Source: an uncultured virus (IMG/VR IMGVR_UViG_3300032167_000055)
Lineage: Duplodnaviria > Heunggongvirae > Uroviricota > Caudoviricetes
Strand: one strand, 5' to 3'
DNA length: 64,000 nt
IMG/VR virus record: IMGVR_UViG_3300032167_000055
Shown: positions 1 to 64,000 of the stretch, piece by piece
Position numbering within the stretch: the stretch's first letter is position 1
Layout of the letters: the number at the start of each line of letters is the position of its first letter
Made by a program: the position numbers and the translations under genes
Notes under the pieces: generated by a model
The model's input: the letters and a program-made list of their open reading frames with translations, nothing else
Told to the model about the DNA's origin: nothing
The model's database searches: none

Positions 1-1932
1 TTTCTTTTCAGGATCTTCTTTCTTATCTTCATTTTTAGCCTCCTGTGCAGCTTCAGCATTCTGCTGTTTGTCAGCGTCGGATTGCTTAGAAGTATCTTCA
101 GTAAGTTCAGGAGATGCTCCTTCCTTTTTATTAGGATCTGTGGTTTGATTAGGTTTAGCAGGTTCTTCTGCCTCCAAAACAAGTCCATATTCTTTAGCAA
201 ACTTAGCATTGCGGAATTTAATCATCTCTCCTTCAATAAATAAACGAGAGAAAACTTCATCCATTTCAATACAAGCCTCAACTGCAAGAATATTGTAACT
301 TGATCCTGAAGGAACGTTATCCGTTACATCGATAACTTCATCCATGTTTTCAACCAAAACCAAAACCTCATCTTCCAGAGATTTTCCTCTCTGAATGATA
401 TTTTGAATAACAACACCGAGGAAGTTTCTGTAATCTTTCTCGAAATCATTGACAAGTTTAATCATTTCCATACGAACTAATTCGTTAGGGATTACATTAT
501 CCATGTTATTTTCAAGATACTTAATAGTTTCCTCGATCTCGTCATATACATCTTTAATCTCTTCACCCAATTCAATCATATTTTTTTCAGAAGCTCTCAT
601 TTCAGCAAGAATAGAAAACAATACATCTGTCTTTGATTTTCCTGCATTTAAAGCATCAAAATATCTAGAGATATTATTGATTTCTGAAATCATCATAGAG
701 AAGCGAGCTGTTAAAGATTCACCAATACCTGCAGCATTCATAATTGCTTCAGGAGATGCATATTGATCTTTTACTGCAACAACGATTCTTTCAAGACCGG
801 ATTCAATCTTATCAAGAGTATCGAAAAGGTCTCCATAAGGATAATTGTCGTCATTGTACTGATCCATAATGAAATCAATAGAGGTCTGTTTAGCAGATCT
901 ACTGTTTTCATATGTACTTTTAGCTTTATCATAAGTTCTTCTAGACCAATCAATTAAGGAACTCGCGTCACCATGAATGATATGGTTTACTGTAGTATCA
1001 ATATCAGCTGCTGCTAATGAATACTCAAAAACTGATTCATGATATACATTACTTCCCTCCGGATTGTACTTAAGAACTTTTCTGTATAACTCCATATAGG
1101 AATTTACGTTAAATGTGTAGGTATCAATCTTAGTAATAAGAGTAAATACCAAATAGGTGATGAGTTCATCCATAAGTCTGTTCTGATTAAACAGATAATA
1201 GTTTAACGTATTAACAACTTCACCACTAATCTGCCCTTTATCTTTAAGAGCTACAGCAGTATCCGTATATGATCTCATTAAACCGACTGAAGTATTAATT
1301 GCAACTTTAACAGCAGCAATCTCTTCCTGAAGTTCTCTCTTCTTTACAGGGAAAGAACGAAGGAATGGAATACATAAAGTCATAATAGCCTGAGAATCCA
1401 TAGGGACGATATTAGGTCTTTCCTGAGACTTAATATATCCTTTAATATCAGTTACAGGCTTTGTTGAAACGACAAGCTGTCTCTTGATCTTAGAAGTCAT
1501 ATCAGGAGTAAATGTTGTCATCAAATCTCTCATCGAAACTTTACTGTTTACGATATTATTAATTTCAGATGCCGCAGATTTTGCAATCTGAGTTAAATAC
1601 TCAGGTTTCAATCTTCCAATTTCATTCACATTCTTAAGAGGTGTAGAAAGAGGAATTTCATCCAACTCTTCAGTATGCTGAATCTTTGTAAAGAATTCAG
1701 CCATTTGGTCAGCGTCAACTGCAATATCAGATAATACTGCAAATGCATCATCAATCTTTTTGATATATTTATCACTTACGTTGTTGATTACCGGAACTAA
1801 TACTTTAGAAGCATCAGGATTACCCATAGCATTTTCAACAAGTAATTTTGCACATTGTACATCATAGTTAGTTACATTATCAGAAGATTCCATAATCAAA
1901 CCATGCTGTACTGAAAGAATAGATTCAAACAT
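1..1932 (-). CDS. Large putative virion/internal head protein, 3' end runs off the window
   Basis: ATG at 1932 (MFESILSVQHG...); the frame is open at both ends checked (...DKKEDPEKK at base 1); last gene of a co-directional late cluster; missing from the ORF track because there is no stop in the window. Confidence 0.7.
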   Translation of the reverse strand, partial: MFESILSVQHGLIMESSDNVTNYDVQCAKLLVENAMGNPDASKVLVPVINNVSDKYIKKIDDAFAVLSDIAVDADQMAEFFTKIQHTEELDEIPLSTPLKNVNEIGRLKPEYLTQIAKSAASEINNIVNSKVSMRDLMTTFTPDMTSKIKRQLVVSTKPVTDIKGYIKSQERPNIVPMDSQAIMTLCIPFLRSFPVKKRELQEEIAAVKVAINTSVGLMRSYTDTAVALKDKGQISGEVVNTLNYYLFNQNRLMDELITYLVFTLITKIDTYTFNVNSYMELYRKVLKYNPEGSNVYHESVFEYSLAAADIDTTVNHIIHGDASSLIDWSRRTYDKAKSTYENSRSAKQTSIDFIMDQYNDDNYPYGDLFDTLDKIESGLERIVVAVKDQYASPEAIMNAAGIGESLTARFSMMISEINNISRYFDALNAGKSKTDVLFSILAEMRASEKNMIELGEEIKDVYDEIEETIKYLENNMDNVIPNELVRMEMIKLVNDFEKDYRNFLGVVIQNIIQRGKSLEDEVLVLVENMDEVIDVTDNVPSGSSYNILAVEACIEMDEVFSRLFIEGEMIKFRNAKFAKEYGLVLEAEEPAKPNQTTDPNKKEGASPELTEDTSKQSDADKQQNAEAAQEAKNEDKKEDPEKK

Positions 1933-1968
1933 AATATTATTCTCCAATCTTTTAGATTTGCTTATGGT

Positions 1969-3072
1969 TTAAACACCACATTCGGATTCAACTTTTTTAG
2001 CTGTATTCTTAATGGTGTTTAATTCTTTTGAAATAGCGCCCATGACTTTTCGGATACCAGATAAAGCAGTATTAACAACTTCTCCCTCTTCGGAATCTTT
2101 TGCTCCTTTAGCTTTATTTAAAAGGTCATCCTTTAAATCTGAAAGCTTTTTGATAGCACCGGTACAGAACTCAATCTGTGCAGAGAAGAAAGATGAAATT
2201 TTTTTGAATATATCACTGAAAGAAACTGATTCCGTAACATAATCACCAGAAACTTCATCAAGGAAAGATTCATTTTTTGCTCTATCCCATTCGTGCTTTT
2301 CACGTGCTCTTGTATCCTGTTCATCTTCACGTCGTATACGTCGTTCACGATCTTCTGTAGCTTGATTTCTGTCAGTTGTTCTGTCATTTCTGTCTGAAAT
2401 ATAATCGTCCCATTTACGATTTTCACGTGCTCTTTTTGTATTTCTATCATTTATAGAATTATTTCTATCACGTAAATTGTCAACAGCTGCAACAGCGCCA
2501 CCTACAGCACTAACTACACCTACAATTGCTGCTATATTCTTAGCAACACTTGCAAATTTTTCAAGAGCACCTTCAATCTTTTCACCGAAAGTTTTTTTGT
2601 CAATAGTACCTTTCATAAGATCATTAGTGATCTTAGTAGCTTCATCTAAAAGCTTATTCATATCTTTAACATCATGAGCCTTAATATTACCACTCATAAC
2701 GCCCTTCAAAAAGTCCTCAGCTAACTTCGGATCATTTCTCATAGCGTTTGCAAATTTTTCATCCGTAGACTTCTTTCTAGCACCAGTCAATGCATCTTTA
2801 ATTGCATTTCCGGTATCTTTAAGTAAGTCAATAAATGAATTGAAGATATTGATGATTGTTTCTCCAATTCTTGTAAAAATATTCTTCTTTTCTGCTTCCA
2901 ATACCAAGATCTCGTTATCTACACTCTCACCGAAATATTCTTTTTCAGCAATGATGTTTTCTAACTTAATAAGATCATTCAAGGTATCTTTTGATTCGAG
3001 CAGAAGATAATAGGATTCACACATGAATTGATCATGTGGAGCATATTCATGGATATATGATGATTTAATCAT
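1969..3072 (-). CDS. Putative virion (internal head) protein
   Basis: 367-aa ORF with RBS and an upstream AACA-N6-TA motif; acidic N-terminus followed by an 'LEAEKKNIFTRIGETI' amphipathic helix as in neighbouring paralogues. Confidence 0.7.
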   Translation of the reverse strand: MIKSSYIHEYAPHDQFMCESYYLLLESKDTLNDLIKLENIIAEKEYFGESVDNEILVLEAEKKNIFTRIGETIINIFNSFIDLLKDTGNAIKDALTGARKKSTDEKFANAMRNDPKLAEDFLKGVMSGNIKAHDVKDMNKLLDEATKITNDLMKGTIDKKTFGEKIEGALEKFASVAKNIAAIVGVVSAVGGAVAAVDNLRDRNNSINDRNTKRARENRKWDDYISDRNDRTTDRNQATEDRERRIRREDEQDTRAREKHEWDRAKNESFLDEVSGDYVTESVSFSDIFKKISSFFSAQIEFCTGAIKKLSDLKDDLLNKAKGAKDSEEGEVVNTALSGIRKVMGAISKELNTIKNTAKKVESECGV

Positions 3073-3169
3073 GTCCTATCTCTACCTACCTTTCATATTT
3101 CCTATTATTCATGATTTCTTAGAAAAATGTTCCCTACTACTTTTTAAGTCTCGATAAAACCAACACTTC

Positions 3170-4132
3170 TTATACCTTAGGTTTGAAGAATTCCTTCGCA
3201 CTACTCATTGCTGACTGAACAGTCGAATCACTCTTAATTCCTTTTACTGTGTTGGCTACTTGTTTAACCCCTTTTCTAGTAGCAGAGTTTCTAACATACG
3301 CTTTAGCACCAGCTCTTACAAAATCTCTGTGTTCTACAGCAGCGGATACCTTATCAATCACTCCAGCTTCTCCACTCATAAGCTTCTCAAATGTTCCAGT
3401 AACTTCAGTAATACAAGTGATAATATCTTTTTCTTTTTTATGATAAAAAACAGATAAAATCTTTTGTGCAGTACTTTCTTTAGTTAACTTAGTTAATTTA
3501 TCTTGAAGCTTTTTGGCTTCTGCTTCACCGAGTTCATCTTCGATATTAGCAATAACACTACTGCATTTACTAAGACCTGCTTGAACCATTTGTGCCATTT
3601 CAGGAGATTTTCTCGCTAATGATAAACAAAGATCCACTGTAACAGCAGCAGTTGCTGAATTTGCTAAAGATGCTAAATTCGTAAACATTTCATTTGCTTT
3701 CATATTTAATCCTCTAGCATCTACAGTGTCATCGTTCATGTATTTAACGATGTTCTTTTCGATCTTGTCATATTCACGCATAATTCGTTGCCAGTCTTTA
3801 ACTGTAACTTTTTTATTTTTAACTTTAGGATTTGTTTTTACAAATTCTTGGAATTGTCTAAATTTCTCTTTCTGTTTCTTAGAAAGCAAACCATAACGAA
3901 CGTGGTTTGATAAAGAATCAATTCCCTTTTTAATAAGCGCTCTTGCCTCATTGATAATTTTCTTAATGAAATTTACAATCTTAGTTATAACACCTTCTTT
4001 TTTTCCATCGGTTGCTTCTAAGCAATAAATCGTATCAAGTCTAGTCCATAACTTTAATTGATCATAAATAACATCAAGATCATTTTGTGTGGATTCGAAG
4101 TATTCATTAACTAATACATTCATTTTACTCAC
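3170..4132 (-). CDS. Putative virion (internal head) protein
   Basis: 320-aa ORF; 'LEATDGKKEGVITKIVNFIKKII' motif shared with neighbours. Confidence 0.7.
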   Translation of the reverse strand: MSKMNVLVNEYFESTQNDLDVIYDQLKLWTRLDTIYCLEATDGKKEGVITKIVNFIKKIINEARALIKKGIDSLSNHVRYGLLSKKQKEKFRQFQEFVKTNPKVKNKKVTVKDWQRIMREYDKIEKNIVKYMNDDTVDARGLNMKANEMFTNLASLANSATAAVTVDLCLSLARKSPEMAQMVQAGLSKCSSVIANIEDELGEAEAKKLQDKLTKLTKESTAQKILSVFYHKKEKDIITCITEVTGTFEKLMSGEAGVIDKVSAAVEHRDFVRAGAKAYVRNSATRKGVKQVANTVKGIKSDSTVQSAMSSAKEFFKPKV

Positions 4133-4943
4133 CTCTGAATGATTTCTTTACTTCGTTATCAATTTCACGAATTACAGCATCAATCTCAATCATAATTTCT
4201 CGTTGAACTTTGATTTCATCTGTAGCCATTTCAGAAAGCATTCTAGCGTAAACTGTCATTACATCTGTGATATCAGTAACTTCAGTTTTTTCAGTTGCAG
4301 ATTCAAAAACGGTATTAGAAAAATCAATATTTTCAAGATCCTCAACTGTATCATTTGCCGATTTGTCCGTAGAATTAATAACTTCATACATCCCATCTAA
4401 AAATTCGGTTGAAAGAAACTTAATAGCTAAAATAGATGATATAGTGATTCCAGCTTTTTCAAAATCTGAAAGTTCATTTTTATATCTATCAAATGCAATC
4501 TTAAGCTCTTCCTTAGTAGTTCCTTTCTTTCGAATTAAACGTTTAAACGCTTCTTTTTCACGTTTAATAAATCGTGCTTTAGGAGTATAATCTTTAAACT
4601 TAACTTTTAATTCTTTAAGTTTGGAATCTTTATTTATTGCTGAAAGTAATCTTTCAAGTCGTCCTTCAGCAGCTTTTTCTTTTCTGAATTTCTGAAAGTT
4701 CATCTTTGTATCGTGAATAAATTCTTTCAATCTTTTTATGATTAAATCAATAGCAGCTTTAAGCTTTGTTAAGAAAGAGTCACTTGCTTCAGTAATAAAA
4801 ATAGAACTTGAGGTGTTTAAAGTGGACTCCACATACTCCTCAAGTTCTACTTTTAATTGAAGAGACGCTCTTTCCATATATGAATCAAACCAACTTAATG
4901 GTTTAACCATAAAATCCATAGAATTCTGAAAAATTGCGTCCAT
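4125..4943 (-). CDS. Putative virion (internal head) protein
   Basis: Likely start MDAIFQ at 4943 after AAAGGT; 'ITEASDSFLTKLKAAIDLII' motif. Confidence 0.65.
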   Translation of the reverse strand: MDAIFQNSMDFMVKPLSWFDSYMERASLQLKVELEEYVESTLNTSSSIFITEASDSFLTKLKAAIDLIIKRLKEFIHDTKMNFQKFRKEKAAEGRLERLLSAINKDSKLKELKVKFKDYTPKARFIKREKEAFKRLIRKKGTTKEELKIAFDRYKNELSDFEKAGITISSILAIKFLSTEFLDGMYEVINSTDKSANDTVEDLENIDFSNTVFESATEKTEVTDITDVMTVYARMLSEMATDEIKVQREIMIEIDAVIREIDNEVKKSFRGE

Positions 4944-4968
4944 ATTTTTTACCTTTCTTTCAAAGGGA

Positions 4969-5868
4969 TTATTCAGTAACAGGTTCACCAATTACAGATG
5001 AATCACCAGATTCAACCTGAGTCATTTCATCGTCAGTTGCATCGTGTGCCTGAATACGAGCAGGTTTTACCGGTTCATTAGAGTTTTTCTCATCAGTATC
5101 TGTAACATCATTTCCTGTAAGTTTAGATTTAATAGCTTTAACTGCCTTACCAATCCACTCACCAATCTTCTTAAAGATATTAAGAACACCGGTTGCACCA
5201 CCTTCATCATTAGGGGTATCATTTACACCCTGTACAGATTTCTGGAACTTAGGAAGCATATTTTTAAGTTTCTCAAGAATTCCGACAGCTTCACCCTTAG
5301 TGATTTCAGTTTCCTGAGTAGTAGCTTCACCCATATGTTTAATAAGTGCAGTTGCACCAGCAACACCACCACCTACAGCTACCGTAGCACCGATAATCTT
5401 AGCAACTTTACCAAACTTTCCTTCAGAAGGTTCCTGTGTATCTAATGCATTGGCGATTGCTTCACCCTTATCAGCAAGGAACTTAACATTCATAGGAAGT
5501 TTAATCTTTTCCTTACTAGCCTGAAGCTTCTTGTAGGCTTCCGTATCTTCCTTGGTAAACAACTTCTGAATGCTGTTCCATACAGATACAAAGAAAGAAA
5601 TAACTGCATTCTTAACCTTAGTGAATACACCTTCCTTATTTGCTTCTGCTTCTTTACCTGCTTCATTGAAGAGATATACAAGGTCACCCTGAGCACTTTC
5701 AGTAGTGCTTTCAGTCATAACCTTAAGCTCACTCTTAGCCATATTAATCTTAAGCTTAGCATCAATCATAGATTCCAGATATGCTGCTTCAGCCATAGCA
5801 ATATCAAATGCTTTTTCAGCGATCGTCATCTCACGATCAAATTCGTCCATAGCGAATACATTGAACAT
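4969..5868 (-). CDS. Putative virion (internal head) protein
   Basis: 299-aa ORF with AGGAGG RBS; 'FNEA...EGVFTKVKNAVISFF' motif. Confidence 0.7.
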   Translation of the reverse strand: MFNVFAMDEFDREMTIAEKAFDIAMAEAAYLESMIDAKLKINMAKSELKVMTESTTESAQGDLVYLFNEAGKEAEANKEGVFTKVKNAVISFFVSVWNSIQKLFTKEDTEAYKKLQASKEKIKLPMNVKFLADKGEAIANALDTQEPSEGKFGKVAKIIGATVAVGGGVAGATALIKHMGEATTQETEITKGEAVGILEKLKNMLPKFQKSVQGVNDTPNDEGGATGVLNIFKKIGEWIGKAVKAIKSKLTGNDVTDTDEKNSNEPVKPARIQAHDATDDEMTQVESGDSSVIGEPVTE

Positions 5869-5896
5869 GTTTCATGTCCTCCTTATTGAATTATTA

Positions 5897-6871
5897 TTAA
5901 TGAACATCCGGATCAACATAACGATCGGAATTGACATATACTTTATTTTTCTTTTTATTAAGTTTATTACGATTCTTTTTATCACGTTCTGCGATTTTAT
6001 CCTGAGATTTAACTCCTTTCTTGATATTGGTATCAAGTTGAGAGAGTTTAATGTCTTCAACCGCTGTATCTACAGTACGCTTTGCAGAATCGATTTTAGA
6101 CTTAATACGACCTTTTGTCGTAGTCAAAGTTTCTACATTTTTCTCCATACGAGCTTTTACGTAATTACCTACATATAAAGCTCTAATAGATTTATTGATA
6201 GAATTGATTCCACCACCTGTTATTTCACTCATACTGTTTAAAACAATTTGAGTTGCCTGTTTAATGGTTTCATCATTCATTCCACCTTCAGTACGAGCCG
6301 CCTTTTCACTAAGGCGATTAATTTCTGCAGAGCATGCTTCAAATGCTTCTTCGGCATCTGCTTTCCATTTACTCATACTCTTATCAGCAATTTTGGAAAT
6401 CCCAAATAAACTTCCGGCTGATATCGCTACAGTTCCTATAGCACCGAAAGCTCCCTTCTTTTCTTCACAAAATGCTTTTGCTTCATCTACAGAGACTTCT
6501 CCACGTAAGCATTTCTGTAAAAAATCCTTATATTTAGGAACTTCACCGTTAAGAATTTTAATAACTCCATCCGGATTTTTCTCACATTTAATCTTTTCAT
6601 TTGCTCTACTCTCATCAAGTTTAGCGCCGAAAAGAAAACTTTTCATTTTCTTACCTGCTTCAGTAAGCATTCTAGAGATGCTTTCAAAGATCCTTTTAAT
6701 AAAACCAAACAAACCACCAGATGCTTTTTGTTCACCTGCCTCTCTGATATAGGATGGAATTATTCCATCCTCAATCAGACGAGCATTAGCATAAGCAACT
6801 GCGTTTGTAAATTCGGTATAGATCTGATTGAATTCCATCTCCATGCTTTCAGCAAAAAGAATATTACTCAT
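5897..6871 (-). CDS. Putative virion (internal head) protein
   Basis: 324-aa ORF with RBS; 'IREA...GLFGFIKRIFESI' motif. Confidence 0.7.
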   Translation of the reverse strand: MSNILFAESMEMEFNQIYTEFTNAVAYANARLIEDGIIPSYIREAGEQKASGGLFGFIKRIFESISRMLTEAGKKMKSFLFGAKLDESRANEKIKCEKNPDGVIKILNGEVPKYKDFLQKCLRGEVSVDEAKAFCEEKKGAFGAIGTVAISAGSLFGISKIADKSMSKWKADAEEAFEACSAEINRLSEKAARTEGGMNDETIKQATQIVLNSMSEITGGGINSINKSIRALYVGNYVKARMEKNVETLTTTKGRIKSKIDSAKRTVDTAVEDIKLSQLDTNIKKGVKSQDKIAERDKKNRNKLNKKKNKVYVNSDRYVDPDVH

Positions 6872-6895
6872 ATCATCTCTTTCCTTTCTTACAAA

Positions 6896-7561
6896 TTAAA
6901 ATACTGCAAATACCGGTTTTTCAACAGCAGGTTTAACACCATTTAACTCATCAGCTATTCTTGCAACCTGATTAAAGATACCAGATACTGCATAATACAA
7001 CATCTTTACTCTACTCAGGTTAGCAAGTTTATCAAGAATTGTTACCTGGCGAATCTCCTGTTTAAACTCATTTACAATATCTCTTATAGAGAAAAGAGTA
7101 TTAAGACACTGAAGTGCAAGTTCAACACTTACAACCGCTTCAGCATTATTTTTATTTTCTCCAAAACAAAAGATGGACTTAATGAAATCATCATCCTTTA
7201 AAATAACATCATTGATCTTCTCAATGATTTCAGGATTAGAAAGTTCAGCCATCTTAAATTCATCGATATAAGTCTTCATACCTTTAAGGTATTCCTGATA
7301 CTGGTTGAAAGCAAATGCAAAATCCATTGCTTTAACACTAGCAGACTTATTACCATACATTTTCTTGATTCCAAATCCTGCGTTATCACCATAGAAAAAG
7401 GAAACGATGGATCTGTCGATAGTATCATAAAAATCTTTTATTGTGTTTTCACTACAATCAGGATTTTCACCATTTTCCAACATACCACAAACGTTCTTAA
7501 ATCCTATTTCCATATCACGGAGGATTTCGTCTTTGTTTATAACGATCCTGTCACCTTCCAT
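6896..7561 (-). CDS. Hypothetical protein in late gene cluster
   Basis: 221-aa ORF with AGGAGG RBS. Confidence 0.7.
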   Translation of the reverse strand: MEGDRIVINKDEILRDMEIGFKNVCGMLENGENPDCSENTIKDFYDTIDRSIVSFFYGDNAGFGIKKMYGNKSASVKAMDFAFAFNQYQEYLKGMKTYIDEFKMAELSNPEIIEKINDVILKDDDFIKSIFCFGENKNNAEAVVSVELALQCLNTLFSIRDIVNEFKQEIRQVTILDKLANLSRVKMLYYAVSGIFNQVARIADELNGVKPAVEKPVFAVF

Positions 7562-7576
7562 GTTCGGTATCCTCCT

Positions 7577-8581
7577 TTACAGTAAAATATCGTAGGGTGC
7601 TGAATCAACTTCTCTACGCGTGTCACCGAGAGTTAAAGATGCATTATCTTTCTTACGATCGATAGCAGAATCTCTATTCGCTCTAGCAACATCAACTTTG
7701 AGTTTATCACTCATCTTCGTAAATAAAATACGAAGTTTTTCCTGTTTAGCAAGGATTTTATCCTTCTTATTTCTGTCAAATGTATTATTAGCCTCAACAC
7801 AAGACTTATTAAGCTCGAGGAAATAAGCCTGTAAAGCTAACGCATCTGACAGCTTTGATTTCATGCGATATGCGTGATATACTAAAGATCTTGTTACCGG
7901 TACAATTGCTAAAAGTACAGTTACAGCAACAGCTGTAATGCCAACAGCAGTAGCACCGACAAAGTTATCTTTATCTTTCTTTAAAACAGAAGTCAAATAA
8001 TTACGGTAGTTTCCTACAGCATTGATTCTGTTAAATTTAGACAGTTGCTCAATAAAGAAAGCACCTGCGCGGTATCTTGTATTACGGATTTTAATCTGAT
8101 AATTTGTATCAGAAAATCCTTTAATGAATTCAACGAATTCAGAAAGAATACTAGATGTGGCTTCAACACAAGAATACACAAACATATTGTATTCAGTCAT
8201 CACATATTCGTTCTTTGTTTTAAAGCCCTCTTCGTACAAATCTCCAAGGACTTCGATATTATGGATTGCTGTAAGCACAGTTTCAACTGCGTCTGAACAA
8301 TCTTTGATATGTTCTGCTATAGAAAGATTCTTAGCAGTGTTTAACGTTTCTACCATACTCTGGTATCCAGAATATTTAGAAATTCTACCCTTTGAATCTG
8401 GGATATCATCAAAATTAATATGTCCTTTGGACACAACCTGGTTATACAGGTTTTCGATATATTTATTCGTAATAGGAGACGTTGCATCTTCTAAAACAAA
8501 TCTTACATCCTCAATCTTTACAGAGTTATCGGATTCTGCTAAAATCTCGGATGCTTCCTTATAGAAGTCATAATGAGCCAT
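7577..8581 (-). CDS. Putative virion structural protein
   Basis: 334-aa ORF with RBS and one hydrophobic segment; lies in a late operon. Confidence 0.65.
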   Translation of the reverse strand: MAHYDFYKEASEILAESDNSVKIEDVRFVLEDATSPITNKYIENLYNQVVSKGHINFDDIPDSKGRISKYSGYQSMVETLNTAKNLSIAEHIKDCSDAVETVLTAIHNIEVLGDLYEEGFKTKNEYVMTEYNMFVYSCVEATSSILSEFVEFIKGFSDTNYQIKIRNTRYRAGAFFIEQLSKFNRINAVGNYRNYLTSVLKKDKDNFVGATAVGITAVAVTVLLAIVPVTRSLVYHAYRMKSKLSDALALQAYFLELNKSCVEANNTFDRNKKDKILAKQEKLRILFTKMSDKLKVDVARANRDSAIDRKKDNASLTLGDTRREVDSAPYDILL

Positions 8582-8602
8582 AATAACTAAATCCTTTCTG
8601 TA

Positions 8603-9976
8603 TTACTGAGAGATCATTCTTCCAATTTCTTTTCCAAGTTTATTAGAAGATAAAGAAACTTCTCTTTCAAGAGTTTCCAAAGTGTAGGTTTCGAAGGAAT
8701 CATTTCCTTCATATAAGATATCAATAGTCTCACTACCTTCATCTACAATGATAAAAGCGAGTAAGAATAATTCTTTGATTACTTTCTTAGCAAAGTAAAT
8801 ATCTCGTACATCGAACCCATACTCATTCTTAAGATCATCAACCTCAAAAGAAGAAATTACGAAAGTTGCATTAGGAACCAACTTCGTAACTCCAGATAAT
8901 GAAACGTTGAATTTCTTTTCCTTAAGTCTCTTAAGAGTAGGGAACCAAGGGGAAGCACCTCTTGAACGGTATGATGTATCCATTTTGATATCATCTAAAT
9001 GAAGTACCAAGTCTTTGAAGAAAGAAATTTCACCTGTAGTCCAACGAATAAAGTTAAACGTAAAGTTACGATTCTTCAATACATTTCCGATGTTGCTAAC
9101 CATTTCTCTTGATTTAGCTACATGAAGAATTGCTTTGATACCGACGATAAAGTCAATATACTGAACAAATTCCTTTCTATCATTTACAGCCATTAAACGA
9201 ACAGAAAGTCCATAAGGCTGAAGTTCATTAACTCGTTTTGCATCACGATCTACCATTCTAGGAGTGTTTAAATCCTTAGAATATTTATGACCTTCATCAC
9301 GTGAAGTAGCTGCTGCAGATGCATTAGCATTGTCAATAACACTACGAAGAATATCTTCCTTCATAGTTTTATTACTTGCTTCACTTACAGGGAAAGGTCT
9401 TAAATCAAAATCAGAAAGGTGTTCCTTAAAGAGTCTTCTATTTTCATCCATAACATCGGAATTAATAGCAGCTTCTGAGAAAGCAACACCGAAAGTTCCG
9501 GTTTCATCGAGATATAATTTATATTCACCATTGTATACCTTATCTATTACACTTTCGTATAAATCTTCAGGTACAGAAAGATTAGGACACTCAGACTCCA
9601 TAAAACTACGAAGTGCATTAGTCTCCCTTTCAGATCTGAAAAGTGCATCTTCATCGATAGCAGATTCCAATCTTAAGTTTTGGTGTAATCGCTTCATATA
9701 ATCAAGCGGACTTCTATCGATAGTGATATCGATAAGCGGATTGGATGCGATTACGGTCTGTACAAAAGATGCGTACACGCGATCCATATTCTTCGTAACG
9801 GCAGAAGCCATATTTAGAGGAATAGAGTCCGCAATAATACATGGGAATTGACACGTAGTGCCTTTAGCTCTACGGGCGATGCTCTTGGTATTCATATTAC
9901 CTAAGTCTTCAATATCTTTGGTTAAATTCTTACCCTTTCTTGCAAGAGAAAGAATCTCGTCCATGAAAAGAGCCAT
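8603..9976 (-). CDS. Putative virion structural protein
   Basis: 457-aa ORF, AGGAGG RBS, upstream AACA-TTATTT-TA late-promoter-like motif. Confidence 0.65.
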   Translation of the reverse strand: MALFMDEILSLARKGKNLTKDIEDLGNMNTKSIARRAKGTTCQFPCIIADSIPLNMASAVTKNMDRVYASFVQTVIASNPLIDITIDRSPLDYMKRLHQNLRLESAIDEDALFRSERETNALRSFMESECPNLSVPEDLYESVIDKVYNGEYKLYLDETGTFGVAFSEAAINSDVMDENRRLFKEHLSDFDLRPFPVSEASNKTMKEDILRSVIDNANASAAATSRDEGHKYSKDLNTPRMVDRDAKRVNELQPYGLSVRLMAVNDRKEFVQYIDFIVGIKAILHVAKSREMVSNIGNVLKNRNFTFNFIRWTTGEISFFKDLVLHLDDIKMDTSYRSRGASPWFPTLKRLKEKKFNVSLSGVTKLVPNATFVISSFEVDDLKNEYGFDVRDIYFAKKVIKELFLLAFIIVDEGSETIDILYEGNDSFETYTLETLEREVSLSSNKLGKEIGRMISQ

Positions 9977-10048
9977 CGTTATTCCCTCCTTTCCTTTAAT
10001 GATAATTTAAAATAATGTTTTTCACTGTATTTTATATAAGCTTAAAAA

Positions 10049-10082
10049 TTCAAGGGAAAACCACTAAAGTTTTCCCTTGAAT
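10049..10082. terminator. Intrinsic terminator-like hairpin
   Basis: TTCAAGGGAAAAC...GTTTTCCCTTGAA inverted repeat with A/T-rich flanks. Confidence 0.6.
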
Positions 10083-10090
10083 AAAAAATA

Positions 10091-10100
10091 TAACTAACCT
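10091..10100 (-). repeat. Cassette 3'-end motif AGGTTAGTTA
   Basis: Same motif follows the stop codon of every second (adhesin-like) cassette gene: about 10091, 44272, 55902, 57144, 62603. Confidence 0.65.
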
Positions 10101-10106
10101 ACGTTT

Positions 10107-10694
10107 TTAAGCCGTATTTGTTAAAACAACTGATTGAACACCTATACCACCATTTACAAAATAATATTGATTTGAAGATCTATTATATAAATTTACTCTG
10201 GCTTTAATAGATGATAAATTTGACGTTGCCAATGTTAATTCTGGTTGGTAAATAGTACCGGCTTTAGAAGCATATGTGAATGTTACCAATGTTGTCCACG
10301 TCGATCCACCATTAGTACTATATTCAAGTGTTGCATCTCCATAGTTTGAATAAATACAAGCCCATAATTTAACTTTAGCATATGTGAAATTTTTAATATT
10401 ACTTGTAAAAGTCATAATGTCTTTTGTTGCTGAATATGATCCTCCAGAATTACGTGCTGTTTCACCGTTATTTGTATCATTTGATGCAATATAAGTTGTA
10501 TTATTTATAGAAACGGCAGTTCTACTAAAATAACAATTGTATGTTTGTTCAAATGACGCAGTAAATGCTGTTAAAGTTTGTGGTACCTCCCATATAGTAG
10601 TACCATTACATACAACTTTAGTTATATTAGTACCATTTACTTTAATACTACCTTCTGTAGTAGGTATAGTAGTTCCATTCATAACTATAGACAT
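10107..10694 (-). CDS. Putative tail-fibre tip adhesin (second gene of cassette 1)
   Basis: N-terminus MSIVMNGTTIPTTEGSIKVNGTNITKV shared with 55925, 57178 and 62625 ORFs; divergent beta-rich C-terminus; GGAGGT RBS. Confidence 0.75.
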   Translation of the reverse strand: MSIVMNGTTIPTTEGSIKVNGTNITKVVCNGTTIWEVPQTLTAFTASFEQTYNCYFSRTAVSINNTTYIASNDTNNGETARNSGGSYSATKDIMTFTSNIKNFTYAKVKLWACIYSNYGDATLEYSTNGGSTWTTLVTFTYASKAGTIYQPELTLATSNLSSIKARVNLYNRSSNQYYFVNGGIGVQSVVLTNTA

Positions 10695-10707
10695 ATTCTA
10701 CACCTCC

Positions 10708-11175
10708 CTAAGTGGTAATAGTTAATACTGTACCAGATAAAGATACTGTGGGAATAGTACCAGTTTTACTAGGAAGGGTTAGAGTAATATTAGACGTTGT
10801 ATTATTACCAGTTTGAATTTGTGTATATCCGGAAGATGTACCATACATACGAATTAAACCACGTCCATTACCAGCTGTACCCGATGCAGTTCCATTACCT
10901 AAATCTAAACGCCCGGTACCAACTCTACTAGTCGTTCCTGTCTCATAAGATGTTAAAAAAGCATAAGTATGTGTGTCTGAATTAATAGCTGAAAATGTTC
11001 TTGATATTACTCCAGACCAATATGAACCCGTACCACCCAAAATATATTCATCAGATATCGAAGGATATATGTCACCGGAAATAGTACCACCACTTAATGG
11101 TAAATAACTATGTGTATGACTACTATTAGCTTTACCGTTTACAGTAGTAGTTAGAGTTGTAATATTACTATTTAG
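10708..11175 (-). other. Silent tail-fibre C-terminal cassette 1 (no start codon)
   Basis: Frame opens at CTA AAT AGT AAT right after an in-frame TAG: LNSNITTLTT...SYLPLSGG...GNGTASGTAGN...SLSGTVLTITT; resembles the C-terminal part of 44937-46817. Confidence 0.85.
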
Positions 11176-11244
11176 CTAAATAAAGAATCTGTAAGTCCCT
11201 AGAAATATCGAGACTTACAGAAATTTTACTTAACTAAATTCCGT
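11165..11244 (-). repeat. 80-bp hairpin element, copy 1
   Basis: ACGGAATTTAGTTAAGTA-AAATTTCTGTAAGTCTCGATATTTCTAGGGACTTACAGATTCTTTATTTAG-CTAAATAGTAA; eight near-identical copies in the window. Confidence 0.95.
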
Positions 11245-11397
11245 CACCCTTACCATATTATCATCGAATTATAGACCTTTCGACAACTTTATGTAATACA
11301 ACTCATAACAAAAAAGATATACCCTTACGCTTTTACACGTAAGGGTAATCCAGCCAGTTAACCAAGGGTCTAATTTGGTTACTTTATTGTTATTCAT

Positions 11398-14300
11398 TTA
11401 CCATGGAAATGATCCTCCAGAATCACTGGAACCACCAAGACCATTCATATCATCGAAAAATCCCATATCATATCCACCATCATCTTCTTCAAACGTAGTG
11501 TATTTATTATCAGAATCAAGACCTTCTGGTATATAGTTAAGTGAACTATTAACCAATCTTGATGTTTCTGCTTGAGATCTTTCTATAGCGTTTCGTAATA
11601 TAGCCTCATAATCTAATGCTTTCATGGCTTCTCTTTCTTCCATGATTGCTTGAGCAACATCTGTAGGTAAAACTTTATTAAGCTCGGATTCGGTTTTCTC
11701 ATAGATGCCTTGATTACGAGGTTTTTCTTCTCTTTCACCAGGATAATAACCAAATATCTGTAAGTTATTACCATGATATAAAACATACATTGCGATTAAG
11801 TAAGACATTACAGAGTCATCGTGAACATATTTTTCGTTAATCTATACATCTCTGTATAGGTCAGACTATATCTTCATCTTATATTCTGTTACCAAATATA
11901 AGATGCCTCCAATTTCGGATTTCTCCTACTCTACTCGCTTCTTCACTATAGTATTTCTCTATAGTTATGCTTTCGATAGTCGTTGAACCTTACTTATTAT
12001 TTATAATAATAAGTCTTGGCTGCTGATTGTCTCTATTCATCAGATTGTCACACTTTACTGTACTGATGACCTAACGAGAGTTCCCAGCAATTAAAGAGGT
12101 TTAACCAGACCTCCACTATTCTATTCAAATTCTACAAATTTTTTGCCTTTTTCAAACTTTGATTTTAAATGTTTGACATTACTACGAATTTTTTCGTCAT
12201 ATTCCCATCCCATTTCATTTATAACCTCTCGTACTGAAAATCCTTGTTTAAAAAGATTTTCTATTTTAACGAGTTCATTATATGAAAAAATTGCAGAAGC
12301 TTTTTTAGTCTTTTTAAATTTATAGTTTTTACTAAGTTCTTTCCAAGTTTCTCTTTTACGAATACGTAATACAAAATCATACCCTAAATTATAATCATTA
12401 GATATTTTTTTAGGTGATATCCCTTTTGATAATAATTCACAAACCAATGTAGCCTCTTCTATTGTATGAGTTGTTAAATTACATTTTTCAGATGAAACAC
12501 TTGTTGGTTTCTTTAAACCAGTTCTAAAAGCATGGTAATTATTATACGAATATGTACACCAAACAAGATTAGAAATGTCATTATTTAATTTATCACCATC
12601 TTCATGATTTATAACTGGAAGATTTTCTGGATTAGGAATAAATCCTTTTCCAACTAATCTATGAATTAATTGTGTTTTGTATTCACCTGCTTTACCTAAC
12701 TGAAGATTTACGACTTTATATCCTGTATCTTTTGATATATATCCTTTAAGTTCTTTTTCTGTAAATATATTAAATATTCGACTATCCTCAGTTATTAAAT
12801 ATTTAGTTTGAATTTTATATATTTCATCATTATATTTAATATCAATAGTGATATTTTTCCCAATTATTCCATTTGATAAAGTTATAAGTTTTTTAAATTC
12901 AATTCCTTCTCTATTATCTTCTATTTCTTTTATTATTGGCAAAATAAATGCACCTCAATTCATTAATAATTAATGATATGTTGATGCATTATAAATGTAG
13001 AATTCATAGCGATTTTCGAGCCTGGACCAGCTGCAATCTTTCCTGATGATGTACGTACTAATCGAGATATATCTGTAATAACGTTCTCTGCAATAAAATC
13101 ATCTTTATTTTCAGAAATACGTCTAGCCAGAATAGCAAACATTGCTTCTCTAGAATGACCTTCTGTGTATACACCATAGAAAGATTTTTGTGCTGCTTGT
13201 TTTTTAAGCATTGACTCTATTGTCTCATATTCTTTTTTGTTTTCTTCAGTAAGATCTTTTGCTCTATCATAATATAATCTAGATGCAATTCTTGACTGAA
13301 GTAAATGGTCGATAATACCATCACCTACACTATTTCGTTCTACACAAACGATAGCTTTAGGTACATGGCGTGTTACTAATTCAATAATAATCTGTTCATA
13401 CAACGTTTCACCAACATAAGAACAAGCAAATTCAAATGCAGGTCTAGTTGTATATGGATTAATACCAGTAATAGCATTATTATCCTTATTTGTACCTGTT
13501 GAACAGTCAACACCGACAATGTAAGGAATAGAAGGATCTAATTCTTCATAAATCATAAACTGGTAGTAATCTTTTACAAATAAAACATCGATTGGTTTAT
13601 GCATATTCTCGACGATATACTCAATATCTTCCTGAGGATAAGGAGAAAGTGATGAACCATGTAATCTCTGAAGTAGGATTTCTCGACGAACAACAAGTGC
13701 ATCACCGATCATATTACTCATCTTAGATAACCATTCTTCATCCAAACCAATCTGATAATACTGGAACTCAATATAAATAATGCGGTTAGATTCACCAGCT
13801 TTAGCAAATTCTTTCATTTCATCTTTAGTCATATCGTATAAACGCTCTGACCACTTAACGGTCTTATCAAGAATTATTTGAGCTGAAATACCAGCATTAC
13901 TATCAAGATCTCCTGGGGTACCATATTTTGTTAAAAATATTAGACTATATCTTCAATATTAATTCTGTTACCAAATTAATATTGCCTCCTATTTCGGATT
14001 TCTCCTACTCTACTCGCTTCTTCACTATAGTATTTCTCTATAGTTATGCTTTCGATAGTCGTTGAACGTTATATAATCGTAAAGTTAAAATTTTCAAACA
14101 TATAATATTTTAGTGTAAATAATAAAAACAGTCCGGTTCATAAGGAGTTATTATTTACCCTAATCTTGTATAGTGTAATATAAAAGGGATTACACACTGT
14201 ATCAACACGAACCGGTATACAAGAATCGCAGGCCTAGGGGCGTAACGTCTAGGCTAACCACCATACGGCAGTATTGGTTGGGACGTGGTGATTATGAGGC

Positions 14301-15425
14301 TGCTCCAAACAAAACCTATGTAGAATCAAAAGCCAAGTGGAACTAGCCACTCCACAGCACTTAAACAGACGGGTGACAGTGCAAGCCCGAGCAGCCCTTG
14401 CATAGGAAAAAATAAGAGCAATCTTATTTTTTTATTTTTACGATTATATCTTCGCTGCGGATTGATTCTATTCTTTACCTTTTTACTATACCTTTGGAGT
14501 TACCCATTGCCACTAAGTATATTACTATCTTAGTTTAGTAGTAAAGACATAACGAATTCGTTCCCGCAATTAAAGAGGTTTTACTTACGCGTAAAATCCA
14601 CGTAAAGATTCTTCCGTATAATGATCCATTCATTTCTGCAGCACGTGCAGCTGTTTCATAAGTTGATACAGAGTTTTCCACAATTTCTTTTATAAAGTCA
14701 GTAAACTCTGGCTCATCATAATGAATAATAGCAGCAGATAAACCTCGAGCAAGTGAAATAGCTTTCGCTTTAGAAGCAGCACCTGCACGAACAGAAATTC
14801 TGTTCTTAGTTACAGGATGCCTCATTTCTGTAGCGTTTTTAATAGCTTTCACAGTTTTACCATTTTCATCATCAAAGAATGATTCAAATCGCAAATACTC
14901 AGGTAATAAATCTATCTGTGTCTTAATACGTGCTAAGTTTTCCTTTGCGTCGGGTTGTTGTTTATTAACAAAAATAAATGATGTATTTGTAGTACCAAAT
15001 GAATACCCCCAAGCCTGAATAGCAAGTGCAGATTGCGTTTTACCTTGCTGACGAGGTAAACAAAGCCATGAATCTATTCCGTGTAAGAATAAAAATGCTT
15101 GTGCTATATTTCCTCGATTTGCTTTATAAGGAATTCCCTTAGGATTACCAGGATCAGGTATTCTACATACTTCTCTTAGATAATACCATGGATTTCTTCT
15201 ACATTCAGTAACTACTCGTACAATCTCATCTTTTGTTAATGTACAAACACCATTTTCATCGCATTTATAAGGATCTATAGTTAAAACTACAGGATCATAT
15301 ACTTCAAGCATGAAATAGTAGTTCTTAACACCTAATTGCTTTAAGTCAGTAGCTAACTGAAGAAAAGACACATTAGATGTTCCTATATCATAAAGGCGTC
15401 CATTATATTTTTTCAATCGTCCCAT
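11398..15425 (-). CDS. terL: Terminase large subunit, three exons (15425-14600, 13921-13019, 11825-11398; 718 aa spliced)
   Basis: Walker A 'LPRQQGKT', Walker B 'IIHYDEPEF', spliced 'IFTCTPGD', nuclease 'IVGVDCSTG', 'VERNSVG' and spliced 'GPGFHDDSVMS'; exon lengths 826+903+428 keep the frame. Confidence 0.88.
11826..13018 (-). mobile_element. Group I intron 2 in terL, carrying an HNH ORF
   Basis: Core motifs AATTGCTGGGAAC, AATCAGCAGCCAAG, GTTCAACGACTATCG and GAAGATATAGTCT; 5' exon ends in U, intron ends in G; splicing restores GPGFHDD. Confidence 0.88.
12121..12942 (-). CDS. Intron-encoded HNH homing endonuclease
   Basis: 'IHRLVGKGFIPNPENLPVINHEDGDKLNNDISNLVWCTYSYNNYH' HNH motif. Confidence 0.9.
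   Translation of the reverse strand: MPIIKEIEDNREGIEFKKLITLSNGIIGKNITIDIKYNDEIYKIQTKYLITEDSRIFNIFTEKELKGYISKDTGYKVVNLQLGKAGEYKTQLIHRLVGKGFIPNPENLPVINHEDGDKLNNDISNLVWCTYSYNNYHAFRTGLKKPTSVSSEKCNLTTHTIEEATLVCELLSKGISPKKISNDYNLGYDFVLRIRKRETWKELSKNYKFKKTKKASAIFSYNELVKIENLFKQGFSVREVINEMGWEYDEKIRSNVKHLKSKFEKGKKFVEFE
13922..14599 (-). mobile_element. Group I intron 1 in terL (no endonuclease ORF)
   Basis: Core motifs AATTGCGGGAAC, AATCCGCAGCGAAG, GTTCAACGACTATCG and GAAGATATAGTCT; ACGT| and G|GTACC junctions give T-C-T-P-G; 3' half nearly identical to intron 2. Confidence 0.88.
14130..14436 (+). ncRNA. Candidate structured RNA antisense within terL intron 1
   Basis: Upstream promoter-like motif (about 14078-14116) also seen at about 15875 and 29266; GC-rich stems, two crossing-helix pseudoknot patterns, terminal hairpin plus U-run. 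Confidence 0.55.
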
Positions 15426-15531
15426 GTAATGGATTACCTCCTTTCATTAAAATAAAGTCCTTTCAACGAAAAATTAAACTTTTCATAGATATATTATTAT
15501 AGTGACAAATTAATATAGGGAGGTAACGCTC

Positions 15532-15873
15532 ATGGAAAAACTAAATAAAGAAAAATCCAAAGCTCCTTCAATAGATGAACGAAGGAAAAGAAGCTACAAG
15601 CTAAAAGTTTCATTATCTCATGCATATGTAAATTTATGTGATAAATTAAATCCGACAAATAGTAAGTTTTATATGCATTGTCAAGATATTATCGACCGGG
15701 ATGAAACTATTGAACTCGGTTGGAAAGACAAAGAGATGATAAATTACGGACTAAACGGTTCTGTGATTCGTTCTATATCGGAAGATGAAAATGAGATATT
15801 AGAAGATTTCAATGAAATATTCTCTGAGAGAATGGATGAATTACTTGGTATTAAACCATGTAGAAGAGGTTAA
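15532..15873 (+). CDS. Hypothetical protein
   Basis: 113-aa ORF, GGAGGT RBS, upstream TATATTAT motif. Confidence 0.65.
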   Translation: MEKLNKEKSKAPSIDERRKRSYKLKVSLSHAYVNLCDKLNPTNSKFYMHCQDIIDRDETIELGWKDKEMINYGLNGSVIRSISEDENEILEDFNEIFSERMDELLGIKPCRRG

Positions 15874-16085
15874 CCGTAAAGTCGGAATTTATAAACATAT
15901 AATATTTATGTGAAATAAAGGAAATGATGATAATAAAAATCGTCTATCCTTATAAAAACTTCATAGCGCTATAGCACATATTCATAGTGATCTATAGGCA
16001 GACACAACTAAATAGCGCTCACAATAAAGTGAGGCAATTAAATTAATTTTATGGTGGAGGCGAAAGCCAAGAGCCGGAGGTTTAT
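15872..16085 (+). promoter_or_regulatory. Conserved promoter plus 5' leader, copy A
   Basis: Blocks AACCGTAAAGTC, AAACATATAATATTT, CATAGCGCTATAGCA, TGATCTATAGGCA, AACTAAATA and ATGGTGGAGG...CCAAGAGCCGGAGGT are shared with 29263-29420. Confidence 0.7.
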
Positions 16086-16523
16086 ATGAAGAAAACTAAT
16101 ACAATCGCAACTATCAGCAAGAAAGCAAACGCAGGTTTCGATAAGATGACTAAGGCAGCTGGAATGAATTACTTCGAGAGAAGAAAGTTCAAGAAGACCT
16201 GTAAGAACTTCGGTTATGACGTGGGTGTCAACGTGGCAAGTACATTGGTACTTGATACTGTTGGACTTATTGCTCATGGTACCGGTGTAGCAGTAGGAAC
16301 TGCATACCTTGGTGTTAAGAAAGGTATTAGTAAGATCAGTAATGCAGTATCTGATAAGGCTGAAGATATTAAGGCTCAGCACGAAATTAAGAAAGCTGAA
16401 AAAGCTGCTAAGAAGCATATGGAAGCTGAAGTATCTCAGAAGATCGAAGAGATCGCTGAAGAAGTTGCAGAAGCTTTTGAAGAAGAAGCTGATGCAGATG
16501 AAGAGGTAGCAACTGAAGACTAA
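16086..16523 (+). CDS. Hypothetical protein with a hydrophobic segment and acidic tail
   Basis: 145-aa ORF with GGAGGT RBS. Confidence 0.75.
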   Translation: MKKTNTIATISKKANAGFDKMTKAAGMNYFERRKFKKTCKNFGYDVGVNVASTLVLDTVGLIAHGTGVAVGTAYLGVKKGISKISNAVSDKAEDIKAQHEIKKAEKAAKKHMEAEVSQKIEEIAEEVAEAFEEEADADEEVATED

Positions 16524-16524
16524 G

Positions 16525-16900
16525 GTCTCAGTTCTACATAAATGATTCTCTTGTTCATCTGAATGTATAAGCGTGTCAATATCCACCCTACTCCCTACGG
16601 GAATGGGTGGAGGGTGTAACCGAAATATCGAAAGATAGGCAAACCATAGAGTTTGTTAAAAGTCACCCCTAGGCTGTTGAAAAGGTAGTTGGAAGAGAAA
16701 GACTTTCAATGAGAACTGAGTAAAGTAGAGTACGAAAGTATTCGAACTGGCACGCGCCCTAACCATGGTAATAGTGGAAGGGAGAATCAAGCCAAACCCC
16801 TTTGGTAACAAAGGGAAAACAAAAGGAGAATCCGATGGGAGGTTTATAAAGATAGCCATAACAGGGCTACACCTTCCGTCGGATAATCTCGAAATTTTTT
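16525..16900 (+). ncRNA. Candidate large structured non-coding RNA
   Basis: GC-richer intergenic stretch; long-range stem CTCAGTTCT/AGAACTGAG, GNRA-capped hairpins (TATC-GAAA-GATA, GAGTAC-GAAA-GTATTC), and TCCGATGGGAGG/CCTTCCGTCGGA stem. Confidence 0.55.
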
Positions 16901-16917
16901 ATATGGGAGGTTACACT

Positions 16918-17184
16918 ATGAGTGAACTTATAATAATGGAAACGGAAATTATGCTTCTTGAACAGGAGCTTAATGGAATGAAACAAAAATTGGTTCAGTA
17001 CAAGAAAGAATTCATTGATTTATCTAATAGAACAGGTCTTGCCATAGTAATGGGAAAGCATGAAATTGTATCAGCAAGAAGAATGATGGAGAAATCCATT
17101 GGAACATTGGAGGCTGATATAAGAGATGCTGAAAAACGTCTTGAAGAACTTAAAAATGAAAAGAAACAGAAGGAAGTAGAATAA
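16918..17184 (+). CDS. Hypothetical coiled-coil protein
   Basis: ATG at 16918 after GGGAGG (MSELIIME...). Confidence 0.6.
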   Translation: MSELIIMETEIMLLEQELNGMKQKLVQYKKEFIDLSNRTGLAIVMGKHEIVSARRMMEKSIGTLEADIRDAEKRLEELKNEKKQKEVE

Positions 17185-17200
17185 CCTACTTCCTTCTTTT

Positions 17201-18424
17201 TTATCCTTCGTATCCAACTGGATAATTAACTTTAAACCCAATGTATTTATCTTCAATTTTTTTATTAATTGCTCTTGTTATACACTGCTCAAGTTTATTC
17301 TTGTATGCTACAAGATATTCCATAGAATGAGGAACTTCGTATTTTTTAGAGTATTTATCACTCTTTAGAATATCGATATAGTACTGAACTGTATCAATTT
17401 TACTTCTTGTATATGATAAGATCAATAACTTATCATCATTGGTTCTAATCTTATCAATCTCCACGGTAATGTAATCGATGTCATACTCATCAAGTCTTTT
17501 GAGTTTCTTTTTACTAAAGAAAAATTCAGTATAGTAATTATCGATAATATCGTTTACAGATTCACAAATATAATTCATGTAAACTTCATCATTCATAGAT
17601 GTATCTTCAGATCCTTCAGTATAAGTATGACGGATATCTTTTAAAACGCCACCGATAAATGCACTAGGTGTAACTGATATTAATTTATCAAAATTACGCT
17701 GATTGAGTTTTGCTTTTCTTTCTCTAAAGTTATCAATAACTTCAACTGAGAAATTGGTAACTGTTTTCATAGCTTTGTCAGGATCACTAGGATTAATGAA
17801 TTTATCAAGTGCTGAAGATAATTCCATTCCATATCCTAAATTTTTAGCATAGTTATCAGCTGCAATTTCCTCTTTGAGATCTGATTTAGCAAATTTCAGA
17901 CTACAAGAATCTACTATAGGTAAAGAAAGAATTTTCTTAAATCTATCTGTTTTTAAAACAGTCTTAATTCCTGTATTCATATTTGCAAATTCATACTTAA
18001 GTACTCTACTGATTCGTGAAGGTACAGAATTACTATGAATTGTATGAGCTACTTCATGAAGAAGTAAAGCAGTACATTCTCTTGAAGATAACGGAGCAAT
18101 CGTATCATCTAATATACGTCTGTCAATTTCTATGATCCAGGAGTTATTTTTAGCCCATAACTCATGTACTACACTACTAGAGCTTTCATTTATGATAGAT
18201 TCAATAATTTTATCAATAGTAGCCATTTCGGGAAATACTGACATTACAAAGCAAGCGTCAGTTCTTTTAGTTTCAAGTATTGTAATAGAAAACGTCTGAT
18301 TAAATACTTCAGATAAATTTCTTTCTATAGAATGAATGACGTTCGGTTTACGTCTATTTTTCTTAAGTTCAGCGAAGCATTCATCAATACGTTCAAATCT
18401 CATTTTTTGAGCTTCTAAATTCAT
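17201..18424 (-). CDS. Putative zinc metallopeptidase-like virion protein
   Basis: HEVAH (HExxH) plus 'EEIAADNYA' third-ligand motif; upstream AACA-ATTGTT-TA. Confidence 0.65.
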   Translation of the reverse strand: MNLEAQKMRFERIDECFAELKKNRRKPNVIHSIERNLSEVFNQTFSITILETKRTDACFVMSVFPEMATIDKIIESIINESSSSVVHELWAKNNSWIIEIDRRILDDTIAPLSSRECTALLLHEVAHTIHSNSVPSRISRVLKYEFANMNTGIKTVLKTDRFKKILSLPIVDSCSLKFAKSDLKEEIAADNYAKNLGYGMELSSALDKFINPSDPDKAMKTVTNFSVEVIDNFRERKAKLNQRNFDKLISVTPSAFIGGVLKDIRHTYTEGSEDTSMNDEVYMNYICESVNDIIDNYYTEFFFSKKKLKRLDEYDIDYITVEIDKIRTNDDKLLILSYTRSKIDTVQYYIDILKSDKYSKKYEVPHSMEYLVAYKNKLEQCITRAINKKIEDKYIGFKVNYPVGYEG

Positions 18425-18542
18425 ATTCTAGACCTCATTTCTTTAACGTATTAAACAATTGTTTCCATGATTTTTTCATGCTTAAAATGCTAAAAATAAA
18501 GATATATTATATTTTAGGTATTATACAAAGGAGATAATTTAT

Positions 18543-19007
18543 ATGACTCACGATAAAGAAATTGTTAATAAACTTAAAACAAACAAAGGAATTTTATTCT
18601 TATTATCAGTTTACATTGATGATATTGCATATATCACACAATCATATCATCAATATGTATTTGAAGATGAAAAACCAAATGGATTTATAAATTCAGAAAA
18701 TAACGAGTTTATCTATATTAAAAGACGAGAATTTAATAAGTTTTTATCATTTATGGTAAATGATAAACTTCAAGTAAAAAACTGGATTGATGATTTTATT
18801 TTAGTGAATAAAAAGATAGTTACTCAATCCCATAAATTTGGTAAATCTACATTGTTTCTAAAAATAGATAAACGCCTGATACCTAAACTCAAAAACATTA
18901 CATATGCATGTAAGGTTTTGAATATAGCAGAAGATGATATGACTAGATTTAATGAGTATATTACTTCCAATATTAATAAATACTTAGAATTATCACGTAA
19001 AAAATAA
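18543..19007 (+). CDS. Hypothetical protein
   Basis: 154-aa ORF with AGGAG RBS and upstream TATATTAT. Confidence 0.65.
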   Translation: MTHDKEIVNKLKTNKGILFLLSVYIDDIAYITQSYHQYVFEDEKPNGFINSENNEFIYIKRREFNKFLSFMVNDKLQVKNWIDDFILVNKKIVTQSHKFGKSTLFLKIDKRLIPKLKNITYACKVLNIAEDDMTRFNEYITSNINKYLELSRKK

Positions 19008-19366
19008 AGTTATAGTTCACAATCGTGTAAGAAAGGAGTGTTACTTATGAGTGGTAAGAAAAAGAAGAAAAAGAAAGTAACCGACAAGTACGAAGATTTC
19101 AATATTTCAGAAATGTTGGAAATACTCCTAAAGAAAAGGAGAGCCAAAAAAGACACTAAACAAATTTGGCATTAATAATCATTATGGAAAATATAATTTC
19201 AATAACAGATTATAGAAATAAGATTACTAGAGAAGTTGAAAACGAACTACCTGATATATTTAAAGAGGATATTTTCGAAAGTATCTTTGGTAATCATGAA
19301 CCTACTAAGGTTGCAATGGCATCAATATGCCGTTTCAATAAAAATAATAAAATGGAGGAAACAAAA

Positions 19367-19921
19367 ATGGCAAAAGAATCAATTAATGAAGTATTGTCAT
19401 CCATTGCTGCTAAGATCAATGCAGACGGTGAAAAGAAGCTTAACCAGTTTAACCGTTCTAATTTTGATCGTTTAATAAATGCAGCAGCGGCAGATCCTGA
19501 GTTTAGTTCTCAGGTTGCTATCATTAAGAAGGGTGAATTCCAGGGCTACAAAGATGTAGCATGTGGTAAGGAATTCCGTAAGTGGCTCAGAGGTGTTGTT
19601 GAAAGAGCAGGAATTGATCGTACTGAATCCGGTATCGTGGAATCTGCAGATTTTGCAGTAGGAAATCTCGACTGGATGTATGATTTCTTTGCAGAAGTTC
19701 TTTGGCTTTATCTTGAAGGAAACAAATTTAGTTTCCCTAAGAAAGAAGACTTCGACGCTACAATTGCACTCAAAGATGTTAAAGAGAAATCTAAGGTTGC
19801 AGAAATGAGAAAACCCGGCGGTCCTTCTTTAGGTAATTTTGAAACTACAAAGAAGGCTCACAAAGTTCTTACCGTTAAGAGCAGCTGCCCTAAATACCTT
19901 GTTGAAAGACGTAAGGTTTAA
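19367..19921 (+). CDS. Hypothetical protein
   Basis: Likely start MAKESINE at 19367 after GGAGG; the ORF track extends the frame to 19166. Confidence 0.65.
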   Translation: MAKESINEVLSSIAAKINADGEKKLNQFNRSNFDRLINAAAADPEFSSQVAIIKKGEFQGYKDVACGKEFRKWLRGVVERAGIDRTESGIVESADFAVGNLDWMYDFFAEVLWLYLEGNKFSFPKKEDFDATIALKDVKEKSKVAEMRKPGGPSLGNFETTKKAHKVLTVKSSCPKYLVERRKV

Positions 19922-19936
19922 GGAGGGTTAATCGAC

Positions 19937-20470
19937 ATGTCAAAAAATATTTTGAAAACTGCAATTATTTCAGCAACTGTATCTACAGTAGTTGTTGGTA
20001 TCGCTTCTTATCTATCGGTTAATAAGAAGAAAAAACCTCTCGATCTGTTTGTAAAGTATACAGTTGACGATCCTGATTTTATTATCGAAAAGAACGCAAA
20101 GGGCGATTGGATTGACCTTAGAGCTGCTAAGGAGATAGTTCTTAAAGCAGGTCAGCGTGTTGATATTCCGTTAGGAGTTGCAATGAAACTTCCTGATGGT
20201 TATGAAGCAAGACTGCTTCCCAGAAGCAGTACATGTCGAAAGATTAACATCTGGATGGAAAACTCTGAAGGTGTTATCGATCAAAGCTTCTGTGGAGATA
20301 ATGATGAATGGGGATTTAGAGCGTATGCTGTAGAAGATACGATTATCCCTTATGGTGCTAGAATCGCTCAGTTTAGAATCGTTGAGAACCAGCCGGATCT
20401 GAACATAGTCACAGTCAAAAAATTATCAGATGTCTCTCGTGGTGCTTTCGGTTCTACCGGACAGATGTAA
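19937..20470 (+). CDS. dut: Trimeric dUTPase with an N-terminal hydrophobic extension
   Basis: Motifs 'GDWIDLRA', 'LPRSS', 'GVIDQSFCG', 'RIAQF', 'RGAFGSTG'. Confidence 0.9.
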   Translation: MSKNILKTAIISATVSTVVVGIASYLSVNKKKKPLDLFVKYTVDDPDFIIEKNAKGDWIDLRAAKEIVLKAGQRVDIPLGVAMKLPDGYEARLLPRSSTCRKINIWMENSEGVIDQSFCGDNDEWGFRAYAVEDTIIPYGARIAQFRIVENQPDLNIVTVKKLSDVSRGAFGSTGQM

Positions 20471-20667
20471 GCATTTATTTCGAAACGAAGAGAAGATAAA
20501 GCCGTTTGGTTTTATCTTCTTTTTTTTGTATTTTTATGGAAAGGAAATTATGTGGATTTCTTATGATGTAGAAACTATTGATTAATTAATACACCACTCC
20601 GTAAATTGAGACTTTTAAACACTATAGTAAGTTGTTAAAAGTTTTAATAGAAACGGAGTGGTGTATT

Positions 20668-21321
20668 ATGATTAAAACTTATAAGAAAGGGAAGGTAACA
20701 CAACTTTCCAAAAATTTCAAAAGTACCGAATTTGATTGTAATGGTAAAAACTGCTGCACAGAAACTCCTATTGATGACGAACTCGTCAGAGTTTTACAGG
20801 AAGTAAGAAATCACTTTGGTGTTGCTGTTAATTTGAACTGTGGATATCGTTGCCCTGTTCATAATAGTAGAGTAAATGGTGCATCCCCCAACAGTCAGCA
20901 TATGAAGGGATATGCAGCTGATATTGTAGTTAAAGGCGTTCATCCTATGAGAGTAGGTCGTTTTATTGAAACCATCAGTGGGTTCAAAGGACGTATTGGT
21001 GTTTATTCTTGGGATGATAACGGATCTGGTTTCGTACATGTTGACACCAGAGGTACAAATAGTAGAGGAATCTACACTGAAAATAACGTGAATGCAACTG
21101 CTGTGAACCACTTTAATGTATCTATTAAGTATGGTTCCAAAGGTCGTCATGTTAAACTTGTTCAAAGAAAGCTTAAAGCTGTAGGATATTACACAAAGGC
21201 TATTGATATGTCTTGTGGATCCGGTATGAAAGAAGCTATCGGAAAATGGAATGCTGCTCATGGAAGACCTAATGATTATATTTGGGGTCCTTTATGTTGG
21301 AATGAAGCATTCCCTAAATAA
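20668..21321 (+). CDS. Peptidase M15A-family cell-wall hydrolase with a C-terminal peptidoglycan-binding domain
   Basis: 'NFKSTEFDC', 'GYRCPVHN..V.G...SQHMKGYAADI', 'FVHVDTR'; 'GSKGRHVKLVQRKL' PG-binding-like helix. Confidence 0.85.
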   Translation: MIKTYKKGKVTQLSKNFKSTEFDCNGKNCCTETPIDDELVRVLQEVRNHFGVAVNLNCGYRCPVHNSRVNGASPNSQHMKGYAADIVVKGVHPMRVGRFIETISGFKGRIGVYSWDDNGSGFVHVDTRGTNSRGIYTENNVNATAVNHFNVSIKYGSKGRHVKLVQRKLKAVGYYTKAIDMSCGSGMKEAIGKWNAAHGRPNDYIWGPLCWNEAFPK

Positions 21322-21348
21322 ATTCGTATACACATATGTTAGTATGGG

Positions 21349-21428
21349 ACGGAATTTAGTTAAGTAAAATTTCTGTAAGTCTCGATATTTCTCGAGACTT
21401 ACAGATTTCTTATTTAGCTAAATAGTAA
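21349..21428 (+). repeat. 80-bp hairpin element, copy 2 (opposite orientation)
   Basis: ACGGAATTTAGTTAAGTAAAATTTCTGTAAGTCTCGATATTTCTCGAGACTTACAGATTTCTTATTTAGCTAAATAGTAA. Confidence 0.95.
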
Positions 21429-21702
21429 CGCAGAAATAAATTATATTCAAACAGGTAGAATAATAAATAGTGTTGTTGCATCAAAAACTCGTACAACTTT
21501 TGATATAGAATTTGATACAGAATATAGAGTTGTACCTAAAGTATTTGCAACATTTATGTCAAATTCAGAAGATTATAATTATGGAAATCTTAATATTTGT
21601 ATAGGAAATATTTATAAAACTGGATTTGAACTTCATGTACACAATACAAATGATGGTGATTTAGAACCAGGTGTATTATGGATTGCAGTAGGTAAGATGT
21701 AA
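21418..21702 (+). other. Silent tail-fibre cassette 2 (H-type lectin/gp53-like domain)
   Basis: LNSNAEINYIQTG...FDTEYRVVPKVF...KTGF...VLWIAVGKM*; no start codon at its 5' end; not in the ORF track. Confidence 0.8.
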
Positions 21703-21778
21703 CATATAGTTTATATAAATAAAAGTGACTTCTAATTATATTTTTTACATTCCCTTAATCTGATTAAAGAGAAAGGAA

Positions 21779-23083
21779 ATGACAAATATGGCAACAAAGA
21801 AAACTGAACTTATTAGTGTTGAAGAAGCTTTGAGTAATATTGAAGGTCGTAAGACTATTGGAATCGTTGAAGCTTTAAAAAGCACAGATAAAAAAGATGA
21901 AGATTATTTTGACGGTAATGCGTCAGTTGTTACCTATAAAACAGGTATTCCTCAGCTTGATTATTATTTGGGATACCGTGTTAATGTATACGATAAAGAT
22001 GATCAGGTTATAGATTCATATCCTTCTATCGGTATTACTGGCGGTTCTATGGTTACGTTTATTGGAAAACCATCAACTGCAAAAACAACTACAGCTGCAC
22101 AGGTAGCTGCTAATATTGTAAGACCTTTTAAGAATGGTTTTATTGTTCACTTTGACCTTGAACAGGCAATGAATTATTCTCGTATTCAGAACTTAACAAA
22201 GTTCTCTATGAGTGATATTGCTGCAGGTAAGTATATACTTCGTCAAGAGCTTAATACTATTAATGATATTAAAGCTACATTGATGCGTATTTACAAGCAG
22301 AAAGTTGATCATCCTGACCTGTATAAATATAAAACAGGTAAATTAAATGAGTTTGGTGAAGAGATTGAAATCTTTGAACCTACTGTAATTATCATTGATT
22401 CCATTGCTACACTTAGCACAGGTTTCAATGAAAATGATAAAAAAGATATGGCTCGTTTGGAAGAAGTAGGTAGTCAAACAGAACGTATGAGAATTACCGG
22501 TGAAATCGGAAGATTCTTTAATGAAGTTCTTCCTTATCTTAGAAGAGCTAATATTATCTTGATTACTATCAATCAAATTAAAGACAAACCACAGCTTGGA
22601 TTTGTACATGAACCATCAGAGATTTTGTATCTTGCACAAAATGAAGCTCTTCCTGGAGGAAAAAGTCCTCAGTTTAATGCATCTATTCTACTTAAATTTG
22701 TAGCTGTAGGATCAGAGAAATATGAAATGGAAGATGATGGATTTGATGGTTTTGGTATTCGTGTAATGATTGTAAAATCTAGAGGAAACCAAGCAGGTCG
22801 ATTTGTCAGCCTTGTGTATGATAAGGTTAGAGGAATTGATCCTGTAAGATCTAGTATTGCATATGCAAAAGAACTTGGACTTACCGGCGGAAACAAAAAT
22901 AGCTTCTATTTCAATAATGAAAAAGATCGTAAGTTCTCATTGAAGAACGTTCATGAGGAGTTTAGAAAAGATAAGGAACTTTACAAGATTATGTTTGGAA
23001 ATATCGTTCCAGTTCTTGAAAGTAAATTGTCAATGCTTACTCAGGATGATCTTACTGTCATTGAAGAAGAAATGAATTATTAA
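21779..23083 (+). CDS. uvsX: RecA/UvsX-like recombinase
   Basis: Walker A 'GKPSTAKTT', 'HFDLEQA', Walker B 'IIIDSIA', 'INQI', 'PGGK'. Confidence 0.85.
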   Translation: MTNMATKKTELISVEEALSNIEGRKTIGIVEALKSTDKKDEDYFDGNASVVTYKTGIPQLDYYLGYRVNVYDKDDQVIDSYPSIGITGGSMVTFIGKPSTAKTTTAAQVAANIVRPFKNGFIVHFDLEQAMNYSRIQNLTKFSMSDIAAGKYILRQELNTINDIKATLMRIYKQKVDHPDLYKYKTGKLNEFGEEIEIFEPTVIIIDSIATLSTGFNENDKKDMARLEEVGSQTERMRITGEIGRFFNEVLPYLRRANIILITINQIKDKPQLGFVHEPSEILYLAQNEALPGGKSPQFNASILLKFVAVGSEKYEMEDDGFDGFGIRVMIVKSRGNQAGRFVSLVYDKVRGIDPVRSSIAYAKELGLTGGNKNSFYFNNEKDRKFSLKNVHEEFRKDKELYKIMFGNIVPVLESKLSMLTQDDLTVIEEEMNY

Positions 23084-23203
23084 AAAGTAAAAGTCTATAA
23101 ATACAAAGATATATTATTTTATAGATAAAGAAAAAAATAAATGAGGTAGAGTGAGAAATCATTCTACCTCACATTCTTTGTCAAAAATACAAGAAGGAGG
23201 AAA

Positions 23204-24811
23204 ATGCGTATGGATGACACATATGCAAACATTGGATACGTATCCAAAACCCAAAAAAGAGCCATAGTAAGAGGTCTTGATTTTCCAAACATAGAGGGGG
23301 ATGATTTTAAAGAAAGACCCGGTCTTATCATTAGTGATGTTTCGGAGTGTGCTGGTTTATTTAATGGTATTAACATTATTGCTGTGCCGCTTACCAGTTT
23401 ACCTTATTCGGATTTTGATATACCGGTTCTTACGGAGTTATCATCAGGTAAGAGAAAGATAAGTTACATTTCAACTAGTAACCAATTTCAGTTTCTCTTT
23501 AATGAAAAACTGATTTGGTCTATAACAGGATGCTCTGTATGTCCTGACAGAGTTTTCAATCTTGTTTTGAAGGTAAAGAAACTATTGTTAAAGGCTAGAA
23601 AGAAAGATTATGAAAAAGCCAAAATATTGGTAAAGGATTATCGTTTGCAGTTTATGAAAGCAAACAATATCACCATGATTCGATATTCTGTTGATATTGA
23701 CACAGATTATGTATTAAATCTTGACGGTTCTGAAGAGTATTTGAAAGTGAAAGGTGTTACAAGGGTAACGGTTTTTGAGAGTAAGGATGTAACTTCTATA
23801 GTTCCAGAAATATCAGGAACTAATCGAGACGACGTTGATTCTACATCGGATTATATTAACGAATCTGAAGAAAATGATGATGTTCCTGAACAGATTATTA
23901 TTGATGCAGTATCTGAAAGTATCGAAGAATCTGCTCCAACTAAAATTATTGAGAAAATTAATCTTGATGATGATTTCTTAGCTAAAGCATTTATATTCAC
24001 AGGATATGGTGCAAATTACGTATCAGTAAATGATTTCATAATGATGTATAAATATTATTGTGATATATCTAGTAGTGAAGATGCAGAAGTTGAGGTTAGT
24101 TCGGAGAAAGATATTGAAGCTGCACTAAGAAGAATGTATCCGTCTGTAGGAAAGAGAAAAAGCAGAATGTATACGTTATTCAATACAGTCTTTAAAATAC
24201 CTCTCCACGGTTACTCTGGTATGAAATGGAATTTTGAATTCCTTAGAGAAATTGATTATGAACAGGTTAAAGTTCGTGATGAATATTCTCAATATCTCGG
24301 TAATTATGATTCAATAGAAAATGTATATACCGGACCAGTATCACCAAAGAATATTGATATTCATGAAAGTTCAAGTGTTCGGTACAATAGTACAACAGGT
24401 CAAATTTATGAAAATGATGACGAACCTGAATCAGTATATGAGGACGCTAATGGTACAATAGGAAATGCATTTGCAGAAGCGTTTAAGAAAATGAGTATCA
24501 CGACTGAACCCAAAGAAGAACCGAAAGTCGAAACAAAGATTGAAAAATCTAAGGTTGAAGAAACTGTTACACCTGCTACGAAAGAAAAGGTTGAAAAGAA
24601 ATCTAAATATGTAAAAGTTTCAAAAGCTACAGATGATGAATTACTTAACTTTATTAAGCTTATTAATAACAGCGGTACTTGCGTTGAGGTCGCAATTAAG
24701 CTTGATTGTACATCATCTACAGTAGTACATCGTTTTAATCAAACTATGAAAGAACTAGAAAGACGAGGACTTTCAAAACATATTATTGAATGGCCTTTTA
24801 AGAAAGGTTAA
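23204..24811 (+). CDS. Protein with a PemK/MazF-like N-terminal domain and possible C-terminal HTH
   Basis: 'KERPGLIIS...IIAVPLTS' resembles the PemK motif; the C-terminal 'VEVAIKLDCTSSTVVHR' is HTH-like. Confidence 0.5.
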   Translation: MRMDDTYANIGYVSKTQKRAIVRGLDFPNIEGDDFKERPGLIISDVSECAGLFNGINIIAVPLTSLPYSDFDIPVLTELSSGKRKISYISTSNQFQFLFNEKLIWSITGCSVCPDRVFNLVLKVKKLLLKARKKDYEKAKILVKDYRLQFMKANNITMIRYSVDIDTDYVLNLDGSEEYLKVKGVTRVTVFESKDVTSIVPEISGTNRDDVDSTSDYINESEENDDVPEQIIIDAVSESIEESAPTKIIEKINLDDDFLAKAFIFTGYGANYVSVNDFIMMYKYYCDISSSEDAEVEVSSEKDIEAALRRMYPSVGKRKSRMYTLFNTVFKIPLHGYSGMKWNFEFLREIDYEQVKVRDEYSQYLGNYDSIENVYTGPVSPKNIDIHESSSVRYNSTTGQIYENDDEPESVYEDANGTIGNAFAEAFKKMSITTEPKEEPKVETKIEKSKVEETVTPATKEKVEKKSKYVKVSKATDDELLNFIKLINNSGTCVEVAIKLDCTSSTVVHRFNQTMKELERRGLSKHIIEWPFKKG

Positions 24812-24949
24812 TACTGGGAGAAGAGTTTCGTGATATTTACGAAACTCTTCTTTTTTATGTCTTTACTCACATTCTATTAATTTTTTCCTATTTTTAAAAT
24901 ATGATAATACATTATATTTTTAGGAAAAGAAAGGAGTGGCTCACAGGAG

Positions 24950-27900
24950 ATGGCTAAAGAAAAATATAACTTACGAGAAGCTTTACTTAAAAGCGATGAA
25001 TTATTTAGAGGTGATCGATCTATCGAAGGTAAGGGTATGCTTACGATGCCTCAGTACAACAACAGTATGCGAAGTGTTATGTTCGCATCTCATTTAAACC
25101 AATATAAAAATCAGTTATACCCTGATTTCCCACAGTTCTTTACAGGTGGCGAAAATGTTGTAGGAAAGTATTCTGATGGTTATAAGAAATTAAATGAGTC
25201 CGTTGTTTATCGTAAAATTGTAAAATTTGAAGGACTTGTTGAACACCCTACAGTGTTTAAGATCTTTTTATATAATAAAACTAAAAAGATGTTTGAAGTA
25301 ATTGAACGTAAACCAGATGAAGATTTGGTAGAAGTATTTGGTTACAGATACAACACTGATGTTATTGACTCTTTTGAAGAGGGTCAAGAAATTGATGAAG
25401 GTACTATTGCATACAGATCTACTTCATATGATGAACACATGAATTATTCATATGGAAAAGACGTTCTTACTATGTATTCTTTAGAACCTTTCACATCTGA
25501 AGATGCAGCAATTGTTTCTGATGAACTTGCTAAGAAAATGGTAGCACCTGAAACAGAATATAATATTGCTACACTCAATGAAAACGATTATCCACTTAAC
25601 CTTTATGGGGATGAAACGGAATATAAAGTATTCCCTAATATTGGAGAGTTTTCTTCTGGTATTTTAATGGCAACCAGAAGAAAATTTAATAATCAGGTTT
25701 TGTTTGATTTCAAAGCAGATATGCTTGATCATGCTACTGATACCGATACTAAGTATTATTTGAACGGTAAAGTTGTTGATATTGATATTTATTGTAACAA
25801 CGAAGAATTACCTGACAATTCATTCTATCATCAGATATATACATATTGGTGTTATCAGAATGCATATTACAGACAAATCAAACAGACATGTGAAGAGATA
25901 TTCGCAACAGGTGAAAAATATTCTAATGATGTGGATTATGCGTATAAAAGAGCATGTGAAATGCTTGACTTAGAGAAGAAGTGGAAAGAAAAAGATTCTG
26001 CTTTCTCTAATGTACAGATTCATATTTTGGTTGAAAGAGAAGTAGGATTAACTGTCGGACAAAAAGTTTCAGGTCGTTATGGAAACAAATCTGTTATAGC
26101 TTCTATTAGACCAAAAGAAGAAATGCCGTATTACTATGACGCTGATGGAAATAAAGTATATGTTGAAATGATCTTTAATATGCTTGCGATTATTAACAGA
26201 ACAACAGCCGGACCAATCATGGAACTGGCAACTAACTTTATTGGTAAGAGGGTTAGTGAGACAATGCGTCATATGAAAACGATGAAGGAAAAAGATAAGT
26301 TACTTTTCGATGTTATTAATATATTTAACCCGGATGAGTATATTTATCTTAAGAATATTTACAAAGGACTTGATACTGAAGGTAAGAAAACATTCCTTAA
26401 GTATTGTGAGGAAAAGAAGATTCACTTTAATCAACCTTCAATGTCAGAAAGTAGTCCAATATTCTATCGTATTATGGAACTTAAGAATAAATATGAGAAT
26501 ATCTTAAAACCGGATAAGATGTATATTCAGAAATTCGGAAGAGAAATTCCTTGTATTCAGGATTCTTATATTGCGAATATGTACACAATTATGCTTAAAC
26601 AAACAGCAAAGAAAGGTTTCTCCGTACGAGGAATTGGTGCTGTTAGTAGTAAGGGTGTACCTGAAAGAAGCTATAAATCCAAATCTCATAAAGATTTATA
26701 CTCTTCAACTGCAATTCGTTTTGGTGAATTTGAGACGCTTAAAATTAGGCGCAGTGCGTAGTAATATGTACTGAAAACCTCTTTAATTGCTGGGAACTCT
26801 CGTGAGAGACAATCAGCAGCGAAACTTATGATGATATATTATTCTCTTGATATATAAATAAAGGAGATTGATATATGTATAACGATATTGATGAAATATG
26901 GAAACCTATTATAATTAATGACGAAGAAACAAAATACCTAGTGTCTAATCTAGGACGAATTTATAGTACTAAAAATAATATGATTTTAAAACCACTTCCA
27001 ACAAACAACGGATACCTTCGAGTATGTATTTACTTGAAAAATGGAAAATCTGTATATAAATCTATTCATAGGTTGGTTGCAATTGCGTTTATTCCAAATG
27101 ATGATCAATTGCCAGTTGTTAATCATAAAGACGGAGATAAACATAATAACTATGTCGATAACTTAGAATGGCTTACATATTCAGAAAATAATATTCATGC
27201 ATTCGAAACAGGATTGAACACATATAGATATGGCGATAATTCACACTTCGCTAAATATTCTAAAGATCAAGTGATTGAATCGTGTGAACTTATGGAAAGT
27301 GGTATGTTTACAATAAAAGAAATTGAATTGATGACTGGTATAGATGGTGCTATGTTATATATGATTAAAAATCGATTATCATGGATTAATATATCAATAT
27401 TTTATGATGTTGAAAATTGTAAACAAACGAAATCAGAATATTCTGAAGAACAAATAGAAAATGTCTTTAAACTACTATCAGAAAACAAATTATCTGTATA
27501 TGAAATCATGGATATTACTAATGTGAAGACGTCTACTATCTATAATATTCTCATTCATAGATACGATAAATTTAAATATCTATATGAGTTTTATGATGTT
27601 GATAAATACACATCGAGTGATAAGAAATTACCAGATATTGATATTGATGTACAGAATGAAGTATTTGGTTATATTAGAAATAATAAATCTACGAAAGATA
27701 TTATCAATATAATTCATTCTAAATACAATATAAATTCTGATCGAATTCGTCATTTTATTAATCGTTATAAACATAAGAACGTTCAACGACTATCGAAAGG
27801 GTAACTTAAGAGAAAGACTTAAGTGAGTAACTGAGTAGAGTAGGAAGTAATTCCGAAATGGGAGGCAACCAATAATTGGTAATAGATTATTGGTTGAAGA

Positions 27901-28494
27901 TATAGTCTGATCTTTATAGTGATATAAAGTTAACACACATGTAATTTCACCGTTGCGATGATGCCGGAAGAAGTAGCACTTATTCATGCTTTATATAGAA
28001 CTTCTGTTAAAGCAAGAAGAGATTTAGGTAAAGCTTTACTTGATAATGAACCTGTAATTACAGTAAGTAAATCATATGATTCACGTGTTGCAGAGTTCTT
28101 TGAAATTATCCTAAAATCATTAGGATTTTCAATTGAGTTCTTAGATGGTGATGATGATCTTAAAGAACTTAATACTACAGATATGGAGTGGTTCGAACTT
28201 ACTAATGGAAAGAGTTTATTCTGTAGTGAATATGATAAATTCATTATTGACAGACGTCAGGAAATTGCAGATGAACTTCTTGAAGAATTTGGTGCTTTAA
28301 ACATTGACGAACTTAATGAAATGATCGATGAAGAAATTGAAGCACGTCAATATTTCATTGGTAGTTATGATGGAACCAAAGATTTCTATTTGAACTGTGT
28401 AGAGGGAACTAATATTAGAAGAGAAGTAAAATCTAACGAAGAGATTACTGCTAATATTGGTGAACTTATGGATGTAGAAGTTCCGTTAGAATAA
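24950..28494 (+). CDS. Phage RNA polymerase beta-like subunit (probably non-virion), two exons (24950-26739, 27942-28494; 780 aa)
   Basis: 'SEDAAIVS', 'GQKVSGRYGNKSVI', 'IINRT', 'MLKQ', spliced 'IRFGEFETLNF'. Confidence 0.85.
26740..27941 (+). mobile_element. Group I intron in the RNAP beta gene, carrying an HNH ORF
   Basis: P1 CGCU-U/AGGCG with U-G at the splice site; core AATTGCTGGGAAC, AATCAGCAGCG, GTTCAACGACTATCG, GAAGATATAGTCT; terminal G at 27941. Confidence 0.88.
26875..27804 (+). CDS. Intron-encoded NUMOD4/HNH homing endonuclease
   Basis: 'EIWKPI...YLVSNLGRI' (NUMOD4), 'IHRLVAIAFIPN...VNHKDGDKHNNYVDNLEW'. Confidence 0.9.
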   Translation: MYNDIDEIWKPIIINDEETKYLVSNLGRIYSTKNNMILKPLPTNNGYLRVCIYLKNGKSVYKSIHRLVAIAFIPNDDQLPVVNHKDGDKHNNYVDNLEWLTYSENNIHAFETGLNTYRYGDNSHFAKYSKDQVIESCELMESGMFTIKEIELMTGIDGAMLYMIKNRLSWINISIFYDVENCKQTKSEYSEEQIENVFKLLSENKLSVYEIMDITNVKTSTIYNILIHRYDKFKYLYEFYDVDKYTSSDKKLPDIDIDVQNEVFGYIRNNKSTKDIINIIHSKYNINSDRIRHFINRYKHKNVQRLSKG

Positions 28495-28566
28495 ATTTAA
28501 TCAGGTATGAGAGAAATCTCATACCTGACTTTTTTATTATTTTTTGATAATATAATTCTTTATGTA

Positions 28567-29166
28567 TTAAATGAAAAACTCATTTACATATAATGGGATA
28601 CTGACTGAAATTGTTTGACGAGGATATAGATATACTGCTCCGCCAGTTGTAATGGTTAAATTAGCTGTATATATTTTTCCGTCAGATGTAGTTGAAATAC
28701 ATATTTCTTTTTTAAATTCACGTGAAGGTAAATAATTACTATTAGTAATGGTTGTAAGATGATAGGATGTTTTTGCTATTAAATCAGCACTTGGGGTAGA
28801 ATTAAAAAATATATTTTTTATTTTACCGCTTTTTGATACAGTAACTTGAATATATGACGATGTAAAACTATCTACAACAGGATCAAATGATTCTTGAAAT
28901 GCTAGTGTTTTTAGTATATATCCATTTTCATGAATAGTCGATCTATTCCATAAATATACTTTTCCGGTATTTGCTATATCTGCAAATAAAATAGATCCTA
29001 CATCACCTGATGTTCGAGAAATACCGACATACATAGAATTACTATCACCTAAATAACAAAATCCTGATTTCACTGAACTAAATTGTGTATGCATTGTATA
29101 TGCTAAATCATTAACATTTCCATTAGATCCAAACGTCCATGTAGGAGGGTAATTCTTACTATTTAG
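28567..29166 (-). other. Silent tail-fibre cassette 3
   Basis: Frame opens LNSKNYPPTWTFG... directly at the element core and continues into track ORF 28567-29094. Confidence 0.8.
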
Positions 29167-29235
29167 CTAAATAAAGAATCTGTAAGTCCCGAGAAATATC
29201 GAGACTTACAGAAATTTTACTTAACTAAATTCCGT
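29156..29235 (-). repeat. 80-bp hairpin element, copy 3
   Basis: Near-identical to the other copies. Confidence 0.95.
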
Positions 29236-29262
29236 AACAGCACTTCAAACTACTTTTCTATG

Positions 29263-29420
29263 AACCGTAAAGTCAGCATTTTCAAACATATAATATTTTT
29301 GTGAATAAAAAATAAATTACATAGCGCTATAGCATGAAACGTAATGATCTATAGGCAAATATAACTAAATATAAAATTAAATATGGTGGAGGATAAAATA
29401 TCCAAGAGCCGGAGGTACTT
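29263..29420 (+). promoter_or_regulatory. Conserved promoter plus 5' leader, copy B
   Basis: Shares ordered sequence blocks with 15872-16085. Confidence 0.7.
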
Positions 29421-29804
29421 ATGAGTAAAGAGATTAAGAAGTTTAGTAGTATTGAAGAATTGAATGGTTTCATTTCTGATGGTAAGATTATTTATAGTCT
29501 TGCAAATAGTGGTAATATCTGGTTTGTAGAGTGTGAAACTAATTCTATAAATACCCGTACTACTGTTAGTGTACCTGATGAATTTGAAGAACTTATTGAA
29601 AAGGCTATTCGACTTGGTTATATCGAAGTAAGTGAGTTTGCAGGTAGCAAACAGTTTAGAGTAAACTACTGTAAAAATTGTTGTTCATTGGCTCTTGGTC
29701 ATTCTGATGTTATAAAGAAACAAATGATAGAATTTTGTTACAAATATGAGACAGGAATGACGACAAGACGTGAGCTTGAGGAATATGTAGAGCTTAAAAA
29801 ATAA
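29421..29804 (+). CDS. Hypothetical protein
   Basis: 127-aa ORF with GGAGGT RBS. Confidence 0.7.
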   Translation: MSKEIKKFSSIEELNGFISDGKIIYSLANSGNIWFVECETNSINTRTTVSVPDEFEELIEKAIRLGYIEVSEFAGSKQFRVNYCKNCCSLALGHSDVIKKQMIEFCYKYETGMTTRRELEEYVELKK

Positions 29805-29844
29805 AAGAAAACGACAGTTGGAATTTACCAACTGTCGTTCTTTT

Positions 29845-32800
29845 TTATAACTCTTTCTTAAGAGTAGACTTAAGCATATTACCTTTAGTAACCAAATCAG
29901 TCTTAATTCCCATACCAATAAAGTAGGCATCTACTGTATTAAGGGTTGTTTTATTATTGACATCATATGTCAAATCATTCAATTTAACGTAACCTTGTTT
30001 AGAGATATCTGATAGCATTTCACGTTTAGCAACCATATCATCAGCTCTAGGTCCATTAAGTTCACGTAAACACTCCGTCATACCAAGAGAAACCAACATG
30101 ATATTTTCAAGATCGGATTCTCGACCATTCTTATCAGCACCAGTAACCTGACCAGTTAAAGGTGAACGAATATCACTAGAAGTTGAAATACCATTCTTTT
30201 TTGCTACTGTTTGCTGGGTTCGTTTGATATGAATATATCCAACTGGAACAGGAGTTCTTGTTCTTACAGTTTTTCCTTTATCCATCGTGATATGAGGTAA
30301 ATACACATATTCGAATAATGGGACATTAATAACTTTTGCAGCTCTTTCAATGTCGTCCATAGAAATAGTCCTCTCATAATCAACGATATCTAAAATTAAA
30401 TAAGCATCTTCGTCCATGAAAAATCCTTTAAACCAGCGTCTAAATGCAGACGGACTCATTGGATCAAACATATCTTTATACTTATTGGTATTTGTCTTTG
30501 TTTTGTCGAATGCTGTAAAGAAGCGATAAATAATATTTGTCATTTCTTCTTTACACGTTTCATCATCAGGTTTACTTGTAAAAATTTCTTGGAGTTTTCT
30601 CTTAAGTTCTACCAAGCATTTATTACCAAGAGATGTAAGTAAGATCGAAGGTGTCATACGTTTAAGTACAGAGTTTGCTGCAATAAAAGTACTCACTTCT
30701 TCATCTTTTCTAAAGTCAGAATATGGTTCATATCCAGGAGGAATAACTTCGCCGATTGTAGCCTTCAACCCAGTAAAATACGCAACTTTTGAGCCTATCT
30801 CAAGATATTCTTCATGTTTAATATAAAACTCAATCAATACACCATCTTCAATTTTTTGACCTTTCAACACACCATATTTATTAGGTGCAACTTTACCAGT
30901 CGTTTCATTGAAAAGTAAACCACATTTAACGATTGAATCGTTATCATCATACTTAGTAAGAAGTTTCTTCTTTTCATTAATCTTATGGTAATACTTACCA
31001 AAAATTTTCTGAAGAGAGGGACTAAGATCACTAAGATCAACTGTAGAATACATCTTAATATCTTCAATTACTCCTGCAATCTTAGACTGGATGTTATTTC
31101 TACTATTTTCAATTACTCCTTCTTTTAAAGCACCACTTAATGTGGAAAGAAGTTTATTAAGTTCATCATCTTCATATGAAGTATCAAACTGAACTAAGGA
31201 AGATCCTACATCTACCTTATCACCTACTTTAGCAATATAATCGACAGTTGCATTTTTACCAATAACAACCTGTTTATTAAATACCATTTCAGTAGCCATC
31301 TCATGAGATAACTTATCAGTAATTACTGTAGAATCTTGGTATGTGTTATATGTGGACATAATAGCAATTTTAGCCATAGTTCCCATATTAAATCTACTAC
31401 CTGTATACATATTAGACTTAAAGAAGTCTTTATGCCATGCAAGTAAGTCATTCTTTTTAAATTTATCTCCAAGTTTGAGATTCGTAATAAGTGTATTAGC
31501 AATGTAAAAACCACCGCCACCATTTTTCTCAATCTGAGATTTTGTATTAATAGCTTGGCAAGTACCATCTTTATATCTACAAATGATAATACCAAGATCT
31601 TCATTTACTTCAACAACTTCACCATCCTGTTTTGCATTGATAACGAAGTCTGTTGATAAATCAAATCTAATAGCTTCTTCCGCACCGTTTGAAATGAGTA
31701 CAGGAGATGAATGTTTTACAGGTATAACGTGCTTGCTCTGCTTTATTCCATGACCAGTTCTTGTGGGGTCATCACGTGTAGGTCCTAACGGACATAAAAT
31801 CTCGGCAGGAGAGAAAAGGTTAACATCCTTAAGTTCTTTTTCATTATCAGTAACTTTCACGTATCCTCTAGCTGATACGATATTTGGTTCAAGTGTAAGA
31901 GTTTTCTGAACACCAACCGAACCATCAGGTGACGTTGAAAGACCAATTATACCTACCATTGATTTATCATATACACGTTTATCCTGAGTATAAGTTCTAT
32001 CTTCATTAATACCTCTCCAACCTTTATACATGGTTGTATGAGTTCTTTCCATTTCAAGTAATGGATTAAGTGTAGAATATTCTTCTACTGTAGGAAGAGC
32101 TAATAATTTCTTAATAACATCATCCCTAGCAATAGTAAGTTTCTTTCTTCCATTAGAATTCTTATAAATTACATACTGCTTAGCAATAGAATCATAAAGA
32201 ATTGCAGGAATAATTTCAGTTCTTCTTATACGACATAAATGCTGATTATAATCAGGTGTATACTGAGAATCAGCAAGAAGTGAATTTGCATAAATACAAA
32301 GTGGAACGAACTGAGTAGGCAGATTTAAATCTGCAAGTATTTCTTTTGTAATAGGATCAATAGTAAACTCATACGTATTCATCAAAGCATTAGAGATATT
32401 TCTCTTACCATATACTTTAACGAAATAATTCATATAAGGTTCTTTTGTCTCCATTTCAGCAATTTCATATTCTTTAGTTTCAATTAATCTGAAACCATTC
32501 ATTACAAGAGACTGTGCAACGTTTTCAGTATACACAAGAACACAATCCTTAAACTGAATAAAAGATTCACCAACTTTCAAAGTCTTAGGAACTTTTTCTT
32601 CCAGTCTATAATCAAGATTAAGCGCTTTTAAAACACTTCCCATTCCTTCCCAGAATCCCATAAGTAATCCAAGAGACACTTTTTGAGACATGGTTGTTGC
32701 TGCTGAATACATAAGACGTTTAGGGGTTTTAATACTTTCATATTTATCTCTAAACTCTTCCGGAAGGTTATCTAAAATAACCTCTGCTATAGAACGATTA

Positions 32801-34683
32801 TCAATCGTTCTTTGCGTTTCATTATCAATAAGTATAGGTTTCTTGTTTTCAAAACCAATACAAATCTCATTTTCACCCACCTGAATACCTTGTTTATTAA
32901 TAACATCGGCAATTTCTTGCTGACTAAACATTATTTCACAAGTATCAGATTTGAACCTTATGAACTGCTTACTAAGTTCATCGTATTCAACTGTGGTGAT
33001 ATAATCACCGTTCAACTTAAAGGCATAACCAACTTCAAAGAATTCTTCAAGATCAGTTTCAGAAGATATTAATTTCTTAAGTCTTTCAAGTGATGTAATT
33101 GACTTAGACCCAAAACGTTCAATGAACATCTTGTTGTAATTAGTTACAATCTGTACCTTATCTGGACCAGATTTAACAACAGGATATAAGAAGTTCTGAT
33201 TAAGTATTAACTTCTTAGCTCCACCAATATACATGAACTTATCATCAATAAACTTAGGAATATCAACTGTAATAGTATGTCTACGTCTGTTAACATCTTC
33301 AAGAACCACAGTATGAGTATCCTTGTAATTAAGTTCATCAGATGTGTCTTTGATATCATATTTAATGATAGTCATAGGAATAGACTTTTCATTAAGAGAA
33401 GCAAATGCATTAACCAAATCTTTTGGCATAACCTTCTCATTATAAGTTCTATCAAAGTTTGCAAACTTAATAGTCTTAACGTTATTATTTGTAGTTCTCA
33501 TAACCTTAGATACATCTGATGATGGTATAGGCATATGAGTACTTTGAACAGATCTGAGCTTGTCAATCGTCATATCACCTACAATGATCTTTCCTTGTTC
33601 TTCTCTAATCTGTTTATCTCTTGCTGAACTTGCTGACGAAACAGGTTTATTATCTGCAATAGCTTTATTATAAAGATCTTCTAAAAGTTTTCTATCACTT
33701 TCAATCTCTTTTTCAGCTAATTTCTTAGCAGACTCTTCGTCTGTAGTTTTTGAAGCAGCATTGTCTGCTTTGTCTTCTAACTTCTTTTCAATATCTGTAG
33801 GTTTCTTTTCTGTAGGTTTCACCATAACAGAAGCTACATCTTTATCCGTAACTGTACTCTCTACATCTCCTACAAAATTAAATTCATTAGATAGACTAAC
33901 TCGTACATTTTCAGCAGTTTCTTCTTTCTTAATGAGTTCATCATCAAGAGCTTCTTCAATCTTTTTTGCTCTATTAGGGATAAGCTTTGCAAGAAGCATT
34001 CTAAGTTTCATGGCAGTCTTACCCTTTTCAGCATGTGCCGGATTAATCTTGATAGAACTATTTTTATAGAAAATATAAATATCATGATCGAACTTAGAGC
34101 AGATTGTATGATCTTTATATAACGTAAAATAGATCATAAAAATCGGGTTGTTCAATTTTTCTTTAAGCTTACCCGAAAACGCATCTGCATATTTTTCTGC
34201 ATTGATTATGATATATTTATTTTCATATCCAGCAGTATTTGGATCATTGATAATTTGATCCATATAACTCCAAAACAAATTAACTCTTGTAAACGGATCA
34301 AAATTATCAGTTATTTCATGATATATCTGTAAATACTTTGACAACTCAAAGTATGTATTACGATCAAATCCTGAAAGTGTAATCGTAGGTACAGGTGTAA
34401 GACCTGTATCTGTTTTAACTTTTTCGTATATATTTTTCTTTTCCTTATCTCTGATATAGAACTTACGGTTCTTTAATCTACCAGAGTAGGTTGTATTGTA
34501 GAAATAATGGGAATAATTACCTATAGGAGTATAGTTCGACCCATTATTTATTTCAGAAATTGATTCTGGAATAGACTCAGTATAAAGATATACTAAGTTC
34601 CCTCGTCCAATTTTTTCACCCTTAGGAAGATAAACTCTTCTTGTAAATAGGGTTAATTCAGGGACATCAATAGGGTAAATCAT
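29845..34683 (-). CDS. Virion RNA polymerase beta-like subunit (1612 aa)
   Basis: 'STSPDGSVG', 'DDPTRT...KQSKH', 'YNTYQDS', 'GSKVAYFTGLKATI', 'SVLKRMTPS', 'RSPLTGQVTGADK'; upstream AACA-TTTTCG-TA late motif. Confidence 0.85.
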   Translation of the reverse strand: MIYPIDVPELTLFTRRVYLPKGEKIGRGNLVYLYTESIPESISEINNGSNYTPIGNYSHYFYNTTYSGRLKNRKFYIRDKEKKNIYEKVKTDTGLTPVPTITLSGFDRNTYFELSKYLQIYHEITDNFDPFTRVNLFWSYMDQIINDPNTAGYENKYIIINAEKYADAFSGKLKEKLNNPIFMIYFTLYKDHTICSKFDHDIYIFYKNSSIKINPAHAEKGKTAMKLRMLLAKLIPNRAKKIEEALDDELIKKEETAENVRVSLSNEFNFVGDVESTVTDKDVASVMVKPTEKKPTDIEKKLEDKADNAASKTTDEESAKKLAEKEIESDRKLLEDLYNKAIADNKPVSSASSARDKQIREEQGKIIVGDMTIDKLRSVQSTHMPIPSSDVSKVMRTTNNNVKTIKFANFDRTYNEKVMPKDLVNAFASLNEKSIPMTIIKYDIKDTSDELNYKDTHTVVLEDVNRRRHTITVDIPKFIDDKFMYIGGAKKLILNQNFLYPVVKSGPDKVQIVTNYNKMFIERFGSKSITSLERLKKLISSETDLEEFFEVGYAFKLNGDYITTVEYDELSKQFIRFKSDTCEIMFSQQEIADVINKQGIQVGENEICIGFENKKPILIDNETQRTIDNRSIAEVILDNLPEEFRDKYESIKTPKRLMYSAATTMSQKVSLGLLMGFWEGMGSVLKALNLDYRLEEKVPKTLKVGESFIQFKDCVLVYTENVAQSLVMNGFRLIETKEYEIAEMETKEPYMNYFVKVYGKRNISNALMNTYEFTIDPITKEILADLNLPTQFVPLCIYANSLLADSQYTPDYNQHLCRIRRTEIIPAILYDSIAKQYVIYKNSNGRKKLTIARDDVIKKLLALPTVEEYSTLNPLLEMERTHTTMYKGWRGINEDRTYTQDKRVYDKSMVGIIGLSTSPDGSVGVQKTLTLEPNIVSARGYVKVTDNEKELKDVNLFSPAEILCPLGPTRDDPTRTGHGIKQSKHVIPVKHSSPVLISNGAEEAIRFDLSTDFVINAKQDGEVVEVNEDLGIIICRYKDGTCQAINTKSQIEKNGGGGFYIANTLITNLKLGDKFKKNDLLAWHKDFFKSNMYTGSRFNMGTMAKIAIMSTYNTYQDSTVITDKLSHEMATEMVFNKQVVIGKNATVDYIAKVGDKVDVGSSLVQFDTSYEDDELNKLLSTLSGALKEGVIENSRNNIQSKIAGVIEDIKMYSTVDLSDLSPSLQKIFGKYYHKINEKKKLLTKYDDNDSIVKCGLLFNETTGKVAPNKYGVLKGQKIEDGVLIEFYIKHEEYLEIGSKVAYFTGLKATIGEVIPPGYEPYSDFRKDEEVSTFIAANSVLKRMTPSILLTSLGNKCLVELKRKLQEIFTSKPDDETCKEEMTNIIYRFFTAFDKTKTNTNKYKDMFDPMSPSAFRRWFKGFFMDEDAYLILDIVDYERTISMDDIERAAKVINVPLFEYVYLPHITMDKGKTVRTRTPVPVGYIHIKRTQQTVAKKNGISTSSDIRSPLTGQVTGADKNGRESDLENIMLVSLGMTECLRELNGPRADDMVAKREMLSDISKQGYVKLNDLTYDVNNKTTLNTVDAYFIGMGIKTDLVTKGNMLKSTLKKEL

Positions 34684-34805
34684 TATCTGTCACCTACTTT
34701 CTTTGTCATTACGAAAATGTTTTCTGGGTAAAAAATACCAGAAAACTAAGAAAAATCAAACGTATATTATTGTATAGAATAACATGATAAAGTGAGGATA
34801 AAAAG

Positions 34806-35006
34806 ATGGGTAAAGTTTTAAATGAATCTGAAATACGGAATAGAATTGAAGAATTAGAAACTAAATTAAAAGAAAATGAAGAGTTATATAAAACTGCTAC
34901 GTATCCTTACGACAAACGTATTCTGATGAACTCATATAATATTGAGTCTCAATTAGATGCGTTGTACTATGTCTTAGGAGAAAAATATACATATAAACAT
35001 ATGTAA
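34806..35006 (+). CDS. Small hypothetical protein
   Basis: 66-aa ORF with GAGG RBS and upstream TATATTAT. Confidence 0.6.
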   Translation: MGKVLNESEIRNRIEELETKLKENEELYKTATYPYDKRILMNSYNIESQLDALYYVLGEKYTYKHM

Positions 35007-35027
35007 AACTAAATAAAATAAGGAGGT

Positions 35028-35228
35028 ATGGAAATGGTTACATATGATGAATTTGTGGAGAGTGGACTTAGAAAAGTAAAATATGATCAACTCGGAGGTA
35101 ATGTACACGATATGTCTACTGATGAATCAGAGATGTACAAAGCAATGTTAATTGCTGAAACTCACGAGTGCAAGGACAATGAACATATTGGTATCATTTC
35201 CATTCTCTCATGTAATGGGCTAATGTAA
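35028..35228 (+). CDS. Small hypothetical protein
   Basis: 66-aa ORF near an AGGAGG RBS, followed by a terminator-like hairpin. Confidence 0.55.
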   Translation: MEMVTYDEFVESGLRKVKYDQLGGNVHDMSTDESEMYKAMLIAETHECKDNEHIGIISILSCNGLM

Positions 35229-35363
35229 AAAGATAAGGAGGGGTGATATTATGTCACCCCTCGTACTTAGTTCTTTTTTTAATTTATTTAAAAACCACAT
35301 TATTATAAATACATATGTTTTGAAATGCATTTTAAAATATAAAATAAAGAAAGGGTTATAACC

Positions 35364-36011
35364 ATGGCAAATTTTGATGAATTGCTTGAGTCTGTTGTAG
35401 ACTATAACGAAACAAGATTTGATGAACTGTTCACAGAAGGTGCTAATCTCGAAATTAGATATAAATATAAAGCTTTAAGAAAAGAATATAAAGCACTGAA
35501 TAAAAAAATTAAAGAATCTAAGAAATCCGGTGAAACTGACAAGATTGAGAAAACCATAGATGAATATCTTGAACTTATGAAGAAAACAAGAAAAGAAATT
35601 GACGACACTCCAGAAACTGTTGGCAGTGTTATTGCTGGCTTTTTTATTGCTGAAGTCATGGATTTCTGTGAAATCTTTTTAGCAACAGTTGTTTCATTAC
35701 CTCTTGCAGGTATTGGTGGAACAATTGATTCTATCAAGATCCTTATTCAGGAAATAGCTGGAATTGTACGTCAATATAAAAAAGTTAATAAAGGAGAATT
35801 CTCTATTGAAATGCTTAACATTCGTAGAGCTAAATTAAATTCAGTAATGGATTCAATGGAGTCTTATCTCAAGAAAGTAAAGAAAGGTCTTAATGATACT
35901 GATAATGTAAAAGAATCTGTTGAAGACATTAAACTCAACATTTATGAGTCTTGTCATGCAGGTGAAATTACCGAGGCAGAAAGAGATATTCTTCTTGGTA
36001 TCGTCGAATAA
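35364..36011 (+). CDS. Putative head protein with an IYES-GEIT motif
   Basis: C-terminus 'IKLNIYESCHAGEITEAERDILL'. Confidence 0.7.
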   Translation: MANFDELLESVVDYNETRFDELFTEGANLEIRYKYKALRKEYKALNKKIKESKKSGETDKIEKTIDEYLELMKKTRKEIDDTPETVGSVIAGFFIAEVMDFCEIFLATVVSLPLAGIGGTIDSIKILIQEIAGIVRQYKKVNKGEFSIEMLNIRRAKLNSVMDSMESYLKKVKKGLNDTDNVKESVEDIKLNIYESCHAGEITEAERDILLGIVE

Positions 36012-36102
36012 TATTCTTAATATAGAGTGGTGTTTACAAACACCACTCTATATTTTTATCCATATATTATTTTAGTAATATTAGGATATGGAGGGACTAT
36101 AA

Positions 36103-36783
36103 ATGAATTATCCACAAAACTTATATGAAGAATTATACAACAAGACTTTCTTTAGAACTCCTCAAATAGGTCCAGCTAATTATATGGATAAAAAAGAGAA
36201 TGTAGATGAATGGGAAGAAAAAGTAGATTCTACTATTGCGGATTTCTTTAGGAGAGATAATAACTACGAAAAGCAATGTATGTTAGCGATTCTTAAAAGA
36301 TTCAAGTTTAATGAAACATATGATAATATTGCAAGATTTTTAGATATATCAGTTTATCTTGTTAAGAAAAGAGTAGACCAAGGATTAGAACTTTTATATG
36401 ACTATATGTATTTAAAATCGGATCAATTTAATCCAGATATTAAAAAGATATCTGATATGACTGAGGATGAATTTAAATCATATTACACGGAAAATTTAGC
36501 TTGTAGAAATCTTACAACTAGATTATCAAATGCTCTTGCTAGATCTGGCATAGCTAGTATTCAGTCTCTTGCATACAATTTAGGTTTTAAATTAAACTGG
36601 AAAAATAGGGGAGGTTATTTATTTCCTTCACCTGATGAAATTAAGAATTACCAAAAATTCAATATTAGAAATTTTGGTAGAAAAGGTTATGAAGAGTTAT
36701 GGGAAAAATGTAGATTAATGGAAGTTAATAGACGCTTAGGTTTACCATACGGAATGACAAAGTTAGTGAAGGAAGATGCATAA
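36103..36783 (+). CDS. Protein with sigma-70 region 4-like HTH and RNAP alpha-CTD-like domain
   Basis: 'TYDNIARFLDISVYLVK' HTH; 'LTTRLSNALARSGI...IRNFGRKGYEEL' resembles alpha-CTD. Confidence 0.6.
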   Translation: MNYPQNLYEELYNKTFFRTPQIGPANYMDKKENVDEWEEKVDSTIADFFRRDNNYEKQCMLAILKRFKFNETYDNIARFLDISVYLVKKRVDQGLELLYDYMYLKSDQFNPDIKKISDMTEDEFKSYYTENLACRNLTTRLSNALARSGIASIQSLAYNLGFKLNWKNRGGYLFPSPDEIKNYQKFNIRNFGRKGYEELWEKCRLMEVNRRLGLPYGMTKLVKEDA

Positions 36784-36801
36784 AAGCATCTTCCTTCTTT
36801 T

Positions 36802-37119
36802 TTATTCAGCTGTAATACTAATTTTGATTTTCTTTCCATCAGATACGATGTTGTAGGTATATAGACTTGAAGAATCGATCTTTCTTTCAAGATCCGATAT
36901 GACCTCTTTGGTCTTAACCCCTTTGTCCATAGTCATACTAACGTATAAAGAAGTATCTGAGGAGAAGTCATATTTTAAAGTAAGAATCGAATCAGAAATC
37001 TCTTCAACTAGTCTATAGAAGAGTTTGAATTTCGTATATTTTTTGCATACTAAATCATAGAGAAGATCAATGTCATCTCCAACCATGTTAGATGCAAAAG
37101 TAGACATTCTTCTTTCCAT
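36802..37119 (-). CDS. Hypothetical protein
   Basis: 105-aa ORF with GAGG RBS. Confidence 0.6.
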   Translation of the reverse strand: MERRMSTFASNMVGDDIDLLYDLVCKKYTKFKLFYRLVEEISDSILTLKYDFSSDTSLYVSMTMDKGVKTKEVISDLERKIDSSSLYTYNIVSDGKKIKISITAE

Positions 37120-37152
37120 TATTTTTCTACCTCAACATCATTTATTTTTTTC

Positions 37153-37410
37153 TTACTTAGTAAGAATTGCATTTTGAATATTCATTGAACGTTGATTGTT
37201 TTCAAGTTCTTTTTGGTGTTTTTGTTCTTCTTCCAGGCGTTTTAACTTGGCATCTCGTAAACCAAGTAACGTTTTATAAGGCAATTTATTAAGGATATCA
37301 TCTAATGTAAGAGATCCCTTAAAAAATTCTAGAAAATTTTCTAGAGACGCGGTAAACTCTTTTTGTCGATTCGCGTACTGCCCAGTTCCTGGAACTGACG
37401 AAAAACCTCT
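37153..37410 (-). CDS. Start-less ORF in the -1 frame, probable frameshift extension of 37341-39059
   Basis: The -1 frame opens at AGA GGT TTT TCG, exactly at G-GTT-TTT, and runs 85 codons (...LEFFKGSLTLDDILNKLPYK...ILTK*). Confidence 0.55.
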   Translation of the reverse strand, partial: RGFSSVPGTGQYANRQKEFTASLENFLEFFKGSLTLDDILNKLPYKTLLGLRDAKLKRLEEEQKHQKELENNQRSMNIQNAILTK

Positions 37411-39059
37411 TCATCAATGTCAACAGCGACAACCTCCGTTACATTACCACAACTAGGACAAACTACATTCTGTACACCGAATGAGTATGCGTAATCTTCG
37501 TCGGTCTGATTCATAATAGCAGAGATGATCTCATAATCAGTAAGAGGTACGTTATAAAGAACTTCAACGATATTTTCGATATTATCTTCACGGATGGTGT
37601 ATTCCTGGTTTTCATCCTTGAAGTAGATTGCACTTACGTAATTAGTTACATAAGTAATAATTTCACGAACCTTATTGGTATCATCCGGATGCTTCTCATT
37701 CATAATAGCTTCAATATCATTAATAAACGGAAGTACTGAATGAATCATATCATAACATGATCTGTTACCAATTTCAAGTCCTACACCGGTTCCAGGGAGT
37801 TCAATGATCTGCTTTGTAATAATAGAAGAATCATTGTGATATTTAACAGCTTCTTCACCATCAAGGCTACCTGCAGTTTCCATGATCTCAATAAAACGAG
37901 GACTGAGTCTCTTAGTAATAAGAAGATTACGAGGATTGAATCCTACAGAGAAATTCTTCTTACAAGAATCAACTCCACAAAGCAAACCAAGTTCAAGAGA
38001 TTCAGGATTTGTAGCAATGTAAAGACCATATGTTCCAAGAGACACATCCTTGAATGCAAAATTACGAAGGAAATCATCAAAACTTGTAAACATACCAATT
38101 GATGAATTGATAATTGCATTATAAATTACAGAAAGTTTCTTTGTTAAAGTTTCAACCTCTGTAATATCTGCTGATAATGCCAAATCCATATATTCACCGA
38201 AAGTAAGACCACGTAAAGTCACTCTGAATCTGGATGCTACAAATGTCATCAGTGCAGATACTCCGATAGACTTACGAACCTGACTCGTGAAATCTTTTAA
38301 AAAGTTTTCATCCGGCTTAACAACTTTACCGGTATTAATATTAATTGTATTAACTGTGATGAGTTCAATTTGCTTAGCAACACTCATCTTTTCTCTTTCT
38401 TCAGGAGTAAACTCAACTACAGTTCTATCTCCTTCTTTAGTAGCTTCTTTCTCGATCAGTACAGATACCTTTGAAGTATCTTCTGCATTTGTAAGAGCAG
38501 CTACAGGGGTTTCAGGCTTGTTTTCACCAGCATTTTCTTTAACTGCAGAAGCAGGTACAAATAAACCTGAATTGTCAATATTACGCTGTTCACCAGCAAT
38601 AATTGTATCTGCAGAAATATCTGATCCAATAACGTCACTGGACTGAACTACATTATCTCCGTCTTCAACTGCAGCTTCCTGATTTGCAGCTCTAAGATCA
38701 TCGATATCAAGTTTATCCAATCTGTCAACGAGTTCAGCCATTTCAAGGTCAGTTTCTGGACGCTTAGTAATTCCTACAAGTCTTGCTTTTTCAGCAAGTT
38801 CATCCATGTCATTCATAGTCTTCTGAACACTGTCGATTCTTTCATCAGTCATAGAACCACCACGTTTAGGACCATCATCATTATTATTTACGATAGGAAC
38901 ACCTTTTCCCTGACGCTCCTGCATCATCTGTAAAGGTGTTTTATTAACAGCTGCACTAGGTGTAGCTATTGGTTCTTCTGAATTTGCATTTCCTTTAGCA
39001 GTCTGGAAAAGGGCAGCTACATCCAGATTACTATTCTGAGTTATTTTTGTTTCACTCAT
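37341..39059 (-). CDS. Putative baseplate hub/tail assembly chaperone-like protein
   Basis: 572 aa with two Cys pairs ('CGVDSC', 'CPSCG'); follows a gp25-like gene. Confidence 0.55.
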   Translation of the reverse strand: MSETKITQNSNLDVAALFQTAKGNANSEEPIATPSAAVNKTPLQMMQERQGKGVPIVNNNDDGPKRGGSMTDERIDSVQKTMNDMDELAEKARLVGITKRPETDLEMAELVDRLDKLDIDDLRAANQEAAVEDGDNVVQSSDVIGSDISADTIIAGEQRNIDNSGLFVPASAVKENAGENKPETPVAALTNAEDTSKVSVLIEKEATKEGDRTVVEFTPEEREKMSVAKQIELITVNTININTGKVVKPDENFLKDFTSQVRKSIGVSALMTFVASRFRVTLRGLTFGEYMDLALSADITEVETLTKKLSVIYNAIINSSIGMFTSFDDFLRNFAFKDVSLGTYGLYIATNPESLELGLLCGVDSCKKNFSVGFNPRNLLITKRLSPRFIEIMETAGSLDGEEAVKYHNDSSIITKQIIELPGTGVGLEIGNRSCYDMIHSVLPFINDIEAIMNEKHPDDTNKVREIITYVTNYVSAIYFKDENQEYTIREDNIENIVEVLYNVPLTDYEIISAIMNQTDEDYAYSFGVQNVVCPSCGNVTEVVAVDIDEEVFRQFQELGSTRIDKKSLPRL

Positions 39060-39090
39060 AATTTTAGTTTCCTTTCTTTTTTGTTATGTA

Positions 39091-39510
39091 TTACACATCC
39101 GTACTCCAATTAAAATTATATTCTACTTGGTTATTGGATGCAGTAATTCCAATGATAAGACTCCTACTTACATTTTTTATCATAGTAGGAATTTTAAATA
39201 AAATAGTAGGAGCATCATTACCATACTGATCTTTGAGAATTGTCTTTATGACATCAAAATCTCCGTTGTTAACTACACCAGAAAAAGATGAACAATTCTG
39301 AACTAATTCAGTTTTAAGATCATCTTCTTTTATTTCATCAAACATAGTTAAAACGTATCTAGCGACATCCATTCCAAGATTAGGTAATGTAGGATATGCT
39401 CCTTTTTTACCAAATAACACTGTTAAAATATTTTTTGCCAGTGTTTCTGTTTCTGAATACATTTTAGGATTACCGAAATTATCGGTTCCAAATCCAGGAT
39501 CTATAGCCAT
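39091..39510 (-). CDS. Baseplate wedge gp25/GPW-like protein
   Basis: 'LAKNILTVLFGKKGAYPTLPNLGMDV' matches the gp25-type pattern. Confidence 0.6.
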   Translation of the reverse strand: MAIDPGFGTDNFGNPKMYSETETLAKNILTVLFGKKGAYPTLPNLGMDVARYVLTMFDEIKEDDLKTELVQNCSSFSGVVNNGDFDVIKTILKDQYGNDAPTILFKIPTMIKNVSRSLIIGITASNNQVEYNFNWSTDV

Positions 39511-39613
39511 GATATATTACCAATCCTTTCTTATTCAAGTGTATTTTAGATAATAAATTATTGAAAATTATGAAGAGAATACATATTGTATTCTCTTCAT
39601 AATATATTGTAAT

Positions 39614-39982
39614 TTATTTTATACGTACTAATGTAACGCGCCAATTAAATGCACGTGCCTCACTTACAGAATCATTATGAAATAAATAAATTGTAAATAT
39701 GCCGTTAGTTATATTTACTATAGATACATGCTGAATTGTATTTCTTCCTGTCTGATATGCATACATAAATGTATTATTGGTATTGATGCCATTAGAATTT
39801 ATTTGTACGTTTGTATTTTGTCCAACCCATGCTTCAACTGTGATAATTGCGCAGTAAATACCATTAGGTATGTCATTTACATTTGTACTTGTACTTCCAG
39901 TTCCACCACCTTCACTTCCAACACATGTCATTTGTCCATATGATGTAAATATATCTCCAATAACAGATGCGTTACTATTTAG
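39614..39982 (-). other. Silent tail-fibre cassette 4
   Basis: LNSNASVIGDIFTSYGQMTCVG...IPNGIY...VTLVRIK*; frame opens at the element core. Confidence 0.8.
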
Positions 39983-40051
39983 CTAAATAAAGAATCTGTA
40001 AGTCCCGAGAAATATCGAGACTTACAGAAATTTTACTTAACTAAATTCCGT
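39972..40051 (-). repeat. 80-bp hairpin element, copy 4
   Basis: Near-identical to the other copies. Confidence 0.95.
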
Positions 40052-40098
40052 CCAACCCCCTACCTAATATCTTCAACTACAGTAGCGCATCAAATCCT

Positions 40099-41241
40099 TT
40101 ACTCAACCATATCAAGAAGAATATCTCTTTCTTCTTTGGTAATGTCACCTGTATGACAAGACTCATAAATTTCAAGTTTTAATGAATTAACTGACATTGA
40201 AGATTCAATAACAGGTGATACATTTTTACTTGTATTCATCTTGTTTTTTGCATCCAGAAGTTTTTGCTTTGCTTCATTAATTTTATCAATATCACTTTTT
40301 GTTTCGGATTTTACTTCTTTTAAACGTGATATTTCATCTTTTATAGATGGAATATTATTATTAGTATCCGTGGTAGAGGAATTATTTTTCTTATTAAATT
40401 TAGATTTGATTTTATCAATCACACCTTCCTGAACTAAAGCCAATAATTCAGTTTTTTCTTCGTCAGTAATATCTCCTGAACGATGAGATTCAAAAATAGA
40501 TAACTTTATTTCATCTGCAGACTCTAGTAATTTTTCATTACTATTGATAAAATCATCTATTGATGATATACACTTATCTATTTCTTCAATAGATTTGTCT
40601 ACACAAGAAATTAATCTTTCTGTAGCTTCAGGAGTAGCTGTTGCATACTTTCTTGCAAGACTTTTCAATTCCTTGTGATATGTCTTAAGATTTGAAAATT
40701 CCGCTTTTAAAGTTTTCTTACCATCCTTAATACGAGAAATGCATTCCATAGCATCATCACTTGTTTTCTTCCATTCAGCAGCCTTCTTAGGATCAAAATC
40801 AGGATTAGCCTCAGTTCTATATCTATTAACTATGGTTTCATCATATTTATAGAAACCATCATAAACCTGTTTAGTTTTAGCACCAAATAAATCCGCAAGT
40901 CTATCCGCGTCAGTAGATAATTTTGCATATTTCCATATATCAGAATTGAGATTTTTCTTAAGGGATTTGATAGTATCTTTAGATTTTTTAATTTTCTCAT
41001 CAATGTCTTTAAGTTCAGAATGTGACTTTATGACATCTTTAGCTTTTTTGTCGCGAATAAAAGCTGCAATTCCAGCAGATACTGCACCTATAGCAGTAAT
41101 AACACCACCAACTACAAAAGCTTTTTTATTATCAAGAACAACGTCTTCAATTGATTTTTCTTCTGCTAAAAATAATGAATCATCTTCTGTAATATAACCA
41201 GCTGATTCTAAAGCCAAGTATTTCAATTCTTGAAATTCCAT
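40099..41241 (-). CDS. Putative head protein with two IYES-GDIT motifs
   Basis: 'IKLSIFESHRSGDITDEEKTELL' and 'LKLEIYESCHTGDITKEERDILL'. Confidence 0.7.
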   Translation of the reverse strand: MEFQELKYLALESAGYITEDDSLFLAEEKSIEDVVLDNKKAFVVGGVITAIGAVSAGIAAFIRDKKAKDVIKSHSELKDIDEKIKKSKDTIKSLKKNLNSDIWKYAKLSTDADRLADLFGAKTKQVYDGFYKYDETIVNRYRTEANPDFDPKKAAEWKKTSDDAMECISRIKDGKKTLKAEFSNLKTYHKELKSLARKYATATPEATERLISCVDKSIEEIDKCISSIDDFINSNEKLLESADEIKLSIFESHRSGDITDEEKTELLALVQEGVIDKIKSKFNKKNNSSTTDTNNNIPSIKDEISRLKEVKSETKSDIDKINEAKQKLLDAKNKMNTSKNVSPVIESSMSVNSLKLEIYESCHTGDITKEERDILLDMVE

Positions 41242-41411
41242 GTTGTTATTTCCTTTCTTTAATATTTAGAATATTAAAACATATGTACTTATAGTATTGT
41301 GATTGATATAGATTTAGTTTATTTTAAGAATTTCACTATAAAAAAAATAGATATAATAATAAAGTATAGACGACAATATTTTAATGAATTTATGAAAGGC
41401 TGGTAACAACT

Positions 41412-42209
41412 ATGGCAACGAAAATGAGAAATAGAAGAAAAATTCATTGCCAGTTTTGTGATACTTATTTTTTAGACCCTGATGCATATACAATTCATTT
41501 AGAAACCGAACACGAAGATTTTCTTCCTGTTGATTTCTCAGGGTGGAGATATTATTACTATCAAAAGACTGGAAAACTTAAAGGTAGTTGTGTTATGTGT
41601 AAAGAAGAAACCGATTGGAATGAAACTACACATAAATACAATAGATTTTGTAATGATCCTCGTTGTAAGGAGAAATATAAAGAAATATTTAAAGAAAGAA
41701 TGATTGGCAAGTATGGGAAAGTTACTTTACTCAACGATCCTGAACACCAAAAGAAAATGCTTGCAAATAGAAAGATTTCCGGTATATATCCGTGGAGTGA
41801 TGATCCAAGAATTAAAATTCCTTATACGGGGAGTTATGAAAAAGCGTTTTTGGAATTTCTTGATTTGGATCTTCATTTTAATCCTAGGGATATTATTTCT
41901 CCGTCTCCTCATACGTATTATTATGAGTATAACGGAGAAAAGCATTTTTATATCCCAGATTTTTTTATTCCTTCATTAAATCTTGAAGTTGAAATTAAAG
42001 ATGGTGGTAGTAACCCTAACACCCATCATAAGATTCAGGATGTCGATAAGGTTAAAGAAAAACTTAAAGATGCTGTTATGAAATCAAATAAAAATACGTT
42101 TAATTACGTTAAGATTGAAGATAAGAATCATGTAAAGTTTCTTAACTATTTATTAGTTGCAAAACAGAAATTTTTAAATGATGAAGTTGAAAAAATCTTC
42201 ATGCCTTAG
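41412..42209 (+). CDS. Zinc-finger plus PD-(D/E)XK (TnsA/head-completion-like) nuclease
   Basis: C2H2 'CQFC...HLETEH', 'CVMC...CNDPRC', 'GSYEKAFL', 'HFYIPDF...EVEIK'. Confidence 0.7.
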   Translation: MATKMRNRRKIHCQFCDTYFLDPDAYTIHLETEHEDFLPVDFSGWRYYYYQKTGKLKGSCVMCKEETDWNETTHKYNRFCNDPRCKEKYKEIFKERMIGKYGKVTLLNDPEHQKKMLANRKISGIYPWSDDPRIKIPYTGSYEKAFLEFLDLDLHFNPRDIISPSPHTYYYEYNGEKHFYIPDFFIPSLNLEVEIKDGGSNPNTHHKIQDVDKVKEKLKDAVMKSNKNTFNYVKIEDKNHVKFLNYLLVAKQKFLNDEVEKIFMP

Positions 42210-42223
42210 AAAGGAAAACTATT

Positions 42224-43543
42224 ATGAATTTAATAAGACAAGATTATGGAGATAGATTAAAATCTTTCTCTAATGGTTCTATTGATAAAAATGATGCTTT
42301 GTTTTTGGGAAAAGTATTTTCAATACTCCCTTTCCAAGTTCAAAGAATAATTATTGAGAATAAAGACCATTTTGGATTAGATGGTAAAGTACCACTTATG
42401 AGAGATGATAATGGTCTTATTGTTGCAAATACAAAGCATATTGATGATATCAGATTAAAATGGATTAATAATCCTTTATTAAAGCCACTTCCTAGTTATA
42501 AGGAAGCTACTAATGAAGGTAAATTCATTTGGAATTTCGATACCTATCTTTCAACATTGACAATAGGTTCTATTGATAATGTGAGAGAACTGTATTACAA
42601 AATATGCTACTTCGTAAAGAAATATATCATGTTTATGTGGAATTATCATTCAAAAAAAGATTATGAAACGATATCAAGATTTTTATTAGAATCCATTTTG
42701 GAACCTTGTGTAAGAACATGTATGTTATTATATAAATACATGGGAAGTAAAGAAGAGTATACTTTAACAGAGTCATTCTTTAATTACTTCTTTAAGTTGT
42801 TAGAATACACGAGATTCTGTAAACCTATGGATTCGAATGATTTCGCATATGTGTTATCGTCACTTTACGAACTTTACAATTTTGATGTTGATCTGATTCG
42901 TGGATCTAATGACGCTGCTGATCCATTTGTTCTGTTATTTATTCATGGAAGAAATGGTGACAACAAAAATGAAAATTTAGAAATAAAAGCAAAAGATGTT
43001 ACATTAGCATTACATCTTTACAAAACAGGATTTGTAAAGAAAGTATCTGAAAATGCTATATGTACACCTTTCTTTGAAAATACTTCTGATATTGAAATTT
43101 TTACTCCCGAATTTTCGGGTAAATCTGAGTCTGATATTACAGTTTTCGGTGATTCCGGTATTTTCAGATCACTTACAGGGAATATGGAAAAATTAAAATC
43201 TGATTTACTTAGATTTAATTCAGACTCGGTTAAATCATATATTGATAAAGGGGATAATGTTAAAGTTAATTTCGTTATAGACGATCAGTTCAAGATGTAT
43301 ATTCAGGCTGAACTTGATTGTAAAATTCTGATTGCAAATATCAAGAATAATAACGAAAATAATATGTTAACTATCCTGAACTATGAAAATGATAATTTTG
43401 TTTTATTTACAGTATCTGATGATTTAGATACTTTATATGGATTATCGATTAATGAAGATTTATCTACTAAAGAGCGTAAGCTTATTACTATTGATAGAGA
43501 TGAAGATCTCACATTTCAATTTGTAGATAACTTAGATGAATAA
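42224..43543 (+). CDS. Hypothetical protein
   Basis: 439-aa ORF with AAAGGA RBS. Confidence 0.7.
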   Translation: MNLIRQDYGDRLKSFSNGSIDKNDALFLGKVFSILPFQVQRIIIENKDHFGLDGKVPLMRDDNGLIVANTKHIDDIRLKWINNPLLKPLPSYKEATNEGKFIWNFDTYLSTLTIGSIDNVRELYYKICYFVKKYIMFMWNYHSKKDYETISRFLLESILEPCVRTCMLLYKYMGSKEEYTLTESFFNYFFKLLEYTRFCKPMDSNDFAYVLSSLYELYNFDVDLIRGSNDAADPFVLLFIHGRNGDNKNENLEIKAKDVTLALHLYKTGFVKKVSENAICTPFFENTSDIEIFTPEFSGKSESDITVFGDSGIFRSLTGNMEKLKSDLLRFNSDSVKSYIDKGDNVKVNFVIDDQFKMYIQAELDCKILIANIKNNNENNMLTILNYENDNFVLFTVSDDLDTLYGLSINEDLSTKERKLITIDRDEDLTFQFVDNLDE

Positions 43544-43581
43544 AAAAAGAAGGAAGACTATTTGTATAGTCTTCCTTCATA

Positions 43582-44169
43582 TTATTTTACAGTACCTCCA
43601 AATAAATGTATGAACATTGCTAATTGATCAGCATGAATATTTTGCATATTAGCAACTGGTCTTATTGTGTCTCCAGCAATAGCGTCTTTAAAGAACACAC
43701 CAGTATATTCAGACCCTTCTAATGGATTATATATGTACATATTATTGTACAAATATTGATATATCGTAAAGAATCCAAATTTATACAATATACCTTTTAT
43801 ATCCATATTTAACATAGATGGATCAAACATCTGTTTTTCAAATAATCTAAAGACACTATCTTCACTTTCAAGTATAACAGCCTTTTCTTCATCCCATGTA
43901 CACACAATACTTACATTCATTTTCTTAGTTGGAAATTCTGGATCTTTTGTAACAAATTCTGTTTCTGTTAGTTGTTGTGATGGATGCGTTCTAGTTACGT
44001 CTTTGAACTGATCTTTCGTAAGTTCTCTTTCATAACATATAAATTTATCCATATTACGGTATTCTTTAAATCTTTCAGCAAATTCTTTACTATTCGTATA
44101 TGCATAAAGAACTGGTTCTAATCGTCTATTAACATCTTTATCTCTAAAATAAAACATGTATATTTTCAT
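43582..44169 (-). CDS. Hypothetical protein
   Basis: 195-aa ORF with GAGG RBS and upstream TATATTAT. Confidence 0.7.
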   Translation of the reverse strand: MKIYMFYFRDKDVNRRLEPVLYAYTNSKEFAERFKEYRNMDKFICYERELTKDQFKDVTRTHPSQQLTETEFVTKDPEFPTKKMNVSIVCTWDEEKAVILESEDSVFRLFEKQMFDPSMLNMDIKGILYKFGFFTIYQYLYNNMYIYNPLEGSEYTGVFFKDAIAGDTIRPVANMQNIHADQLAMFIHLFGGTVK

Positions 44170-44282
44170 TTTTATCCCTCTTTCATTATATTAAGAATTA
44201 TCTAATATAATAATATATGGATAAAAATATAATACAAGAGAAGACTTTATTGTCTTCTCTTGTATAAAAATATAACTAACCA

Positions 44283-44640
44283 TTATGCTGTGTTAGTCAA
44301 TTCAATTTTTTTATATTCCAATACAACCATTAAAACCCCAATATACACTATTACTACTTCTATTTAATAGATATAGAGTTCCTTTAAATGTACTTGTATC
44401 ATCACTGGCTAATGTAGAAGTGTCTATGGTAAATGTTTTTGTTAATATACCACCACTTTGACCATCACTATACGCTTTATCGATTAATGAAACAGTACTT
44501 CCTCCGGGTAATGTATAAGTGATTTTAAAATCACCGTAATTTGCATAATAACCATATGCTAGAGTAACTTTAGCATATTTATAATTTTTACATGGAGCTT
44601 TAAATGTAATAAGATTTCCTGATGTATTTATAGTACTTTT
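44283..44640 (-). pseudogene. 5'-truncated, frameshifted adhesin remnant related to 10107-10694
   Basis: ...YKYAKVTLAYGYYANYGD...LYLLNRSSNSVYWGFNGCIGI* then, after a 1-nt shift, KKIELTNTA*; compare YAKVKLW...NYGD...LYNRSSN...GIGVQSVVLTNTA; followed by GGTTAGTTAT. Confidence 0.75.
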
Positions 44641-44810
44641 AGTTTTTCTTTTTTACCGATATTTGGAGTAAACCCAAGTTCTTCCAATACTTTATACGCC
44701 GTATCAAAAACTTTTTTACATTCTGACTTTGAAGACTCTACAAATATTTCATCACCGAGAGAACTAAGAAAGTTTTTCTCAGAATTTGTAAAAATACTCA
44801 TGAGTTTCAT
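44628..44810 (-). pseudogene. Short, probably truncated gene abutting the adhesin remnant
   Basis: MKLMSIFTNS... with AAAGGA RBS; ends abruptly where the adhesin-like sequence begins in another frame. Confidence 0.45.
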
Positions 44811-44936
44811 TTCCTTTCTTTCAACATTAATATTTTGTTTTCTCGATATTTTCGGAGTAAAAATATGGTATACTATATAGTATACCATATTTTTTATTCT
44901 GTAATTAACTTTTCAGTCATGGATCATCTAGATAGA

Positions 44937-46817
44937 TTATGAGACAATGTCAATATAAGTATATTCAATCCACCATTTTGTTGTAGTTGAATACTCAGTA
45001 CCATTCAAATAGGCATATGCTAAAGATATATTAAAACTTTGATCTATATCCCAATATACAGCTCCACCATTAGAATCAGAAACCCCCATATTTTGAAAAT
45101 ATCCTGCTCTTATTCTTGAAACGTCAGATTTCCTTGGTATTTCCGTTGATACTACAATAGTAGTACTTCCATTTATCTGGGCAAATACTTGCATAGAAAG
45201 TATAACTCCACCAACACCAATCAACCCAGCTATTTCATTTGTACTAACTTTTCCAGTCTTAGTACTACCAACAACATGTTTTATCGTGTTGTCACTCACT
45301 AATACTCCAGCTTCTCCAGGTAATTTTAAAGTATAATTATCTCTTCTATTAACTGTTGGTATAATATCAGCATAACCGCCCCACTTATTATAAAGACGCA
45401 ATCTACCAGTAGAATTTCCAGCTGTTCCTGACGAAGTAGCATTACCAACCATTAGATATGCTATTCCTTCTGCAGATGTTGTACCTACATTAGAAACTGC
45501 AAAACTTCCGCAATTAGATGATGTATTTGTACCATCATATATATACATGGTTTTAACAAATGAATTTGTCCATACTCTTGTTGTCGAACCTAATGAATAT
45601 GATACATTAGCACTAGGTGTTACATTTCTACTTGTTAATGTACCAGTTAATGTTCCACCTGATAAAGGTAAATAACTACTCATATTACTATTTAGTGTAT
45701 CAATCTGATTTTGCAACAAATAGCCCTGGTTTGCTGTAAGCGCCTTATTGGTTACTCCGTTAGCACTTGCAGAAGCACAACTATCTATCAACCAACCAGA
45801 AAGTGTACCAACTTTTGCAGCAGTTCCGGTATAGTTTGTACCGTTAATGTAGTTAGAAGTTGAACTTCCTAAATAACATGTACCGGTAAGTAAAGAGCTG
45901 GAAGTAAGTCTTCCTGCAGTTGTATCAAGGTAAACACCAGTATCAAATACCTGAGTACCAGTATTTGTTGTTGCAGAAGTAGTACCTGTAATATAAGCTT
46001 TAGCTGTAGTATTCAAGGTATTTGTAACTTTTGTATCAGAGTTAGCATCACTTGTCAATGTAAGAGTAACGTTTTTAATTGCTGTTACACGACCATATGC
46101 ATCTACTGTTACATAAGGCACAGTGAATGATCCTGAATCTGCTACAGTTGCATCTGCAGAAGATCCATATGAACCTGCTGTTGCGCCAGATGTAGCAAGT
46201 CTTTCAGCTGCTAATGTACCACTTTTAACATTACTTGCATTTAAGTTTGTTAATGCAGAACCATTACCAGAGAATGATGTTGCAACTAACTGACCTGATG
46301 TTGTACTTACATAAACACCAGTATCAAAATATTCAGCAGAAGGCATTCCTGCTGCATTATTAGGAGTACCAAGTAAGTAGAACTTAGTGGTATTCTTATT
46401 TTCAACATATGCAGGATTTACACCTGCAACTACGAGGTAATTAGTACCATCGTAAACGAACTCAACAGAAGCGCCAGCACGAATAACGTTAGCCTTTAAA
46501 GCTGCACCTTCGTAATGAATTGCCTTTGCACCTGTACTATTTACGTTCAATGTAGCACTTGCTACAGTAATAGCATTTGTAAATTTAACGGTAACATGAG
46601 CACCTGCCTTAAGAACAAAACCTGTTGCAGAAGCTACTTTTGCAGCTGTTGCAGCGGCTGTAGAACAAGTACCGTAGAACATTACCTTTCCTTCAATTGT
46701 AACGCCGGATGTCGAACTTGTGTGGACATCGGCGAGTGTATTCTTTGGATATAATATATCCTGATTACCGCTTGAATCAATGCGGGTCATCTCAATATGT
46801 TTTCTTGTAGTCGCCAT
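44937..46817 (-). CDS. Complete tail fibre / receptor-binding protein (putative expression locus)
   Basis: 626 aa, Thr/Ser/Gly-rich; 'ILYPKNT', 'YGTCSTAAATAAKV', 'ALTANQGYLLQNQIDTLNSN'; AGGAGG RBS and late promoter motif. Confidence 0.88.
   Translation of the reverse strand: MATTRKHIEMTRIDSSGNQDILYPKNTLADVHTSSTSGVTIEGKVMFYGTCSTAAATAAKVASATGFVLKAGAHVTVKFTNAITVASATLNVNSTGAKAIHYEGAALKANVIRAGASVEFVYDGTNYLVVAGVNPAYVENKNTTKFYLLGTPNNAAGMPSAEYFDTGVYVSTTSGQLVATSFSGNGSALTNLNASNVKSGTLAAERLATSGATAGSYGSSADATVADSGSFTVPYVTVDAYGRVTAIKNVTLTLTSDANSDTKVTNTLNTTAKAYITGTTSATTNTGTQVFDTGVYLDTTAGRLTSSSLLTGTCYLGSSTSNYINGTNYTGTAAKVGTLSGWLIDSCASASANGVTNKALTANQGYLLQNQIDTLNSNMSSYLPLSGGTLTGTLTSRNVTPSANVSYSLGSTTRVWTNSFVKTMYIYDGTNTSSNCGSFAVSNVGTTSAEGIAYLMVGNATSSGTAGNSTGRLRLYNKWGGYADIIPTVNRRDNYTLKLPGEAGVLVSDNTIKHVVGSTKTGKVSTNEIAGLIGVGGVILSMQVFAQINGSTTIVVSTEIPRKSDVSRIRAGYFQNMGVSDSNGGAVYWDIDQSFNISLAYAYLNGTEYSTTTKWWIEYTYIDIVS
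45685..45695 (-). repeat. 11-bp core CTAAATAGTAA inside the complete fibre gene
   Basis: Identical to the last 11 bp of the 80-bp element, same reading frame (L375-N-S-N). Confidence 0.85.
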
Positions 46818-46894
46818 ATCTCGAGCGCCTCCTTTTCTATTATTCTTTCATGAAAAAATAATTGAGACCCATAGATTTCTCTATGGTAATTACT

Positions 46895-46906
46895 TAGTAG
46901 AATGTT
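46895..46906 (-). promoter_or_regulatory. Late promoter-like motif AACA-N6-TA
   Basis: AACA-TTCTAC-TA; the same spacing occurs upstream of many structural genes (starts at 3072, 9976, 18424, 20668, 34683, 48197, 51304, 58181, 60895); matches the AR9 late consensus. Confidence 0.7.
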
Positions 46907-47009
46907 TTTATATTAGAAAGCTGTGTAGATGTGTAAAAAAATCTCTGAAATCCTTATATTTTCGATGATATATTATTATCATGAATATTCTAAGGAAGGA
47001 GGTTTTAAC

Positions 47010-47180
47010 ATGAGTTATATTGATAACTTGAGAAAGTTATACAACGAAATGAAACTAGCAAACGGTTTTGATACCGATGCTAGTTTCATGACAGCTTGGC
47101 AGTCTGATCCAAACAGATATGCCAACATTTTCTCAGTTAGAATGGCTTTGATTCAGGCATTGTCTGATCAGTTGTTCTAA
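47010..47180 (+). CDS. 56-aa hypothetical protein divergent from the fibre gene
   Basis: ATG after AGGAGG; upstream TATATTAT; downstream terminator hairpin. Confidence 0.65.
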   Translation: MSYIDNLRKLYNEMKLANGFDTDASFMTAWQSDPNRYANIFSVRMALIQALSDQLF

Positions 47181-47328
47181 CTAGAAAACAAGAGGTCAAA
47201 ATGCTCATACAAGCCAATCTTGGAATATTCAAGTAAGGGTAGCTGTAACTACCCTTACTTTTTTTGTTATTTTATCGATTAAATATAATTTTTTTTAAGT
47301 TACTTAACTTTTTGGGTTTTGTTTAGAA

Positions 47329-47346
47329 TACTTAACTAAATTCCGT
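47329..47346 (-). repeat. Isolated 18-bp left arm of the 80-bp element
   Basis: ACGGAATTTAGTTAAGTA exact match, same orientation as the fibre gene, separated from the 11-bp core by 1633 bp. Confidence 0.85.
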
Positions 47347-47372
47347 GACCACATGACTTCAATAGTCTGATA

Positions 47373-47798
47373 CTACACAACCAAAGATTTAATTCTTTCA
47401 ATTGCTTCATCAGGTGTGTGACCATCCCATTCCGGAGCATTTTCAAGTTCCTTTACATCAAATAAATCAAAATAAGGATCTACATCATAATGATATGTTG
47501 CTTGCCCATTAGGTGTTTCAATTCCTACAATGAACATACCATCATACATCTTACCATCATGATGCATTAATGATTTCCATGCTTTATCTTTAAACATATT
47601 ACAGATAACAGAAAATAATATTGCTCTATGGTGATATAATTCATTAAAAGTATGGTATCCATCACTCATATCACCAATTCCTGTATCTGGTATTCTTTTA
47701 AATTCTGCTAATACAGAACATCCTTCTTGTTCTTTTCTCATAACTTTAAATCCTTTAGCACCAGGATTAAAGTTTTTAATTATAATTGTATTGTCCAT
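47373..47798 (-). CDS. Conserved phage protein with a WDGH motif
   Basis: 'SDGYHTFNELYHHR...GQATYHY...APEWDGHT'. Confidence 0.7.
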   Translation of the reverse strand: MDNTIIIKNFNPGAKGFKVMRKEQEGCSVLAEFKRIPDTGIGDMSDGYHTFNELYHHRAILFSVICNMFKDKAWKSLMHHDGKMYDGMFIVGIETPNGQATYHYDVDPYFDLFDVKELENAPEWDGHTPDEAIERIKSLVV

Positions 47799-47799
47799 A

Positions 47800-48093
47800 T
47801 TATTTTTCCTGCATCTTTCGTCTAAACATTTCCTGCAATCTCTCTTGAGGATGAGTCTCGTAATATTTAATTTCTTCAAGGGTTTGCTCAACATATTTAA
47901 GAGCATTTGCATATTTTGGAGAAGAACTTACCTCTTCTCTATATTTATTAATTTCTTCTCTTGTGATTATTTCTTTATCGACTAAAATTCTAAGCAATGC
48001 CTGCACATCAATTCCTGTCTTTAAAATAATCTGTTTGCTTTCAAGATCGCTTTTAGCAGCATCTAAATCTGAAAATTGGTTTGAATTTAACAT
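47800..48093 (-). CDS. Hypothetical protein
   Basis: 97-aa ORF with AGGAG RBS. Confidence 0.65.
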   Translation of the reverse strand: MLNSNQFSDLDAAKSDLESKQIILKTGIDVQALLRILVDKEIITREEINKYREEVSSSPKYANALKYVEQTLEEIKYYETHPQERLQEMFRRKMQEK

Positions 48094-48196
48094 AATTACA
48101 CTCCTTTCTTATAAATAAGTTGTTTCTATAGTTTATTTTGAGGTATTTTAAGGCTCGAAACAAATTATTAATAAACTTTATAGAAAGGAAATAACT

Positions 48197-49717
48197 ATGG
48201 CTAATTATGAAGCATTATTAAATATAGTTACTAACTATAAGAACTCTGATGTAGTAGAAGAATCTGTTCGTGGTAAAATTGGTTCTAAAGTAAGAGAACT
48301 TAAAGATAGATTAAGTATTGAAAAAGACTGGATACCTACAACAAAAGCTACAAAAACTTATGAAGAAAAAGATTTGGATGAAGATAAATTTCATGAAATT
48401 TCAAAAGCATTGCATGATATGAGAGCTTCATCCACGTTTACTGAATATAAAATTTATTATAATAAACTGTGTAAACTTACAGGTATACCTAAAAATGATG
48501 TAGTTATCGTTCAATATAAATTGAATAAAGATAAAGAGCATAATTCTGTAGAAATTCTTTATGGCGTTGCTCCTAAAAAGATTACTATTCCTAATGGTAG
48601 TATTTTATATCATACATCAACCAATGATTCTATTAAATCTTTAAATCCTCAATTTAAAGGTAAATCTGCTAAAAGTTATATGTATTCAGATCAAAGAGTG
48701 TATTTTACTTTGAGAAAAGAAATGCCAAAATTTGCAGCAGATATTAAACAAAATGAGAAAACCACTACTTATGTATGTACTGAAAATATAAAGACTGCAT
48801 ATTTAGATCCTTTAGTTCCAACATATACAATGGGTGCTGTTTATGTTGTTACATCATCTCCTATTAAAGTAGAGAAAATTCAGGACATATTGAAAAAATC
48901 TGATGATTTAGTACAAGAATATGTTGATTATGATTTAGGACCAGAATTTGATAATCTTGAAGATTTTATGGAATATTACGGTCTTAAATTTGTTGAAGAT
49001 GATGAAGTATATCAGGAAGGAATTAAAGAAAAAATAGGAGAAATTACAAGATCTATTTCAGGAACTAAATTTTTAAAGGATACTTGGAAAAAAGCAAGTG
49101 AAAATCTTAAAGATGAAATTTCTGAAAAGGATATTTCTAATAAGGACAAGAAAGAAATAAGATCTAATTATGACATTGCTAAAAATAGTAATAATTATAC
49201 TATTTACAAGAAAGCATTTAATTGGATTTGTAAGTTTTTTGGTATTGGAAAAAATTCTATTATCAAAAAAATTACTGTTGACGGTGATAAAGCTATATGC
49301 GATTACACTGAAGCTGAACCAAGAAAAATAACAATTCCTAATGAAACAATGCTTCTTCATGTTTCACCTAAAAAAGGAATAAAAGAATTGATTCCATCTT
49401 TTAAAGGAAAACGTGAAGGCAGTAAATTATACCCTACAAAAAGAGTATATTTTACTCTTAGTAAAGATTACAGAGGTGAGGATGTTCCAGAATCTGATCT
49501 GTCACGATATACTCCAAAAGAAAATATAAGAACTGCATTTATTGATCCTACATGTAAATCATTCAATGCTGGATCTATTTATGTAGATACAAGCCTTCCT
49601 ATTCCAGTAGAAGAAATTAAATCAACAACTACAACTGAATCTGCTTTAAAAGAATCATTTATTAATAATGAATTATCATTAGATGAATTCACATTATTAT
49701 CAGATTCAATAAAATAA
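48197..49717 (+). CDS. Putative virion protein with two tandem ADP-ribosyltransferase-like repeats
   Basis: Internal duplication 'KITIPN..L(Y/L)H.S...IK.L.P.FKG.....RVYFTL...Y...ENI.TA..DP'; late promoter motif. Confidence 0.55.
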   Translation: MANYEALLNIVTNYKNSDVVEESVRGKIGSKVRELKDRLSIEKDWIPTTKATKTYEEKDLDEDKFHEISKALHDMRASSTFTEYKIYYNKLCKLTGIPKNDVVIVQYKLNKDKEHNSVEILYGVAPKKITIPNGSILYHTSTNDSIKSLNPQFKGKSAKSYMYSDQRVYFTLRKEMPKFAADIKQNEKTTTYVCTENIKTAYLDPLVPTYTMGAVYVVTSSPIKVEKIQDILKKSDDLVQEYVDYDLGPEFDNLEDFMEYYGLKFVEDDEVYQEGIKEKIGEITRSISGTKFLKDTWKKASENLKDEISEKDISNKDKKEIRSNYDIAKNSNNYTIYKKAFNWICKFFGIGKNSIIKKITVDGDKAICDYTEAEPRKITIPNETMLLHVSPKKGIKELIPSFKGKREGSKLYPTKRVYFTLSKDYRGEDVPESDLSRYTPKENIRTAFIDPTCKSFNAGSIYVDTSLPIPVEEIKSTTTTESALKESFINNELSLDEFTLLSDSIK

Positions 49718-49759
49718 AATAATTATCACCTTACTCCGATTTGGAGTAAGGTGATATAT

Positions 49760-51304
49760 TTAATTCATAGCATATTCCTTAGCTAAGCTGTCAATATCTG
49801 CAAGTTTAAAACTTTCAAGATATAACGCTTTAGAAAGACTAAGTAAAGTATACTCTGTTACTGCAGCATCAAATGCTGCTTCCTTAACAGCAACTTTTTC
49901 ATATGTCTTAATCATCTGCTTCATAGCACTAACTACAGAATCTACAAATGTAATCGCAACCATGTAGTATGCCAAATCTGCAAGATAATACTGAACACCA
50001 AGATCATAAACAGTCTTGACATCCTTAGGATTTTCACATTTGTTAGCTTTAGCACTGATGTATGCAGATGCTTTGTTAACGTATGATTTAACATCAGGCT
50101 TTTCAAAATAACTGTCAAGAGCATCTACTGCTTTCATCATTTCATCTATAGCATCTTTTGCAGGATAACTCTTCTTAGATGTAGGAACGCTAAACGCTAC
50201 ATACTTCTTCTCATTCATGAGATTCTTCATGTTATCTTTATAGGATACAGATGCATCTTTAACATCAGAAAGAATGGGACCATTGACAGTAATGTTATCA
50301 ACATGAGGATCTGCTAAAATTTCTTTAGCAGTCTTTGCTAATTTCTTAAAGTCAACCGGACTAATCTTGCTGCGGTAATCAGAGTAGACAGTTTTGTACC
50401 ATTCTTCGATATTTGCAAGGAAATTTGAATGATTCTTTGCAATAGTTTCTTTTGCATCAGCCTCTGATTTAGCCTTGAATGCGTTTTTAAGTTTATCAAT
50501 TACACCTTCAGTAACATATCCGGCTTCATAAGTAACATCTGTGATGACAGATTCTGTCATATTCATAGAATTAAACTTATTAACCATAACAGCTTCAAAT
50601 AATGAAGGTGTATAGATAGAAGTAGTCTTACCGATTCCTCTTTCTCTTAAAGCTTCTTCAAGAGCAGCTTCTGTAGTGATAGATTCATCGTTAGTAAGTT
50701 CTTCTTCAAGAGCTAAACGCTCTTCTTTTTCTTTTTTCGCAAGTTCTACTTCAGAGATTGCAGTTTCTCTTACGTTATCTTTGATAACTTCTGCAAGATC
50801 ATCAAGATTATTATCACGAATGACTGCAACGAGTTTGTCATCAATCTCAGGAGTTATTTCAAACTTGTAATCATCTTCGGTAATTGTATCAGGATTGAGA
50901 GATTTGTCTGTGTATTGCTCTCTTACGATACGCTCTACAGATTCAAATACGTTCTTAATCACTGATGTGTTCTTAGGGTTACGTCTGATTGCTTCTTTTA
51001 CATAGAACTCTAAGTCTTTTCCACCGGTTCTTCTGGAAACATAGTCTGCTACTACTTTATCCAAATCGGGAGTAGAAGCTACTCGTCCGTTAACCTCGGG
51101 AACTGCATCTTTGCAGATTTTAGCTAATATAGAATTCATACAAGCATTGACACCCTGTTGTTTAGTCTCGTTCAAACGACGGAGTTTCACAACCGGATCA
51201 TCATTGATCTTGTTGATAGATTCGTCTAAAGAACGCTGCTTATTAACTTCGTCAATGAAATTGATTACGGAGTTATTCATTAAAGGATCCATAGTCTTTA
51301 TCAT
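49760..51304 (-). CDS. Putative virion protein
   Basis: 514-aa ORF; upstream AACA-TTATAC-TA. Confidence 0.7.
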   Translation of the reverse strand: MIKTMDPLMNNSVINFIDEVNKQRSLDESINKINDDPVVKLRRLNETKQQGVNACMNSILAKICKDAVPEVNGRVASTPDLDKVVADYVSRRTGGKDLEFYVKEAIRRNPKNTSVIKNVFESVERIVREQYTDKSLNPDTITEDDYKFEITPEIDDKLVAVIRDNNLDDLAEVIKDNVRETAISEVELAKKEKEERLALEEELTNDESITTEAALEEALRERGIGKTTSIYTPSLFEAVMVNKFNSMNMTESVITDVTYEAGYVTEGVIDKLKNAFKAKSEADAKETIAKNHSNFLANIEEWYKTVYSDYRSKISPVDFKKLAKTAKEILADPHVDNITVNGPILSDVKDASVSYKDNMKNLMNEKKYVAFSVPTSKKSYPAKDAIDEMMKAVDALDSYFEKPDVKSYVNKASAYISAKANKCENPKDVKTVYDLGVQYYLADLAYYMVAITFVDSVVSAMKQMIKTYEKVAVKEAAFDAAVTEYTLLSLSKALYLESFKLADIDSLAKEYAMN

Positions 51305-51399
51305 CCTTTCGTTTTAATAGTTTAGTATAATGTTTTTATTTGTAGTATTTATGTGGAAAAATAAATGAGAATGAAGATATCTTCATTCTCATTTATTTA

Positions 51400-51687
51400 T
51401 TATACTGAATTTAACTCAAATAAATATATTACACAACTGCACTGTTGAGATGATCCGTATAAATTATATAATGTAACTGTTACTGAAGTTGCCGATGTAT
51501 TAGATATAGTAACTGAACATAAAAAAGTTGAAGAAATAAATGCATGTGGACTTTTTGTATAATTATATGAAGACAAATCTAGGGTGATTATTTCATAAGC
51601 GTTTACCGCAATAGGATTTGTACTTTTAACTGAAAATGATCTAAAATTTCTAAAAACAATTCCCGATTTATCCACCTTACTATTTAG
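51400..51687 (-). other. Silent tail-fibre cassette 5
   Basis: LNSKVDKSGIVF...YTKSPHAFIS...SVTVTLYN...; frame opens at the element core. Confidence 0.8.
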
Positions 51688-51756
51688 CTAAATAAAGAAT
51701 CTGTAAGTCCCGAGAAATATCGAGACTTACAGAAATTTTACTTAACTAAATTCCGT
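51677..51756 (-). repeat. 80-bp hairpin element, copy 5
   Basis: Near-identical to the other copies. Confidence 0.95.
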
Positions 51757-51779
51757 CCCCACACTCCAAAAAATCATAC

Positions 51780-51914
51780 AAAAAGAACGGAGCTGGTGAG
51801 AGTAGGTAGCCAAATCCTACTCTCACCAGAACAAAAGTTATTACATGCAAGTTTACCTCTAAATAATGAGTAATCTGCTCTATTATTGGAATTTTCATAT
51901 GGATATTATCCATT
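51780..51914 (-). ncRNA. Candidate late small RNA A
   Basis: AACA-AATCTT-TA promoter motif, 5' hairpin ATGGATA-A-TATCCAT, strong 3' hairpin CTGGTGAGAGTAGG/CCTACTCTCACCAG. Confidence 0.4.
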
Positions 51915-51972
51915 AAAGATTTGTTATACTAATAAAAAAATAAAGGGATCCAAAAGATCCCTTTATTTCGTC

Positions 51973-53346
51973 TTACTTATAATCATCCATATTAGCTTTA
52001 TCTGTATTCCAGAATAAAGTTAAGATATTAATAAACTTATCCTGAGACAAAACAGCACCAGCAGCATGTTTGTGACCACCACCATTTAAATCTAAAGTAG
52101 CAATCTTACCACAATCAGGAGCATCATCAATAAGATTACTACTCCTGAAAGATGCAGTACGAGAATTTGTAAATAACATAATAACTAATTTGATTTTTGG
52201 ATAATCTTTTAAGAGAGTATTTCCTACAAAAGACGCATCCGTGACATCCTGAAGAATTACGGCTACGTTATCTTCATATTTAAGCTCTTCATTACATTCA
52301 AGATTCAACGCATATTTAATTCGTTCGTATGGAAATACTCTTATACCTTTAGTCACTCCTCTGTATTCTGTCTTTCTCTGATCAAACAAGAAAGACAATT
52401 TCAAAAGTTCTGATTTCGGAAGAGTTGGAAGATATTCATATTCACCAACTAAAGGTATATCATCTAATGAATCATAAACCATATTTAAGAATCTGAAGAA
52501 ATCTCCTTTATAGCTTTTCCATAAAACAGTTAAAGCATCCATGTAATCATGGTCAATAACACAATCTCTATCTTTCTTTGAAAACTCAAAGGTATCATAC
52601 ATAGATGTATGATATACAAGTTTGATCAAGTTTATCATGAAATTTAAATCATGAAAATCAAATAATCCCATATCAAGAAGAAATCTAAAGTATACATATG
52701 CGGCAGACCTTTCTGCAACAGAAAGACCACCATCGAGTTTATATTGTACAATCAATTCTTCAATTTCTCGTTTTATATCTTTTGCACCACATAATTTATT
52801 AAATGTAATATCTAATTCCGGAACTTTACACTTTCCATGTGTTTTGAAATAGTTATCGCAGATACATACTCTTTCAGGAAGATAAAATTCATCTTCATTG
52901 AAATTATATGTAAATTTACCAAATTCAGGGTTTGATGCGTGATGATCAAATTCCCAAAATCCAATATGTGAATCAGGATAGCAATCAGTGATAACTTTCT
53001 TCACATAATCAATAAATACAGTAGGTACATGTAAATCAGTTACAATAATAAGGTATTCAAGGTTTTCACCTTCTATTGTGTCTGATGTATAATGTGAACT
53101 GCATGCATATTCAGTATAGTCTGTAATATTTTTATGCGTAATCTTTTCTTGTATAATAGATTCCATCTGCTCTGTATTAGCAGGCATTCCAATTATAAAT
53201 GGTTTAGCAAAATAAGCATCACCACAATTTACACCACCAAGACATATAGAATTGGTTAAGATTCCACACACAATACCATCGATGTCTGCACTATGTGTGA
53301 AGTTAATAGGGATAATAATTTTAGTGTTTTCTACAGTAGTTTCCAT
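51973..53346 (-). CDS. DHH/DHHA1-family phosphoesterase
   Basis: 'THSADIDG', 'VTDL', 'FDHH', 'SFRS', 'GGGHKHAAG'. Confidence 0.85.
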   Translation of the reverse strand: METTVENTKIIIPINFTHSADIDGIVCGILTNSICLGGVNCGDAYFAKPFIIGMPANTEQMESIIQEKITHKNITDYTEYACSSHYTSDTIEGENLEYLIIVTDLHVPTVFIDYVKKVITDCYPDSHIGFWEFDHHASNPEFGKFTYNFNEDEFYLPERVCICDNYFKTHGKCKVPELDITFNKLCGAKDIKREIEELIVQYKLDGGLSVAERSAAYVYFRFLLDMGLFDFHDLNFMINLIKLVYHTSMYDTFEFSKKDRDCVIDHDYMDALTVLWKSYKGDFFRFLNMVYDSLDDIPLVGEYEYLPTLPKSELLKLSFLFDQRKTEYRGVTKGIRVFPYERIKYALNLECNEELKYEDNVAVILQDVTDASFVGNTLLKDYPKIKLVIMLFTNSRTASFRSSNLIDDAPDCGKIATLDLNGGGHKHAAGAVLSQDKFINILTLFWNTDKANMDDYK

Positions 53347-53357
53347 TTTGTCCTCCT

Positions 53358-53699
53358 TTAAAATGTAAATCTGTAACCACCTTTTACAGCAGCTCCATTT
53401 CCTTTTTCTAAAACCTGTATTTCAGTAAGGTATTTAATAGATTTTTTTATTTTCTTTACTTTGATTCCTAATTCTTCACTCATTAGATCTATATGGATCT
53501 TTGTAAAATTATTAGGATCAGGTCCTGGATTTGTCGTATTAATACGACGGGTTTTGTTATAACCACTTAATACTGTAAGCAAATAGCAAATTACTTTAAG
53601 ATCTACAAAACTCAGATCATATAATGTAATAAGTTCTCTAAATGCTTCTTTTGGGACGTGAAAATTTTGTCTAAATTGTGCTACATCCACTGTACTCAT
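53358..53699 (-). CDS. Putative winged-helix DNA-binding protein
   Basis: 'MSEELGIKVKKIKKSIKYLTEIQVL' HTH-like segment. Confidence 0.55.
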   Translation of the reverse strand: MSTVDVAQFRQNFHVPKEAFRELITLYDLSFVDLKVICYLLTVLSGYNKTRRINTTNPGPDPNNFTKIHIDLMSEELGIKVKKIKKSIKYLTEIQVLEKGNGAAVKGGYRFTF

Positions 53700-53786
53700 T
53701 TTAAATCTCCTTTACTATAAAAATTTATAGTTGAGAAGGTTTTTACTATATCCTTCTCAACTATTTCAAATAAATAATATACTTCT

Positions 53787-54971
53787 TTAAATTGCAAGTG
53801 TGACAGATTCACTTGCTCTTGTAACCATTGTGTATAATACCTTCCTCTTAAAATCTTCAGCACCATAAAGTTCGGCAAGAGCAGTTACATTAGGCCACTG
53901 AGATCCTTGAGATGAATATACAGTGATAGCATATGCAAATTCAAATATATTCATTCCAAAGCTCATGGCTGCTTGTGATTCACTCTTTTCAAGTCTCATC
54001 AAGTGCTTATAATCAATAGGAAGATTTCTAAATGTTTTAGGTGTAAAATCTGGTCTAAAATCGCATTCAATACTTCTACCATTATAAGTTTCTTTATTGA
54101 CATAATCTAGGAAACCTGTGGTTCCGTTTGTAAGAAATAAATTATCTCCAACAGATTTAGACCAATCGTTTCGTCTACATATTACTTTTTCTCCAACATA
54201 TGGAAGATCAAGTCTTGTAAATCCACAAAATTCCTCACGGAATAAGTTGTTTATATGTTGCTTAAGGTTATTTGTTACAGTTAATACAATATCTGCATTT
54301 TTAAGCTGATATGGATCTAAATCTTTCTTTCGTATAATTGCACTAGAACCATATACACCGGGTCTTAAATCATAACCATCAAGAATTCTATGAGCAATAT
54401 ATACAATTGGATTGTCTTCAGCCTGTCTCATGAGTTTTCGTAACGTTACATTAGGATCAACCAAAAATACAGATTTTCCAAATACTGGAGGTAACTGATT
54501 TGTATCACCTAATGCGAAAATAGGTAATCCAAAATTAGTTATGTCAGTTTTCATCTCTTGATTAATCATCGTAGCTTCATCAATACAAATAGCTTTATAA
54601 CGTTTTTTAAGATGATCTTTCGGTCTGAAAACGCCTTTTAATTTAGGTTTTCCATTAGGAAGTATAATAGCTCTTCCATCTTCATCTCTATCTATTTCTT
54701 TTATATATTCGTAAAATGCTGAATGACATGTAATAGCAGGTAAACTATTTCGGGCTAACTGTGTAGCAGCTTTACCTGTATATGCAACAAATAACACATC
54801 ATGAAAAGGATCAAGACCTAATTCTTGTAATATGTATTTTATAGAAGTCGTCTTTCCTGTACCAGCAGCGCCAGATATTTCAAATATCTGATCTGAACTG
54901 GCAGAATGCCACCATCTACTTGCTTCAATACCAGCAAATATCTGGTCTGAATTTAATTCAATTCTTCCCAT
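53787..54971 (-). CDS. Dda/RecD-like SF1B DNA helicase
   Basis: 'GAAGTGKTT', 'AYTGKAA', 'IDEATM', 'GDTNQLPPV', 'AYAITVYSSQGSQW', 'YTMVTRA'. Confidence 0.9.
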   Translation of the reverse strand: MGRIELNSDQIFAGIEASRWWHSASSDQIFEISGAAGTGKTTSIKYILQELGLDPFHDVLFVAYTGKAATQLARNSLPAITCHSAFYEYIKEIDRDEDGRAIILPNGKPKLKGVFRPKDHLKKRYKAICIDEATMINQEMKTDITNFGLPIFALGDTNQLPPVFGKSVFLVDPNVTLRKLMRQAEDNPIVYIAHRILDGYDLRPGVYGSSAIIRKKDLDPYQLKNADIVLTVTNNLKQHINNLFREEFCGFTRLDLPYVGEKVICRRNDWSKSVGDNLFLTNGTTGFLDYVNKETYNGRSIECDFRPDFTPKTFRNLPIDYKHLMRLEKSESQAAMSFGMNIFEFAYAITVYSSQGSQWPNVTALAELYGAEDFKRKVLYTMVTRASESVTLAI

Positions 54972-55014
54972 AAAATAATCTCCTTTTAAGATTTTATGGG
55001 ACTGTCACTATAAT

Positions 55015-55129
55015 GAAAAATGAAAGTGAGATAGGATACAAAAATGTATCCTATCTCGAAAGGTACTTTGTGTTCGATTTTGATTCTTTAAAAAGACCAA
55101 ATTAGTATTTTTATATGGAATTATCCATT
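55015..55129 (-). ncRNA. Candidate late small RNA B, or attenuating leader of the helicase gene
   Basis: AACA-GATTTG-TA promoter motif, 5' AATGGATAATTCCATAT like candidate A, 3' hairpin GAGATAGGATACA/TGTATCCTATCTC plus U-rich tail. Confidence 0.4.
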
Positions 55130-55153
55130 ACAAATCTGTTTATCATTTATTAA

Positions 55154-55756
55154 TTATTTATACATAATGAAATATGATCTCATATTTGTATTTGTTAATC
55201 CTAACCAATAAGGAGATTTTATGATTACTGATGTTGAAGTTTTTTCATATACATCTGAAGCACTAACAAATTTTCTATTAGTACCATTACTTGTATGCCA
55301 GTTTGACACTGAATAAGTTCCATCTGACATTAAGAAACAAGCTGTTCCTACGGCACCACTCTTAGCTTCAACAATATATCCTAGTAATTGATTAAAATCA
55401 GATGGTGAAATATATGATGTTACATCAGTAGTCCAAGGTTTATATATAACAAACTTAGCTTCAATTTCCGCTTGTATCCATTTACCATCATGTAAACTTT
55501 TAAAAGGGGTTACTGTATCAGCACCGCTTGGTATGTATCCCCAATTTCCTTCCGGATCTTGTCCAAATGAAATATTAGTTAAACTATTATGAGTATGACT
55601 CTCAAATGAGAACCCACCTAAGTCATACCATCCATCTATTGTACATTTTAACTTTGAACCAGTCCAACCAATATTAACCGTATTAGAGCTTTGATCTACA
55701 CCGCCTCCTTGTCTAACAGGAACAAATCCTAGTGAATTTTGCTTGTTACTATTTAG
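55154..55756 (-). other. Silent tail-fibre cassette 6
   Basis: 200 sense codons with no start at the 5' end: LNSNKQNSLGFVPVRQGGG...VNIGWTGSKL...GYIPSGADTVTPFK...; phage fibre-type motifs; not in the ORF track. Confidence 0.85.
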
Positions 55757-55825
55757 CTAAATAAAGAATCTGTAAGTCTCGAGAAATATCGAGACTTACA
55801 GAAAACTTACTTAACTAAATTCCGT
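55746..55825 (-). repeat. 80-bp hairpin element, copy 6
   Basis: Near-identical; GTAAGTTTTC variant. Confidence 0.95.
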
Positions 55826-55924
55826 CCCCCCTGTCACCACTCTTCACAAAGTCAATATATCATATCTATAAATCAATCGCAAGAGATATGATTTTACTAT
55901 ATAACTAACCTATACATTCATATG

Positions 55925-56539
55925 TTAAGGTTTTATAACAACACTCGTTAATGTTAATTTACCATAACCAGTACCATCAAAATATCCTTCAGTGTCATAT
56001 CGGATTCTCAGTTTATATGTGCCTGATAATGATGGTAATGTAAATGTTTTATTAACAGCTGTAGATTGAAGTACTCCTCTACCATCAGCACTGCCACTTA
56101 TACTTGCAAGACTCATAACAGTAGTTGTTGCTCCTGTTGATGTATTGTATAATTCTACTGCCATCTTATTAACACCATAATGGTTACCATTCCAATATAC
56201 AGTACCAGTTATAGTTAATCTTTGTCCTGATGGAGTAAAGGTATTTGTTGAAAGTAAGTACGCATATCCATAACCATTATATCCACCACCAGCATCAATT
56301 TGAATAGTGATACTATTACCAGATAAAACTATAGGATTAGAAGGACGGTCATAATCAATCCAACCATCAGTATAACCACTTGATTGAAGAGTGTATGACG
56401 TAATATTAATGTCAGTAATCTTTTCCCATACTGTAGTAGTTGTAGAACCTTTTACAACATTTACTTTTGTTACATTAGTATTACCAACTTTAATCGTTCC
56501 TGATGAAGGTATAGTGGTTCCATTTACAATAATAGACAT
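55925..56539 (-). CDS. Putative tail-fibre tip adhesin (second gene of cassette 7)
   Basis: MSIIVNGTTIP... shared N-terminus; GGAGGT RBS. Confidence 0.75.
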   Translation of the reverse strand: MSIIVNGTTIPSSGTIKVGNTNVTKVNVVKGSTTTTVWEKITDINITSYTLQSSGYTDGWIDYDRPSNPIVLSGNSITIQIDAGGGYNGYGYAYLLSTNTFTPSGQRLTITGTVYWNGNHYGVNKMAVELYNTSTGATTTVMSLASISGSADGRGVLQSTAVNKTFTLPSLSGTYKLRIRYDTEGYFDGTGYGKLTLTSVVIKP

Positions 56540-56550
56540 ATTATACCTCC

Positions 56551-57072
56551 CTAAATTGTAATAGTAAGTGTTGTACCGGATAATGACGCTCTACAAAGTG
56601 TAAAATCTGTAGTATCTACTCTACATACAATACTGGATCCATTCCATCCTAAATACATTATATTTGAATAAGATGGATGCCTTCTGACCAAGTTTCCATT
56701 AGATTCTACTCCAGTCATTGTTGCATAATTTAGAGATGACAGATATGTTATATCTACAAGTTGTCTCCATGTAAATATTTCATGACCAGCTGAAATAACT
56801 CTATAATGAATACCATTATCATTAACCATTGGAAATGCTACTTCAGTATAGTATCCATCTCCATTTGCATGATTCATTCGTATTTTATGAAACCATGTAT
56901 TTGCAACAGGTGTTGAATTCTTCTTTGGACCTGACGTTGTTCCATCTCCGGTCGTATTCATATATTCTAATCCAGATTTACCATATACTGGAGCATTAGA
57001 ACCTGAATGTAATAGATATGCTAATCCTACAGCAGTTTCTCCAGAAATAACTTTATTTACGTTACTATTTAG
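56551..57072 (-). other. Silent tail-fibre cassette 7
   Basis: LNSNVNKVISG...SLSGTTLTITI*; frame opens at the element core. Confidence 0.85.
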
Positions 57073-57141
57073 CTAAATAAAGAATCTGTAAGTCTCGAGA
57101 AATATCGAGACTTACAGAAAACTTACTTAACTAAATTCCGT
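57062..57141 (-). repeat. 80-bp hairpin element, copy 7
   Basis: Near-identical; abuts the AGGTTAGTTATA end motif of cassette 8. Confidence 0.95.
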
Positions 57142-57177
57142 TATAACTAACCTAGAAATATAAAATATCTTTGATTT

Positions 57178-57663
57178 TTATGTGAAAGTACATGTCAAAG
57201 ATGTCGTTATAGTATGCGTAGATCCTATATCTCCACCAGATACTCCTATAGTAACGGAAGATTTTCCAGAAATATTTATTTCTAAAGTTTTTGTATATGT
57301 AGAACCTTGAGATGTTCCATCCCATTGTGTTCGTTTGTATAAAGAATAAACAGTTCCATCAACAACAACATTAGCATCTACTCCGTTACCATCCCAGCTA
57401 TTCCATGAAGCAGTTTTTACAGAAGCACTTATAGTTAATTTAGTATGACCACTAAGTGATACTGTATCTAACGTAGAACTATAAGTTCTGTATTCTTGAT
57501 CATCACTTGAATTATCCGTATATGAATATGTTTTAGTTATTGGTGTTGCTGATGATTTCCATACACTAGTTCCATTACATTTAACTTCTGTTATTTGCAC
57601 ACCATTAACTACAATTTTACCCTTTGATGTAGGTATAGTGGTTCCATTTACAATAATAGACAT
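57178..57663 (-). CDS. Putative tail-fibre tip adhesin (second gene of cassette 8)
   Basis: MSIIVNGTTIP... shared N-terminus; GGAGGT RBS. Confidence 0.75.
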   Translation of the reverse strand: MSIIVNGTTIPTSKGKIVVNGVQITEVKCNGTSVWKSSATPITKTYSYTDNSSDDQEYRTYSSTLDTVSLSGHTKLTISASVKTASWNSWDGNGVDANVVVDGTVYSLYKRTQWDGTSQGSTYTKTLEINISGKSSVTIGVSGGDIGSTHTITTSLTCTFT

Positions 57664-57674
57664 ATTATACCTCC

Positions 57675-58010
57675 CTAAATTGTAATAGTAAGAGTAGTTC
57701 CAGATAATGTCATATGACCTATATTCCTCATGTTTTTATATCCAAAATTACCATCACTTTTCTTATATCTGAATAGTAAATCATAACCATTATTTGCATC
57801 AGTATAAATATATGGTCCTAAACCACTAGCTGAGCCTAAATGGATACTTGCAAAAAATGGAGAAGAACCTGTGGCAGGGCGTGATTGTGAATCCCATATA
57901 GCGTTATTGGATGAATTATATAATACAAGATTTCCATCACTTTGTAATATAAATGTATATCCGTTTTGTGCAGATTTAAAACAAGCACCACTAGGTCCAT
58001 TACTATTTAG
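57675..58010 (-). other. Silent tail-fibre cassette 8 with a bulb-type lectin motif
   Basis: LNSNGPSG...YTFILQSDGNLVLYNSSNNAIWDS...TLSGTTLTITI*; QxDxNxVxY motif; not in the ORF track. Confidence 0.85.
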
Positions 58011-58079
58011 CTAAATAAAGAATCTGTAAGTCCCGAGAAATATCGAGACTTACAGAAAACTTACTTAACTAAATTCCGT
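58000..58079 (-). repeat. 80-bp hairpin element, copy 8
   Basis: Near-identical to the other copies. Confidence 0.95.
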
Positions 58080-58180
58080 GACGACCACCCTACTCTCCAA
58101 AAATATAGAAAAATCTTATACCTATCTAGATTTTCTTAATTTTTCAACATTTTTGTAATGTATAGAAAGGAAGTGAAAAA

Positions 58181-58900
58181 ATGAACTTATCTTCTCTTAT
58201 TACAAGAATAAAATTAGAACTCGGTATATATGCTATAGCATTACCTATTGAAGATATAGATGGAACTATTAGTAAAGTAATTAAAGATATAACTTTAAGA
58301 ACTTATTCCCAGTATTTTCCACAATATGATATTATAAGAAAACCTAGTGCTGAAATAGAAAAGGCTTCTAGAAATCTTGAATATACTGATTTGATTTTAG
58401 AGGTTCCTACAGGTCAAGAAATAGTTTTTGTTGCTGATGTATATTATGATGCATCTGATGTCAGTGGCATTGGTTATTATGGTGCAGGTATGCCTATATA
58501 CACACCAAATATGTTAGCAGATGTTTTAACTACTAATGTAGGAGCTGATTTAACAAATATGATGTTTCCTAAATTAACATGGAGATTTGATACTCCTAAT
58601 AGGCTTAGAGTATGGCATTTATATGGAGGAAGCATATTTATTAAATATGCTAAACTTCATGATCAATCACTTGCATCTATTCCTGTATCTCAAGAAGAAA
58701 CTTTCTTTAAAATTGCATTAATTGATGTAAAGAAAGTATTATATAGTGTACTTAAACACTACAACGAACTTGAAACTGCTCACGGACGTATCAGTTTAAA
58801 AATTGATGACTGGGCTGAAGCAGATAGTAAACGTGAAGAATTGCTAAGAGAGTGGGATGATAATTTCCACTTAGAGCAAAAGACCATTTATTGGGCATAA
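58181..58900 (+). CDS. Putative virion structural (possibly neck) protein
   Basis: 239-aa ORF, upstream AACA-TTTTTG-TA; 'LITRIKLELG' N-terminus reminiscent of neck proteins. Confidence 0.55.
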   Translation: MNLSSLITRIKLELGIYAIALPIEDIDGTISKVIKDITLRTYSQYFPQYDIIRKPSAEIEKASRNLEYTDLILEVPTGQEIVFVADVYYDASDVSGIGYYGAGMPIYTPNMLADVLTTNVGADLTNMMFPKLTWRFDTPNRLRVWHLYGGSIFIKYAKLHDQSLASIPVSQEETFFKIALIDVKKVLYSVLKHYNELETAHGRISLKIDDWAEADSKREELLREWDDNFHLEQKTIYWA

Positions 58901-58937
58901 AAATATCCCTTGGAGAAATTACTCTCCAAGGGATTAT

Positions 58938-59384
58938 TTAAAGCAAATATTCATATCCGCGTCTTGTTATATCAGAATAATTTAATTCTAACATACCATA
59001 AAAAGTTAATTCTGTTTCTTCATTTGTTTTTGGGTCTTTATACATTATATGAAATAATAACTTCTTTTCTTGTAAATATAAACGTAACCATAAAAAGAAA
59101 AATCGTTCATTTACAGGAAGAATATCAATATGTAATTCCTTTTTAAATTCAGGATTATTAAGTTCATATACTATAAGACCTAAAATAGGAAGATCGAATA
59201 TTTCAAGACCAAATATAGGTCTAATAAAAGTCTGATCTCCAATAGTTTCATTTTTATAATAACCTGTAAAATTCTTATTATCTAATATTTCAAGAACGTG
59301 TTCTTCTACAAACGGAACTATTCGTTTATTAAGTATGCATGAAAAAATCGTTTTAAATCTATCTATATCCATTTTTCCTATCAC
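58938..59384 (-). CDS. Hypothetical protein
   Basis: 148-aa ORF. Confidence 0.55.
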   Translation of the reverse strand: MIGKMDIDRFKTIFSCILNKRIVPFVEEHVLEILDNKNFTGYYKNETIGDQTFIRPIFGLEIFDLPILGLIVYELNNPEFKKELHIDILPVNERFFFLWLRLYLQEKKLLFHIMYKDPKTNEETELTFYGMLELNYSDITRRGYEYLL

Positions 59385-59453
59385 AATAAAACCTTCTTTC
59401 TAATAATAGTTTTAACTTATAGTTAAAATAAATATAGAAAGAGAGTTTATATT

Positions 59454-59918
59454 ATGATACCTATTTTACCTATAATACTAGGAAATAAAACGAATGAAGT
59501 TACTACTGATACTATTAATCGTAGAAGGTGTGAAGAAATAAAAAATAAAGAAATTAAAAAAAACAAAACACCAACTAATGGTGTAACTTTACATAAAACT
59601 CCAGGACCTGAAATAGATTTTGAGGATCCTTTTTTAAAAACTTCCATGGAATTATTGAAAGATATGGAAGAAGAATTAAATGAAGATTACGATCCAAATA
59701 TTGAACTTGAAGAACGTATTCTTGATATGGAGACATTTTTAGTTGACACTTATGCAAATCAAATGTCATTGGTTCAACTTCTTATTAATAAAGGTATGAT
59801 ATCATCTGGTGAGTACTTAGAATATAAAAAACTCATAAAGAAACAAGAAGATATTAATGCATTATATTCCGATATTCAAACTCGGAGAAAAATTTTAAAT
59901 GAAAGGAAAGAAATATAA
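59454..59918 (+). CDS. Hypothetical protein
   Basis: 154-aa ORF; C-terminus weakly resembles 47800-48093. Confidence 0.6.
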   Translation: MIPILPIILGNKTNEVTTDTINRRRCEEIKNKEIKKNKTPTNGVTLHKTPGPEIDFEDPFLKTSMELLKDMEEELNEDYDPNIELEERILDMETFLVDTYANQMSLVQLLINKGMISSGEYLEYKKLIKKQEDINALYSDIQTRRKILNERKEI

Positions 59919-59919
59919 T

Positions 59920-60378
59920 ATGTTAAATTATGATTCAACTGTAGATGCATTGGAGCATAAGAAAATTGTTGAGAAAACAATGAAAGTTATAATTGAAGAT
60001 CTTGTTTATAGAGCAAGTATTCATGATAACTCTAAGTTAGAATCTCCTGAAAGGGAAGGATACGATAGTTTGATTCCTGAACTTAGAAAAGCAAAATACG
60101 GATCAGAAAAGTATAATCAGATTCGTAAAGATATGATGGATAGATGTTTATCTCATCACTATGAGGTAAACAGGCATCATCCAGAACATTTTGAAAATGG
60201 TATTGAAGAATTTACTTTAGTCGATTTAGTCGAATATTTCGTTGATACCTATTCAGCGTCAACTAAATCAGATACACCTTATTCAGAAGGTGTTAAAATC
60301 AATGCTAAAAAACATAATCTTCCTGATGTATTGGTCAAAATATTTGAAAATACAGTAACGGAGTATTTTCCGAAATAA
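59920..60378 (+). CDS. DUF5662-like (HD-like) protein
   Basis: 'HDNSKL', 'HHYEVNRHHPEHF', 'LVEYFVD'. Confidence 0.7.
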   Translation: MLNYDSTVDALEHKKIVEKTMKVIIEDLVYRASIHDNSKLESPEREGYDSLIPELRKAKYGSEKYNQIRKDMMDRCLSHHYEVNRHHPEHFENGIEEFTLVDLVEYFVDTYSASTKSDTPYSEGVKINAKKHNLPDVLVKIFENTVTEYFPK

Positions 60379-60496
60379 CAAATATTTAAATCAGAATTTG
60401 TGGTCTGATATGAATATTCCATCTGATTGGTTTTGTTTGACATTTTGACCTCTTAAAATATGACCTTGTAGAGAAATCTACAAGGTCATATATGTT

Positions 60497-60895
60497 TTAT
60501 GCATCAAGTTTTGCAAAAAGTTCTGCTCTTTCTTCAGCAGTAATTTCACCATTCTTTTCGCTCTCATAAATCATAAGAGCGATTTCATCTCTAGTGAAAC
60601 CCTCATCAATAGCAGATTCAACTACAGACTCTTCTGCAGTAGGATTTTCTACAACAGGTTCCTCAGATGCACCCTCAACTACAGACTCTTCTGCAGTAGG
60701 TTCAGTAGTAGCATCCACGGATTCTTTTATATTGATAAGAGTCTGAGTGATATCAGCAAGCATCTTAACATCTTCCTCCTTCTGCATATCAGCAGACTCA
60801 CAGAAGTTAAGCATACTTTCAGAAAGATCTTTATCAATAAGATTTTCATCAACTGCTTCAAAAACAGCTAATTTAACTCTTTTAACATTATCCAT
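60497..60895 (-). CDS. Small acidic putative head/scaffold-like protein with an IYES-GEIT motif
   Basis: 'IALMIYESEKNGEITAEERAELF'; internal PTAEESVVE repeat; late promoter motif. Confidence 0.7.
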   Translation of the reverse strand: MDNVKRVKLAVFEAVDENLIDKDLSESMLNFCESADMQKEEDVKMLADITQTLINIKESVDATTEPTAEESVVEGASEEPVVENPTAEESVVESAIDEGFTRDEIALMIYESEKNGEITAEERAELFAKLDA

Positions 60896-61123
60896 GATTG
60901 ATTACTTCCTTTCTATAAGTTTATTAATACCTTGTTTTGGTATAAAAAAGAAAAAAAAATAAATTGCACCAAAGGTGCTGTACGAATAAACACCATACAA
61001 CTATGTACAAGCACCTTGTACACGAAAATAATATACTTTTATAAATCGTTACTTTTACAAAGTAAATACTAATTTTTTCATTGATATATTATTTTAATAG
61101 ATAAAAGAAAGGAGTGATCGTTA

Positions 61124-61969
61124 ATGAATTACTGGTCAAAAAAGACACTAAACAAACAACATGCAATTGAACACCTTACAGAAGTATGTAAGTATTTCGC
61201 AAAAGAAATCTCAAAAAGTATTGAAAATACCGAAGAATATACAGAAGATGATTGTAGAATGTTTCTTATTCGTAACTTAGAGAGTGAAGACTCTATGGGT
61301 TATTGTATTTCTGTAGATTTTGAAAGAAAAGGTATCATCGAAGCAGTTCTCGATAATAAAAGTAAATCGAAAATTGCAATACTCAATTTTGCATCTTATA
61401 AAAATCCTGGTGGGATGTATCTCAATGGTTCTTCTGCTCAAGAAGAGTGTATTTGTCATTCCAGTACATTATTTCCAGTATTAGAATCGTTCAATGATAC
61501 GTTCTATCATTTCAACAGAGAAAATAAAAACAAAGCACTCTATACGAATAGAATGCTGTATAGTCCTGATATAGTGATTATGGAAGGAAACAAAAAACGA
61601 TTAGTAGATGTTATCACTATTGCAGCACCTAATAGAGGAGCTGCACTTAAAAACGGAGTATCCGAAGATGAAATTGAAACTACTATGAGAGAACGAATAA
61701 TTTGTACACTCGAGGTTGCTAAATCTCATGGTGTTAAAACATTATTCCTTGGAGCATTCGGTTGTGGAGTCTTCAAAAACAATCCTGAAGTAGTTGCAAG
61801 AATATTTTGTGATGAACTTAAAAAGTATCCAGAGATGAAATTCGTATTTCCTATTCCTGATGAAGAGAATTACAATGCATTTTCATCAATATTAACAGAA
61901 ACATTTGTTAGAGGATTGCTTGGAGATAATCCATCAGGGAAAGATCCAATATCAATAACTGAATTTTAA
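61124..61969 (+). CDS. TIGR02452-family macrodomain (PARG-like ADP-ribose hydrolase)
   Basis: 'LNFASYKNPGGMYLNGSSAQEECIC', 'LYSPD', 'LGAFGCGVFKN'. Confidence 0.85.
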   Translation: MNYWSKKTLNKQHAIEHLTEVCKYFAKEISKSIENTEEYTEDDCRMFLIRNLESEDSMGYCISVDFERKGIIEAVLDNKSKSKIAILNFASYKNPGGMYLNGSSAQEECICHSSTLFPVLESFNDTFYHFNRENKNKALYTNRMLYSPDIVIMEGNKKRLVDVITIAAPNRGAALKNGVSEDEIETTMRERIICTLEVAKSHGVKTLFLGAFGCGVFKNNPEVVARIFCDELKKYPEMKFVFPIPDEENYNAFSSILTETFVRGLLGDNPSGKDPISITEF

Positions 61970-62074
61970 GATAAGAGGGTGGTGGTTATTCATCACCCTC
62001 TTATTTTTTTTTCTATAAAGACGTTTTCGTAAATTATCACATTATTATAAGAAAAATGAAAGGGATGGTTTAAA

Positions 62075-62566
62075 ATGAATAGTGTGTTATTAAATGATGA
62101 AAGAACCGATCTCTGTTTATCTTTACCTCCGTTATTAAAACGGCTCGCAATTATGTCATATAAGTTATCTTCTAAATTCTTTGATTCTCTCAAAGTTAGA
62201 TGCTTATCCCATGGTATTGAATATCCAGGGGATGACTTTTTGTCTGATGTAGCAGTACTGATGTACTTGTTACCTGGTAAAGTTATGACAGAAGAGGAAC
62301 TTTCTATACGTTATACCGCTTTAAACTATTCTATACATATTAATGAATTTTTACGTATCATGAAAGTAATGAATGAATTCATTCTTCTTGATAAGAGTAA
62401 TGCATTAAAGATGTATACTGTAATAGAAAAAGCGAAACATGAAGACCCTATTCTGTTTATCCTCTGTACATTAGACTATGCTTCGAAGCTTAAAGTATAT
62501 CTTAACCACAGATACGACGACGTCGGTTGTGTGTTGTCTGATTGTATGGATCATTTTCTTGAATAG
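62075..62566 (+). CDS. Hypothetical protein
   Basis: 163-aa ORF. Confidence 0.6.
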   Translation: MNSVLLNDERTDLCLSLPPLLKRLAIMSYKLSSKFFDSLKVRCLSHGIEYPGDDFLSDVAVLMYLLPGKVMTEEELSIRYTALNYSIHINEFLRIMKVMNEFILLDKSNALKMYTVIEKAKHEDPILFILCTLDYASKLKVYLNHRYDDVGCVLSDCMDHFLE

Positions 62567-62624
62567 GAAAAGACCAGTGAGTGTTTTTACTCACTGGTCT
62601 TTTAACTAACCTATTTTCATAAAT

Positions 62625-63527
62625 TTAGACTAATGTAATTTTAGCCCAACCATTTCCATCTCGAACACCATTTTCCATAGAACCTGATGTGACTCCTCCT
62701 ATATATCCAGAACCACCACCAGCTCCAGACCATCCTCCACCAGGACCACCACCATATAATCCGCCTCCGCCACCAGCAGAATTATGGATATCACTATTAG
62801 CTTTTCCGAAAAATCCTCTATATAGGTCAGGGGTTTCACCTATATCATTATAACCACCGGCAGTTTGTGTACCGCCAGTTCCATATGAAAAGTAATCATC
62901 TGAAACATAATCTCCTATAACGGTTCCATTTCCACCAGTAGTTCCACCACCAGTACCACCAACACCATAATGCGTATCATCGTGATATGAAGCGCCTCCT
63001 CCACCACCAGCTACAATAAATAATCCGTTTGTAGATCCATGATCAGCTAACGTTGAGTTGAATGTACCTATATGAGTACATCCTCCTCCACTTCCATTAT
63101 AATATAATACTGTAGGTGCATTAGCACCACCATTATATCCACCAGGGTAAGTTATTGGCTGAGTGTTTATTTCACTACCTCTTTGACTACAATCTGTTCC
63201 TTGTCCACCCACACAGACATATATAGTTTGACCTGCTGTAAGATTTGCATATCCTTTAGCATATCCTCCAAAACCACCTGCAATATGGTTAGTTACATGA
63301 CCGCCTCGTGCACCCTTAACTTCAAGAAGGTATGTACCTGTAACAGGTACAGTAAACGCTTGTACTCCTCCTGTATAATTAAATTCTTTAGATGAAAAAC
63401 TAGAAACTTGCCATACAGTTGTTGTTACTCCATCTTTCACCACATTAACTTTAGTTATTTTAGTAGATCCAACTTTTAAACTACCTTCTGTAGTTGGTAT
63501 AGTAGTATTTCCAACTTTAATAGCCAT
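62625..63527 (-). CDS. Glycine-rich adhesin-like protein (second gene of cassette 9)
   Basis: MAIKVGNTTIPTTEGSLKVG shared N-terminus; 'FNYTGGVQ.FTVP.TG.Y.LEV.GA.GG', 'IVAGGGGG', 'GGGSGYIG' glycine-rich domain. Confidence 0.8.
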   Translation of the reverse strand: MAIKVGNTTIPTTEGSLKVGSTKITKVNVVKDGVTTTVWQVSSFSSKEFNYTGGVQAFTVPVTGTYLLEVKGARGGHVTNHIAGGFGGYAKGYANLTAGQTIYVCVGGQGTDCSQRGSEINTQPITYPGGYNGGANAPTVLYYNGSGGGCTHIGTFNSTLADHGSTNGLFIVAGGGGGASYHDDTHYGVGGTGGGTTGGNGTVIGDYVSDDYFSYGTGGTQTAGGYNDIGETPDLYRGFFGKANSDIHNSAGGGGGLYGGGPGGGWSGAGGGSGYIGGVTSGSMENGVRDGNGWAKITLV

Positions 63528-63540
63528 ATCACAATACCTC

Positions 63541-64000
63541 CTATAAAGTAATAGTTAATGTTGTACCACTTAAAGAAAAATGCGAAGATCTCATTATTTT
63601 TGATATAGTTCCACTATTATTAATATATTTAAGATTTCCATCATTATCTAAATATAATATGCCTGCAACAACTCCAGAATTATGAAAACCATAACTAGCT
63701 CTATTTGAAGTTGTACTAGCATTACTAGCCTCTGCTGAAAAATGGGCTGCAGTATAGTTATTATTAGCTGGGGCAAATGCCATAGATACTTTTTGTGCTC
63801 CAGTGAATGAATTCGATGTTTTTACTGCTTTTGCATTAAGTTGTGTTTGTATATCGCTGGTAACATTTGATAAATATCCAAGTTTATCAATAGTAGTTTT
63901 ATTATTTATTTTATAATTGCTATCAATTGTCATTGTTTTATTAAATGGGTGAATCTGAATCATTGCAGATTCACCTACTACTGTCGTACCATCTTCAGAT
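63541..64000 (-). other. Probable tail-fibre cassette 9 (5' end outside the window)
   Basis: Frame open to the window edge; ends SLSGTTLTITL* like cassettes 1, 7 and 8. Confidence 0.7.

Follow-up and report, generated by a model that had tools for sequence, protein, structure and literature searches.

Complete fibre gene and its expression module

The window, a stretch of 64,000 nucleotides, belongs to the 278,849-bp genome of a 279-kb gut jumbo phage and carries one complete tail fibre gene (44937-46817, minus strand). Two short sites in this gene, L and R, enclose a 1,633-bp module, both in the window and in the reference genome G000. The module consists of a 511-nt leader, which includes a divergent small gene, followed by the 1,122-nt constant N-terminus of the fibre. 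It is present in a single copy: no 25-mer from it is found a second time in the genome. The features of the locus are:

47329..47346, minus strand: L site ACGGAATTTAGTTAAGTA of the occupied dock, the same as the first 18 nt of 16/16 docking elements
45696..47328, minus strand: mobile expression module, 1,633 bp, between L and R
47010..47180, plus strand: small gene of the module, 56 aa from the ATG after AAGGAAGGAGG
45696..46817, minus strand: constant fibre N-terminal coding part of the module, 374 codons, MATTRK...QNQIDT
44937..45695, minus strand: attached cassette at dock g137332 (genome coordinates), R core 45685-45695 plus 252 codons, LNSNMSSYLPLSGGT...

Residues 254-318 of the fibre N-terminus hold a motif common to many phage fibre proteins. 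A terminator-like hairpin lies 3' of the small gene (47231-47260), whose product gave no match in Pfam and PHROG searches. The first-pass annotation took 44937-46817 for the only complete fibre gene. It is not the only fibre-like gene of the phage: another, outside the window, encodes a fibre-repeat protein of 1,467 aa.

Docking elements

Eight near-identical 80-bp elements had been described in the window. All of them are present, and the genome holds 16 intact copies; the docks, at least 16 in number, range over 152.6 kb. Each element consists of the 18-nt L, a 51-nt hairpin filler and the 11-nt R. Over the 16 elements no position varies in L (0/18) or R (0/11), the filler varies at 8 of its 51 positions, and every examined flanking position (12 nt each side) is variable. 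The window elements are:

11165..11244, minus strand: 80-nt docking element (L 18, filler 51, R 11), core match at 11165
21349..21428, plus strand: 80-nt docking element, core at 21418, the window's only plus-strand copy
29156..29235, minus strand: 80-nt docking element of dock g153861, core at 29156
39972..40051, minus strand: 80-nt docking element, core at 39972
51677..51756, minus strand: 80-nt docking element, core at 51677
55746..55825, minus strand: 80-nt docking element, core at 55746
57062..57141, minus strand: 80-nt docking element, core at 57062
58000..58079, minus strand: 80-nt docking element, core at 58000

A ninth element has its core at genome position 118839, just outside the window end. 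The 11-nt core, CTAAATAGTAA, occurs in nine exact copies in the window, eight in the elements and one at 45685-45695 within the fibre gene, where it is read in the same frame as in the cassettes (...QIDT|LNSN...), as the first-pass annotation had noticed. When one mismatch is allowed the window holds 13 matches against 4.31 expected, a count reached by 0 of 100 shuffles. R is read CTA AAT AGT AAx in the window elements, and downstream of each of the 16 docks a fibre C-terminal ORF without a start (LNSN/K...) is open in one frame. Relative to the module, 12 of the 16 cassettes are direct and 4 inverted.

Silent cassettes and partner genes

The open frames that follow the window elements, together with the part of a ninth one that falls inside the window, are:

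10708..11175, minus strand: silent cassette, 155 codons, open from the core, end ...SLSGTVLTITT
21418..21702, plus strand: silent cassette, 94 codons, H-type lectin domain (Pfam PF09458)
28567..29166, minus strand: silent cassette, 199 codons, in-frame fusion with the constant region in contig G001
39614..39982, minus strand: silent cassette, 122 codons, open from the core
51400..51687, minus strand: silent cassette, 95 codons, open from the core, LNSKVDKSG...
55154..55756, minus strand: silent cassette, 200 codons, open frame, first in-frame ATG/GTG/TTG at codon 143
56551..57072, minus strand: silent cassette, 173 codons, open from the core, end ...SLSGTTLTITI
57675..58010, minus strand: silent cassette, 111 codons, first in-frame start at codon 94, weak bulb-lectin match
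63541..64000, minus strand: 3' part of the ninth cassette (215 codons, end ...SLSGTTLTITL), its element beyond the window end

Genome-wide, 16/16 cassettes are open from R in one frame for 94-457 codons. In none of the 16 is the first in-frame ATG/GTG/TTG accompanied by a Shine-Dalgarno match, and in four cassettes this triplet lies at codon 65, 80, 94 or 143; among comparison ORFs of at least 100 aa, a match of at least 4 nt was found at the longest-ORF start in 147 of 247. The cassettes lack a usable start, in agreement with the first-pass annotation, which had noted the absence of a ribosome-binding site (RBS) and a start codon.

The reported likeness of the first cassette (10708..11175) to the attached C-terminus holds (38% identity over 131 aa, E 1e-19), and the two share a common prefix of 29 nt only. 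Of the lectin assignments, the H-type domain of the 21418 cassette was recovered (E 8e-7, 29.5 bits, cut-off 24), whereas the bulb-lectin match of the 58000 cassette is weak and falls below its threshold (18.1 bits, cut-off 32.4). Residues 4-61 of cassette 55154..55756 align inside PHROG profiles of 631-780 positions. The domains predicted in the 16 cassettes, the H-type lectin and, in two of them, a Peptidase_S74 intramolecular chaperone, are typical of fibre ends.

A separate tip gene follows the cassette at 5 of the 16 docks. The downstream partner genes in the window are:

10107..10694, minus strand: 195 aa, own RBS and ATG, sequence repeats
55925..56539, minus strand: 204 aa, own RBS, after cassette 56551..57072
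57178..57663, minus strand: 161 aa, own RBS, after cassette 57675..58010
62625..63527, minus strand: 300 aa, ALK/LTK-type glycine-rich domain (Pfam PF12810, E 1.3e-23)

The first of these starts 13 nt past the stop codon of cassette 10708..11175 and would be co-expressed with it.

Filler hairpin

All four elements scanned, 51677..51756 among them, gave a terminator-like score for the filler on the cassette-sense strand. Folded as DNA, the sense strand of the element reaches -16.4 kcal/mol against -13.0 for the other strand (element 39972..40051, sense strand: -16.4 kcal/mol, z -7.1). The sense-strand hairpin is the better formed, with G.T(U) wobbles, and ACGGA, a part of L, lies outside its stem. 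Because every window element has stops in all three frames, carried by the filler, and the filler resembles a sense-strand intrinsic terminator, we propose that the filler keeps the cassette silent. Two filler polymorphisms occur in all four combinations among the elements, a sign that fillers may have recombined with one another. As a long near-palindrome, the element could form a cruciform.

The form of the hairpin on the sense strand and its wobbles would also suit a joining of RNAs at the core, by trans-splicing or by template switching of the polymerase, signalled by the hairpin, and the phage has a group I intron and multisubunit RNA polymerases of its own. We give this explanation almost no credence, as the DNA-level differences described below already account for the joins and a search of the core turned up no splicing element.

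Recombination enzymes

The first-pass annotation had suggested a search of the rest of the genome for a recombinase, an HUH nuclease or a reverse transcriptase. The search yielded a single tyrosine recombinase, XerD/XerA-like and armless, at genome positions 64172-65194, outside the window (PF00589, 128.5 bits; NF040815, 231 bits, cut-off 220). Its best solved relative is the XerA-like 4a8e (E 9e-32). The gene adjoins no dock; the nearest two are 6.1 and 7.3 kb away. The search found no reverse transcriptase, Y1-HUH enzyme or IS110-type enzyme, no serine recombinase or invertase (no PF00239 match) and no IntI-type integrase (TIGR02249, 82.7 bits, cut-off 265). Other encoded recombination factors are a UvsX-like recombinase (window 21779-23083), RusA and HNH endonucleases. 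The XerD/XerA-like enzyme is the likely catalyst of a switch, judged from what the genome encodes; it could also serve another purpose, e.g. dimer resolution or integration.

Differences among near-identical contigs

All variant records come from short-read metagenome assemblies and represent a single, nearly clonal phage. Over about 378 kb of aligned contigs we found four SNPs and three structural differences, and all three are segments bounded exactly by L and R. No inversion was found in the six contigs compared.

Contig G002 (86,578 bp) is colinear with genome positions 57923-146082 and carries the 4 SNPs. At its fibre locus the module is absent and a 51-nt filler stands between L and R, so that the dock is empty: the cassette at g137332 follows an intact 80-nt element, begins LNSNMSSYLPL and is in the silent state. 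The filler is a loop variant found once in G000, at dock g153861, 16.5 kb off, and at no other dock on G002.

Contig G001 (33,012 bp) is 100% identical outside one junction, with 0 mismatches. Here the module is joined at R to the g153861 cassette (window 29156), which gives an intact 573-aa ORF, so that a join at the core does yield a fibre with a new tip in frame. The two sides of the join have only 11 nt in common, which no assembler could bridge without spanning reads. The left flank is still that of dock g137332, which implies either a 16.5-kb deletion or a mixed population whose assembly ran through the 1.6-kb module; as a literal deletion, G001 would have lost an RNA-polymerase subunit gene. 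The module was not found with the left flank of another dock; the pattern of L plus module start was matched in one context only.

The third difference is a replacement of the filler at g153861, where the window and G003 differ from G000, G005 and G006 by four linked nucleotides (five records, two states) and by nothing else in 107.7 kb. With G001 and G002, two of the 16 docks have demonstrated use, and the alternative junctions that the first-pass annotation had predicted for other populations exist. The reading of silent cassettes joined at the core is supported.

Contig ends at the module borders give a weak hint of exchange there. G003 starts at the first base of R, and in four runs the Logan contigs, though ambiguous, have their ends at the module borders, in exact overlaps of 30 nt; their records end at 45695, 45714 and 47346 or start at 47317. 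The X1 module-junction contig has a depth of 3.9 against 7.3-8.9 alongside. The break at 45695 is not due to a k=31 repeat, because the common prefix of the similar cassettes is shorter than that.

A static architecture, in which the cassettes are relics or otherwise expressed and the variants are assembly artefacts of the 80-nt repeat, would suit the short-read origin of every variant and the loss of essential genes that a literal G001 entails. We consider it very unlikely. The junction overlaps (11 nt in G001, 18-21 nt shared with other loci at the left junction of G002) are below the usual assembly word sizes, the G002 filler variant stands at no other dock from which it could be copied within that contig, and the replaced filler recurs in two states over five records. 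Neutral decay, which the first-pass annotation had named as a sign against switching, is not what we see, because frames of such length stay open in DNA of 32% G+C.

Proposed switch

DNA recombination is probably how the phage exchanges its host-binding tip, as near-identical natural genomes differ in the tip joined to the module. We consider it quite likely that module and filler swap places through exchange at L and R. One module, with its leader, divergent small gene and 374-codon N-terminus, would serve at least 16 docks, and the receptor-binding end of a single tail fibre would be switched at the DNA level. Two docks would exchange what lies between their L and R: the module would depart from one dock and replace the filler at another, and the displaced filler would go to the old dock, with no loss or inversion of the essential genes between them. 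The product would be a fibre that reads ...QIDT|LNS(N/K)... in frame and bears a new tip, its gene transcribed from the leader within the module, and the phage's only XerD/XerA-like recombinase would be the catalyst. The first-pass reading needs a correction as to the part that changes place: the 1.6-kb promoter-plus-N-terminus module replaces the 51-nt filler, and the cassettes stay. That the exchange is reciprocal at both sites in one process, and that the other 14 docks are used with an effect on host range, we infer from this pattern. Against an exchange stands the fact that module ends and filler ends have nothing in common in sequence outside L and R, and at R of the occupied dock no canonical two-arm recombinase site can be drawn.

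General recombination could act without a dedicated enzyme, the hairpin elements being regulatory terminators that are occasionally exchanged; T4-type phages, with modular shuffling at repeated stem-loop elements, offer an analogy. The UvsX-like recombinase, RusA resolvase and structure-specific nucleases at cruciforms would be the agents, and the encoded HNH endonucleases, the near-palindromic element and the four filler combinations fit such a process. It is nonetheless improbable, as homology at the occupied dock is just 18 and 11 nt. The exact breakpoints at invariant blocks, the frame kept at 16/16 docks and the fact that 16/16 cassettes are fibre ends speak for a site-specific system under selection.

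With a shufflon-type single crossover confined to R, the recombinase would act on the 11-nt core as Rin acts on rix. Inverted cassettes (4/16) would be reached by inversion, direct cores would give dead-end deletions such as G001, and L would be a mere part of the terminator element. The 11-bp site and the XerD-like enzyme fit the Rin system (PMC6109161), G001 is literally a core-to-core deletion junction, and four cassettes do lie inverted to the module. We hold this unlikely, as it leaves unexplained the clean module-to-filler replacement between intact L and R in G002, the identity of that filler, otherwise at g153861 only, and the perfect invariance of the 18-nt L, whose ACGGA part is outside the stem. 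It would also put 12 of the 16 cassettes out of reach, and none of the six contigs holds an inversion.

Relation to known switching systems

The proposed exchange of module and filler at L and R shares traits with several systems. Mu Gin, P1 Cin and p15B Min are serine invertases acting on adjacent invertible segments. As with them, site-specific recombination at a short in-gene site would here give the fibre alternative C-termini; the phage genome, by contrast, gave no PF00239 match. The R64 shufflon employs the tyrosine recombinase Rci and many C-terminal cassettes for an adhesin, and its sites have only one conserved arm plus a spacer, which L, with 18 conserved nt, and R, with 11, would resemble; the R64 cassettes are clustered, are known to switch by inversion only and serve a plasmid pilus instead of a phage fibre. 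In the vsa locus of Mycoplasma pulmonis, site-specific recombination brings a single promoter-plus-5'-end to silent genes that lack a 5' end, much as the expression site would be brought to the cassettes here, but vsa is bacterial, works by clustered inversions and is not known to swap a placeholder with the expression site.

Integrons (IntI/attC) combine promoterless cassettes, a hairpin-folding imperfect-palindrome site and an Xer-related tyrosine recombinase, all of which have counterparts here. Unlike integrons, the phage has no attI/Pc platform, no array and no IntI-type integrase; the hairpin is 5' of the cassette and the moving piece would be the promoter-bearing part. Engineered recombinase-mediated cassette exchange swaps a segment that two different sites flank, as we propose for the module.

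The Rin shufflon of Bifidobacterium prophages has 3-5 clustered, inverted cassettes beside the recombinase gene, switches by inversion, and carries an asymmetric 11-bp repeat that heads each cassette and lies inside the expressed gene (PMC6109161). Both systems are phage-encoded and have one constant N-terminal part of a receptor-binding protein, several start-less C-terminal cassettes, an asymmetric 11-bp repeat and an armless XerD-like tyrosine recombinase (PMC6109161). Unlike the Rin system as described there, the 16 cassettes here, 12 of them direct, lie scattered across 152.6 kb, interspersed with replication, transcription and structural genes; each comes with a further invariant site, L, and with a terminator-like filler; and the variants comprise one replacement and one direct-repeat junction instead of inversions. 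The first-pass claim of dispersed, mostly direct cassettes stands; among the known switches it did not name the Rin shufflon, a close relative (PMC6109161). Our sequence comparisons found no relative with the same system. The phage would carry a Rin-shufflon-like host-range switch of a new form, dispersed and mostly direct-oriented, that may work by exchange instead of inversion.

Dock elements across the genome

Eight near-identical 80-nt elements had been described in the first-pass annotation, and all were recovered at 11165, 21349, 29156, 39972, 51677, 55746, 57062 and 58000, seven on the minus strand and one on the plus strand. Each element, here termed a dock, consists of an 18-nt left end, L (ACGGAATTTAGTTAAGTA), a 51-nt hairpin filler and an 11-nt core, R (CTAAATAGTAA), and is followed by an open frame lacking a start codon, the cassette. 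R occurs exactly nine times in the window, namely in the eight elements and at 45685–45695 within the fibre gene (44937–46817, minus strand). When one mismatch is allowed, 13 matches are found in the window against 4.3 expected, and none of 100 shuffles reaches 13. Every one of the eight elements carries stop codons in all three frames. An extension of the search to the complete genome record, G000 (278,849 bp, 32.1% G+C, a single contig rated complete), brought the number of intact elements to 16.

L and R are invariant in 16 of 16 intact elements and 8 of the 51 filler positions are variable, whereas in the flanks every examined position varies (12 on each side). The whole element is a near-palindrome with a two-stem hairpin of 15 and 14 pairs. 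Folded as DNA, the cassette-sense strand is the more stable one (−16.4 vs −13.0 kcal/mol; z −7.1 vs −5.1) because the imperfect pairs on this strand are G·T. The inner stem together with its TTCTTTATTT tail has a terminator-like score on the sense strand in all four elements scanned. Inside the elements, R is part of a perfect 14-nt palindrome (TATTTAG/CTAAATA), and L carries the ATTTAG hexamer shared with this palindrome in the opposite sense. The reverse complement at L also reads LNS; antisense cassettes were rejected, as the ensuing frames run for only 6–29 codons. All four combinations of the filler polymorphisms at positions 20–21 (AA/GT) and 47 (G/A) are present among the docks genome-wide, a pattern in the sequences that points to recombination among fillers or to physical shuffling of fillers between docks.

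Two further elements lie outside the window.
G000 96095–96175: seventeenth dock, core with a 1-nt insertion (CTAAATTAGTAA)
G000 41459–41518, minus strand: partial element of 60 nt, L and hairpin without R core and without cassette

The frame behind the seventeenth dock extends for roughly 100 codons (LNSNVTSALKCRI...) if the extra T is ignored. Because of the 1-nt insertion in the core, joining would put this cassette out of frame or run into a stop, and it may be a disabled cassette. The partial element may be a terminator only or a decayed dock.

Silent cassettes and their partner genes

The eight cassettes of the window are open for 94–200 codons in the frame CTA AAT AGT AAx and begin with LNSN or LNSK, in agreement with the earlier proposal of in-frame cassettes. 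The fibre gene reads ...QNQIDT/LNSN... at the identical 11 nt and in the identical frame, so the in-frame join claimed at this site holds as well. Genome-wide, the 16 cassettes are open from the core for 94–457 codons and span 152.6 kb (genome 19,230–171,852), 12 in the orientation of the fibre gene and 4 opposite, which bears out a dispersed and mostly direct library. The lack of a ribosome-binding site (RBS) that had been noted extends to the whole set, with a Shine-Dalgarno match at the first in-frame ATG, GTG or TTG in 0 of 16 cassettes. This first codon lies at position 65, 80, 94 or 143 in four of them, and in the cassette at 58000 it stands behind the lectin-like match (residues 19–47).

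An H-type lectin had been suggested for one cassette and a domain match was indeed found. Two cassettes contain the Peptidase_S74 intramolecular chaperone domain, and the first 60 residues of one cassette align to internal parts of phage protein profiles of 631–780 positions. These predicted domains fit the ends of fibres. The currently attached C-terminus is related to three silent cassettes (30–45% identity), and the remaining cassettes are mostly without relation to one another. Compared pairwise, cassettes are either unrelated or only 24–60% identical, and so they are not mutagenised copies of the kind produced by a diversity-generating retroelement (DGR).

Five cassettes terminate in ...LSGT(T/V)LTIT(T/I/L), and each is then followed by an RBS and a separate gene; one of the five downstream partner genes encodes an ALK/LTK-type glycine-rich domain. 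At 55154–58079 on the minus strand, three units stand head to tail, the first two made up of dock, cassette and tip gene and the last of dock and cassette, and the library is therefore partly arrayed and not solely dispersed. The ends of the cassettes (...LSGTTLTIT) and the beginnings of the tip genes belong to repeat families of their own (D2, D3 and D6), which could be a second level of module swapping.

The occupied dock

An exact copy of L was found at 47329–47346, 511 nt upstream of the ATG of the fibre gene, so L and R at this locus flank 1,633 bp (45696–47328) instead of the 51-nt filler. This segment, the module, is single-copy in the genome and contains the 374-codon constant N-terminus of the fibre, a leader and a divergent small gene. 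The small gene encodes 56 aa and has a strong RBS and its own terminator-like hairpin; its product had no match in Pfam and PHROG searches. The occupied dock is called g137332 after its genome coordinate. It is directly adjoined by a gene for a WDGH-domain protein, and two AT-rich repeat families lie upstream of genes in the window.
47373–47912, minus strand: WDGH-domain protein (PF25311, E 1.7e-42)
14075–14128, 15464–15517, 15872–15925 and 29263–29316: first AT-rich repeat family, core ...CATATAATATTTT...
23080–23121, 46948–46987 and 61055–61103: second AT-rich repeat family, core ...GATATATTAT...
The two families are probably promoter classes of the phage. One AT-rich repeat copy lies inside the module, ahead of its small gene.

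Natural variants differ at L and R

The genome was compared with six contigs (G001–G006) from viral-contig collections, which represent five samples and are 99.995–100% identical to it. Their structural differences from the genome are confined to segments bounded by L and R. The first-pass annotation had called for a comparison of related genomes, and this comparison yielded both the constant region on another cassette (G001) and the fibre locus in a silent state (G002).

G002 is colinear with genome positions 57,923–146,082 with 4 SNPs, and the module is absent from it. Its fibre locus consists of L, a 51-nt filler and R, that is, a normal silent dock before LNSNMSSYLPL.... The filler is a loop variant that the reference holds once, at the dock g153861 (window 29156), 16.5 kb away. 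The four point differences of G002 lie at genome positions 64461, 104001, 111855 and 128827; the first falls on a second codon position of a recombinase gene described below. One base before 111855 is the end of contig G004, which suggests mixed strains within samples.

G001 covers 33 kb with 0 mismatches and runs through the module and at R into the cassette of g153861 and 23.5 kb beyond, the junction encoding an intact fibre of 573 aa. At dock g153861, two fillers were seen that differ at four linked positions: G000, G005 and G006 share one of them, and the window and G003 the other. These records show no further difference in 107.7 kb. The start of G003 coincides with the first base of R in the fibre locus. 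Altogether, three L/R-bounded structural differences stand against four point differences in about 378 kb aligned, so that rearrangement at the L/R sites far outpaces point mutation of the genome. The sequence shared with other loci amounts to 11 nt at the G001 junction and 18–21 nt at the left junction of G002, too short for an assembler to bridge without spanning reads.

Read-level contigs

Part of the stretch is represented in 24 DNA runs, all from animal gut and faeces, as Logan contigs; no RNA run is listed among those containing it. The Logan contigs of four runs (X1, X2, X4 and X5) were placed on window 39500–58200. They stop at exact 30-nt overlaps with the module borders, with ends at 45695 (X1, X4), 45714 (X2) and 47346 (X5) and starts at 47317 (X4, X5). 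In X1, the contig at the module junction has a depth of 3.9 vs 7.3–8.9 beside it, and a further contig crosses the L junction without a break. Only 29 nt are common to the two cassettes whose starts are similar, so a repeat at k=31 does not explain the break at 45695. These contig ends give a weak hint of mixed occupied and empty states within samples. Alternative joints of the module with other cassettes, which had been proposed as a check in sequencing runs, were not found among the Logan joints listed for 39500–58200. On their shorter side the listed joints span 20–30 letters (20–22 in most), and they resemble matches to repeats or to foreign sequence.

A model of exchange between docks

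In the reference, the module occupies g137332 and the marked filler g153861, and in G002 the marked filler is at g137332. The variants are most simply explained if two docks in direct orientation traded their L-to-R segments reciprocally, a process in which no essential gene in between would be lost. That the module moves from dock to dock through exchange at L and R is, in our view, likely. A broader proposal, to which we give roughly even chances, is a natural recombinase-mediated cassette exchange, in which a module of promoter plus N-terminus hops among at least 16 hairpin-marked docks and swaps with the terminator placeholder via L and R. Such a module could reach docks across more than half of the jumbo-phage genome, and tips lying among essential genes in either orientation would become expressible without deletion or inversion.

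The left flank in G001 is still that of g137332. Read at face value, this contig has lost 16.5 kb, including among other genes that for a 1,612-aa RNA-polymerase subunit, and it is therefore either the product of a crossover at R or an assembly path. A crossover at R alone could make it an intermediate or a dead end; on the other reading, the assembly followed the 1.6-kb module in a sample that contained both states. The module with the left flank of another dock was not found in the viral-contig pattern scan, which leaves the exchange model with its main gap. No inversion was seen in the six related contigs. Schemes of inversion in which L and R would be one site in two orientations were rejected, since on paper they never place the module correctly before a direct-oriented cassette. 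At R of the occupied dock, a canonical arm-spacer-arm site was likewise discarded, as the end of the module has nothing in common there with that of the filler.

Candidate recombinase

Pfam was scanned with 274 of the 276 ORFs of at least 70 aa (the other two straddle region borders), together with five six-frame family searches. The recombinase gene that the first-pass annotation had looked for is present once, as a 341-aa tyrosine recombinase at genome 64172–65194. It contains PF00589 and a SAM-like N-terminal domain and reaches 231 bits for NF040815 (cut-off 220). Its best solved relatives are XerA-like 4a8e, XerA and XerD, and the motifs of the catalytic region align, including ...LGHS...LIY.... 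The two docks closest to the gene of this putative armless XerD-like recombinase are 6.1 and 7.3 kb away, and the occupied dock is at a distance of 72 kb. Whether this Xer-like enzyme catalyses the exchange is, in our estimate, about evenly balanced. A relative with 38% identity is encoded on a contig that otherwise shares nothing with the phage and is without any repeated element.

The HUH nuclease and reverse transcriptase sought in the same connection did not turn up, with 0 matches each to PF01797 (Y1 HUH) and PF00078. A six-frame search of the complete genome gave 0 matches to the serine recombinase family PF00239, the control being positive in 12 of 14 genomes, and no IS110-type enzyme was found in the six-frame search of the genome. 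RusA, a UvsX-like recombinase and HNH endonucleases are also encoded by the genome.

Phage context and searches for relatives

The phage encodes two sets of multisubunit RNA-polymerase genes, tubulin, gyrase and a split family-B DNA polymerase. By the large RNA-polymerase subunit, its nearest cultured relatives are AR9/PBS1, Staphylococcus and Listeria jumbo phages and phiR1-37, with about 30–33% identity. Further features of the window are as follows.
11842–12119, minus strand: group I intron (Rfam RF00028, 82.2 bits, full length), adjoining an HNH-endonuclease ORF at 12121–12942
26875–27804, plus strand: NUMOD4/HNH homing-endonuclease gene, just downstream of the RNA-polymerase subunit gene 24950–26761
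61124–61969, plus strand: microbial-type poly(ADP-ribose) glycohydrolase domain protein (PF10021, E 1.2e-25)
A 130-nt stretch of the intron recurs at 13942–14071 with 91% identity; it has no Rfam match and was not accepted as a second group I intron. A further NUMOD4 protein is encoded elsewhere in the genome.

No close relative with an equivalent dock system was found in searches of phage genomes and of viral, metagenome and genome contigs, and a nucleotide search with the fibre gene against public phage genomes gave no match. Besides the same phage, the constant region resembles viral contigs at the motif level only (TDTKVT...TGTQVFDTGVYLDT), in unrelated long fibre proteins. Pattern scans for the module junction and the hairpin returned 0 hits in metagenome contigs and 0 in genome contigs. 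In viral contigs, the right and left module junctions were found only in G001 and the empty-dock junction only in G002.

Comparison with known systems

To our knowledge, the known phage host-range switches (Gin, Cin, Min, Rin and DGRs) use few adjacent cassettes. The defining enzyme of Gin, Cin and Min is a serine recombinase, which has no PF00239 counterpart here. A DGR has a reverse transcriptase with template and variable repeats, and IS200/IS605 elements have a Y1 HUH transposase; neither enzyme family is matched in this genome. Integrons rely on an IntI-type integrase, whereas the scores here stay below the cut-offs for TIGR02249 (82.7 bits, cut-off 265) and NF011946 (50.6, cut-off 435). 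The attC-like palindrome of integrons stands at the 3' end of the cassette and here the palindrome is ahead of the cassettes; an attI/Pc platform lies beside intI and here no array or platform adjoins the recombinase gene. In T4-type stem-loop cassettes, the mobile segment lies between two full copies of the repeated element. The borders of the module here, in contrast, are just the two end pieces of the element, of 18 and 11 nt.

The closest likeness is in the Rin shufflon, for which an XerD-like enzyme with 11-bp sites was proposed (PMC6109161). Both systems combine a constant N-terminus of a receptor-binding protein with start-less C-terminal cassettes (16 here, for one constant region) and have a short site that heads each cassette and recurs in the expressed gene (here the 11-nt core, identical in 16 of 16 elements and in frame within the fibre gene). 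An armless XerD-like recombinase flanks the Rin cluster, and the one such putative gene here is kilobases from the nearest docks. Rin uses clustered inverted cassettes and inversion (PMC6109161), whereas here the cassettes are mostly direct and spread over the genome, and the variants show replacement (G002) and a direct junction (G001). Here as in Rin and the serine-invertase switches, a constant front is paired with silent ends that lack starts, the joining site is short and in frame, and the phage encodes a recombinase. Unlike in these systems, the cassettes are dispersed over more than half of the genome among essential genes, and there is a second invariant site (L) and a terminator-bearing placeholder. 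Literature searches gave no description of such a system, in line with the suggestion that it may be undescribed. A word search of two jumbo-phage overviews, from 2021 and 2026, found inversion in neither of them, and neither cassette nor shufflon in the 2026 review.

In principle, 16 different ends are available to one fibre, and several of them bring a tip protein of their own. The spare tips lie between core genes, and what moves appears to be the half that carries the promoter. If true, exchange rather than inversion would allow a safe use of dispersed, direct-oriented cassettes. Should an Xer-like enzyme do this on sites of 18 and 11 bp, programmed recombination would have a new mode, one that would also be a compact natural tool for DNA exchange. 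A single reference assembly of such a phage would then be one of many states, and the host-recognition repertoire of large phages could far exceed their annotated fibre genes.

Follow-up and report, generated by a model that had tools for sequence, protein, structure and literature searches.

The locus raises the question of what an 80-nt hairpin element does in front of reading frames that have no start codon, and whether it is recognised as a folded single strand of DNA or RNA, as the initial annotation had proposed, or is a site at which double-stranded DNA is exchanged. The element was examined in the whole 64,000-nt stretch of phage DNA (the window), in the jumbo-phage genome record G000 (278,849 bp), in a sister phage (G001), in a relative (G002) and in natural variants assembled from metagenomes (G003, G004 and G005).

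The 80-bp element and its cassettes

The element annotated at 11165–11244 was recovered at exactly that position on the minus strand, and consists of a left arm, an inner inverted repeat and a right arm ending in ...TTATTTAG/CTAAATAGTAA (slashes within sequences mark the fusion point). The inner-arm 12-mer (≤1 mismatch) matched the window 15 times (0.14 expected; 15 reached in 0 of 100 shuffles), and these matches resolve into eight elements, seven on the minus strand and a sole plus-strand copy (copy 2, 21349–21428). The remaining minus-strand copies lie at 29156–29235 (copy 3, whose interior differs by 4 bases between the window and G000), 39972–40051 (copy 4), 51677–51756 (copy 5), 55746–55825 (copy 6, the last in a tandem array of three), 57062–57141 (copy 7) and 58000–58079 (copy 8). 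G000 carries the element in full 17 times, once in part and once as a left arm alone, at sites dispersed from 19 to 172 kb. The pairing described in the initial annotation was confirmed: the inner pair is T-A in copies 2, 6 and 7 (CGAGAC) and T.G in copies 1, 3, 4, 5 and 8 (CGGGAC, except for AGGGAC in copy 1), and pairing of the outer arms, ATTTAGTTAAGTAA with TTATTTAGCTAAAT, includes two G.T wobbles. Mismatches are fixed across all copies of both G000 and G001. The palindrome TATTTAG/CTAAATA occurs in all eight window copies, with an open frame beginning directly after its TAG.

Two further features of the elements have no explanation in the two-site reading developed below: a G/T-rich, Shine-Dalgarno-like tract immediately 5' of nearly all of them, and a conserved left-arm word (..TTT AGT TAA or ..TTT TGT TAA). 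In Rfam (E up to 1) none of the eight window copies matched a family, and a group I intron elsewhere in the window was the sole real match. The element was unmatched by blastn against 50,697 phage records, and no cultured relative carrying it was found. A gapped pattern for diverged elements in metagenomes gave 18 loci, which were judged chance matches because they had no comparable hairpin (-4 to -20 kcal/mol).

A start-less ORF of 94–457 aa follows 16 of the 17 full G000 copies in the frame TAG/CTA AAT AGT AA., the exception being the copy at G000 position 96095, where a 1-base insertion is followed by only 2 codons. In the window, cassette 1 (10708–11175, minus strand; 155 aa) reads LNSNITT...HTHSYLPLSGG and resembles the C-terminal part of a tail fibre, cassette 2 (21418–21702, plus strand; 94 aa) encodes an H-type lectin domain (PF09458, 29.5 bits, cut-off 24), and the first ~50 aa of cassette 6 (55154–55756, minus strand; 200 aa) match positions ~590–700 of longer PHROG families. 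Cassette 3 (28567–29166; 199 aa) is the one found joined to the fibre N-terminus in a natural variant, and the others, like it on the minus strand, are cassettes 4 (39614–39982; 122 aa), 5 (51400–51687; 95 aa), 7 (56551–57072; 173 aa) and 8 (57675–58010; 111 aa). Cassette matches are to lectin domains or to the C-terminal portions of tail-fibre families, and the cassettes begin with LNS(N/K), the internal junction motif of the complete fibre gene. They are dispersed in both orientations with intergenic DNA upstream, and no frame entering an element from upstream in G000 is longer than 60 codons.

The sister phage, with an RNA polymerase beta subunit 79% identical to that of G000, carries 35 analogous elements, all of them followed by a start-less ORF (90–276 aa) in the frame TAA CAA AAC TGC AAY, and one complete fibre gene with the junction ...QIDE-LNCN... 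and left-arm-only copies upstream of it. G002 has two complete fibre genes and neither the high-copy hairpin repeat nor cassette homologues.

Read-through of the stop codons by recoding or a suppressor tRNA was rejected, the frame upstream of the cassette also containing TAA; the 0 tRNA genes found by ARAGORN, run over the window and over 14 more loci that take in the rest of the genome, likewise count against a suppressor tRNA. Translational bypass could in principle make each cassette a protein of its own, if a short upstream frame ended in ..TTT AGT TAA and the peptidyl-tRNA hopped 66 nt to the matching AGT. Codons are indeed matched 66 nt apart with TAA after the first (AGT..AGT, Ser/Ser, in 16/17 G000 copies; TGT..TGC, Cys/Cys, in 34/35 G001 copies), the Shine-Dalgarno-like G-rich tract lies just upstream, and an in-frame ATG, GTG or TTG precedes 14 of 19 G000 copies compared to 6 and 0 in the other frames. 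These features recall T4 gene 60, in which, according to two preprints (bioRxiv 10.1101/2022.08.31.505936, 10.1101/2024.12.09.627546), matched codons surround a non-coding hairpin gap and a stop comes right after the first codon; here, however, the elements lack a consistent reading frame on their upstream side, and the fibre junction motif LN(S/C)N, with its S or C, already accounts for the 'landing' codon. An in-frame start is found at 17 of the 35 G001 copies, much as in the control frames (15 and 16), the products would be without the 374-aa N-terminal part of the fibre, and fusions are directly observed in DNA, all of which makes bypass very improbable.

The fibre gene and its natural variants

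The complete tail-fibre gene (44937–46817, minus strand; 626 aa) comprises an N-terminal part of 374 aa, LNSN and the current C-terminal part, 'c0', reading ...QIDT-LNSN-MSSYLPLSGG at codon 375. DNA identity between this gene and the cassettes starts exactly at the 11-mer CTAAATAGTAA, which has nine occurrences in the window, eight behind hairpins and one inside the fibre gene (45685–45695, minus strand), where it is preceded by TTGATACA and is crossover point R in G003, G004 and G005. Adjoining it is a 1,633-bp 'head' module (45696–47328, minus strand) that contains a small ORF on the opposite strand, the promoter region of the fibre gene and its N-terminal codons, and beyond the head lies a left arm only, ACGGAATTTAGTTAAGTA (47329–47346, minus strand), the left half of an occupied docking site and crossover site L. 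In the search for cultured relatives, the fibre N-terminus had one weak match, covering 23% of the query.

The variants G003, G004 and G005 are metagenome assemblies with flanks 99.99–100% identical to G000, and three otherwise identical genomes differ exactly at the LNS(N/K) junction. G005 joins G000 positions 127887–137342 to 153861–177427 over an 11-nt overlap, which places cassette 3 behind the head, with 16.5 kb missing. G004 follows G000 to position 135698, continues with 51 nt and resumes at 137332, a whole hairpin before c0 replacing the head module, which is absent from its 86.6-kb contig; the G003 contig begins exactly at 137332. The hairpin interior at the c0 site of G004 carries a private loop variant, ATATCTCT, present in G000 in only one of 17 copies, at the cassette-3 site (element copy 3), and in IMG/VR at three places, the cassette-3 site in two contigs and the c0 site in one. 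An exchange between c0 and cassette 3 would produce this distribution, and G005 would then be the deletion intermediate of that exchange. The junctions, three natural states of the site and a marked interior exchanged from one site to another are thereby seen in the assemblies, and since the natural variants differ exactly at the junction and the marked interior changes site, the element is a DNA recombination site. The 'fusion point' of the initial annotation is accordingly real, as a crossover point in DNA at which variants are rejoined exactly at CTAAATAGTAA.

The second product of such an exchange, the head at the cassette-3 site with the left flank of cassette 3 itself, was not present among the assembled variants. 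In near-identical contigs, the 28 orthologous loci were all collinear with their G000 counterparts, in a scan that was incapable of returning the marked interior. Contigs from four sequencing runs over 55000–58300 broke at the elements, with element bins at high depth, and the joints in these contigs are explicable by paralogous cassettes and other element copies.

Overall, the element is probably a docking site in its unoccupied state, at which site-specific DNA recombination switches the receptor-binding C-terminus of the tail fibre. It is best understood as a pair of inverted crossover sites placed back to back, in which L would be the left arm (...ATTTAG TTAAGTA...) and R the right arm (...TTATTTAG/CTAAAT AGTAA). 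An empty site would be palindromic and foldable because L and R lie back-to-back. The 1.6-kb head would occupy a single site at any time, taking the place of the ~58 bases that otherwise separate L from R, bringing the fibre promoter and the first 374 codons and joining them in frame to the cassette of that site at CTA AAT AGT AAY. Transfer of the head would take one reciprocal crossover between R sites and another between L sites, and the hairpin interior would travel the opposite way. Between sites in direct orientation the intermediate would be a deletion plus a circle, and as 13 of the 17 G000 sites stand in direct orientation relative to the fibre gene, at distances of up to 118 kb, single crossovers would delete DNA. 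Fixed differences that distinguish the overlap of L from that of R (positions 12/69 and 16/65) may prevent the two from recombining with each other, and unoccupied cassettes would be silenced by stops in all frames and, in this phage, by the terminator-like inner hairpin. The hairpin and head forms share only one side per crossover site (18 nt at L, 11 nt at R), such that a classical two-arm core site is not evident; judged by eye, the arms around TTAAGTA match weakly to a dif-like core (two ~11-bp inverted arms, 6–8 bp centre). The homology boundary at R lies 6 nt inside the stem in G000 and ~3 nt inside in G001.

Exchange of this kind could also be imagined to proceed with no dedicated recombinase, if the palindromes stalled replication or were cut as cruciforms and the ends were joined by microhomology template switching or annealing at 11–18 nt, the element itself being a terminator or insulator, or a MITE-like repeat. 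Such a route would suit the short identities at the junctions, the SbcC-like and RusA-like proteins encoded by the genome, and the inner hairpin with TTCTTTATTT, which is terminator-like on the sense strand only (one site, at copy 4, compared to 0.2 expected). It would also suit, as does exchange at the docking sites, the synteny between the two phages, scrambled into 25 aligned blocks, the ends of which fall within 1.6 kb of an element in 19 of 50 cases in G000 (20% of the genome being that close, P = 0.0025) and in 24 of 50 in G001 (26% of the genome, P = 0.0006). However, the junctions are precise and identical in three independent variants, the reciprocal relocation of the marked interior fits conservative exchange, the elements co-occur with a recombinase and 0 of 4 scanned G001 elements were terminator-like, and a mechanism of this type seems improbable.

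Strand-specific folding and the candidate enzyme

Both strands were folded with RNA and with DNA parameters, for three window copies and then for all 17 G000 copies. For the three window copies, RNA folding gave -31.5 to -36.0 kcal/mol on the sense strand (z -7.8 to -9.4) and -18.3 to -26.7 kcal/mol on the antisense, and DNA folding -13.4 to -17.7 and -10.7 to -16.0 kcal/mol, respectively. The sense strand was the more stable in 17/17 G000 copies with either set of parameters, so that the strand-specific folding first noted in the window extends to the whole genome, but it does not extend to the sister phage, where the sense strand was favoured in only 5/35 copies (RNA) and 3/35 (DNA). The G001 hairpins are weak (mean -17 kcal/mol for RNA, -10 for DNA), the central 22 nt are variable and pair inconsistently, the arm mismatch is a T/A transversion without a wobble, and the 14-bp fusion-point palindrome is absent. 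Compensatory changes were found in 0 of 20 predicted G001 pairs, a covariation check that is uninformative because the paired columns are invariant; those between G000 and G001 were left uncounted, being predicted equally by a hairpin and by two inverted protein-binding sites. A folded single-stranded DNA or RNA substrate, which the initial annotation had drawn from the bias, is thus possible but unsupported, since neither the sense bias nor the palindrome is conserved in G001. A homologue lacking the bias is the outcome that the initial annotation had itself named as refuting its proposal. Fixed differences between crossover sites L and R (TTAAGTA compared to CTAAATA) account equally well for the two outer 'wobbles'.

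The protein scan covered 275 ORFs of at least 70 aa (Pfam E up to 1e-5), a miss being possible because the ORFs came from a custom greedy caller. The one recombinase found in G000 is a tyrosine recombinase (PF00589, 5.5e-37) that passes the XerA-type NCBIfam model NF040815 (231.1 bits, cut-off 220), its best PDB matches being XerA-like 4a8e (9.4e-32), 5hxy and XerD 1a0p. Its gene (G000 64172–65194) lies ~7 kb from the nearest element. The G001 recombinase is 73% identical, and none was detected in G002 by tblastn. The enzyme responsible would on this pattern be the Xer-like tyrosine recombinase of the phage, a suggestion that comes from co-occurrence over n = 3 lineages; when the RNA polymerase beta subunit and the recombinase were used as queries, three lineages only were obtained (G000-like, G001-like and G002), and the test therefore stays at that number.

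This recombinase and the hairpin bear on an attC-like version of the same DNA switching, in which the element would be recognised only as a folded single strand or extruded cruciform and the mismatches would set the choice of strand, as in integron attC sites and in the CTX-phage attP hairpin used by XerCD. The only recombinase found does belong to the Xer/integron-integrase superfamily, its family being named 'tyrosine recombinase/integron integrase', and the strong hairpin in the three copies tested, the sense bias throughout G000 and the mismatches fixed in both phages would all be expected. The two crossover points also lie opposite each other in the stem, and crossover at G/CTAAAT leaves six stem bases on the cassette side in G000, an arrangement that may correspond to the attC R' box (G/TTRRRY); the stem base presumably resembles the attC R box too. 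The strand bias, however, fails in G001, along with consistent pairing of the central 22 nt and any compensatory change, and an inverted pair of duplex sites predicts identical symmetry. Nor does the enzyme reach the integron-integrase models (TIGR02249, 82.7 bits, cut-off 265; NF011946, 50.6, cut-off 435), with PDB IntI4 aligning only to its last 60 residues (269–328). The attC-like reading is consequently considered unlikely, if still the strongest of the alternatives to recombination between duplex L and R sites.

The HUH-like or RNA-templated chemistry also envisaged from the fold drew no support, with neither an HUH (Y1) transposase nor a reverse transcriptase, and equally no serine recombinase or RNA ligase, among the 275 ORFs scanned. 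Joining at the RNA level, in which a cassette transcribed with its hairpin leader would be trans-spliced or ligated to the 5' part of the fibre mRNA, might account for the dispersal of cassettes in both orientations behind intergenic DNA, for a G000 sense bias that is largest with RNA parameters, and for a group I intron elsewhere in the window. No evidence for it was obtained: it would have to operate without an Rfam match for any element (E up to 1), without an RNA ligase among the scanned ORFs and without the bias in G001, and the joined forms exist as DNA, leaving it the least probable of the readings weighed here.

Known switching systems and biological meaning

Recombination at paired L and R sites shares features with several known systems. 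In integrons (attC/attI with IntI), promoter-less cassettes lie next to imperfect palindromes and are expressed only at one acceptor site; each attC follows its ORF, and the cassette array sits beside attI and the promoter. Here too promoter-less cassettes lie beside imperfect palindromes, with one expressing acceptor site, a recombinase of the same superfamily and an apparently similar crossover a few bases inside the stem base, whereas the element is 5' of its cassette, the product is an in-frame protein fusion, the cassettes are dispersed, the recombinase is not of IntI type and strand-selective folding is not retained in the sister phage. Recombinase-mediated cassette exchange with heterospecific lox or FRT sites is an engineering method in which two non-cross-reacting sites flank a segment and a double reciprocal crossover swaps segments with unchanged flanks. 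The same logic would apply here, in an apparently natural rather than a laboratory design, if L and R are heterospecific as their sequences suggest.

Shufflons are represented by R64 PilV/Rci and by the Rin system of Bifidobacterium prophages (PMC6109161). They resemble the present system in having a tyrosine recombinase (here the putative agent of the switching), a constant N-terminal part with alternative C-terminal receptor-binding segments (here the head joins c0 in G000 and cassette 3 in G005, in both cases at CTAAATAGTAA), and a short repeat upstream of the variable segments that marks the crossover, an 11-bp repeat in Rin and an 11-nt word here. A shufflon is one clustered invertible locus beside its recombinase gene and works by inversion, compared to 17–35 cassettes over ~150 kb, direct orientation in 13/17 and observed variants that reflect exchange and deletion. 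Each cassette here has an 80-bp palindromic two-site element, and it is the constant part with its promoter that relocates. The serine-invertase switches Mu Gin, P1 Cin and p15B Min likewise vary host range by DNA rearrangements that swap the 3' end of a tail-fibre gene (PMC6109161, PMC9881135), but their single invertible segment offers 2 to 6 alternatives, whereas the sites here number 18 or 36 and are dispersed, and no serine recombinase was among the ORFs scanned.

The tail-fibre DNA switches of Mu, P1, p15B and Bifidobacterium Rin are local inversions with a handful of alternatives, and a limited search of the open-access literature found no description of dispersed hairpin-marked fibre cassettes. 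The present system is distinguished by a much larger library (17–35 cassettes), by the scattering of cassettes across the genome of a lytic jumbo phage, and by a constant gene half that appears to travel to the cassettes in a two-site exchange at palindromic docking sites. By moving the front half of the fibre gene between back halves, the phage probably alters the range of bacteria to which it can attach. Taken more broadly, and quite tentatively, the phages may possess a natural genome-wide cassette exchange, combining an Xer-like recombinase, heterospecific site pairs and a promoter-plus-N-terminus module with 18 docking sites here and 36 in the sister, which would provide one lytic nucleus-type jumbo phage with dozens of receptor-binding tips and reshuffle its gene order as a by-product; the palindromes may also need extrusion or folding. 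If confirmed, this would explain how one uncultured gut phage covers many hosts or receptor variants, would constitute a natural system of heterospecific recombination sites, and would mean that a host-range switch can drive large-scale rearrangement of phage genomes, and consensus assemblies of such phages would hide the population heterogeneity at their docking sites.

Element copies, cassettes and the complete fibre gene

The 80-bp palindromic element (copy 1, 11165–11244, minus strand, boundaries exact) occurs eight times in the window (seven copies on the minus strand, one on the plus strand), where its inner-arm 12-mer (≤1 mismatch) has 15 matches compared to 0.14 expected. The genome record of the same phage (G000; 278,849 bp, 32% G+C), of which the window is the minus strand of 119027–183026, carries 17 full copies. 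Behind 16 of these lies a start-less ORF of 94–457 aa, termed a cassette and numbered as its element, in the frame TAG|CTA AAT AGT AA.; the exception, at G000 96095, carries a one-base insertion and lacks an ORF. Stops occur in all three frames inside the element, and no upstream frame of >60 codons runs into one. All eight window cassettes matched either the C-terminal portion of tail-fibre families or lectin domains, including an H-type lectin (PF09458, above cut-off) and positions 215–294 of 296 of a PHROG tail fibre.

A six-frame search for LNS(N/K) inside long frames located one complete tail-fibre gene of 626 aa (44937–46817, minus strand; protein ...ANQGYLLQNQIDT-LNSN-MSSYLPLSGG...), with the junction sequence TTGATACA|CTAAATAGTAAT and a C-terminal part (c0) that is 30–45% identical to three cassettes. 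Cassette identity to this gene begins exactly at CTAAAT, the first base past the hairpin TAG, and the 11-mer CTAAATAGTAA occurs nine times in the window, eight times behind TTATTTAG and once in the fibre gene. Together, the exact start of identity, the distribution of the 11-mer and the likeness of c0 to the cassettes establish that the “fusion point” named in the initial annotation is a real boundary, where homology of one expressed gene to a collection of alternative 3′ ends begins.

Four further ORFs (10107–10694, 55925–56539, 57178–57663 and 62625–63527, all minus strand) have a common N-terminus, MSI..NGTTIPT.., and come after cassettes 1, 7 and 8, whose ends read ..LSGTTLTIT; one has an ALK/LTK glycine-rich domain (PF12810, 1.3e-23). 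These ORFs may encode distal fibre partners or assembly partners moving together with their cassette. A group I intron (RF00028, 82.2 bits, E 2.2e-19; 11842–12119, minus strand) lies close upstream of element copy 1 and directly adjoins an HNH endonuclease ORF (12121–12942, minus strand), and a 130-nt stretch of the intron is repeated with 91% identity at 13942–14071, perhaps a second intron, without an Rfam report. Two incomplete elements were also found, a left-arm-only copy (G000 135681–135698, window 47329–47346) and, outside the window, a left arm and inner hairpin with neither right arm nor cassette (G000 41459–41528, minus strand). The latter has an extended -10-like TGATATAAT before it and a terminator-like hairpin after it, and could be either a site in decay or a gene for a small RNA.

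Natural variants and a proposed two-site exchange

Across the element flanks, several IMG/VR contigs match this genome at 100% identity, and a search with 601 nt around the fibre junction recovered three, from metagenome assemblies, that break exactly at the junction. The first (G005, 33 kb) joins G000 127887–137342 to 153861–177427 through an 11-nt overlap, CTAAATAGTAA, so that the head, a 1,633-bp module of promoter and N-terminus (45696–47328), forms an in-frame fusion with cassette 3 and the contig lacks 16.5 kb. The second (G004, 86.6 kb) follows G000 to 135698, then has 51 nt, then resumes at 137332; it has a complete hairpin before c0, with c0’s own left flank, and does not contain the 1,633 bp of fibre promoter region and N-terminal codons. 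The third (G003, 107.7 kb) has 137332, where CTAAAT begins, as its first base. Judged from assembled contigs rather than reads, these joins are taken to be real molecules because the 11-nt or 18-nt identities at them are shorter than usual assembly words. The fusions exist as DNA, and nothing supports a joining of cassette to fibre message at the RNA level.

Two sets of sequence differences mark individual hairpin interiors. The interior at the c0 site of G004 has a private loop variant, ATATCTCT, present in only one of the 17 G000 copies, that at the cassette-3 site; a scan for it returned two contigs with the variant at the cassette-3 site and, as a third place, the c0 site of G004. Further, the window and G000 differ at four of 64,000 positions (29189, 29195, 29215 and 29216), all in the interior of copy 3, for which the window has the common variant, also found in IMG/VR contig L052. 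This difference is interpreted as a swapped interior.

The occupied site, in which the head is present, reads [flank]ACGGAATTTAGTTAAGTA, head module, CTAAATAGTAA[cassette], and the empty site has the same layout with 51 nt of hairpin interior replacing the 1,633-bp module. As the 7 nt TTAAGTA at the left junction are common to both forms, the left crossover could fall anywhere from ATTTAG| to TTAAGTA|; the right crossover appears to lie at or 3′ of G|CTAAAT. The two points are opposite each other in the folded stem. As duplex DNA the element can be read as a pair of similar ~40-bp sites with opposite orientations, L (..ATTTAG TTAAGTA AA..TCTGTAAGTCTCG) and, inverted, R (..ATTTAG CTAAATA AA..TCTGTAAGTCCCG). 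The fixed difference between them would block L-by-R events and with them any flipping of interiors or heads, and would permit L-by-L and R-by-R events. Engineered cassette exchange between heterospecific sites follows the same logic.

One pathway, R by R and then L by L, accounts for the variant contigs, the marked interior and the difference between window and G000. If the G000 arrangement is the start (head at c0, marked interior at cassette 3), an R-by-R crossover between the two sites would yield the G005 deletion and a circle. Reinsertion of the circle by an L-by-L crossover would then leave the marked interior at c0, the state seen in G004, and place the head at cassette 3. The latter is the predicted end product; the G004 contig ends before the cassette-3 site. 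Rearrangement driven by the repeats without an enzyme is possible, but is a poorer fit to such precise, reciprocal products than the two-site exchange.

Conservation and folding of the element in a sister phage

In the sister phage G001, whose 275,512-bp genome has terminal repeats and whose RNA polymerase beta subunit is 79% identical, BLAST detects no copy of the G000 element. The sister phage has 35 copies of an analogous ~85-nt palindrome, each with a G-rich tract before it and a start-less ORF of 90–276 aa after it, in the frame TAA CAA AAC TGC AAY. G001 has one complete fibre gene, of 475 aa, whose N-terminal part is 66% identical and whose junction reads ...NQIDE-LNCN-LNE...; an element and cassette lie 40 nt downstream of this gene and left-arm-only copies upstream. 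In both phages nearly every copy has, 10–20 nt on its 5′ side, a Shine-Dalgarno-like tract that is rich in G and T and variable in sequence (e.g., 11245–11262); the tract is retained at the occupied site.

Strand-specific folding, as initially proposed, holds for this phage but not for its sister. The listed pairs were recovered, with the inner stem pair T-A in copies 2, 6 and 7 and T·G in copies 1, 3, 4, 5 and 8, and two G·T wobbles in the outer arms, which are exactly the two differences between TTAAGTA and CTAAATA. For three window copies, RNA folding gave −31.5 to −36.0 kcal/mol for the sense strand and −18.3 to −26.7 for the antisense (DNA parameters: −13.4 to −17.7 and −10.7 to −16.0), stabilities that no shuffled sequence matched. 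The sense strand was more stable in 17/17 G000 copies and alone forms a terminator-like inner hairpin in this phage. In G001, however, the sense strand was more stable in only 5/35 (RNA) and 3/35 (DNA) copies, the hairpins were weak (mean, −17 [RNA] and −10 [DNA] kcal/mol) and the central 22 nt varied without consistent pairing. A covariation check there found compensatory changes in 0/20 predicted pairs, the paired columns being invariant, and the fixed arm difference (T in TTAAGTT, A in TTAAGTA) leaves the two bases mismatched on either strand, with no wobble. Likewise, the 14-bp palindrome TATTTAG|CTAAATA at the fusion point, present in 8/8 window copies with the open frame beginning after TAG, is absent from G001, and a terminator-like inner hairpin was found in 0/4 G001 elements scanned. 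Conserved in both phages are therefore two inverted arms, a small fixed arm difference, the position directly 5′ of the cassette and a G-rich flank. It is unlikely that a folded strand or cruciform is required, as in integron attC sites or the CTX-phage hairpin; the geometry resembles that of attC sites, but the phage recombinase does not reach integron-integrase models and the element is on the opposite side of its cassette.

The left arm contains a conserved word (11230–11244 in copy 1), ..GAA TTT AGT TAA in G000 and ..CAA TTT TGT TAA in G001, whose Ser or Cys codon matches the residue, S or C, in the fibre junction 66 nt 3′ of it. Translational bypass over the element into the cassette could be read from this spacing, since ..TTT AGT TAA is followed 66 nt on by AGT, the third codon of the cassette, and ..TTT TGT TAA in G001 by TGC at the same distance. 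The second codon is, however, simply the S or C of the fibre-junction motif, and an in-frame upstream start was no commoner in G001 (17/35) than in control frames (15 and 16); bypass is very unlikely. The codon match may be coincidence or a trace of how the sites arose.

Recombinase, gene order and relation to known switches

G000 encodes split multisubunit RNA polymerases, tubulin, anaerobic ribonucleotide reductase, gyrase and other replication proteins (Pfam scan of 275 ORFs ≥70 aa from a simple greedy caller, 89% of the genome covered). In its RNA polymerase beta subunit the phage shares ~31% identity with Listeria phage LPJP1 and Bacillus phages AR9 and PBS1, and the sequencing runs in which it occurs are gut or faecal metagenomes from animals. 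Outside the window, at G000 64172–65194, lies a tyrosine recombinase (PF00589 with a SAM-like N-terminal domain) that scores 231.1 bits against NF040815 (cut-off 220) and has XerA and XerD as best solved relatives. An orthologue is present in G001 (73% identical) and none was found in a third relative, G002 (tblastn best E 0.38; 249,613 bp, beta subunit 72% identical), which has two complete fibre genes in tandem, no high-copy hairpin repeat and no cassette homologues. The putative link between recombinase and element rests on this co-occurrence in three lineages.

A 54-nt repeat with the ending ..CATATAATATTTTAGTG has four copies (14075–14128, 15464–15517, 15872–15925 and 29263–29316) and probably represents a family of phage promoters; a comparable repeated motif is present in G002. 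Paralogous small proteins ending ..EERD(I/L)LL..(M/I)(I/V)(E) recur in all three phages, sometimes just upstream of an element (upstream of cassette 4, ~40100–40160; G000 ~92030; G002 33–44 kb and 125–135 kb).

Gene order between G000 and G001 is scrambled across the element-bearing half (25 aligned blocks ≥1.5 kb), compared to an element-free half that is collinear over 46 kb and 30 kb. Block ends lay ≤1.6 kb from an element in 19/50 cases in G000 (20% expected, P = 0.0025) and 24/50 in G001 (26% expected, P = 0.0006), and sequence to either side of individual G000 sites is separated by tens of kilobases in G001.

The Rin, Min, Gin and Cin tail-fibre switches, as far as two reports describe them, combine a constant 5′ part, alternative 3′ parts and a short repeat at the crossover (PMC6109161, PMC9881135), and Rin uses a tyrosine recombinase (PMC6109161). 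No account of the present arrangement turned up in limited searches of open-access text. The phage system resembles these switches and the shufflon in its constant 5′ part, alternative 3′ parts and short crossover repeat. Unlike theirs, its sites are unclustered and mostly in direct orientation, and its variants are one exchange and one deletion rather than local inversions, so that it falls outside those families as they are defined.

Follow-up and report, generated by a model that had tools for sequence, protein, structure and literature searches.

What does a group I intron carry when the loop in which an endonuclease gene might be expected lacks an ORF? This question is raised by intron 1 in the terminase large-subunit gene of a 279-kb gut jumbo phage, part of which makes up the 64,000-nt stretch of DNA analysed here (the window). 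Loops of phage group I introns are known to house endonuclease genes. A preliminary description of the window had noted that the intron of the RNAP gene holds an HNH ORF at the equivalent place, and we indeed find this ORF (26875-27804) in P6 of an RNAP-beta intron at approximately 26760-27930, in the sense orientation, unlike the antisense cargo of the terminase intron. Region 14071-14449 is probably the P6a stem-loop of a working terminase intron, whose loop appears to be a complete, independently transcribed gene on the + strand for a structured ncRNA of about 326 nt (Table 1). As judged by sequence comparison, the cargo RNA is a new family that is absent from Rfam.

Table 1. Features of the terminase intron and its cargo. 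Positions are those of the window, and the two strands of a helix are separated by a slash.
Feature	Coordinates	Strand	Details
Terminase large subunit, exon 2	12963..13921	-	phrog_2 terminase large subunit, E 1.5e-4
Group I intron 1 of terminase large-subunit gene	13922..14599	-	678 nt
P6a stem of intron with 353-nt loop (cargo)	14071..14449	-	arms ATATAATCGTAAA (14071-14083) / TTTACGATTATAT (14437-14449), 13/13 complementary
Predicted early-type promoter	14078..14114	+	upstream block CGTAAAGT (14078-14085), core AAACATATAATAT (14096-14108), 6-nt spacer, predicted start G14115
Predicted RNA gene	14115..14440	+	about 326 nt, from predicted +1 to end of U-run; inferred from promoter and terminator
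H1, 5' hairpin at +1	14115..14158	+	14115-14125 / 14148-14158, 11 bp; perfect in window
PK1 helix A	14133..14215	+	14133-14139 / 14209-14215; crosses H2; 7/7 pairs in window and L085
H2 (PK1 helix B)	14164..14224	+	14164-14172 / 14216-14224; 9/9 pairs
H3 hairpin	14173..14195	+	14173-14179 / 14189-14195; 7/7 pairs in window and L085
H4 hairpin	14231..14255	+	14231-14238 / 14248-14255; 8/8 pairs; loop with conserved GCGUAA
H5 hairpin	14258..14281	+	14258-14266 / 14271-14281; two bulges; conserved GGCA loop; 9/9 pairs in window and L085
PK2 helix A	14298..14396	+	14298-14305 / 14389-14396; 8/8 pairs
PK2 helix B	14315..14406	+	14315-14322 / 14399-14406; crosses helix A; 8/8 pairs including one U·G
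H7 hairpin	14337..14355	+	14337-14341 / 14351-14355; 5/5 pairs; conserved 9-nt loop ACUAGCCAC
H8 hairpin	14370..14389	+	14370-14374 / 14385-14389; conserved loop; 5/5 pairs
Terminator-like hairpin and U-run	14407..14440	+	arms 14407-14417 / 14422-14432, A-rich 5' arm
Terminase large subunit, exon 1	14600..15425	-	phrog_32359 terminase large subunit, E 3.9e-43; junction from exon joining

The splice sites were picked such that the joined exons give ...GRIFTCTPGDLDS..., as in the intron-less relative L014. Removal of the intron is predicted to restore the terminase reading frame with an exon junction that agrees with L014, and the site is also intron-less in a second relative, L015. On the - strand, exon 1 ends with U at 14600 and the intron with G at 13922, and exon 2 shares 66-76% identity with TerL of relatives. 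Without its P6a cargo, the intron consists of a 5' half of 150 nt (14599-14450) and a 3' half of 149 nt (14070-13922). Staphylococcal phage K-type polA intron DNA shares 72.8% identity with the 5' half. When the cargo is included, the match to Rfam Intron_gpI (RF00028) is confined to 13922-14033 and weak (15.6 bits, E 0.29, cut-off 50). At the same site, the relative L012 has an insert-less Intron_gpI that scores 79.8 bits and whose 3' part is approximately 76% identical to that of the window by blastn. Alignment to this Rfam-annotated intron places the arms of the stem between ...CCGCAGCGAAG (P4/P6) and AACGUUCAACGACUA (P6/J6-7). Both arms had been located exactly in the preliminary description, and its placement can be refined in that the stem is P6a and the intron spans 13922-14599.

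The statement that the loop has no long ORF also holds. On the + strand there is none of at least 30 aa (ATG, GTG or TTG starts), and on the - strand there are only ORFs of 31-33 aa. Among the stop-to-stop frames listed, the longest that lie wholly inside the cargo are 55-60 aa, and two longer ones (57 and 69 aa) extend beyond the 3' arm into the intron core. Eight of the 17 listed frames were scanned and yielded no protein family in Pfam or PHROGs at E<=1. Homing endonuclease genes (HNH, GIY-YIG, LAGLIDADG and others), intact or decayed, were considered and show no protein similarity in these eight frames. An alignment to a decayed endonuclease gene, which the preliminary description had named as fatal to its own reading, was thus looked for in Pfam and PHROGs and is absent.

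The Rfam/Infernal search that had been suggested for the cargo matched no family. None of the 4227 models of Rfam 15 reaches its gathering threshold on either strand, and at E<=10 only noise appears within 14084-14436 (RAGATH-8, 9.8 bits; MIR408, 15.7 bits). ARAGORN predicts zero tRNA or tmRNA genes across the whole window. A retron-type ncRNA was rejected, as the phage genome has no match to the reverse transcriptase family PF00078. Likewise, a TnpB omega (guide) RNA was rejected, given that the phage has no PF07282 match and that the exon junctions show no guide-like complementarity to the RNA. The best such match in the window extends over 10 nt, and the corresponding place in a homologous locus (G006, below) lacks one.

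All four crossing helices and two hairpins proposed earlier are present at the positions first assigned to them. The hairpin H1 was missing from that list. An A-rich linker, CAAACAAAA (14306-14314), separates the 5' strands of PK2 helices A and B. Within 14084-14436 there are five perfect helices of at least 8 bp, compared with 0.92 +/- 0.96 in 300 dinucleotide shuffles, none of which (0/300) reaches five. Single-sequence folding is only mildly better than that of shuffles (z of -2.59 on the + strand and -1.28 on the - strand), and the folding energies of the whole insert are similar on the two strands (-85.2 and -86.8 kcal/mol, respectively). The GC content of the cargo is 39%, versus 32% for the window. 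One sequencing-run variant carries a 3-nt deletion in the loop of H3.

Two diverged homologues of the cargo were found. One (L085/G006), with 72.8% identity over 541 nt, is from a phage contig in a Lachnospiraceae MAG, where it lies antisense in the P6a loop of an intron within the phage RNA-polymerase beta gene. All 13 aligned arm pairs of this P6a are paired, with one double change, and the alignment reads as a stem of 14 bp with one additional base per arm. The other homologue (G002) is from a 250-kb phage, in which the RNA is free-standing and intergenic, with what appear to be its own early promoter and terminator on the strand of the RNA model. Rfam finds no intron at this locus and nothing else of relevance. 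Scores with the model CM R1 are 332.8 bits for the window, 348.3 bits for L085 and 45 bits (E 4e-11) for G002. The closest relatives (L009-L013) have the same intron without the cargo, in whose place there is a short P6a hairpin, and the cargo was not detected in the complete genomes G001 and G004.

Covariation among these copies strongly favors the structure model, as would be expected for a structured RNA family with a conserved fold. Between the window and L085, all 130 cells of the 65 pairs compared are paired, and 15 pairs are changed on both sides. Alignments slid as controls give 0-2 double changes, and 0 of 500 shuffles reach the observed level. The G002 copy adds six double changes (one in PK2 helix A, four in PK2 helix B and one in H8), such that 21 base pairs across the three copies are changed on both sides yet paired. 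Thus, the homologue collection and covariation analysis called for in the preliminary description support the structure with two homologues. The covariation set comprises three lineages only, and for this reason no R-scape-type statistic is given.

Most of the changes in L085 fall in hairpins: seven double changes in H5, three in H3 (with one U-A becoming U·G), and two each in H4 and H7. In H4, two G·U pairs of the window are A-U and G-C in L085, and H7 is replaced by a longer insert in G002. Hairpin H8 retains a U·G pair in all three copies and has one G-C to C-G change in G002. L085 does not conserve H1, and in G002 a hairpin of its own, 13 bp long, begins at +1. Compensatory changes also argue for both of the pseudoknots first proposed. 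In PK1 helix A, the pair C14139-G14209 is G-C in L085. H2 is invariant between the window and L085, and so provides no covariation test; because H2 and most of PK1 are invariant, PK1 rests on one covarying pair in two sequences. Both helices of PK2 are invariant in L085. In G002, one pair of helix A changes from G-C to A-U and four of the eight pairs of helix B are double-changed, all of them still Watson-Crick.

Read on the + strand, the supported helices contain G·U at five positions, and A·C, the counterpart of a G·U pair on the - strand, does not occur in them. Moreover, the 3' pseudoknot (PK2) domain is 89% identical between the window and L085, versus 62% and 44% for the intron halves. 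The terminator-like end noted in the preliminary description is kept in all three copies, with a U-run after hairpins whose arm sequences differ (11-12 bp in the window and 13 bp each in L085 and G002). These are weak, A/U-rich hairpins (-9.8 to -12.6 kcal/mol), and a scan with a terminator consensus demanding three G-C pairs does not list the one in the window.

The promoter-like motif that had also been seen near 15875 and 29266 is shared by those sites and by one further copy outside the window, and it proves to be a subtype of a directional, genome-wide motif. Copies of ATATA[AT]TAT-6N-G number 27 in the genome, and 18 of these are followed within 120 nt by an SD sequence, a start codon and an ORF of at least 50 aa, compared with 7.75% when 2000 positions are drawn at random. 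Of 11 copies in reverse orientation, none precedes such a gene. The upstream block CGTAAAGT is common to only four copies. In the available part of the report on phage AR9, the early consensus of the virion RNAP is AAATATATATTAT-(6N)-G+1 (PMC5312081), which the window promoter fits. The likeness to AR9-type early promoters includes the 13-nt A/T core, 6-nt spacer and G at the predicted start, which are kept in all three RNA genes, and the placement of the motif before genes in one orientation. However, the core in the window is ATATAATAT rather than the commonest form ATATATTAT, the block CGTAAAGT is an addition, and the start given here is predicted from sequence. The same part of the AR9 report describes the enzyme as sensitive to some promoter deviations (PMC5312081).

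Taken with the free-standing copy, the 21 double changes and the G·U pairs on the + strand, the conservation of promoter and terminator upholds the original proposal of an independent ncRNA gene in the intron loop, antisense to terminase. Contigs from RNA libraries cover the cargo unit; they are strandless, and such libraries can contain DNA or excised intron. A 284-nt contig (X24 rec 19) spans approximately 14120-14407 and ends near the predicted start and terminator, which is a weak hint of the predicted RNA gene. Another (X23 rec 10) continues past the terminator as far as 14477 in the intron core, and fits intron RNA, DNA or read-through equally well. The insert-less form of the intron is also present in run X23.

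Some of these observations would also suit other types of RNA. The terminator hairpin lies directly after the 3' strand of PK2 helix B in all three copies, as might be expected of a riboswitch-like or protein-responsive leader with the pseudoknot core as sensor, the hairpin and U-run as expression platform, and read-through as output. In the window and G006, the product would be RNA antisense to exon 1 of the host gene and to its 5' splice site, and in G002 the output would be directed to the downstream radical-SAM gene. Conserved unpaired nucleotides (the A-rich linker, UAACAGAC and the H8 loop) amid variable peripheral stems lend the RNA an aptamer-like look, a same-strand ORF begins approximately 75 nt past the U-run in G002 with no promoter motif seen between, and contig X23 rec 10 extends through the terminator. 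However, visual inspection revealed no anti-terminator pairing, neither strand matches an Rfam riboswitch, and a sense gene downstream is missing in two of the three copies. A 5' hairpin, a terminator and a length of about 300 nt suit a stand-alone RNA equally, and we consider the leader model unlikely. It is distinctly improbable that the RNA serves the spread of its own cassette, either as a self-cleaving ribozyme or by guiding a nuclease to cut alleles without the cargo. Such a role would be in keeping with the two pseudoknots and the unpaired blocks that hardly vary, with a location where a mobility gene would sit, and with the closer similarity of the window and G006 in the cassette than in the intron backbones. 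Against this stand the lack of Rfam ribozyme or omega-RNA matches, of guide-like matches to the exon junctions (beyond 10 nt in the window, without a counterpart in G006), and of PF07282 (TnpB-type) and PF00078 domains in the phage.

A role in cis as an antisense regulator, in which the + strand RNA, made early, would anneal to the loop in the pre-mRNA of the late terminase (or RNAP) gene and alter its splicing or stability, is improbable. The RNA is by construction perfectly complementary to the intron loop, and an early promoter lies within a late-type gene. A parallel appears in the available part of the AR9 report, where the intron of late gene g189 holds early gene g190 and its early promoter (PMC5312081). 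However, the G002 copy has no antisense partner, the host genes differ between the window and G006, plain antisense pairing needs neither compensatory changes nor conserved loops, and P6a would still join the intron halves after loop cleavage. The G002 copy, lying outside any intron, likewise largely refutes the very improbable notion that the cargo is a peripheral P6 extension of the intron itself, read from the - strand and aiding or regulating splicing. Its P6a location in two phages, the potential to form helices on both strands with similar energies, and the one RNA contig continuous with the intron core might suggest this, but splicing in the closest relatives proceeds with a short P6a hairpin, an insert-less form exists in run X23, the five G·U positions become A·C mismatches on the - strand, and the conserved promoter and U-run point the opposite way. 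Finally, the cargo occupies a slot typical of homing-endonuclease ORFs and its promoter module is copied elsewhere in the genome, as might be the case for a decayed endonuclease gene or an inert recombination scar that has retained a promoter. This explanation is hardly credible and is refuted by the covariation. The cargo has 21 compensatory changes, a 3' domain at 89% identity against 44-62% for the intron halves, GC above that of the genome, and no protein-family similarity in the frames scanned.

The 13-bp P6a stem holds the two intron halves together. If the loop is indeed an independent RNA gene, its transcription by the injected virion RNA polymerase would begin at G14115, minutes after infection. 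The 5' and 3' hairpins might stabilise the product, which could act in trans, most likely by binding a protein as a decoy or scaffold. The RNA family occurs both as intron cargo and free-standing in a related phage. An intron loop might be a safe and cost-free site with respect to the host gene because the cargo is spliced out, and the conserved intron core flanking P6 could provide homology arms for a cassette that moves between intron copies. The RNA would be an accessory gene with the scattered distribution among related phages that is usual for genes of counter-defence and competition. This uneven distribution, together with the strong constraint on the sequence, points to an accessory role in taking over the host, in evading defence or in competition.

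These findings suggest that intron loops can carry RNA genes, and annotators should be cautious with loops that lack an ORF, which are not necessarily junk. They also add a structured RNA family outside Rfam that has two pseudoknots with covariation support and whose synthesis by the injected polymerase is predicted to take place in the first minutes after infection of Clostridia-type hosts in the gut. For jumbo phages, HNH enzymes encoded in introns have been reported to act in competition between phages. A bolder proposal, which we regard as speculative and doubtful, is that an RNA-only cassette (early promoter, double-pseudoknot RNA and terminator) represents a new class of mobile-intron cargo that replaces the homing-endonuclease gene, moves between the P6 loops of many phage intron copies and also lives free. 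In this view, the conserved core of the 3' pseudoknot would serve for sensing or catalysis. It might respond, early in infection, to a small molecule or to a signal from host defence, or else play a part in competition between phages.

The literature searched holds no precedent for a conserved, separately transcribed and reverse-facing ncRNA in a phage group I intron loop. Twin-ribozyme nuclear group I introns carry the GIR1 lariat-capping ribozyme and a homing-endonuclease gene in a peripheral loop, and so share with the present intron a folded, pseudoknotted RNA cargo in such a loop. However, GIR1 is eukaryotic, shares the strand of its intron, has its origin in a group I core and serves the endonuclease mRNA, and the cargo has no Rfam match to it. 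IStrons, as described in the available part of one report, are group I introns joined to IS elements with TnpB and a guide (omega) RNA (PMC10690162). As far as that account goes, they likewise tie a group I intron to a structured ncRNA in Clostridia-associated mobile DNA, whereas the present phage lacks a TnpB-type domain and guide complementarity, and its RNA is on the opposite strand and in P6a rather than at the element end. A further comparison concerns RNAs that are physically coupled to group I introns. In Clostridioides difficile, a c-di-GMP-II riboswitch beside a group I ribozyme on the same strand steers splice-site choice. That system resembles ours in the coupling of a pseudoknotted RNA to a group I intron and in its Clostridia context, but our cargo RNA is antisense and has no Rfam c-di-GMP-II match. 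Phage introns in which a homing-endonuclease gene with its own promoter is looped out of P6/P6a include the RNAP-beta intron of the present genome, the AR9 g189 intron with g190, and T4 td with I-TevI. They differ in that here the cargo is an ncRNA rather than a protein gene, opposes the intron strand, and has its own terminator inside the loop, with no endonuclease encoded in the intron. Nevertheless, both have cargo in the P6/P6a terminal loop with the same kind of early promoter inside the intron, and in both the cargo is presumably dispensable for splicing and variable in presence between close relatives.

Positions 14115 to about 14440 appear to form a self-contained early transcription unit, predicted from sequence to yield a structured RNA about 326 nt long. 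A mobile intron carries the unit as cargo in its P6a loop, in antisense orientation to the host gene, and the RNA family to which the unit belongs also exists outside introns. The unit has a recognizable anatomy, homologues, covarying helices, a strand bias in its wobble pairs and a characteristic pattern of conservation, and it has no coding signal. Full-text searches, including passages of PMC10914365, returned no description of a gene for a noncoding RNA that lies antisense inside the loop of a group I intron.

The window corresponds to bases 119027-183026, read on the reverse strand, in a virus record of 278,849 bp that CheckV rates as complete and whose sample types are faecal and bovine-gut. 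The terminase large subunit is encoded in pieces on the minus strand, including ORFs 14535-15425 (phrog_32359, E 3.9e-43) and 12963-13832 (phrog_2, E 1.5e-4), and the gene is uninterrupted at the intron 1 site in two relatives (L014 and L015). Splice sites were chosen so that U precedes the 5' site, G precedes the 3' site and the relatives' protein sequence is best restored. The best pair makes 14600 the last base of exon 1 and 13921 the first base of exon 2, and thus intron 1 is predicted to span 13922-14599 (678 nt). Rfam recognizes only its 3' part, with a weak score of 15.6 bits, likely because 379 nt interrupt the core. Relatives that are 83% identical (loci L009-L013) have an intron of 277-308 nt at the same site, scoring 79.8 bits. 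Alignment to this annotated intron identifies 14071-14083 and 14437-14449 as the arms of P6a and the intervening 353 nt as its terminal loop, a slot that holds a short hairpin in the closest relatives.

Among the relatives' loci (L003-L026), terminase is a hot spot for introns, with sites near residues 126-128, 237 and 275-288, and with zero (L014, L015) to three (L024) introns per relative. A second terminase intron occupies 11842-12942 (minus strand) and separates exon 2 from the C-terminal exon (11398-11808). Its Rfam Intron_gpI core (11842-12119, 82.2 bits) is directly preceded on the 5' side by an HNH ORF (12121-12942, phrog_59, E 8.6e-38), and relatives carry this intron without the HNH ORF.

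All the elements that a preliminary description had listed for the intron 1 loop were located where it had placed them. Its statement that the loop has no long ORF is also correct: the plus strand has none of 30 or more amino acids and the longest on the minus strand are 31-33 amino acids. A small ORF following AAGGAG at 14143 was ruled out because there is no start codon downstream. The loop carries five perfect helices of 8 bp or more, versus 0.92 +/- 0.96 in 300 dinucleotide shuffles, none of which reaches five. Its GC content is elevated (39% versus 32%), and single-sequence folding is modestly better than that of shuffles (z -2.59 for the plus strand and -1.28 for the minus strand). The loop matches no Rfam family, contains no tRNA or tmRNA, and has no second copy elsewhere in the phage genome. 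Searches of INPHARED phages with blastn left it unmatched, with matches limited to the 5' half of the intron.

The promoter-like motif at 14078-14126 is indeed shared with the regions near 15875 and 29266, and one more copy lies outside the window. It is a subtype, with an additional upstream CGTAAAGT, of a genome-wide motif that immediately precedes ribosome-binding sites and start codons. The early promoter used by the injected virion polymerase of jumbo phage AR9 is described as AAATATATATTAT-(6N)-G+1 (PMC5312081); likewise, the window has AAACATATAATAT (14096-14108), six bases, and then G14115. The pattern ATATA(A/T)TAT-6N-G occurs 27 times in the phage genome. An SD sequence, a start codon and an ORF of 50 or more amino acids follow within 120 nt at 18 of these copies, compared with 7.75% of 2000 random positions, and at none of 11 reverse-oriented motifs. 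Terminal inverted repeats were not found at the other promoter copies.

The intron of the RNAP-beta gene (24950-26761, plus strand, phrog_3295), at about 26760-27930, had been proposed to hold an HNH ORF in the position corresponding to the cargo. This comparison holds, because the P6 loop of that intron contains an early-type promoter and an HNH ORF (26875-27804) in the sense orientation.

Three early-type promoters are followed by a long conserved 5' leader, at 15897-16085 and 29288-29420 in the window (both plus strand) and on the minus strand of the genome near 75146, outside the window. The leaders share the motifs CATAGCGCTATAGCA, GATCTATAGGCA, ATGGTGGAGG and CCAAGAGCCGGAGGT, and those in the window precede ORFs 16086-16523 and 29421-29804, both without a PHROG match. 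These leaders may be cis-regulatory RNAs. Window and genome record differ at four bases (29189, 29195, 29215 and 29216), which lie shortly before the promoter copy at 29266, and are otherwise identical.

Six IMG/VR contigs are 100% identical and so are uninformative. A diverged homologue, L085, lies on an 80.7-kb contig of a Lachnospiraceae metagenome-assembled genome (MAG), the only contig found in GTDB genomes by a gapped pattern built on the strands of pseudoknot PK2. It is 72.8% identical to window positions 13939-14464 over 541 nt. Here the intron and cargo interrupt a phage RNA polymerase beta gene rather than terminase, and the cargo keeps the P6a arms, the core, the promoter module with its G at +1 and a terminator-like hairpin. 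Three contigs of this MAG (C66, C100 and C129) give at least 23 matches to pieces of the window's intron family, which indicates that a jumbo phage was binned with the MAG; as to the host, this bin gives no more than a hint. This binned phage has an unusually intron-rich genome.

A third copy is present in G002, a 249.6-kb relative whose terminase large subunit is 73% identical, where covariance model R1 of the core scores 45 bits (E 4e-11). This copy is intergenic, on the same strand as the flanking ORFs, and Rfam detects no intron nearby. Its early promoter matches the consensus (AATGATATATTAT-6N-G), and the predicted RNA has a hairpin that begins at +1, the PK2 domain, and a hairpin with an A-rich arm followed by a U-run. 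None of five flanking proteins was matched in the genome of the window. BLAST located no cargo in five related jumbo-phage records, and exact and gapped patterns in IMG/VR returned, among the matches listed, just the six identical contigs, G002 and chance matches (in one such scan 80 of the 111 loci listed were scored). A scan of JGI metagenomes with an 18-mer from a non-conserved stretch gave four matches, all by chance. Models R1 and R2 revealed no further copy in ten related records (G001, G003-G005, G007-G012; best E 0.44), and R2 had no match in 150 more genomes of the family of the MAG.

Evidence for the fold comes from these diverged copies. The nine named helices comprise 65 pairs in the window/L085 alignment, with standard pairs in all 130 cells. 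Fifteen pairs are changed on both sides: one in helix A of PK1, three in H3, two in H4, seven in H5 and two in H7. Sliding the partners by 1-3 columns leaves 0-2 double changes and 30-39% pairing, and none of 500 shuffles reaches the observed values. H2, both helices of PK2 (A and B) and H8 are invariant between these two copies, and G002 supplies the missing covariation test for the PK2 helices and H8. It keeps 8 of 8 pairs in PK2A, where a G-C pair becomes A-U, 8 of 8 in PK2B, four of them changed on both sides, and 5 of 5 in H8, where G-C becomes C-G. Thus, double changes bear out the proposed pseudoknots in helix A of PK1 (L085) and in both helices of PK2 (G002). The two pseudoknots have the same topology, with their two 3' strands contiguous (0-2 nt apart), and the 5' strands of PK2 are joined by an A-rich linker. 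Domain 1, H4, H5 and H7 are unrecognizable in G002, and thus the common core consists of the PK2 domain and H8.

Wobble pairs favor the plus strand: supported helices include G·U at five plus-strand positions, two of which are Watson-Crick in the other copy, and A·C, equivalent to G·U on the minus strand, at none. The promoter and the U-run share a direction in all three copies. Three other pairings were discarded: TAACCACC/GGTGATTA (14255-14262/14287-14294), which would favor the minus strand and is not kept in L085; a long-range CACUGU/ACAGUG pairing (14195/14376) that is broken in L085; and H1 as a family helix, which is not conserved there. Separately, positions 14197-14206 in the variable linker of the RNA are the reverse complement of 14662-14671, which lie in exon 1 of the terminase gene some 70 nt before the 5' splice site. 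Chance alone would give about 0.2 such 10-nt matches, and this one has no counterpart in the MAG.

Between the window and L085 the PK2 domain is 89% identical, whereas the intron halves reach 62% and 44%. Other intron copies in the MAG are closer to the 3' half of the window's intron (up to 86%) than is the MAG's cargo-bearing intron, and thus the cassette, together with its P6a arms, seems to have passed from one intron backbone to another. For such movement, the conserved core sequences flanking P6 might serve as homology arms.

The diverged homologues settle both the fold and the independence of the gene, as anticipated by the proposal of an independent noncoding RNA gene in the intron loop. 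The injected polymerase is predicted to transcribe this RNA, and the product would be stable and may act on a protein in trans. The main alternative reading is a riboswitch-like leader with transcriptional read-through as its output, which fits the observations that the conserved core abuts the terminator-like hairpin in all three copies and that a gene lies downstream of the G002 copy.

Other readings are each weakened or excluded, variously by the G002 copy, the covariation, the frame scans, and the guide, TnpB and reverse-transcriptase searches. These include a plain antisense regulator, an intron domain, and a decayed endonuclease gene; of the 17 stop-to-stop frames of at least 20 amino acids that overlap the loop, the 8 scanned match no Pfam or PHROGs family at E<=1. 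A guide RNA is opposed by the lack of detected complementarity and of a TnpB-type domain, and a retron RNA by the lack of a reverse transcriptase.

The unit or its variants are present in three metatranscriptome runs, as contigs that carry neither strand nor true ends and in which the uncovered parts of the unit have no meaning.

Contigs from RNA libraries that match the unit, in window positions
Run and record	Length	Positions matched	Other features
X22, record 2	209 nt	14182-14390	
X24, record 19	284 nt	14158-14407	38 unlike letters upstream, giving an extent of about 14120-14407
X23, record 10		14291-14477	depth 101

The two ends of the X24 contig fall close to the predicted start and to the putative terminator, which is a weak hint. 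Record 10 of X23 extends into the intron core and fits intron RNA, DNA or read-through. Among the variant changes listed, which serve as illustration only, most fall in loops and linkers. In another X23 contig, 13 different letters lie between 14071 and 14449; this contig represents a related intron in which P6a is a short hairpin. Next to 14070, contigs from the runs have long A/T-rich loose ends, which suggest that related introns carry other cargo.
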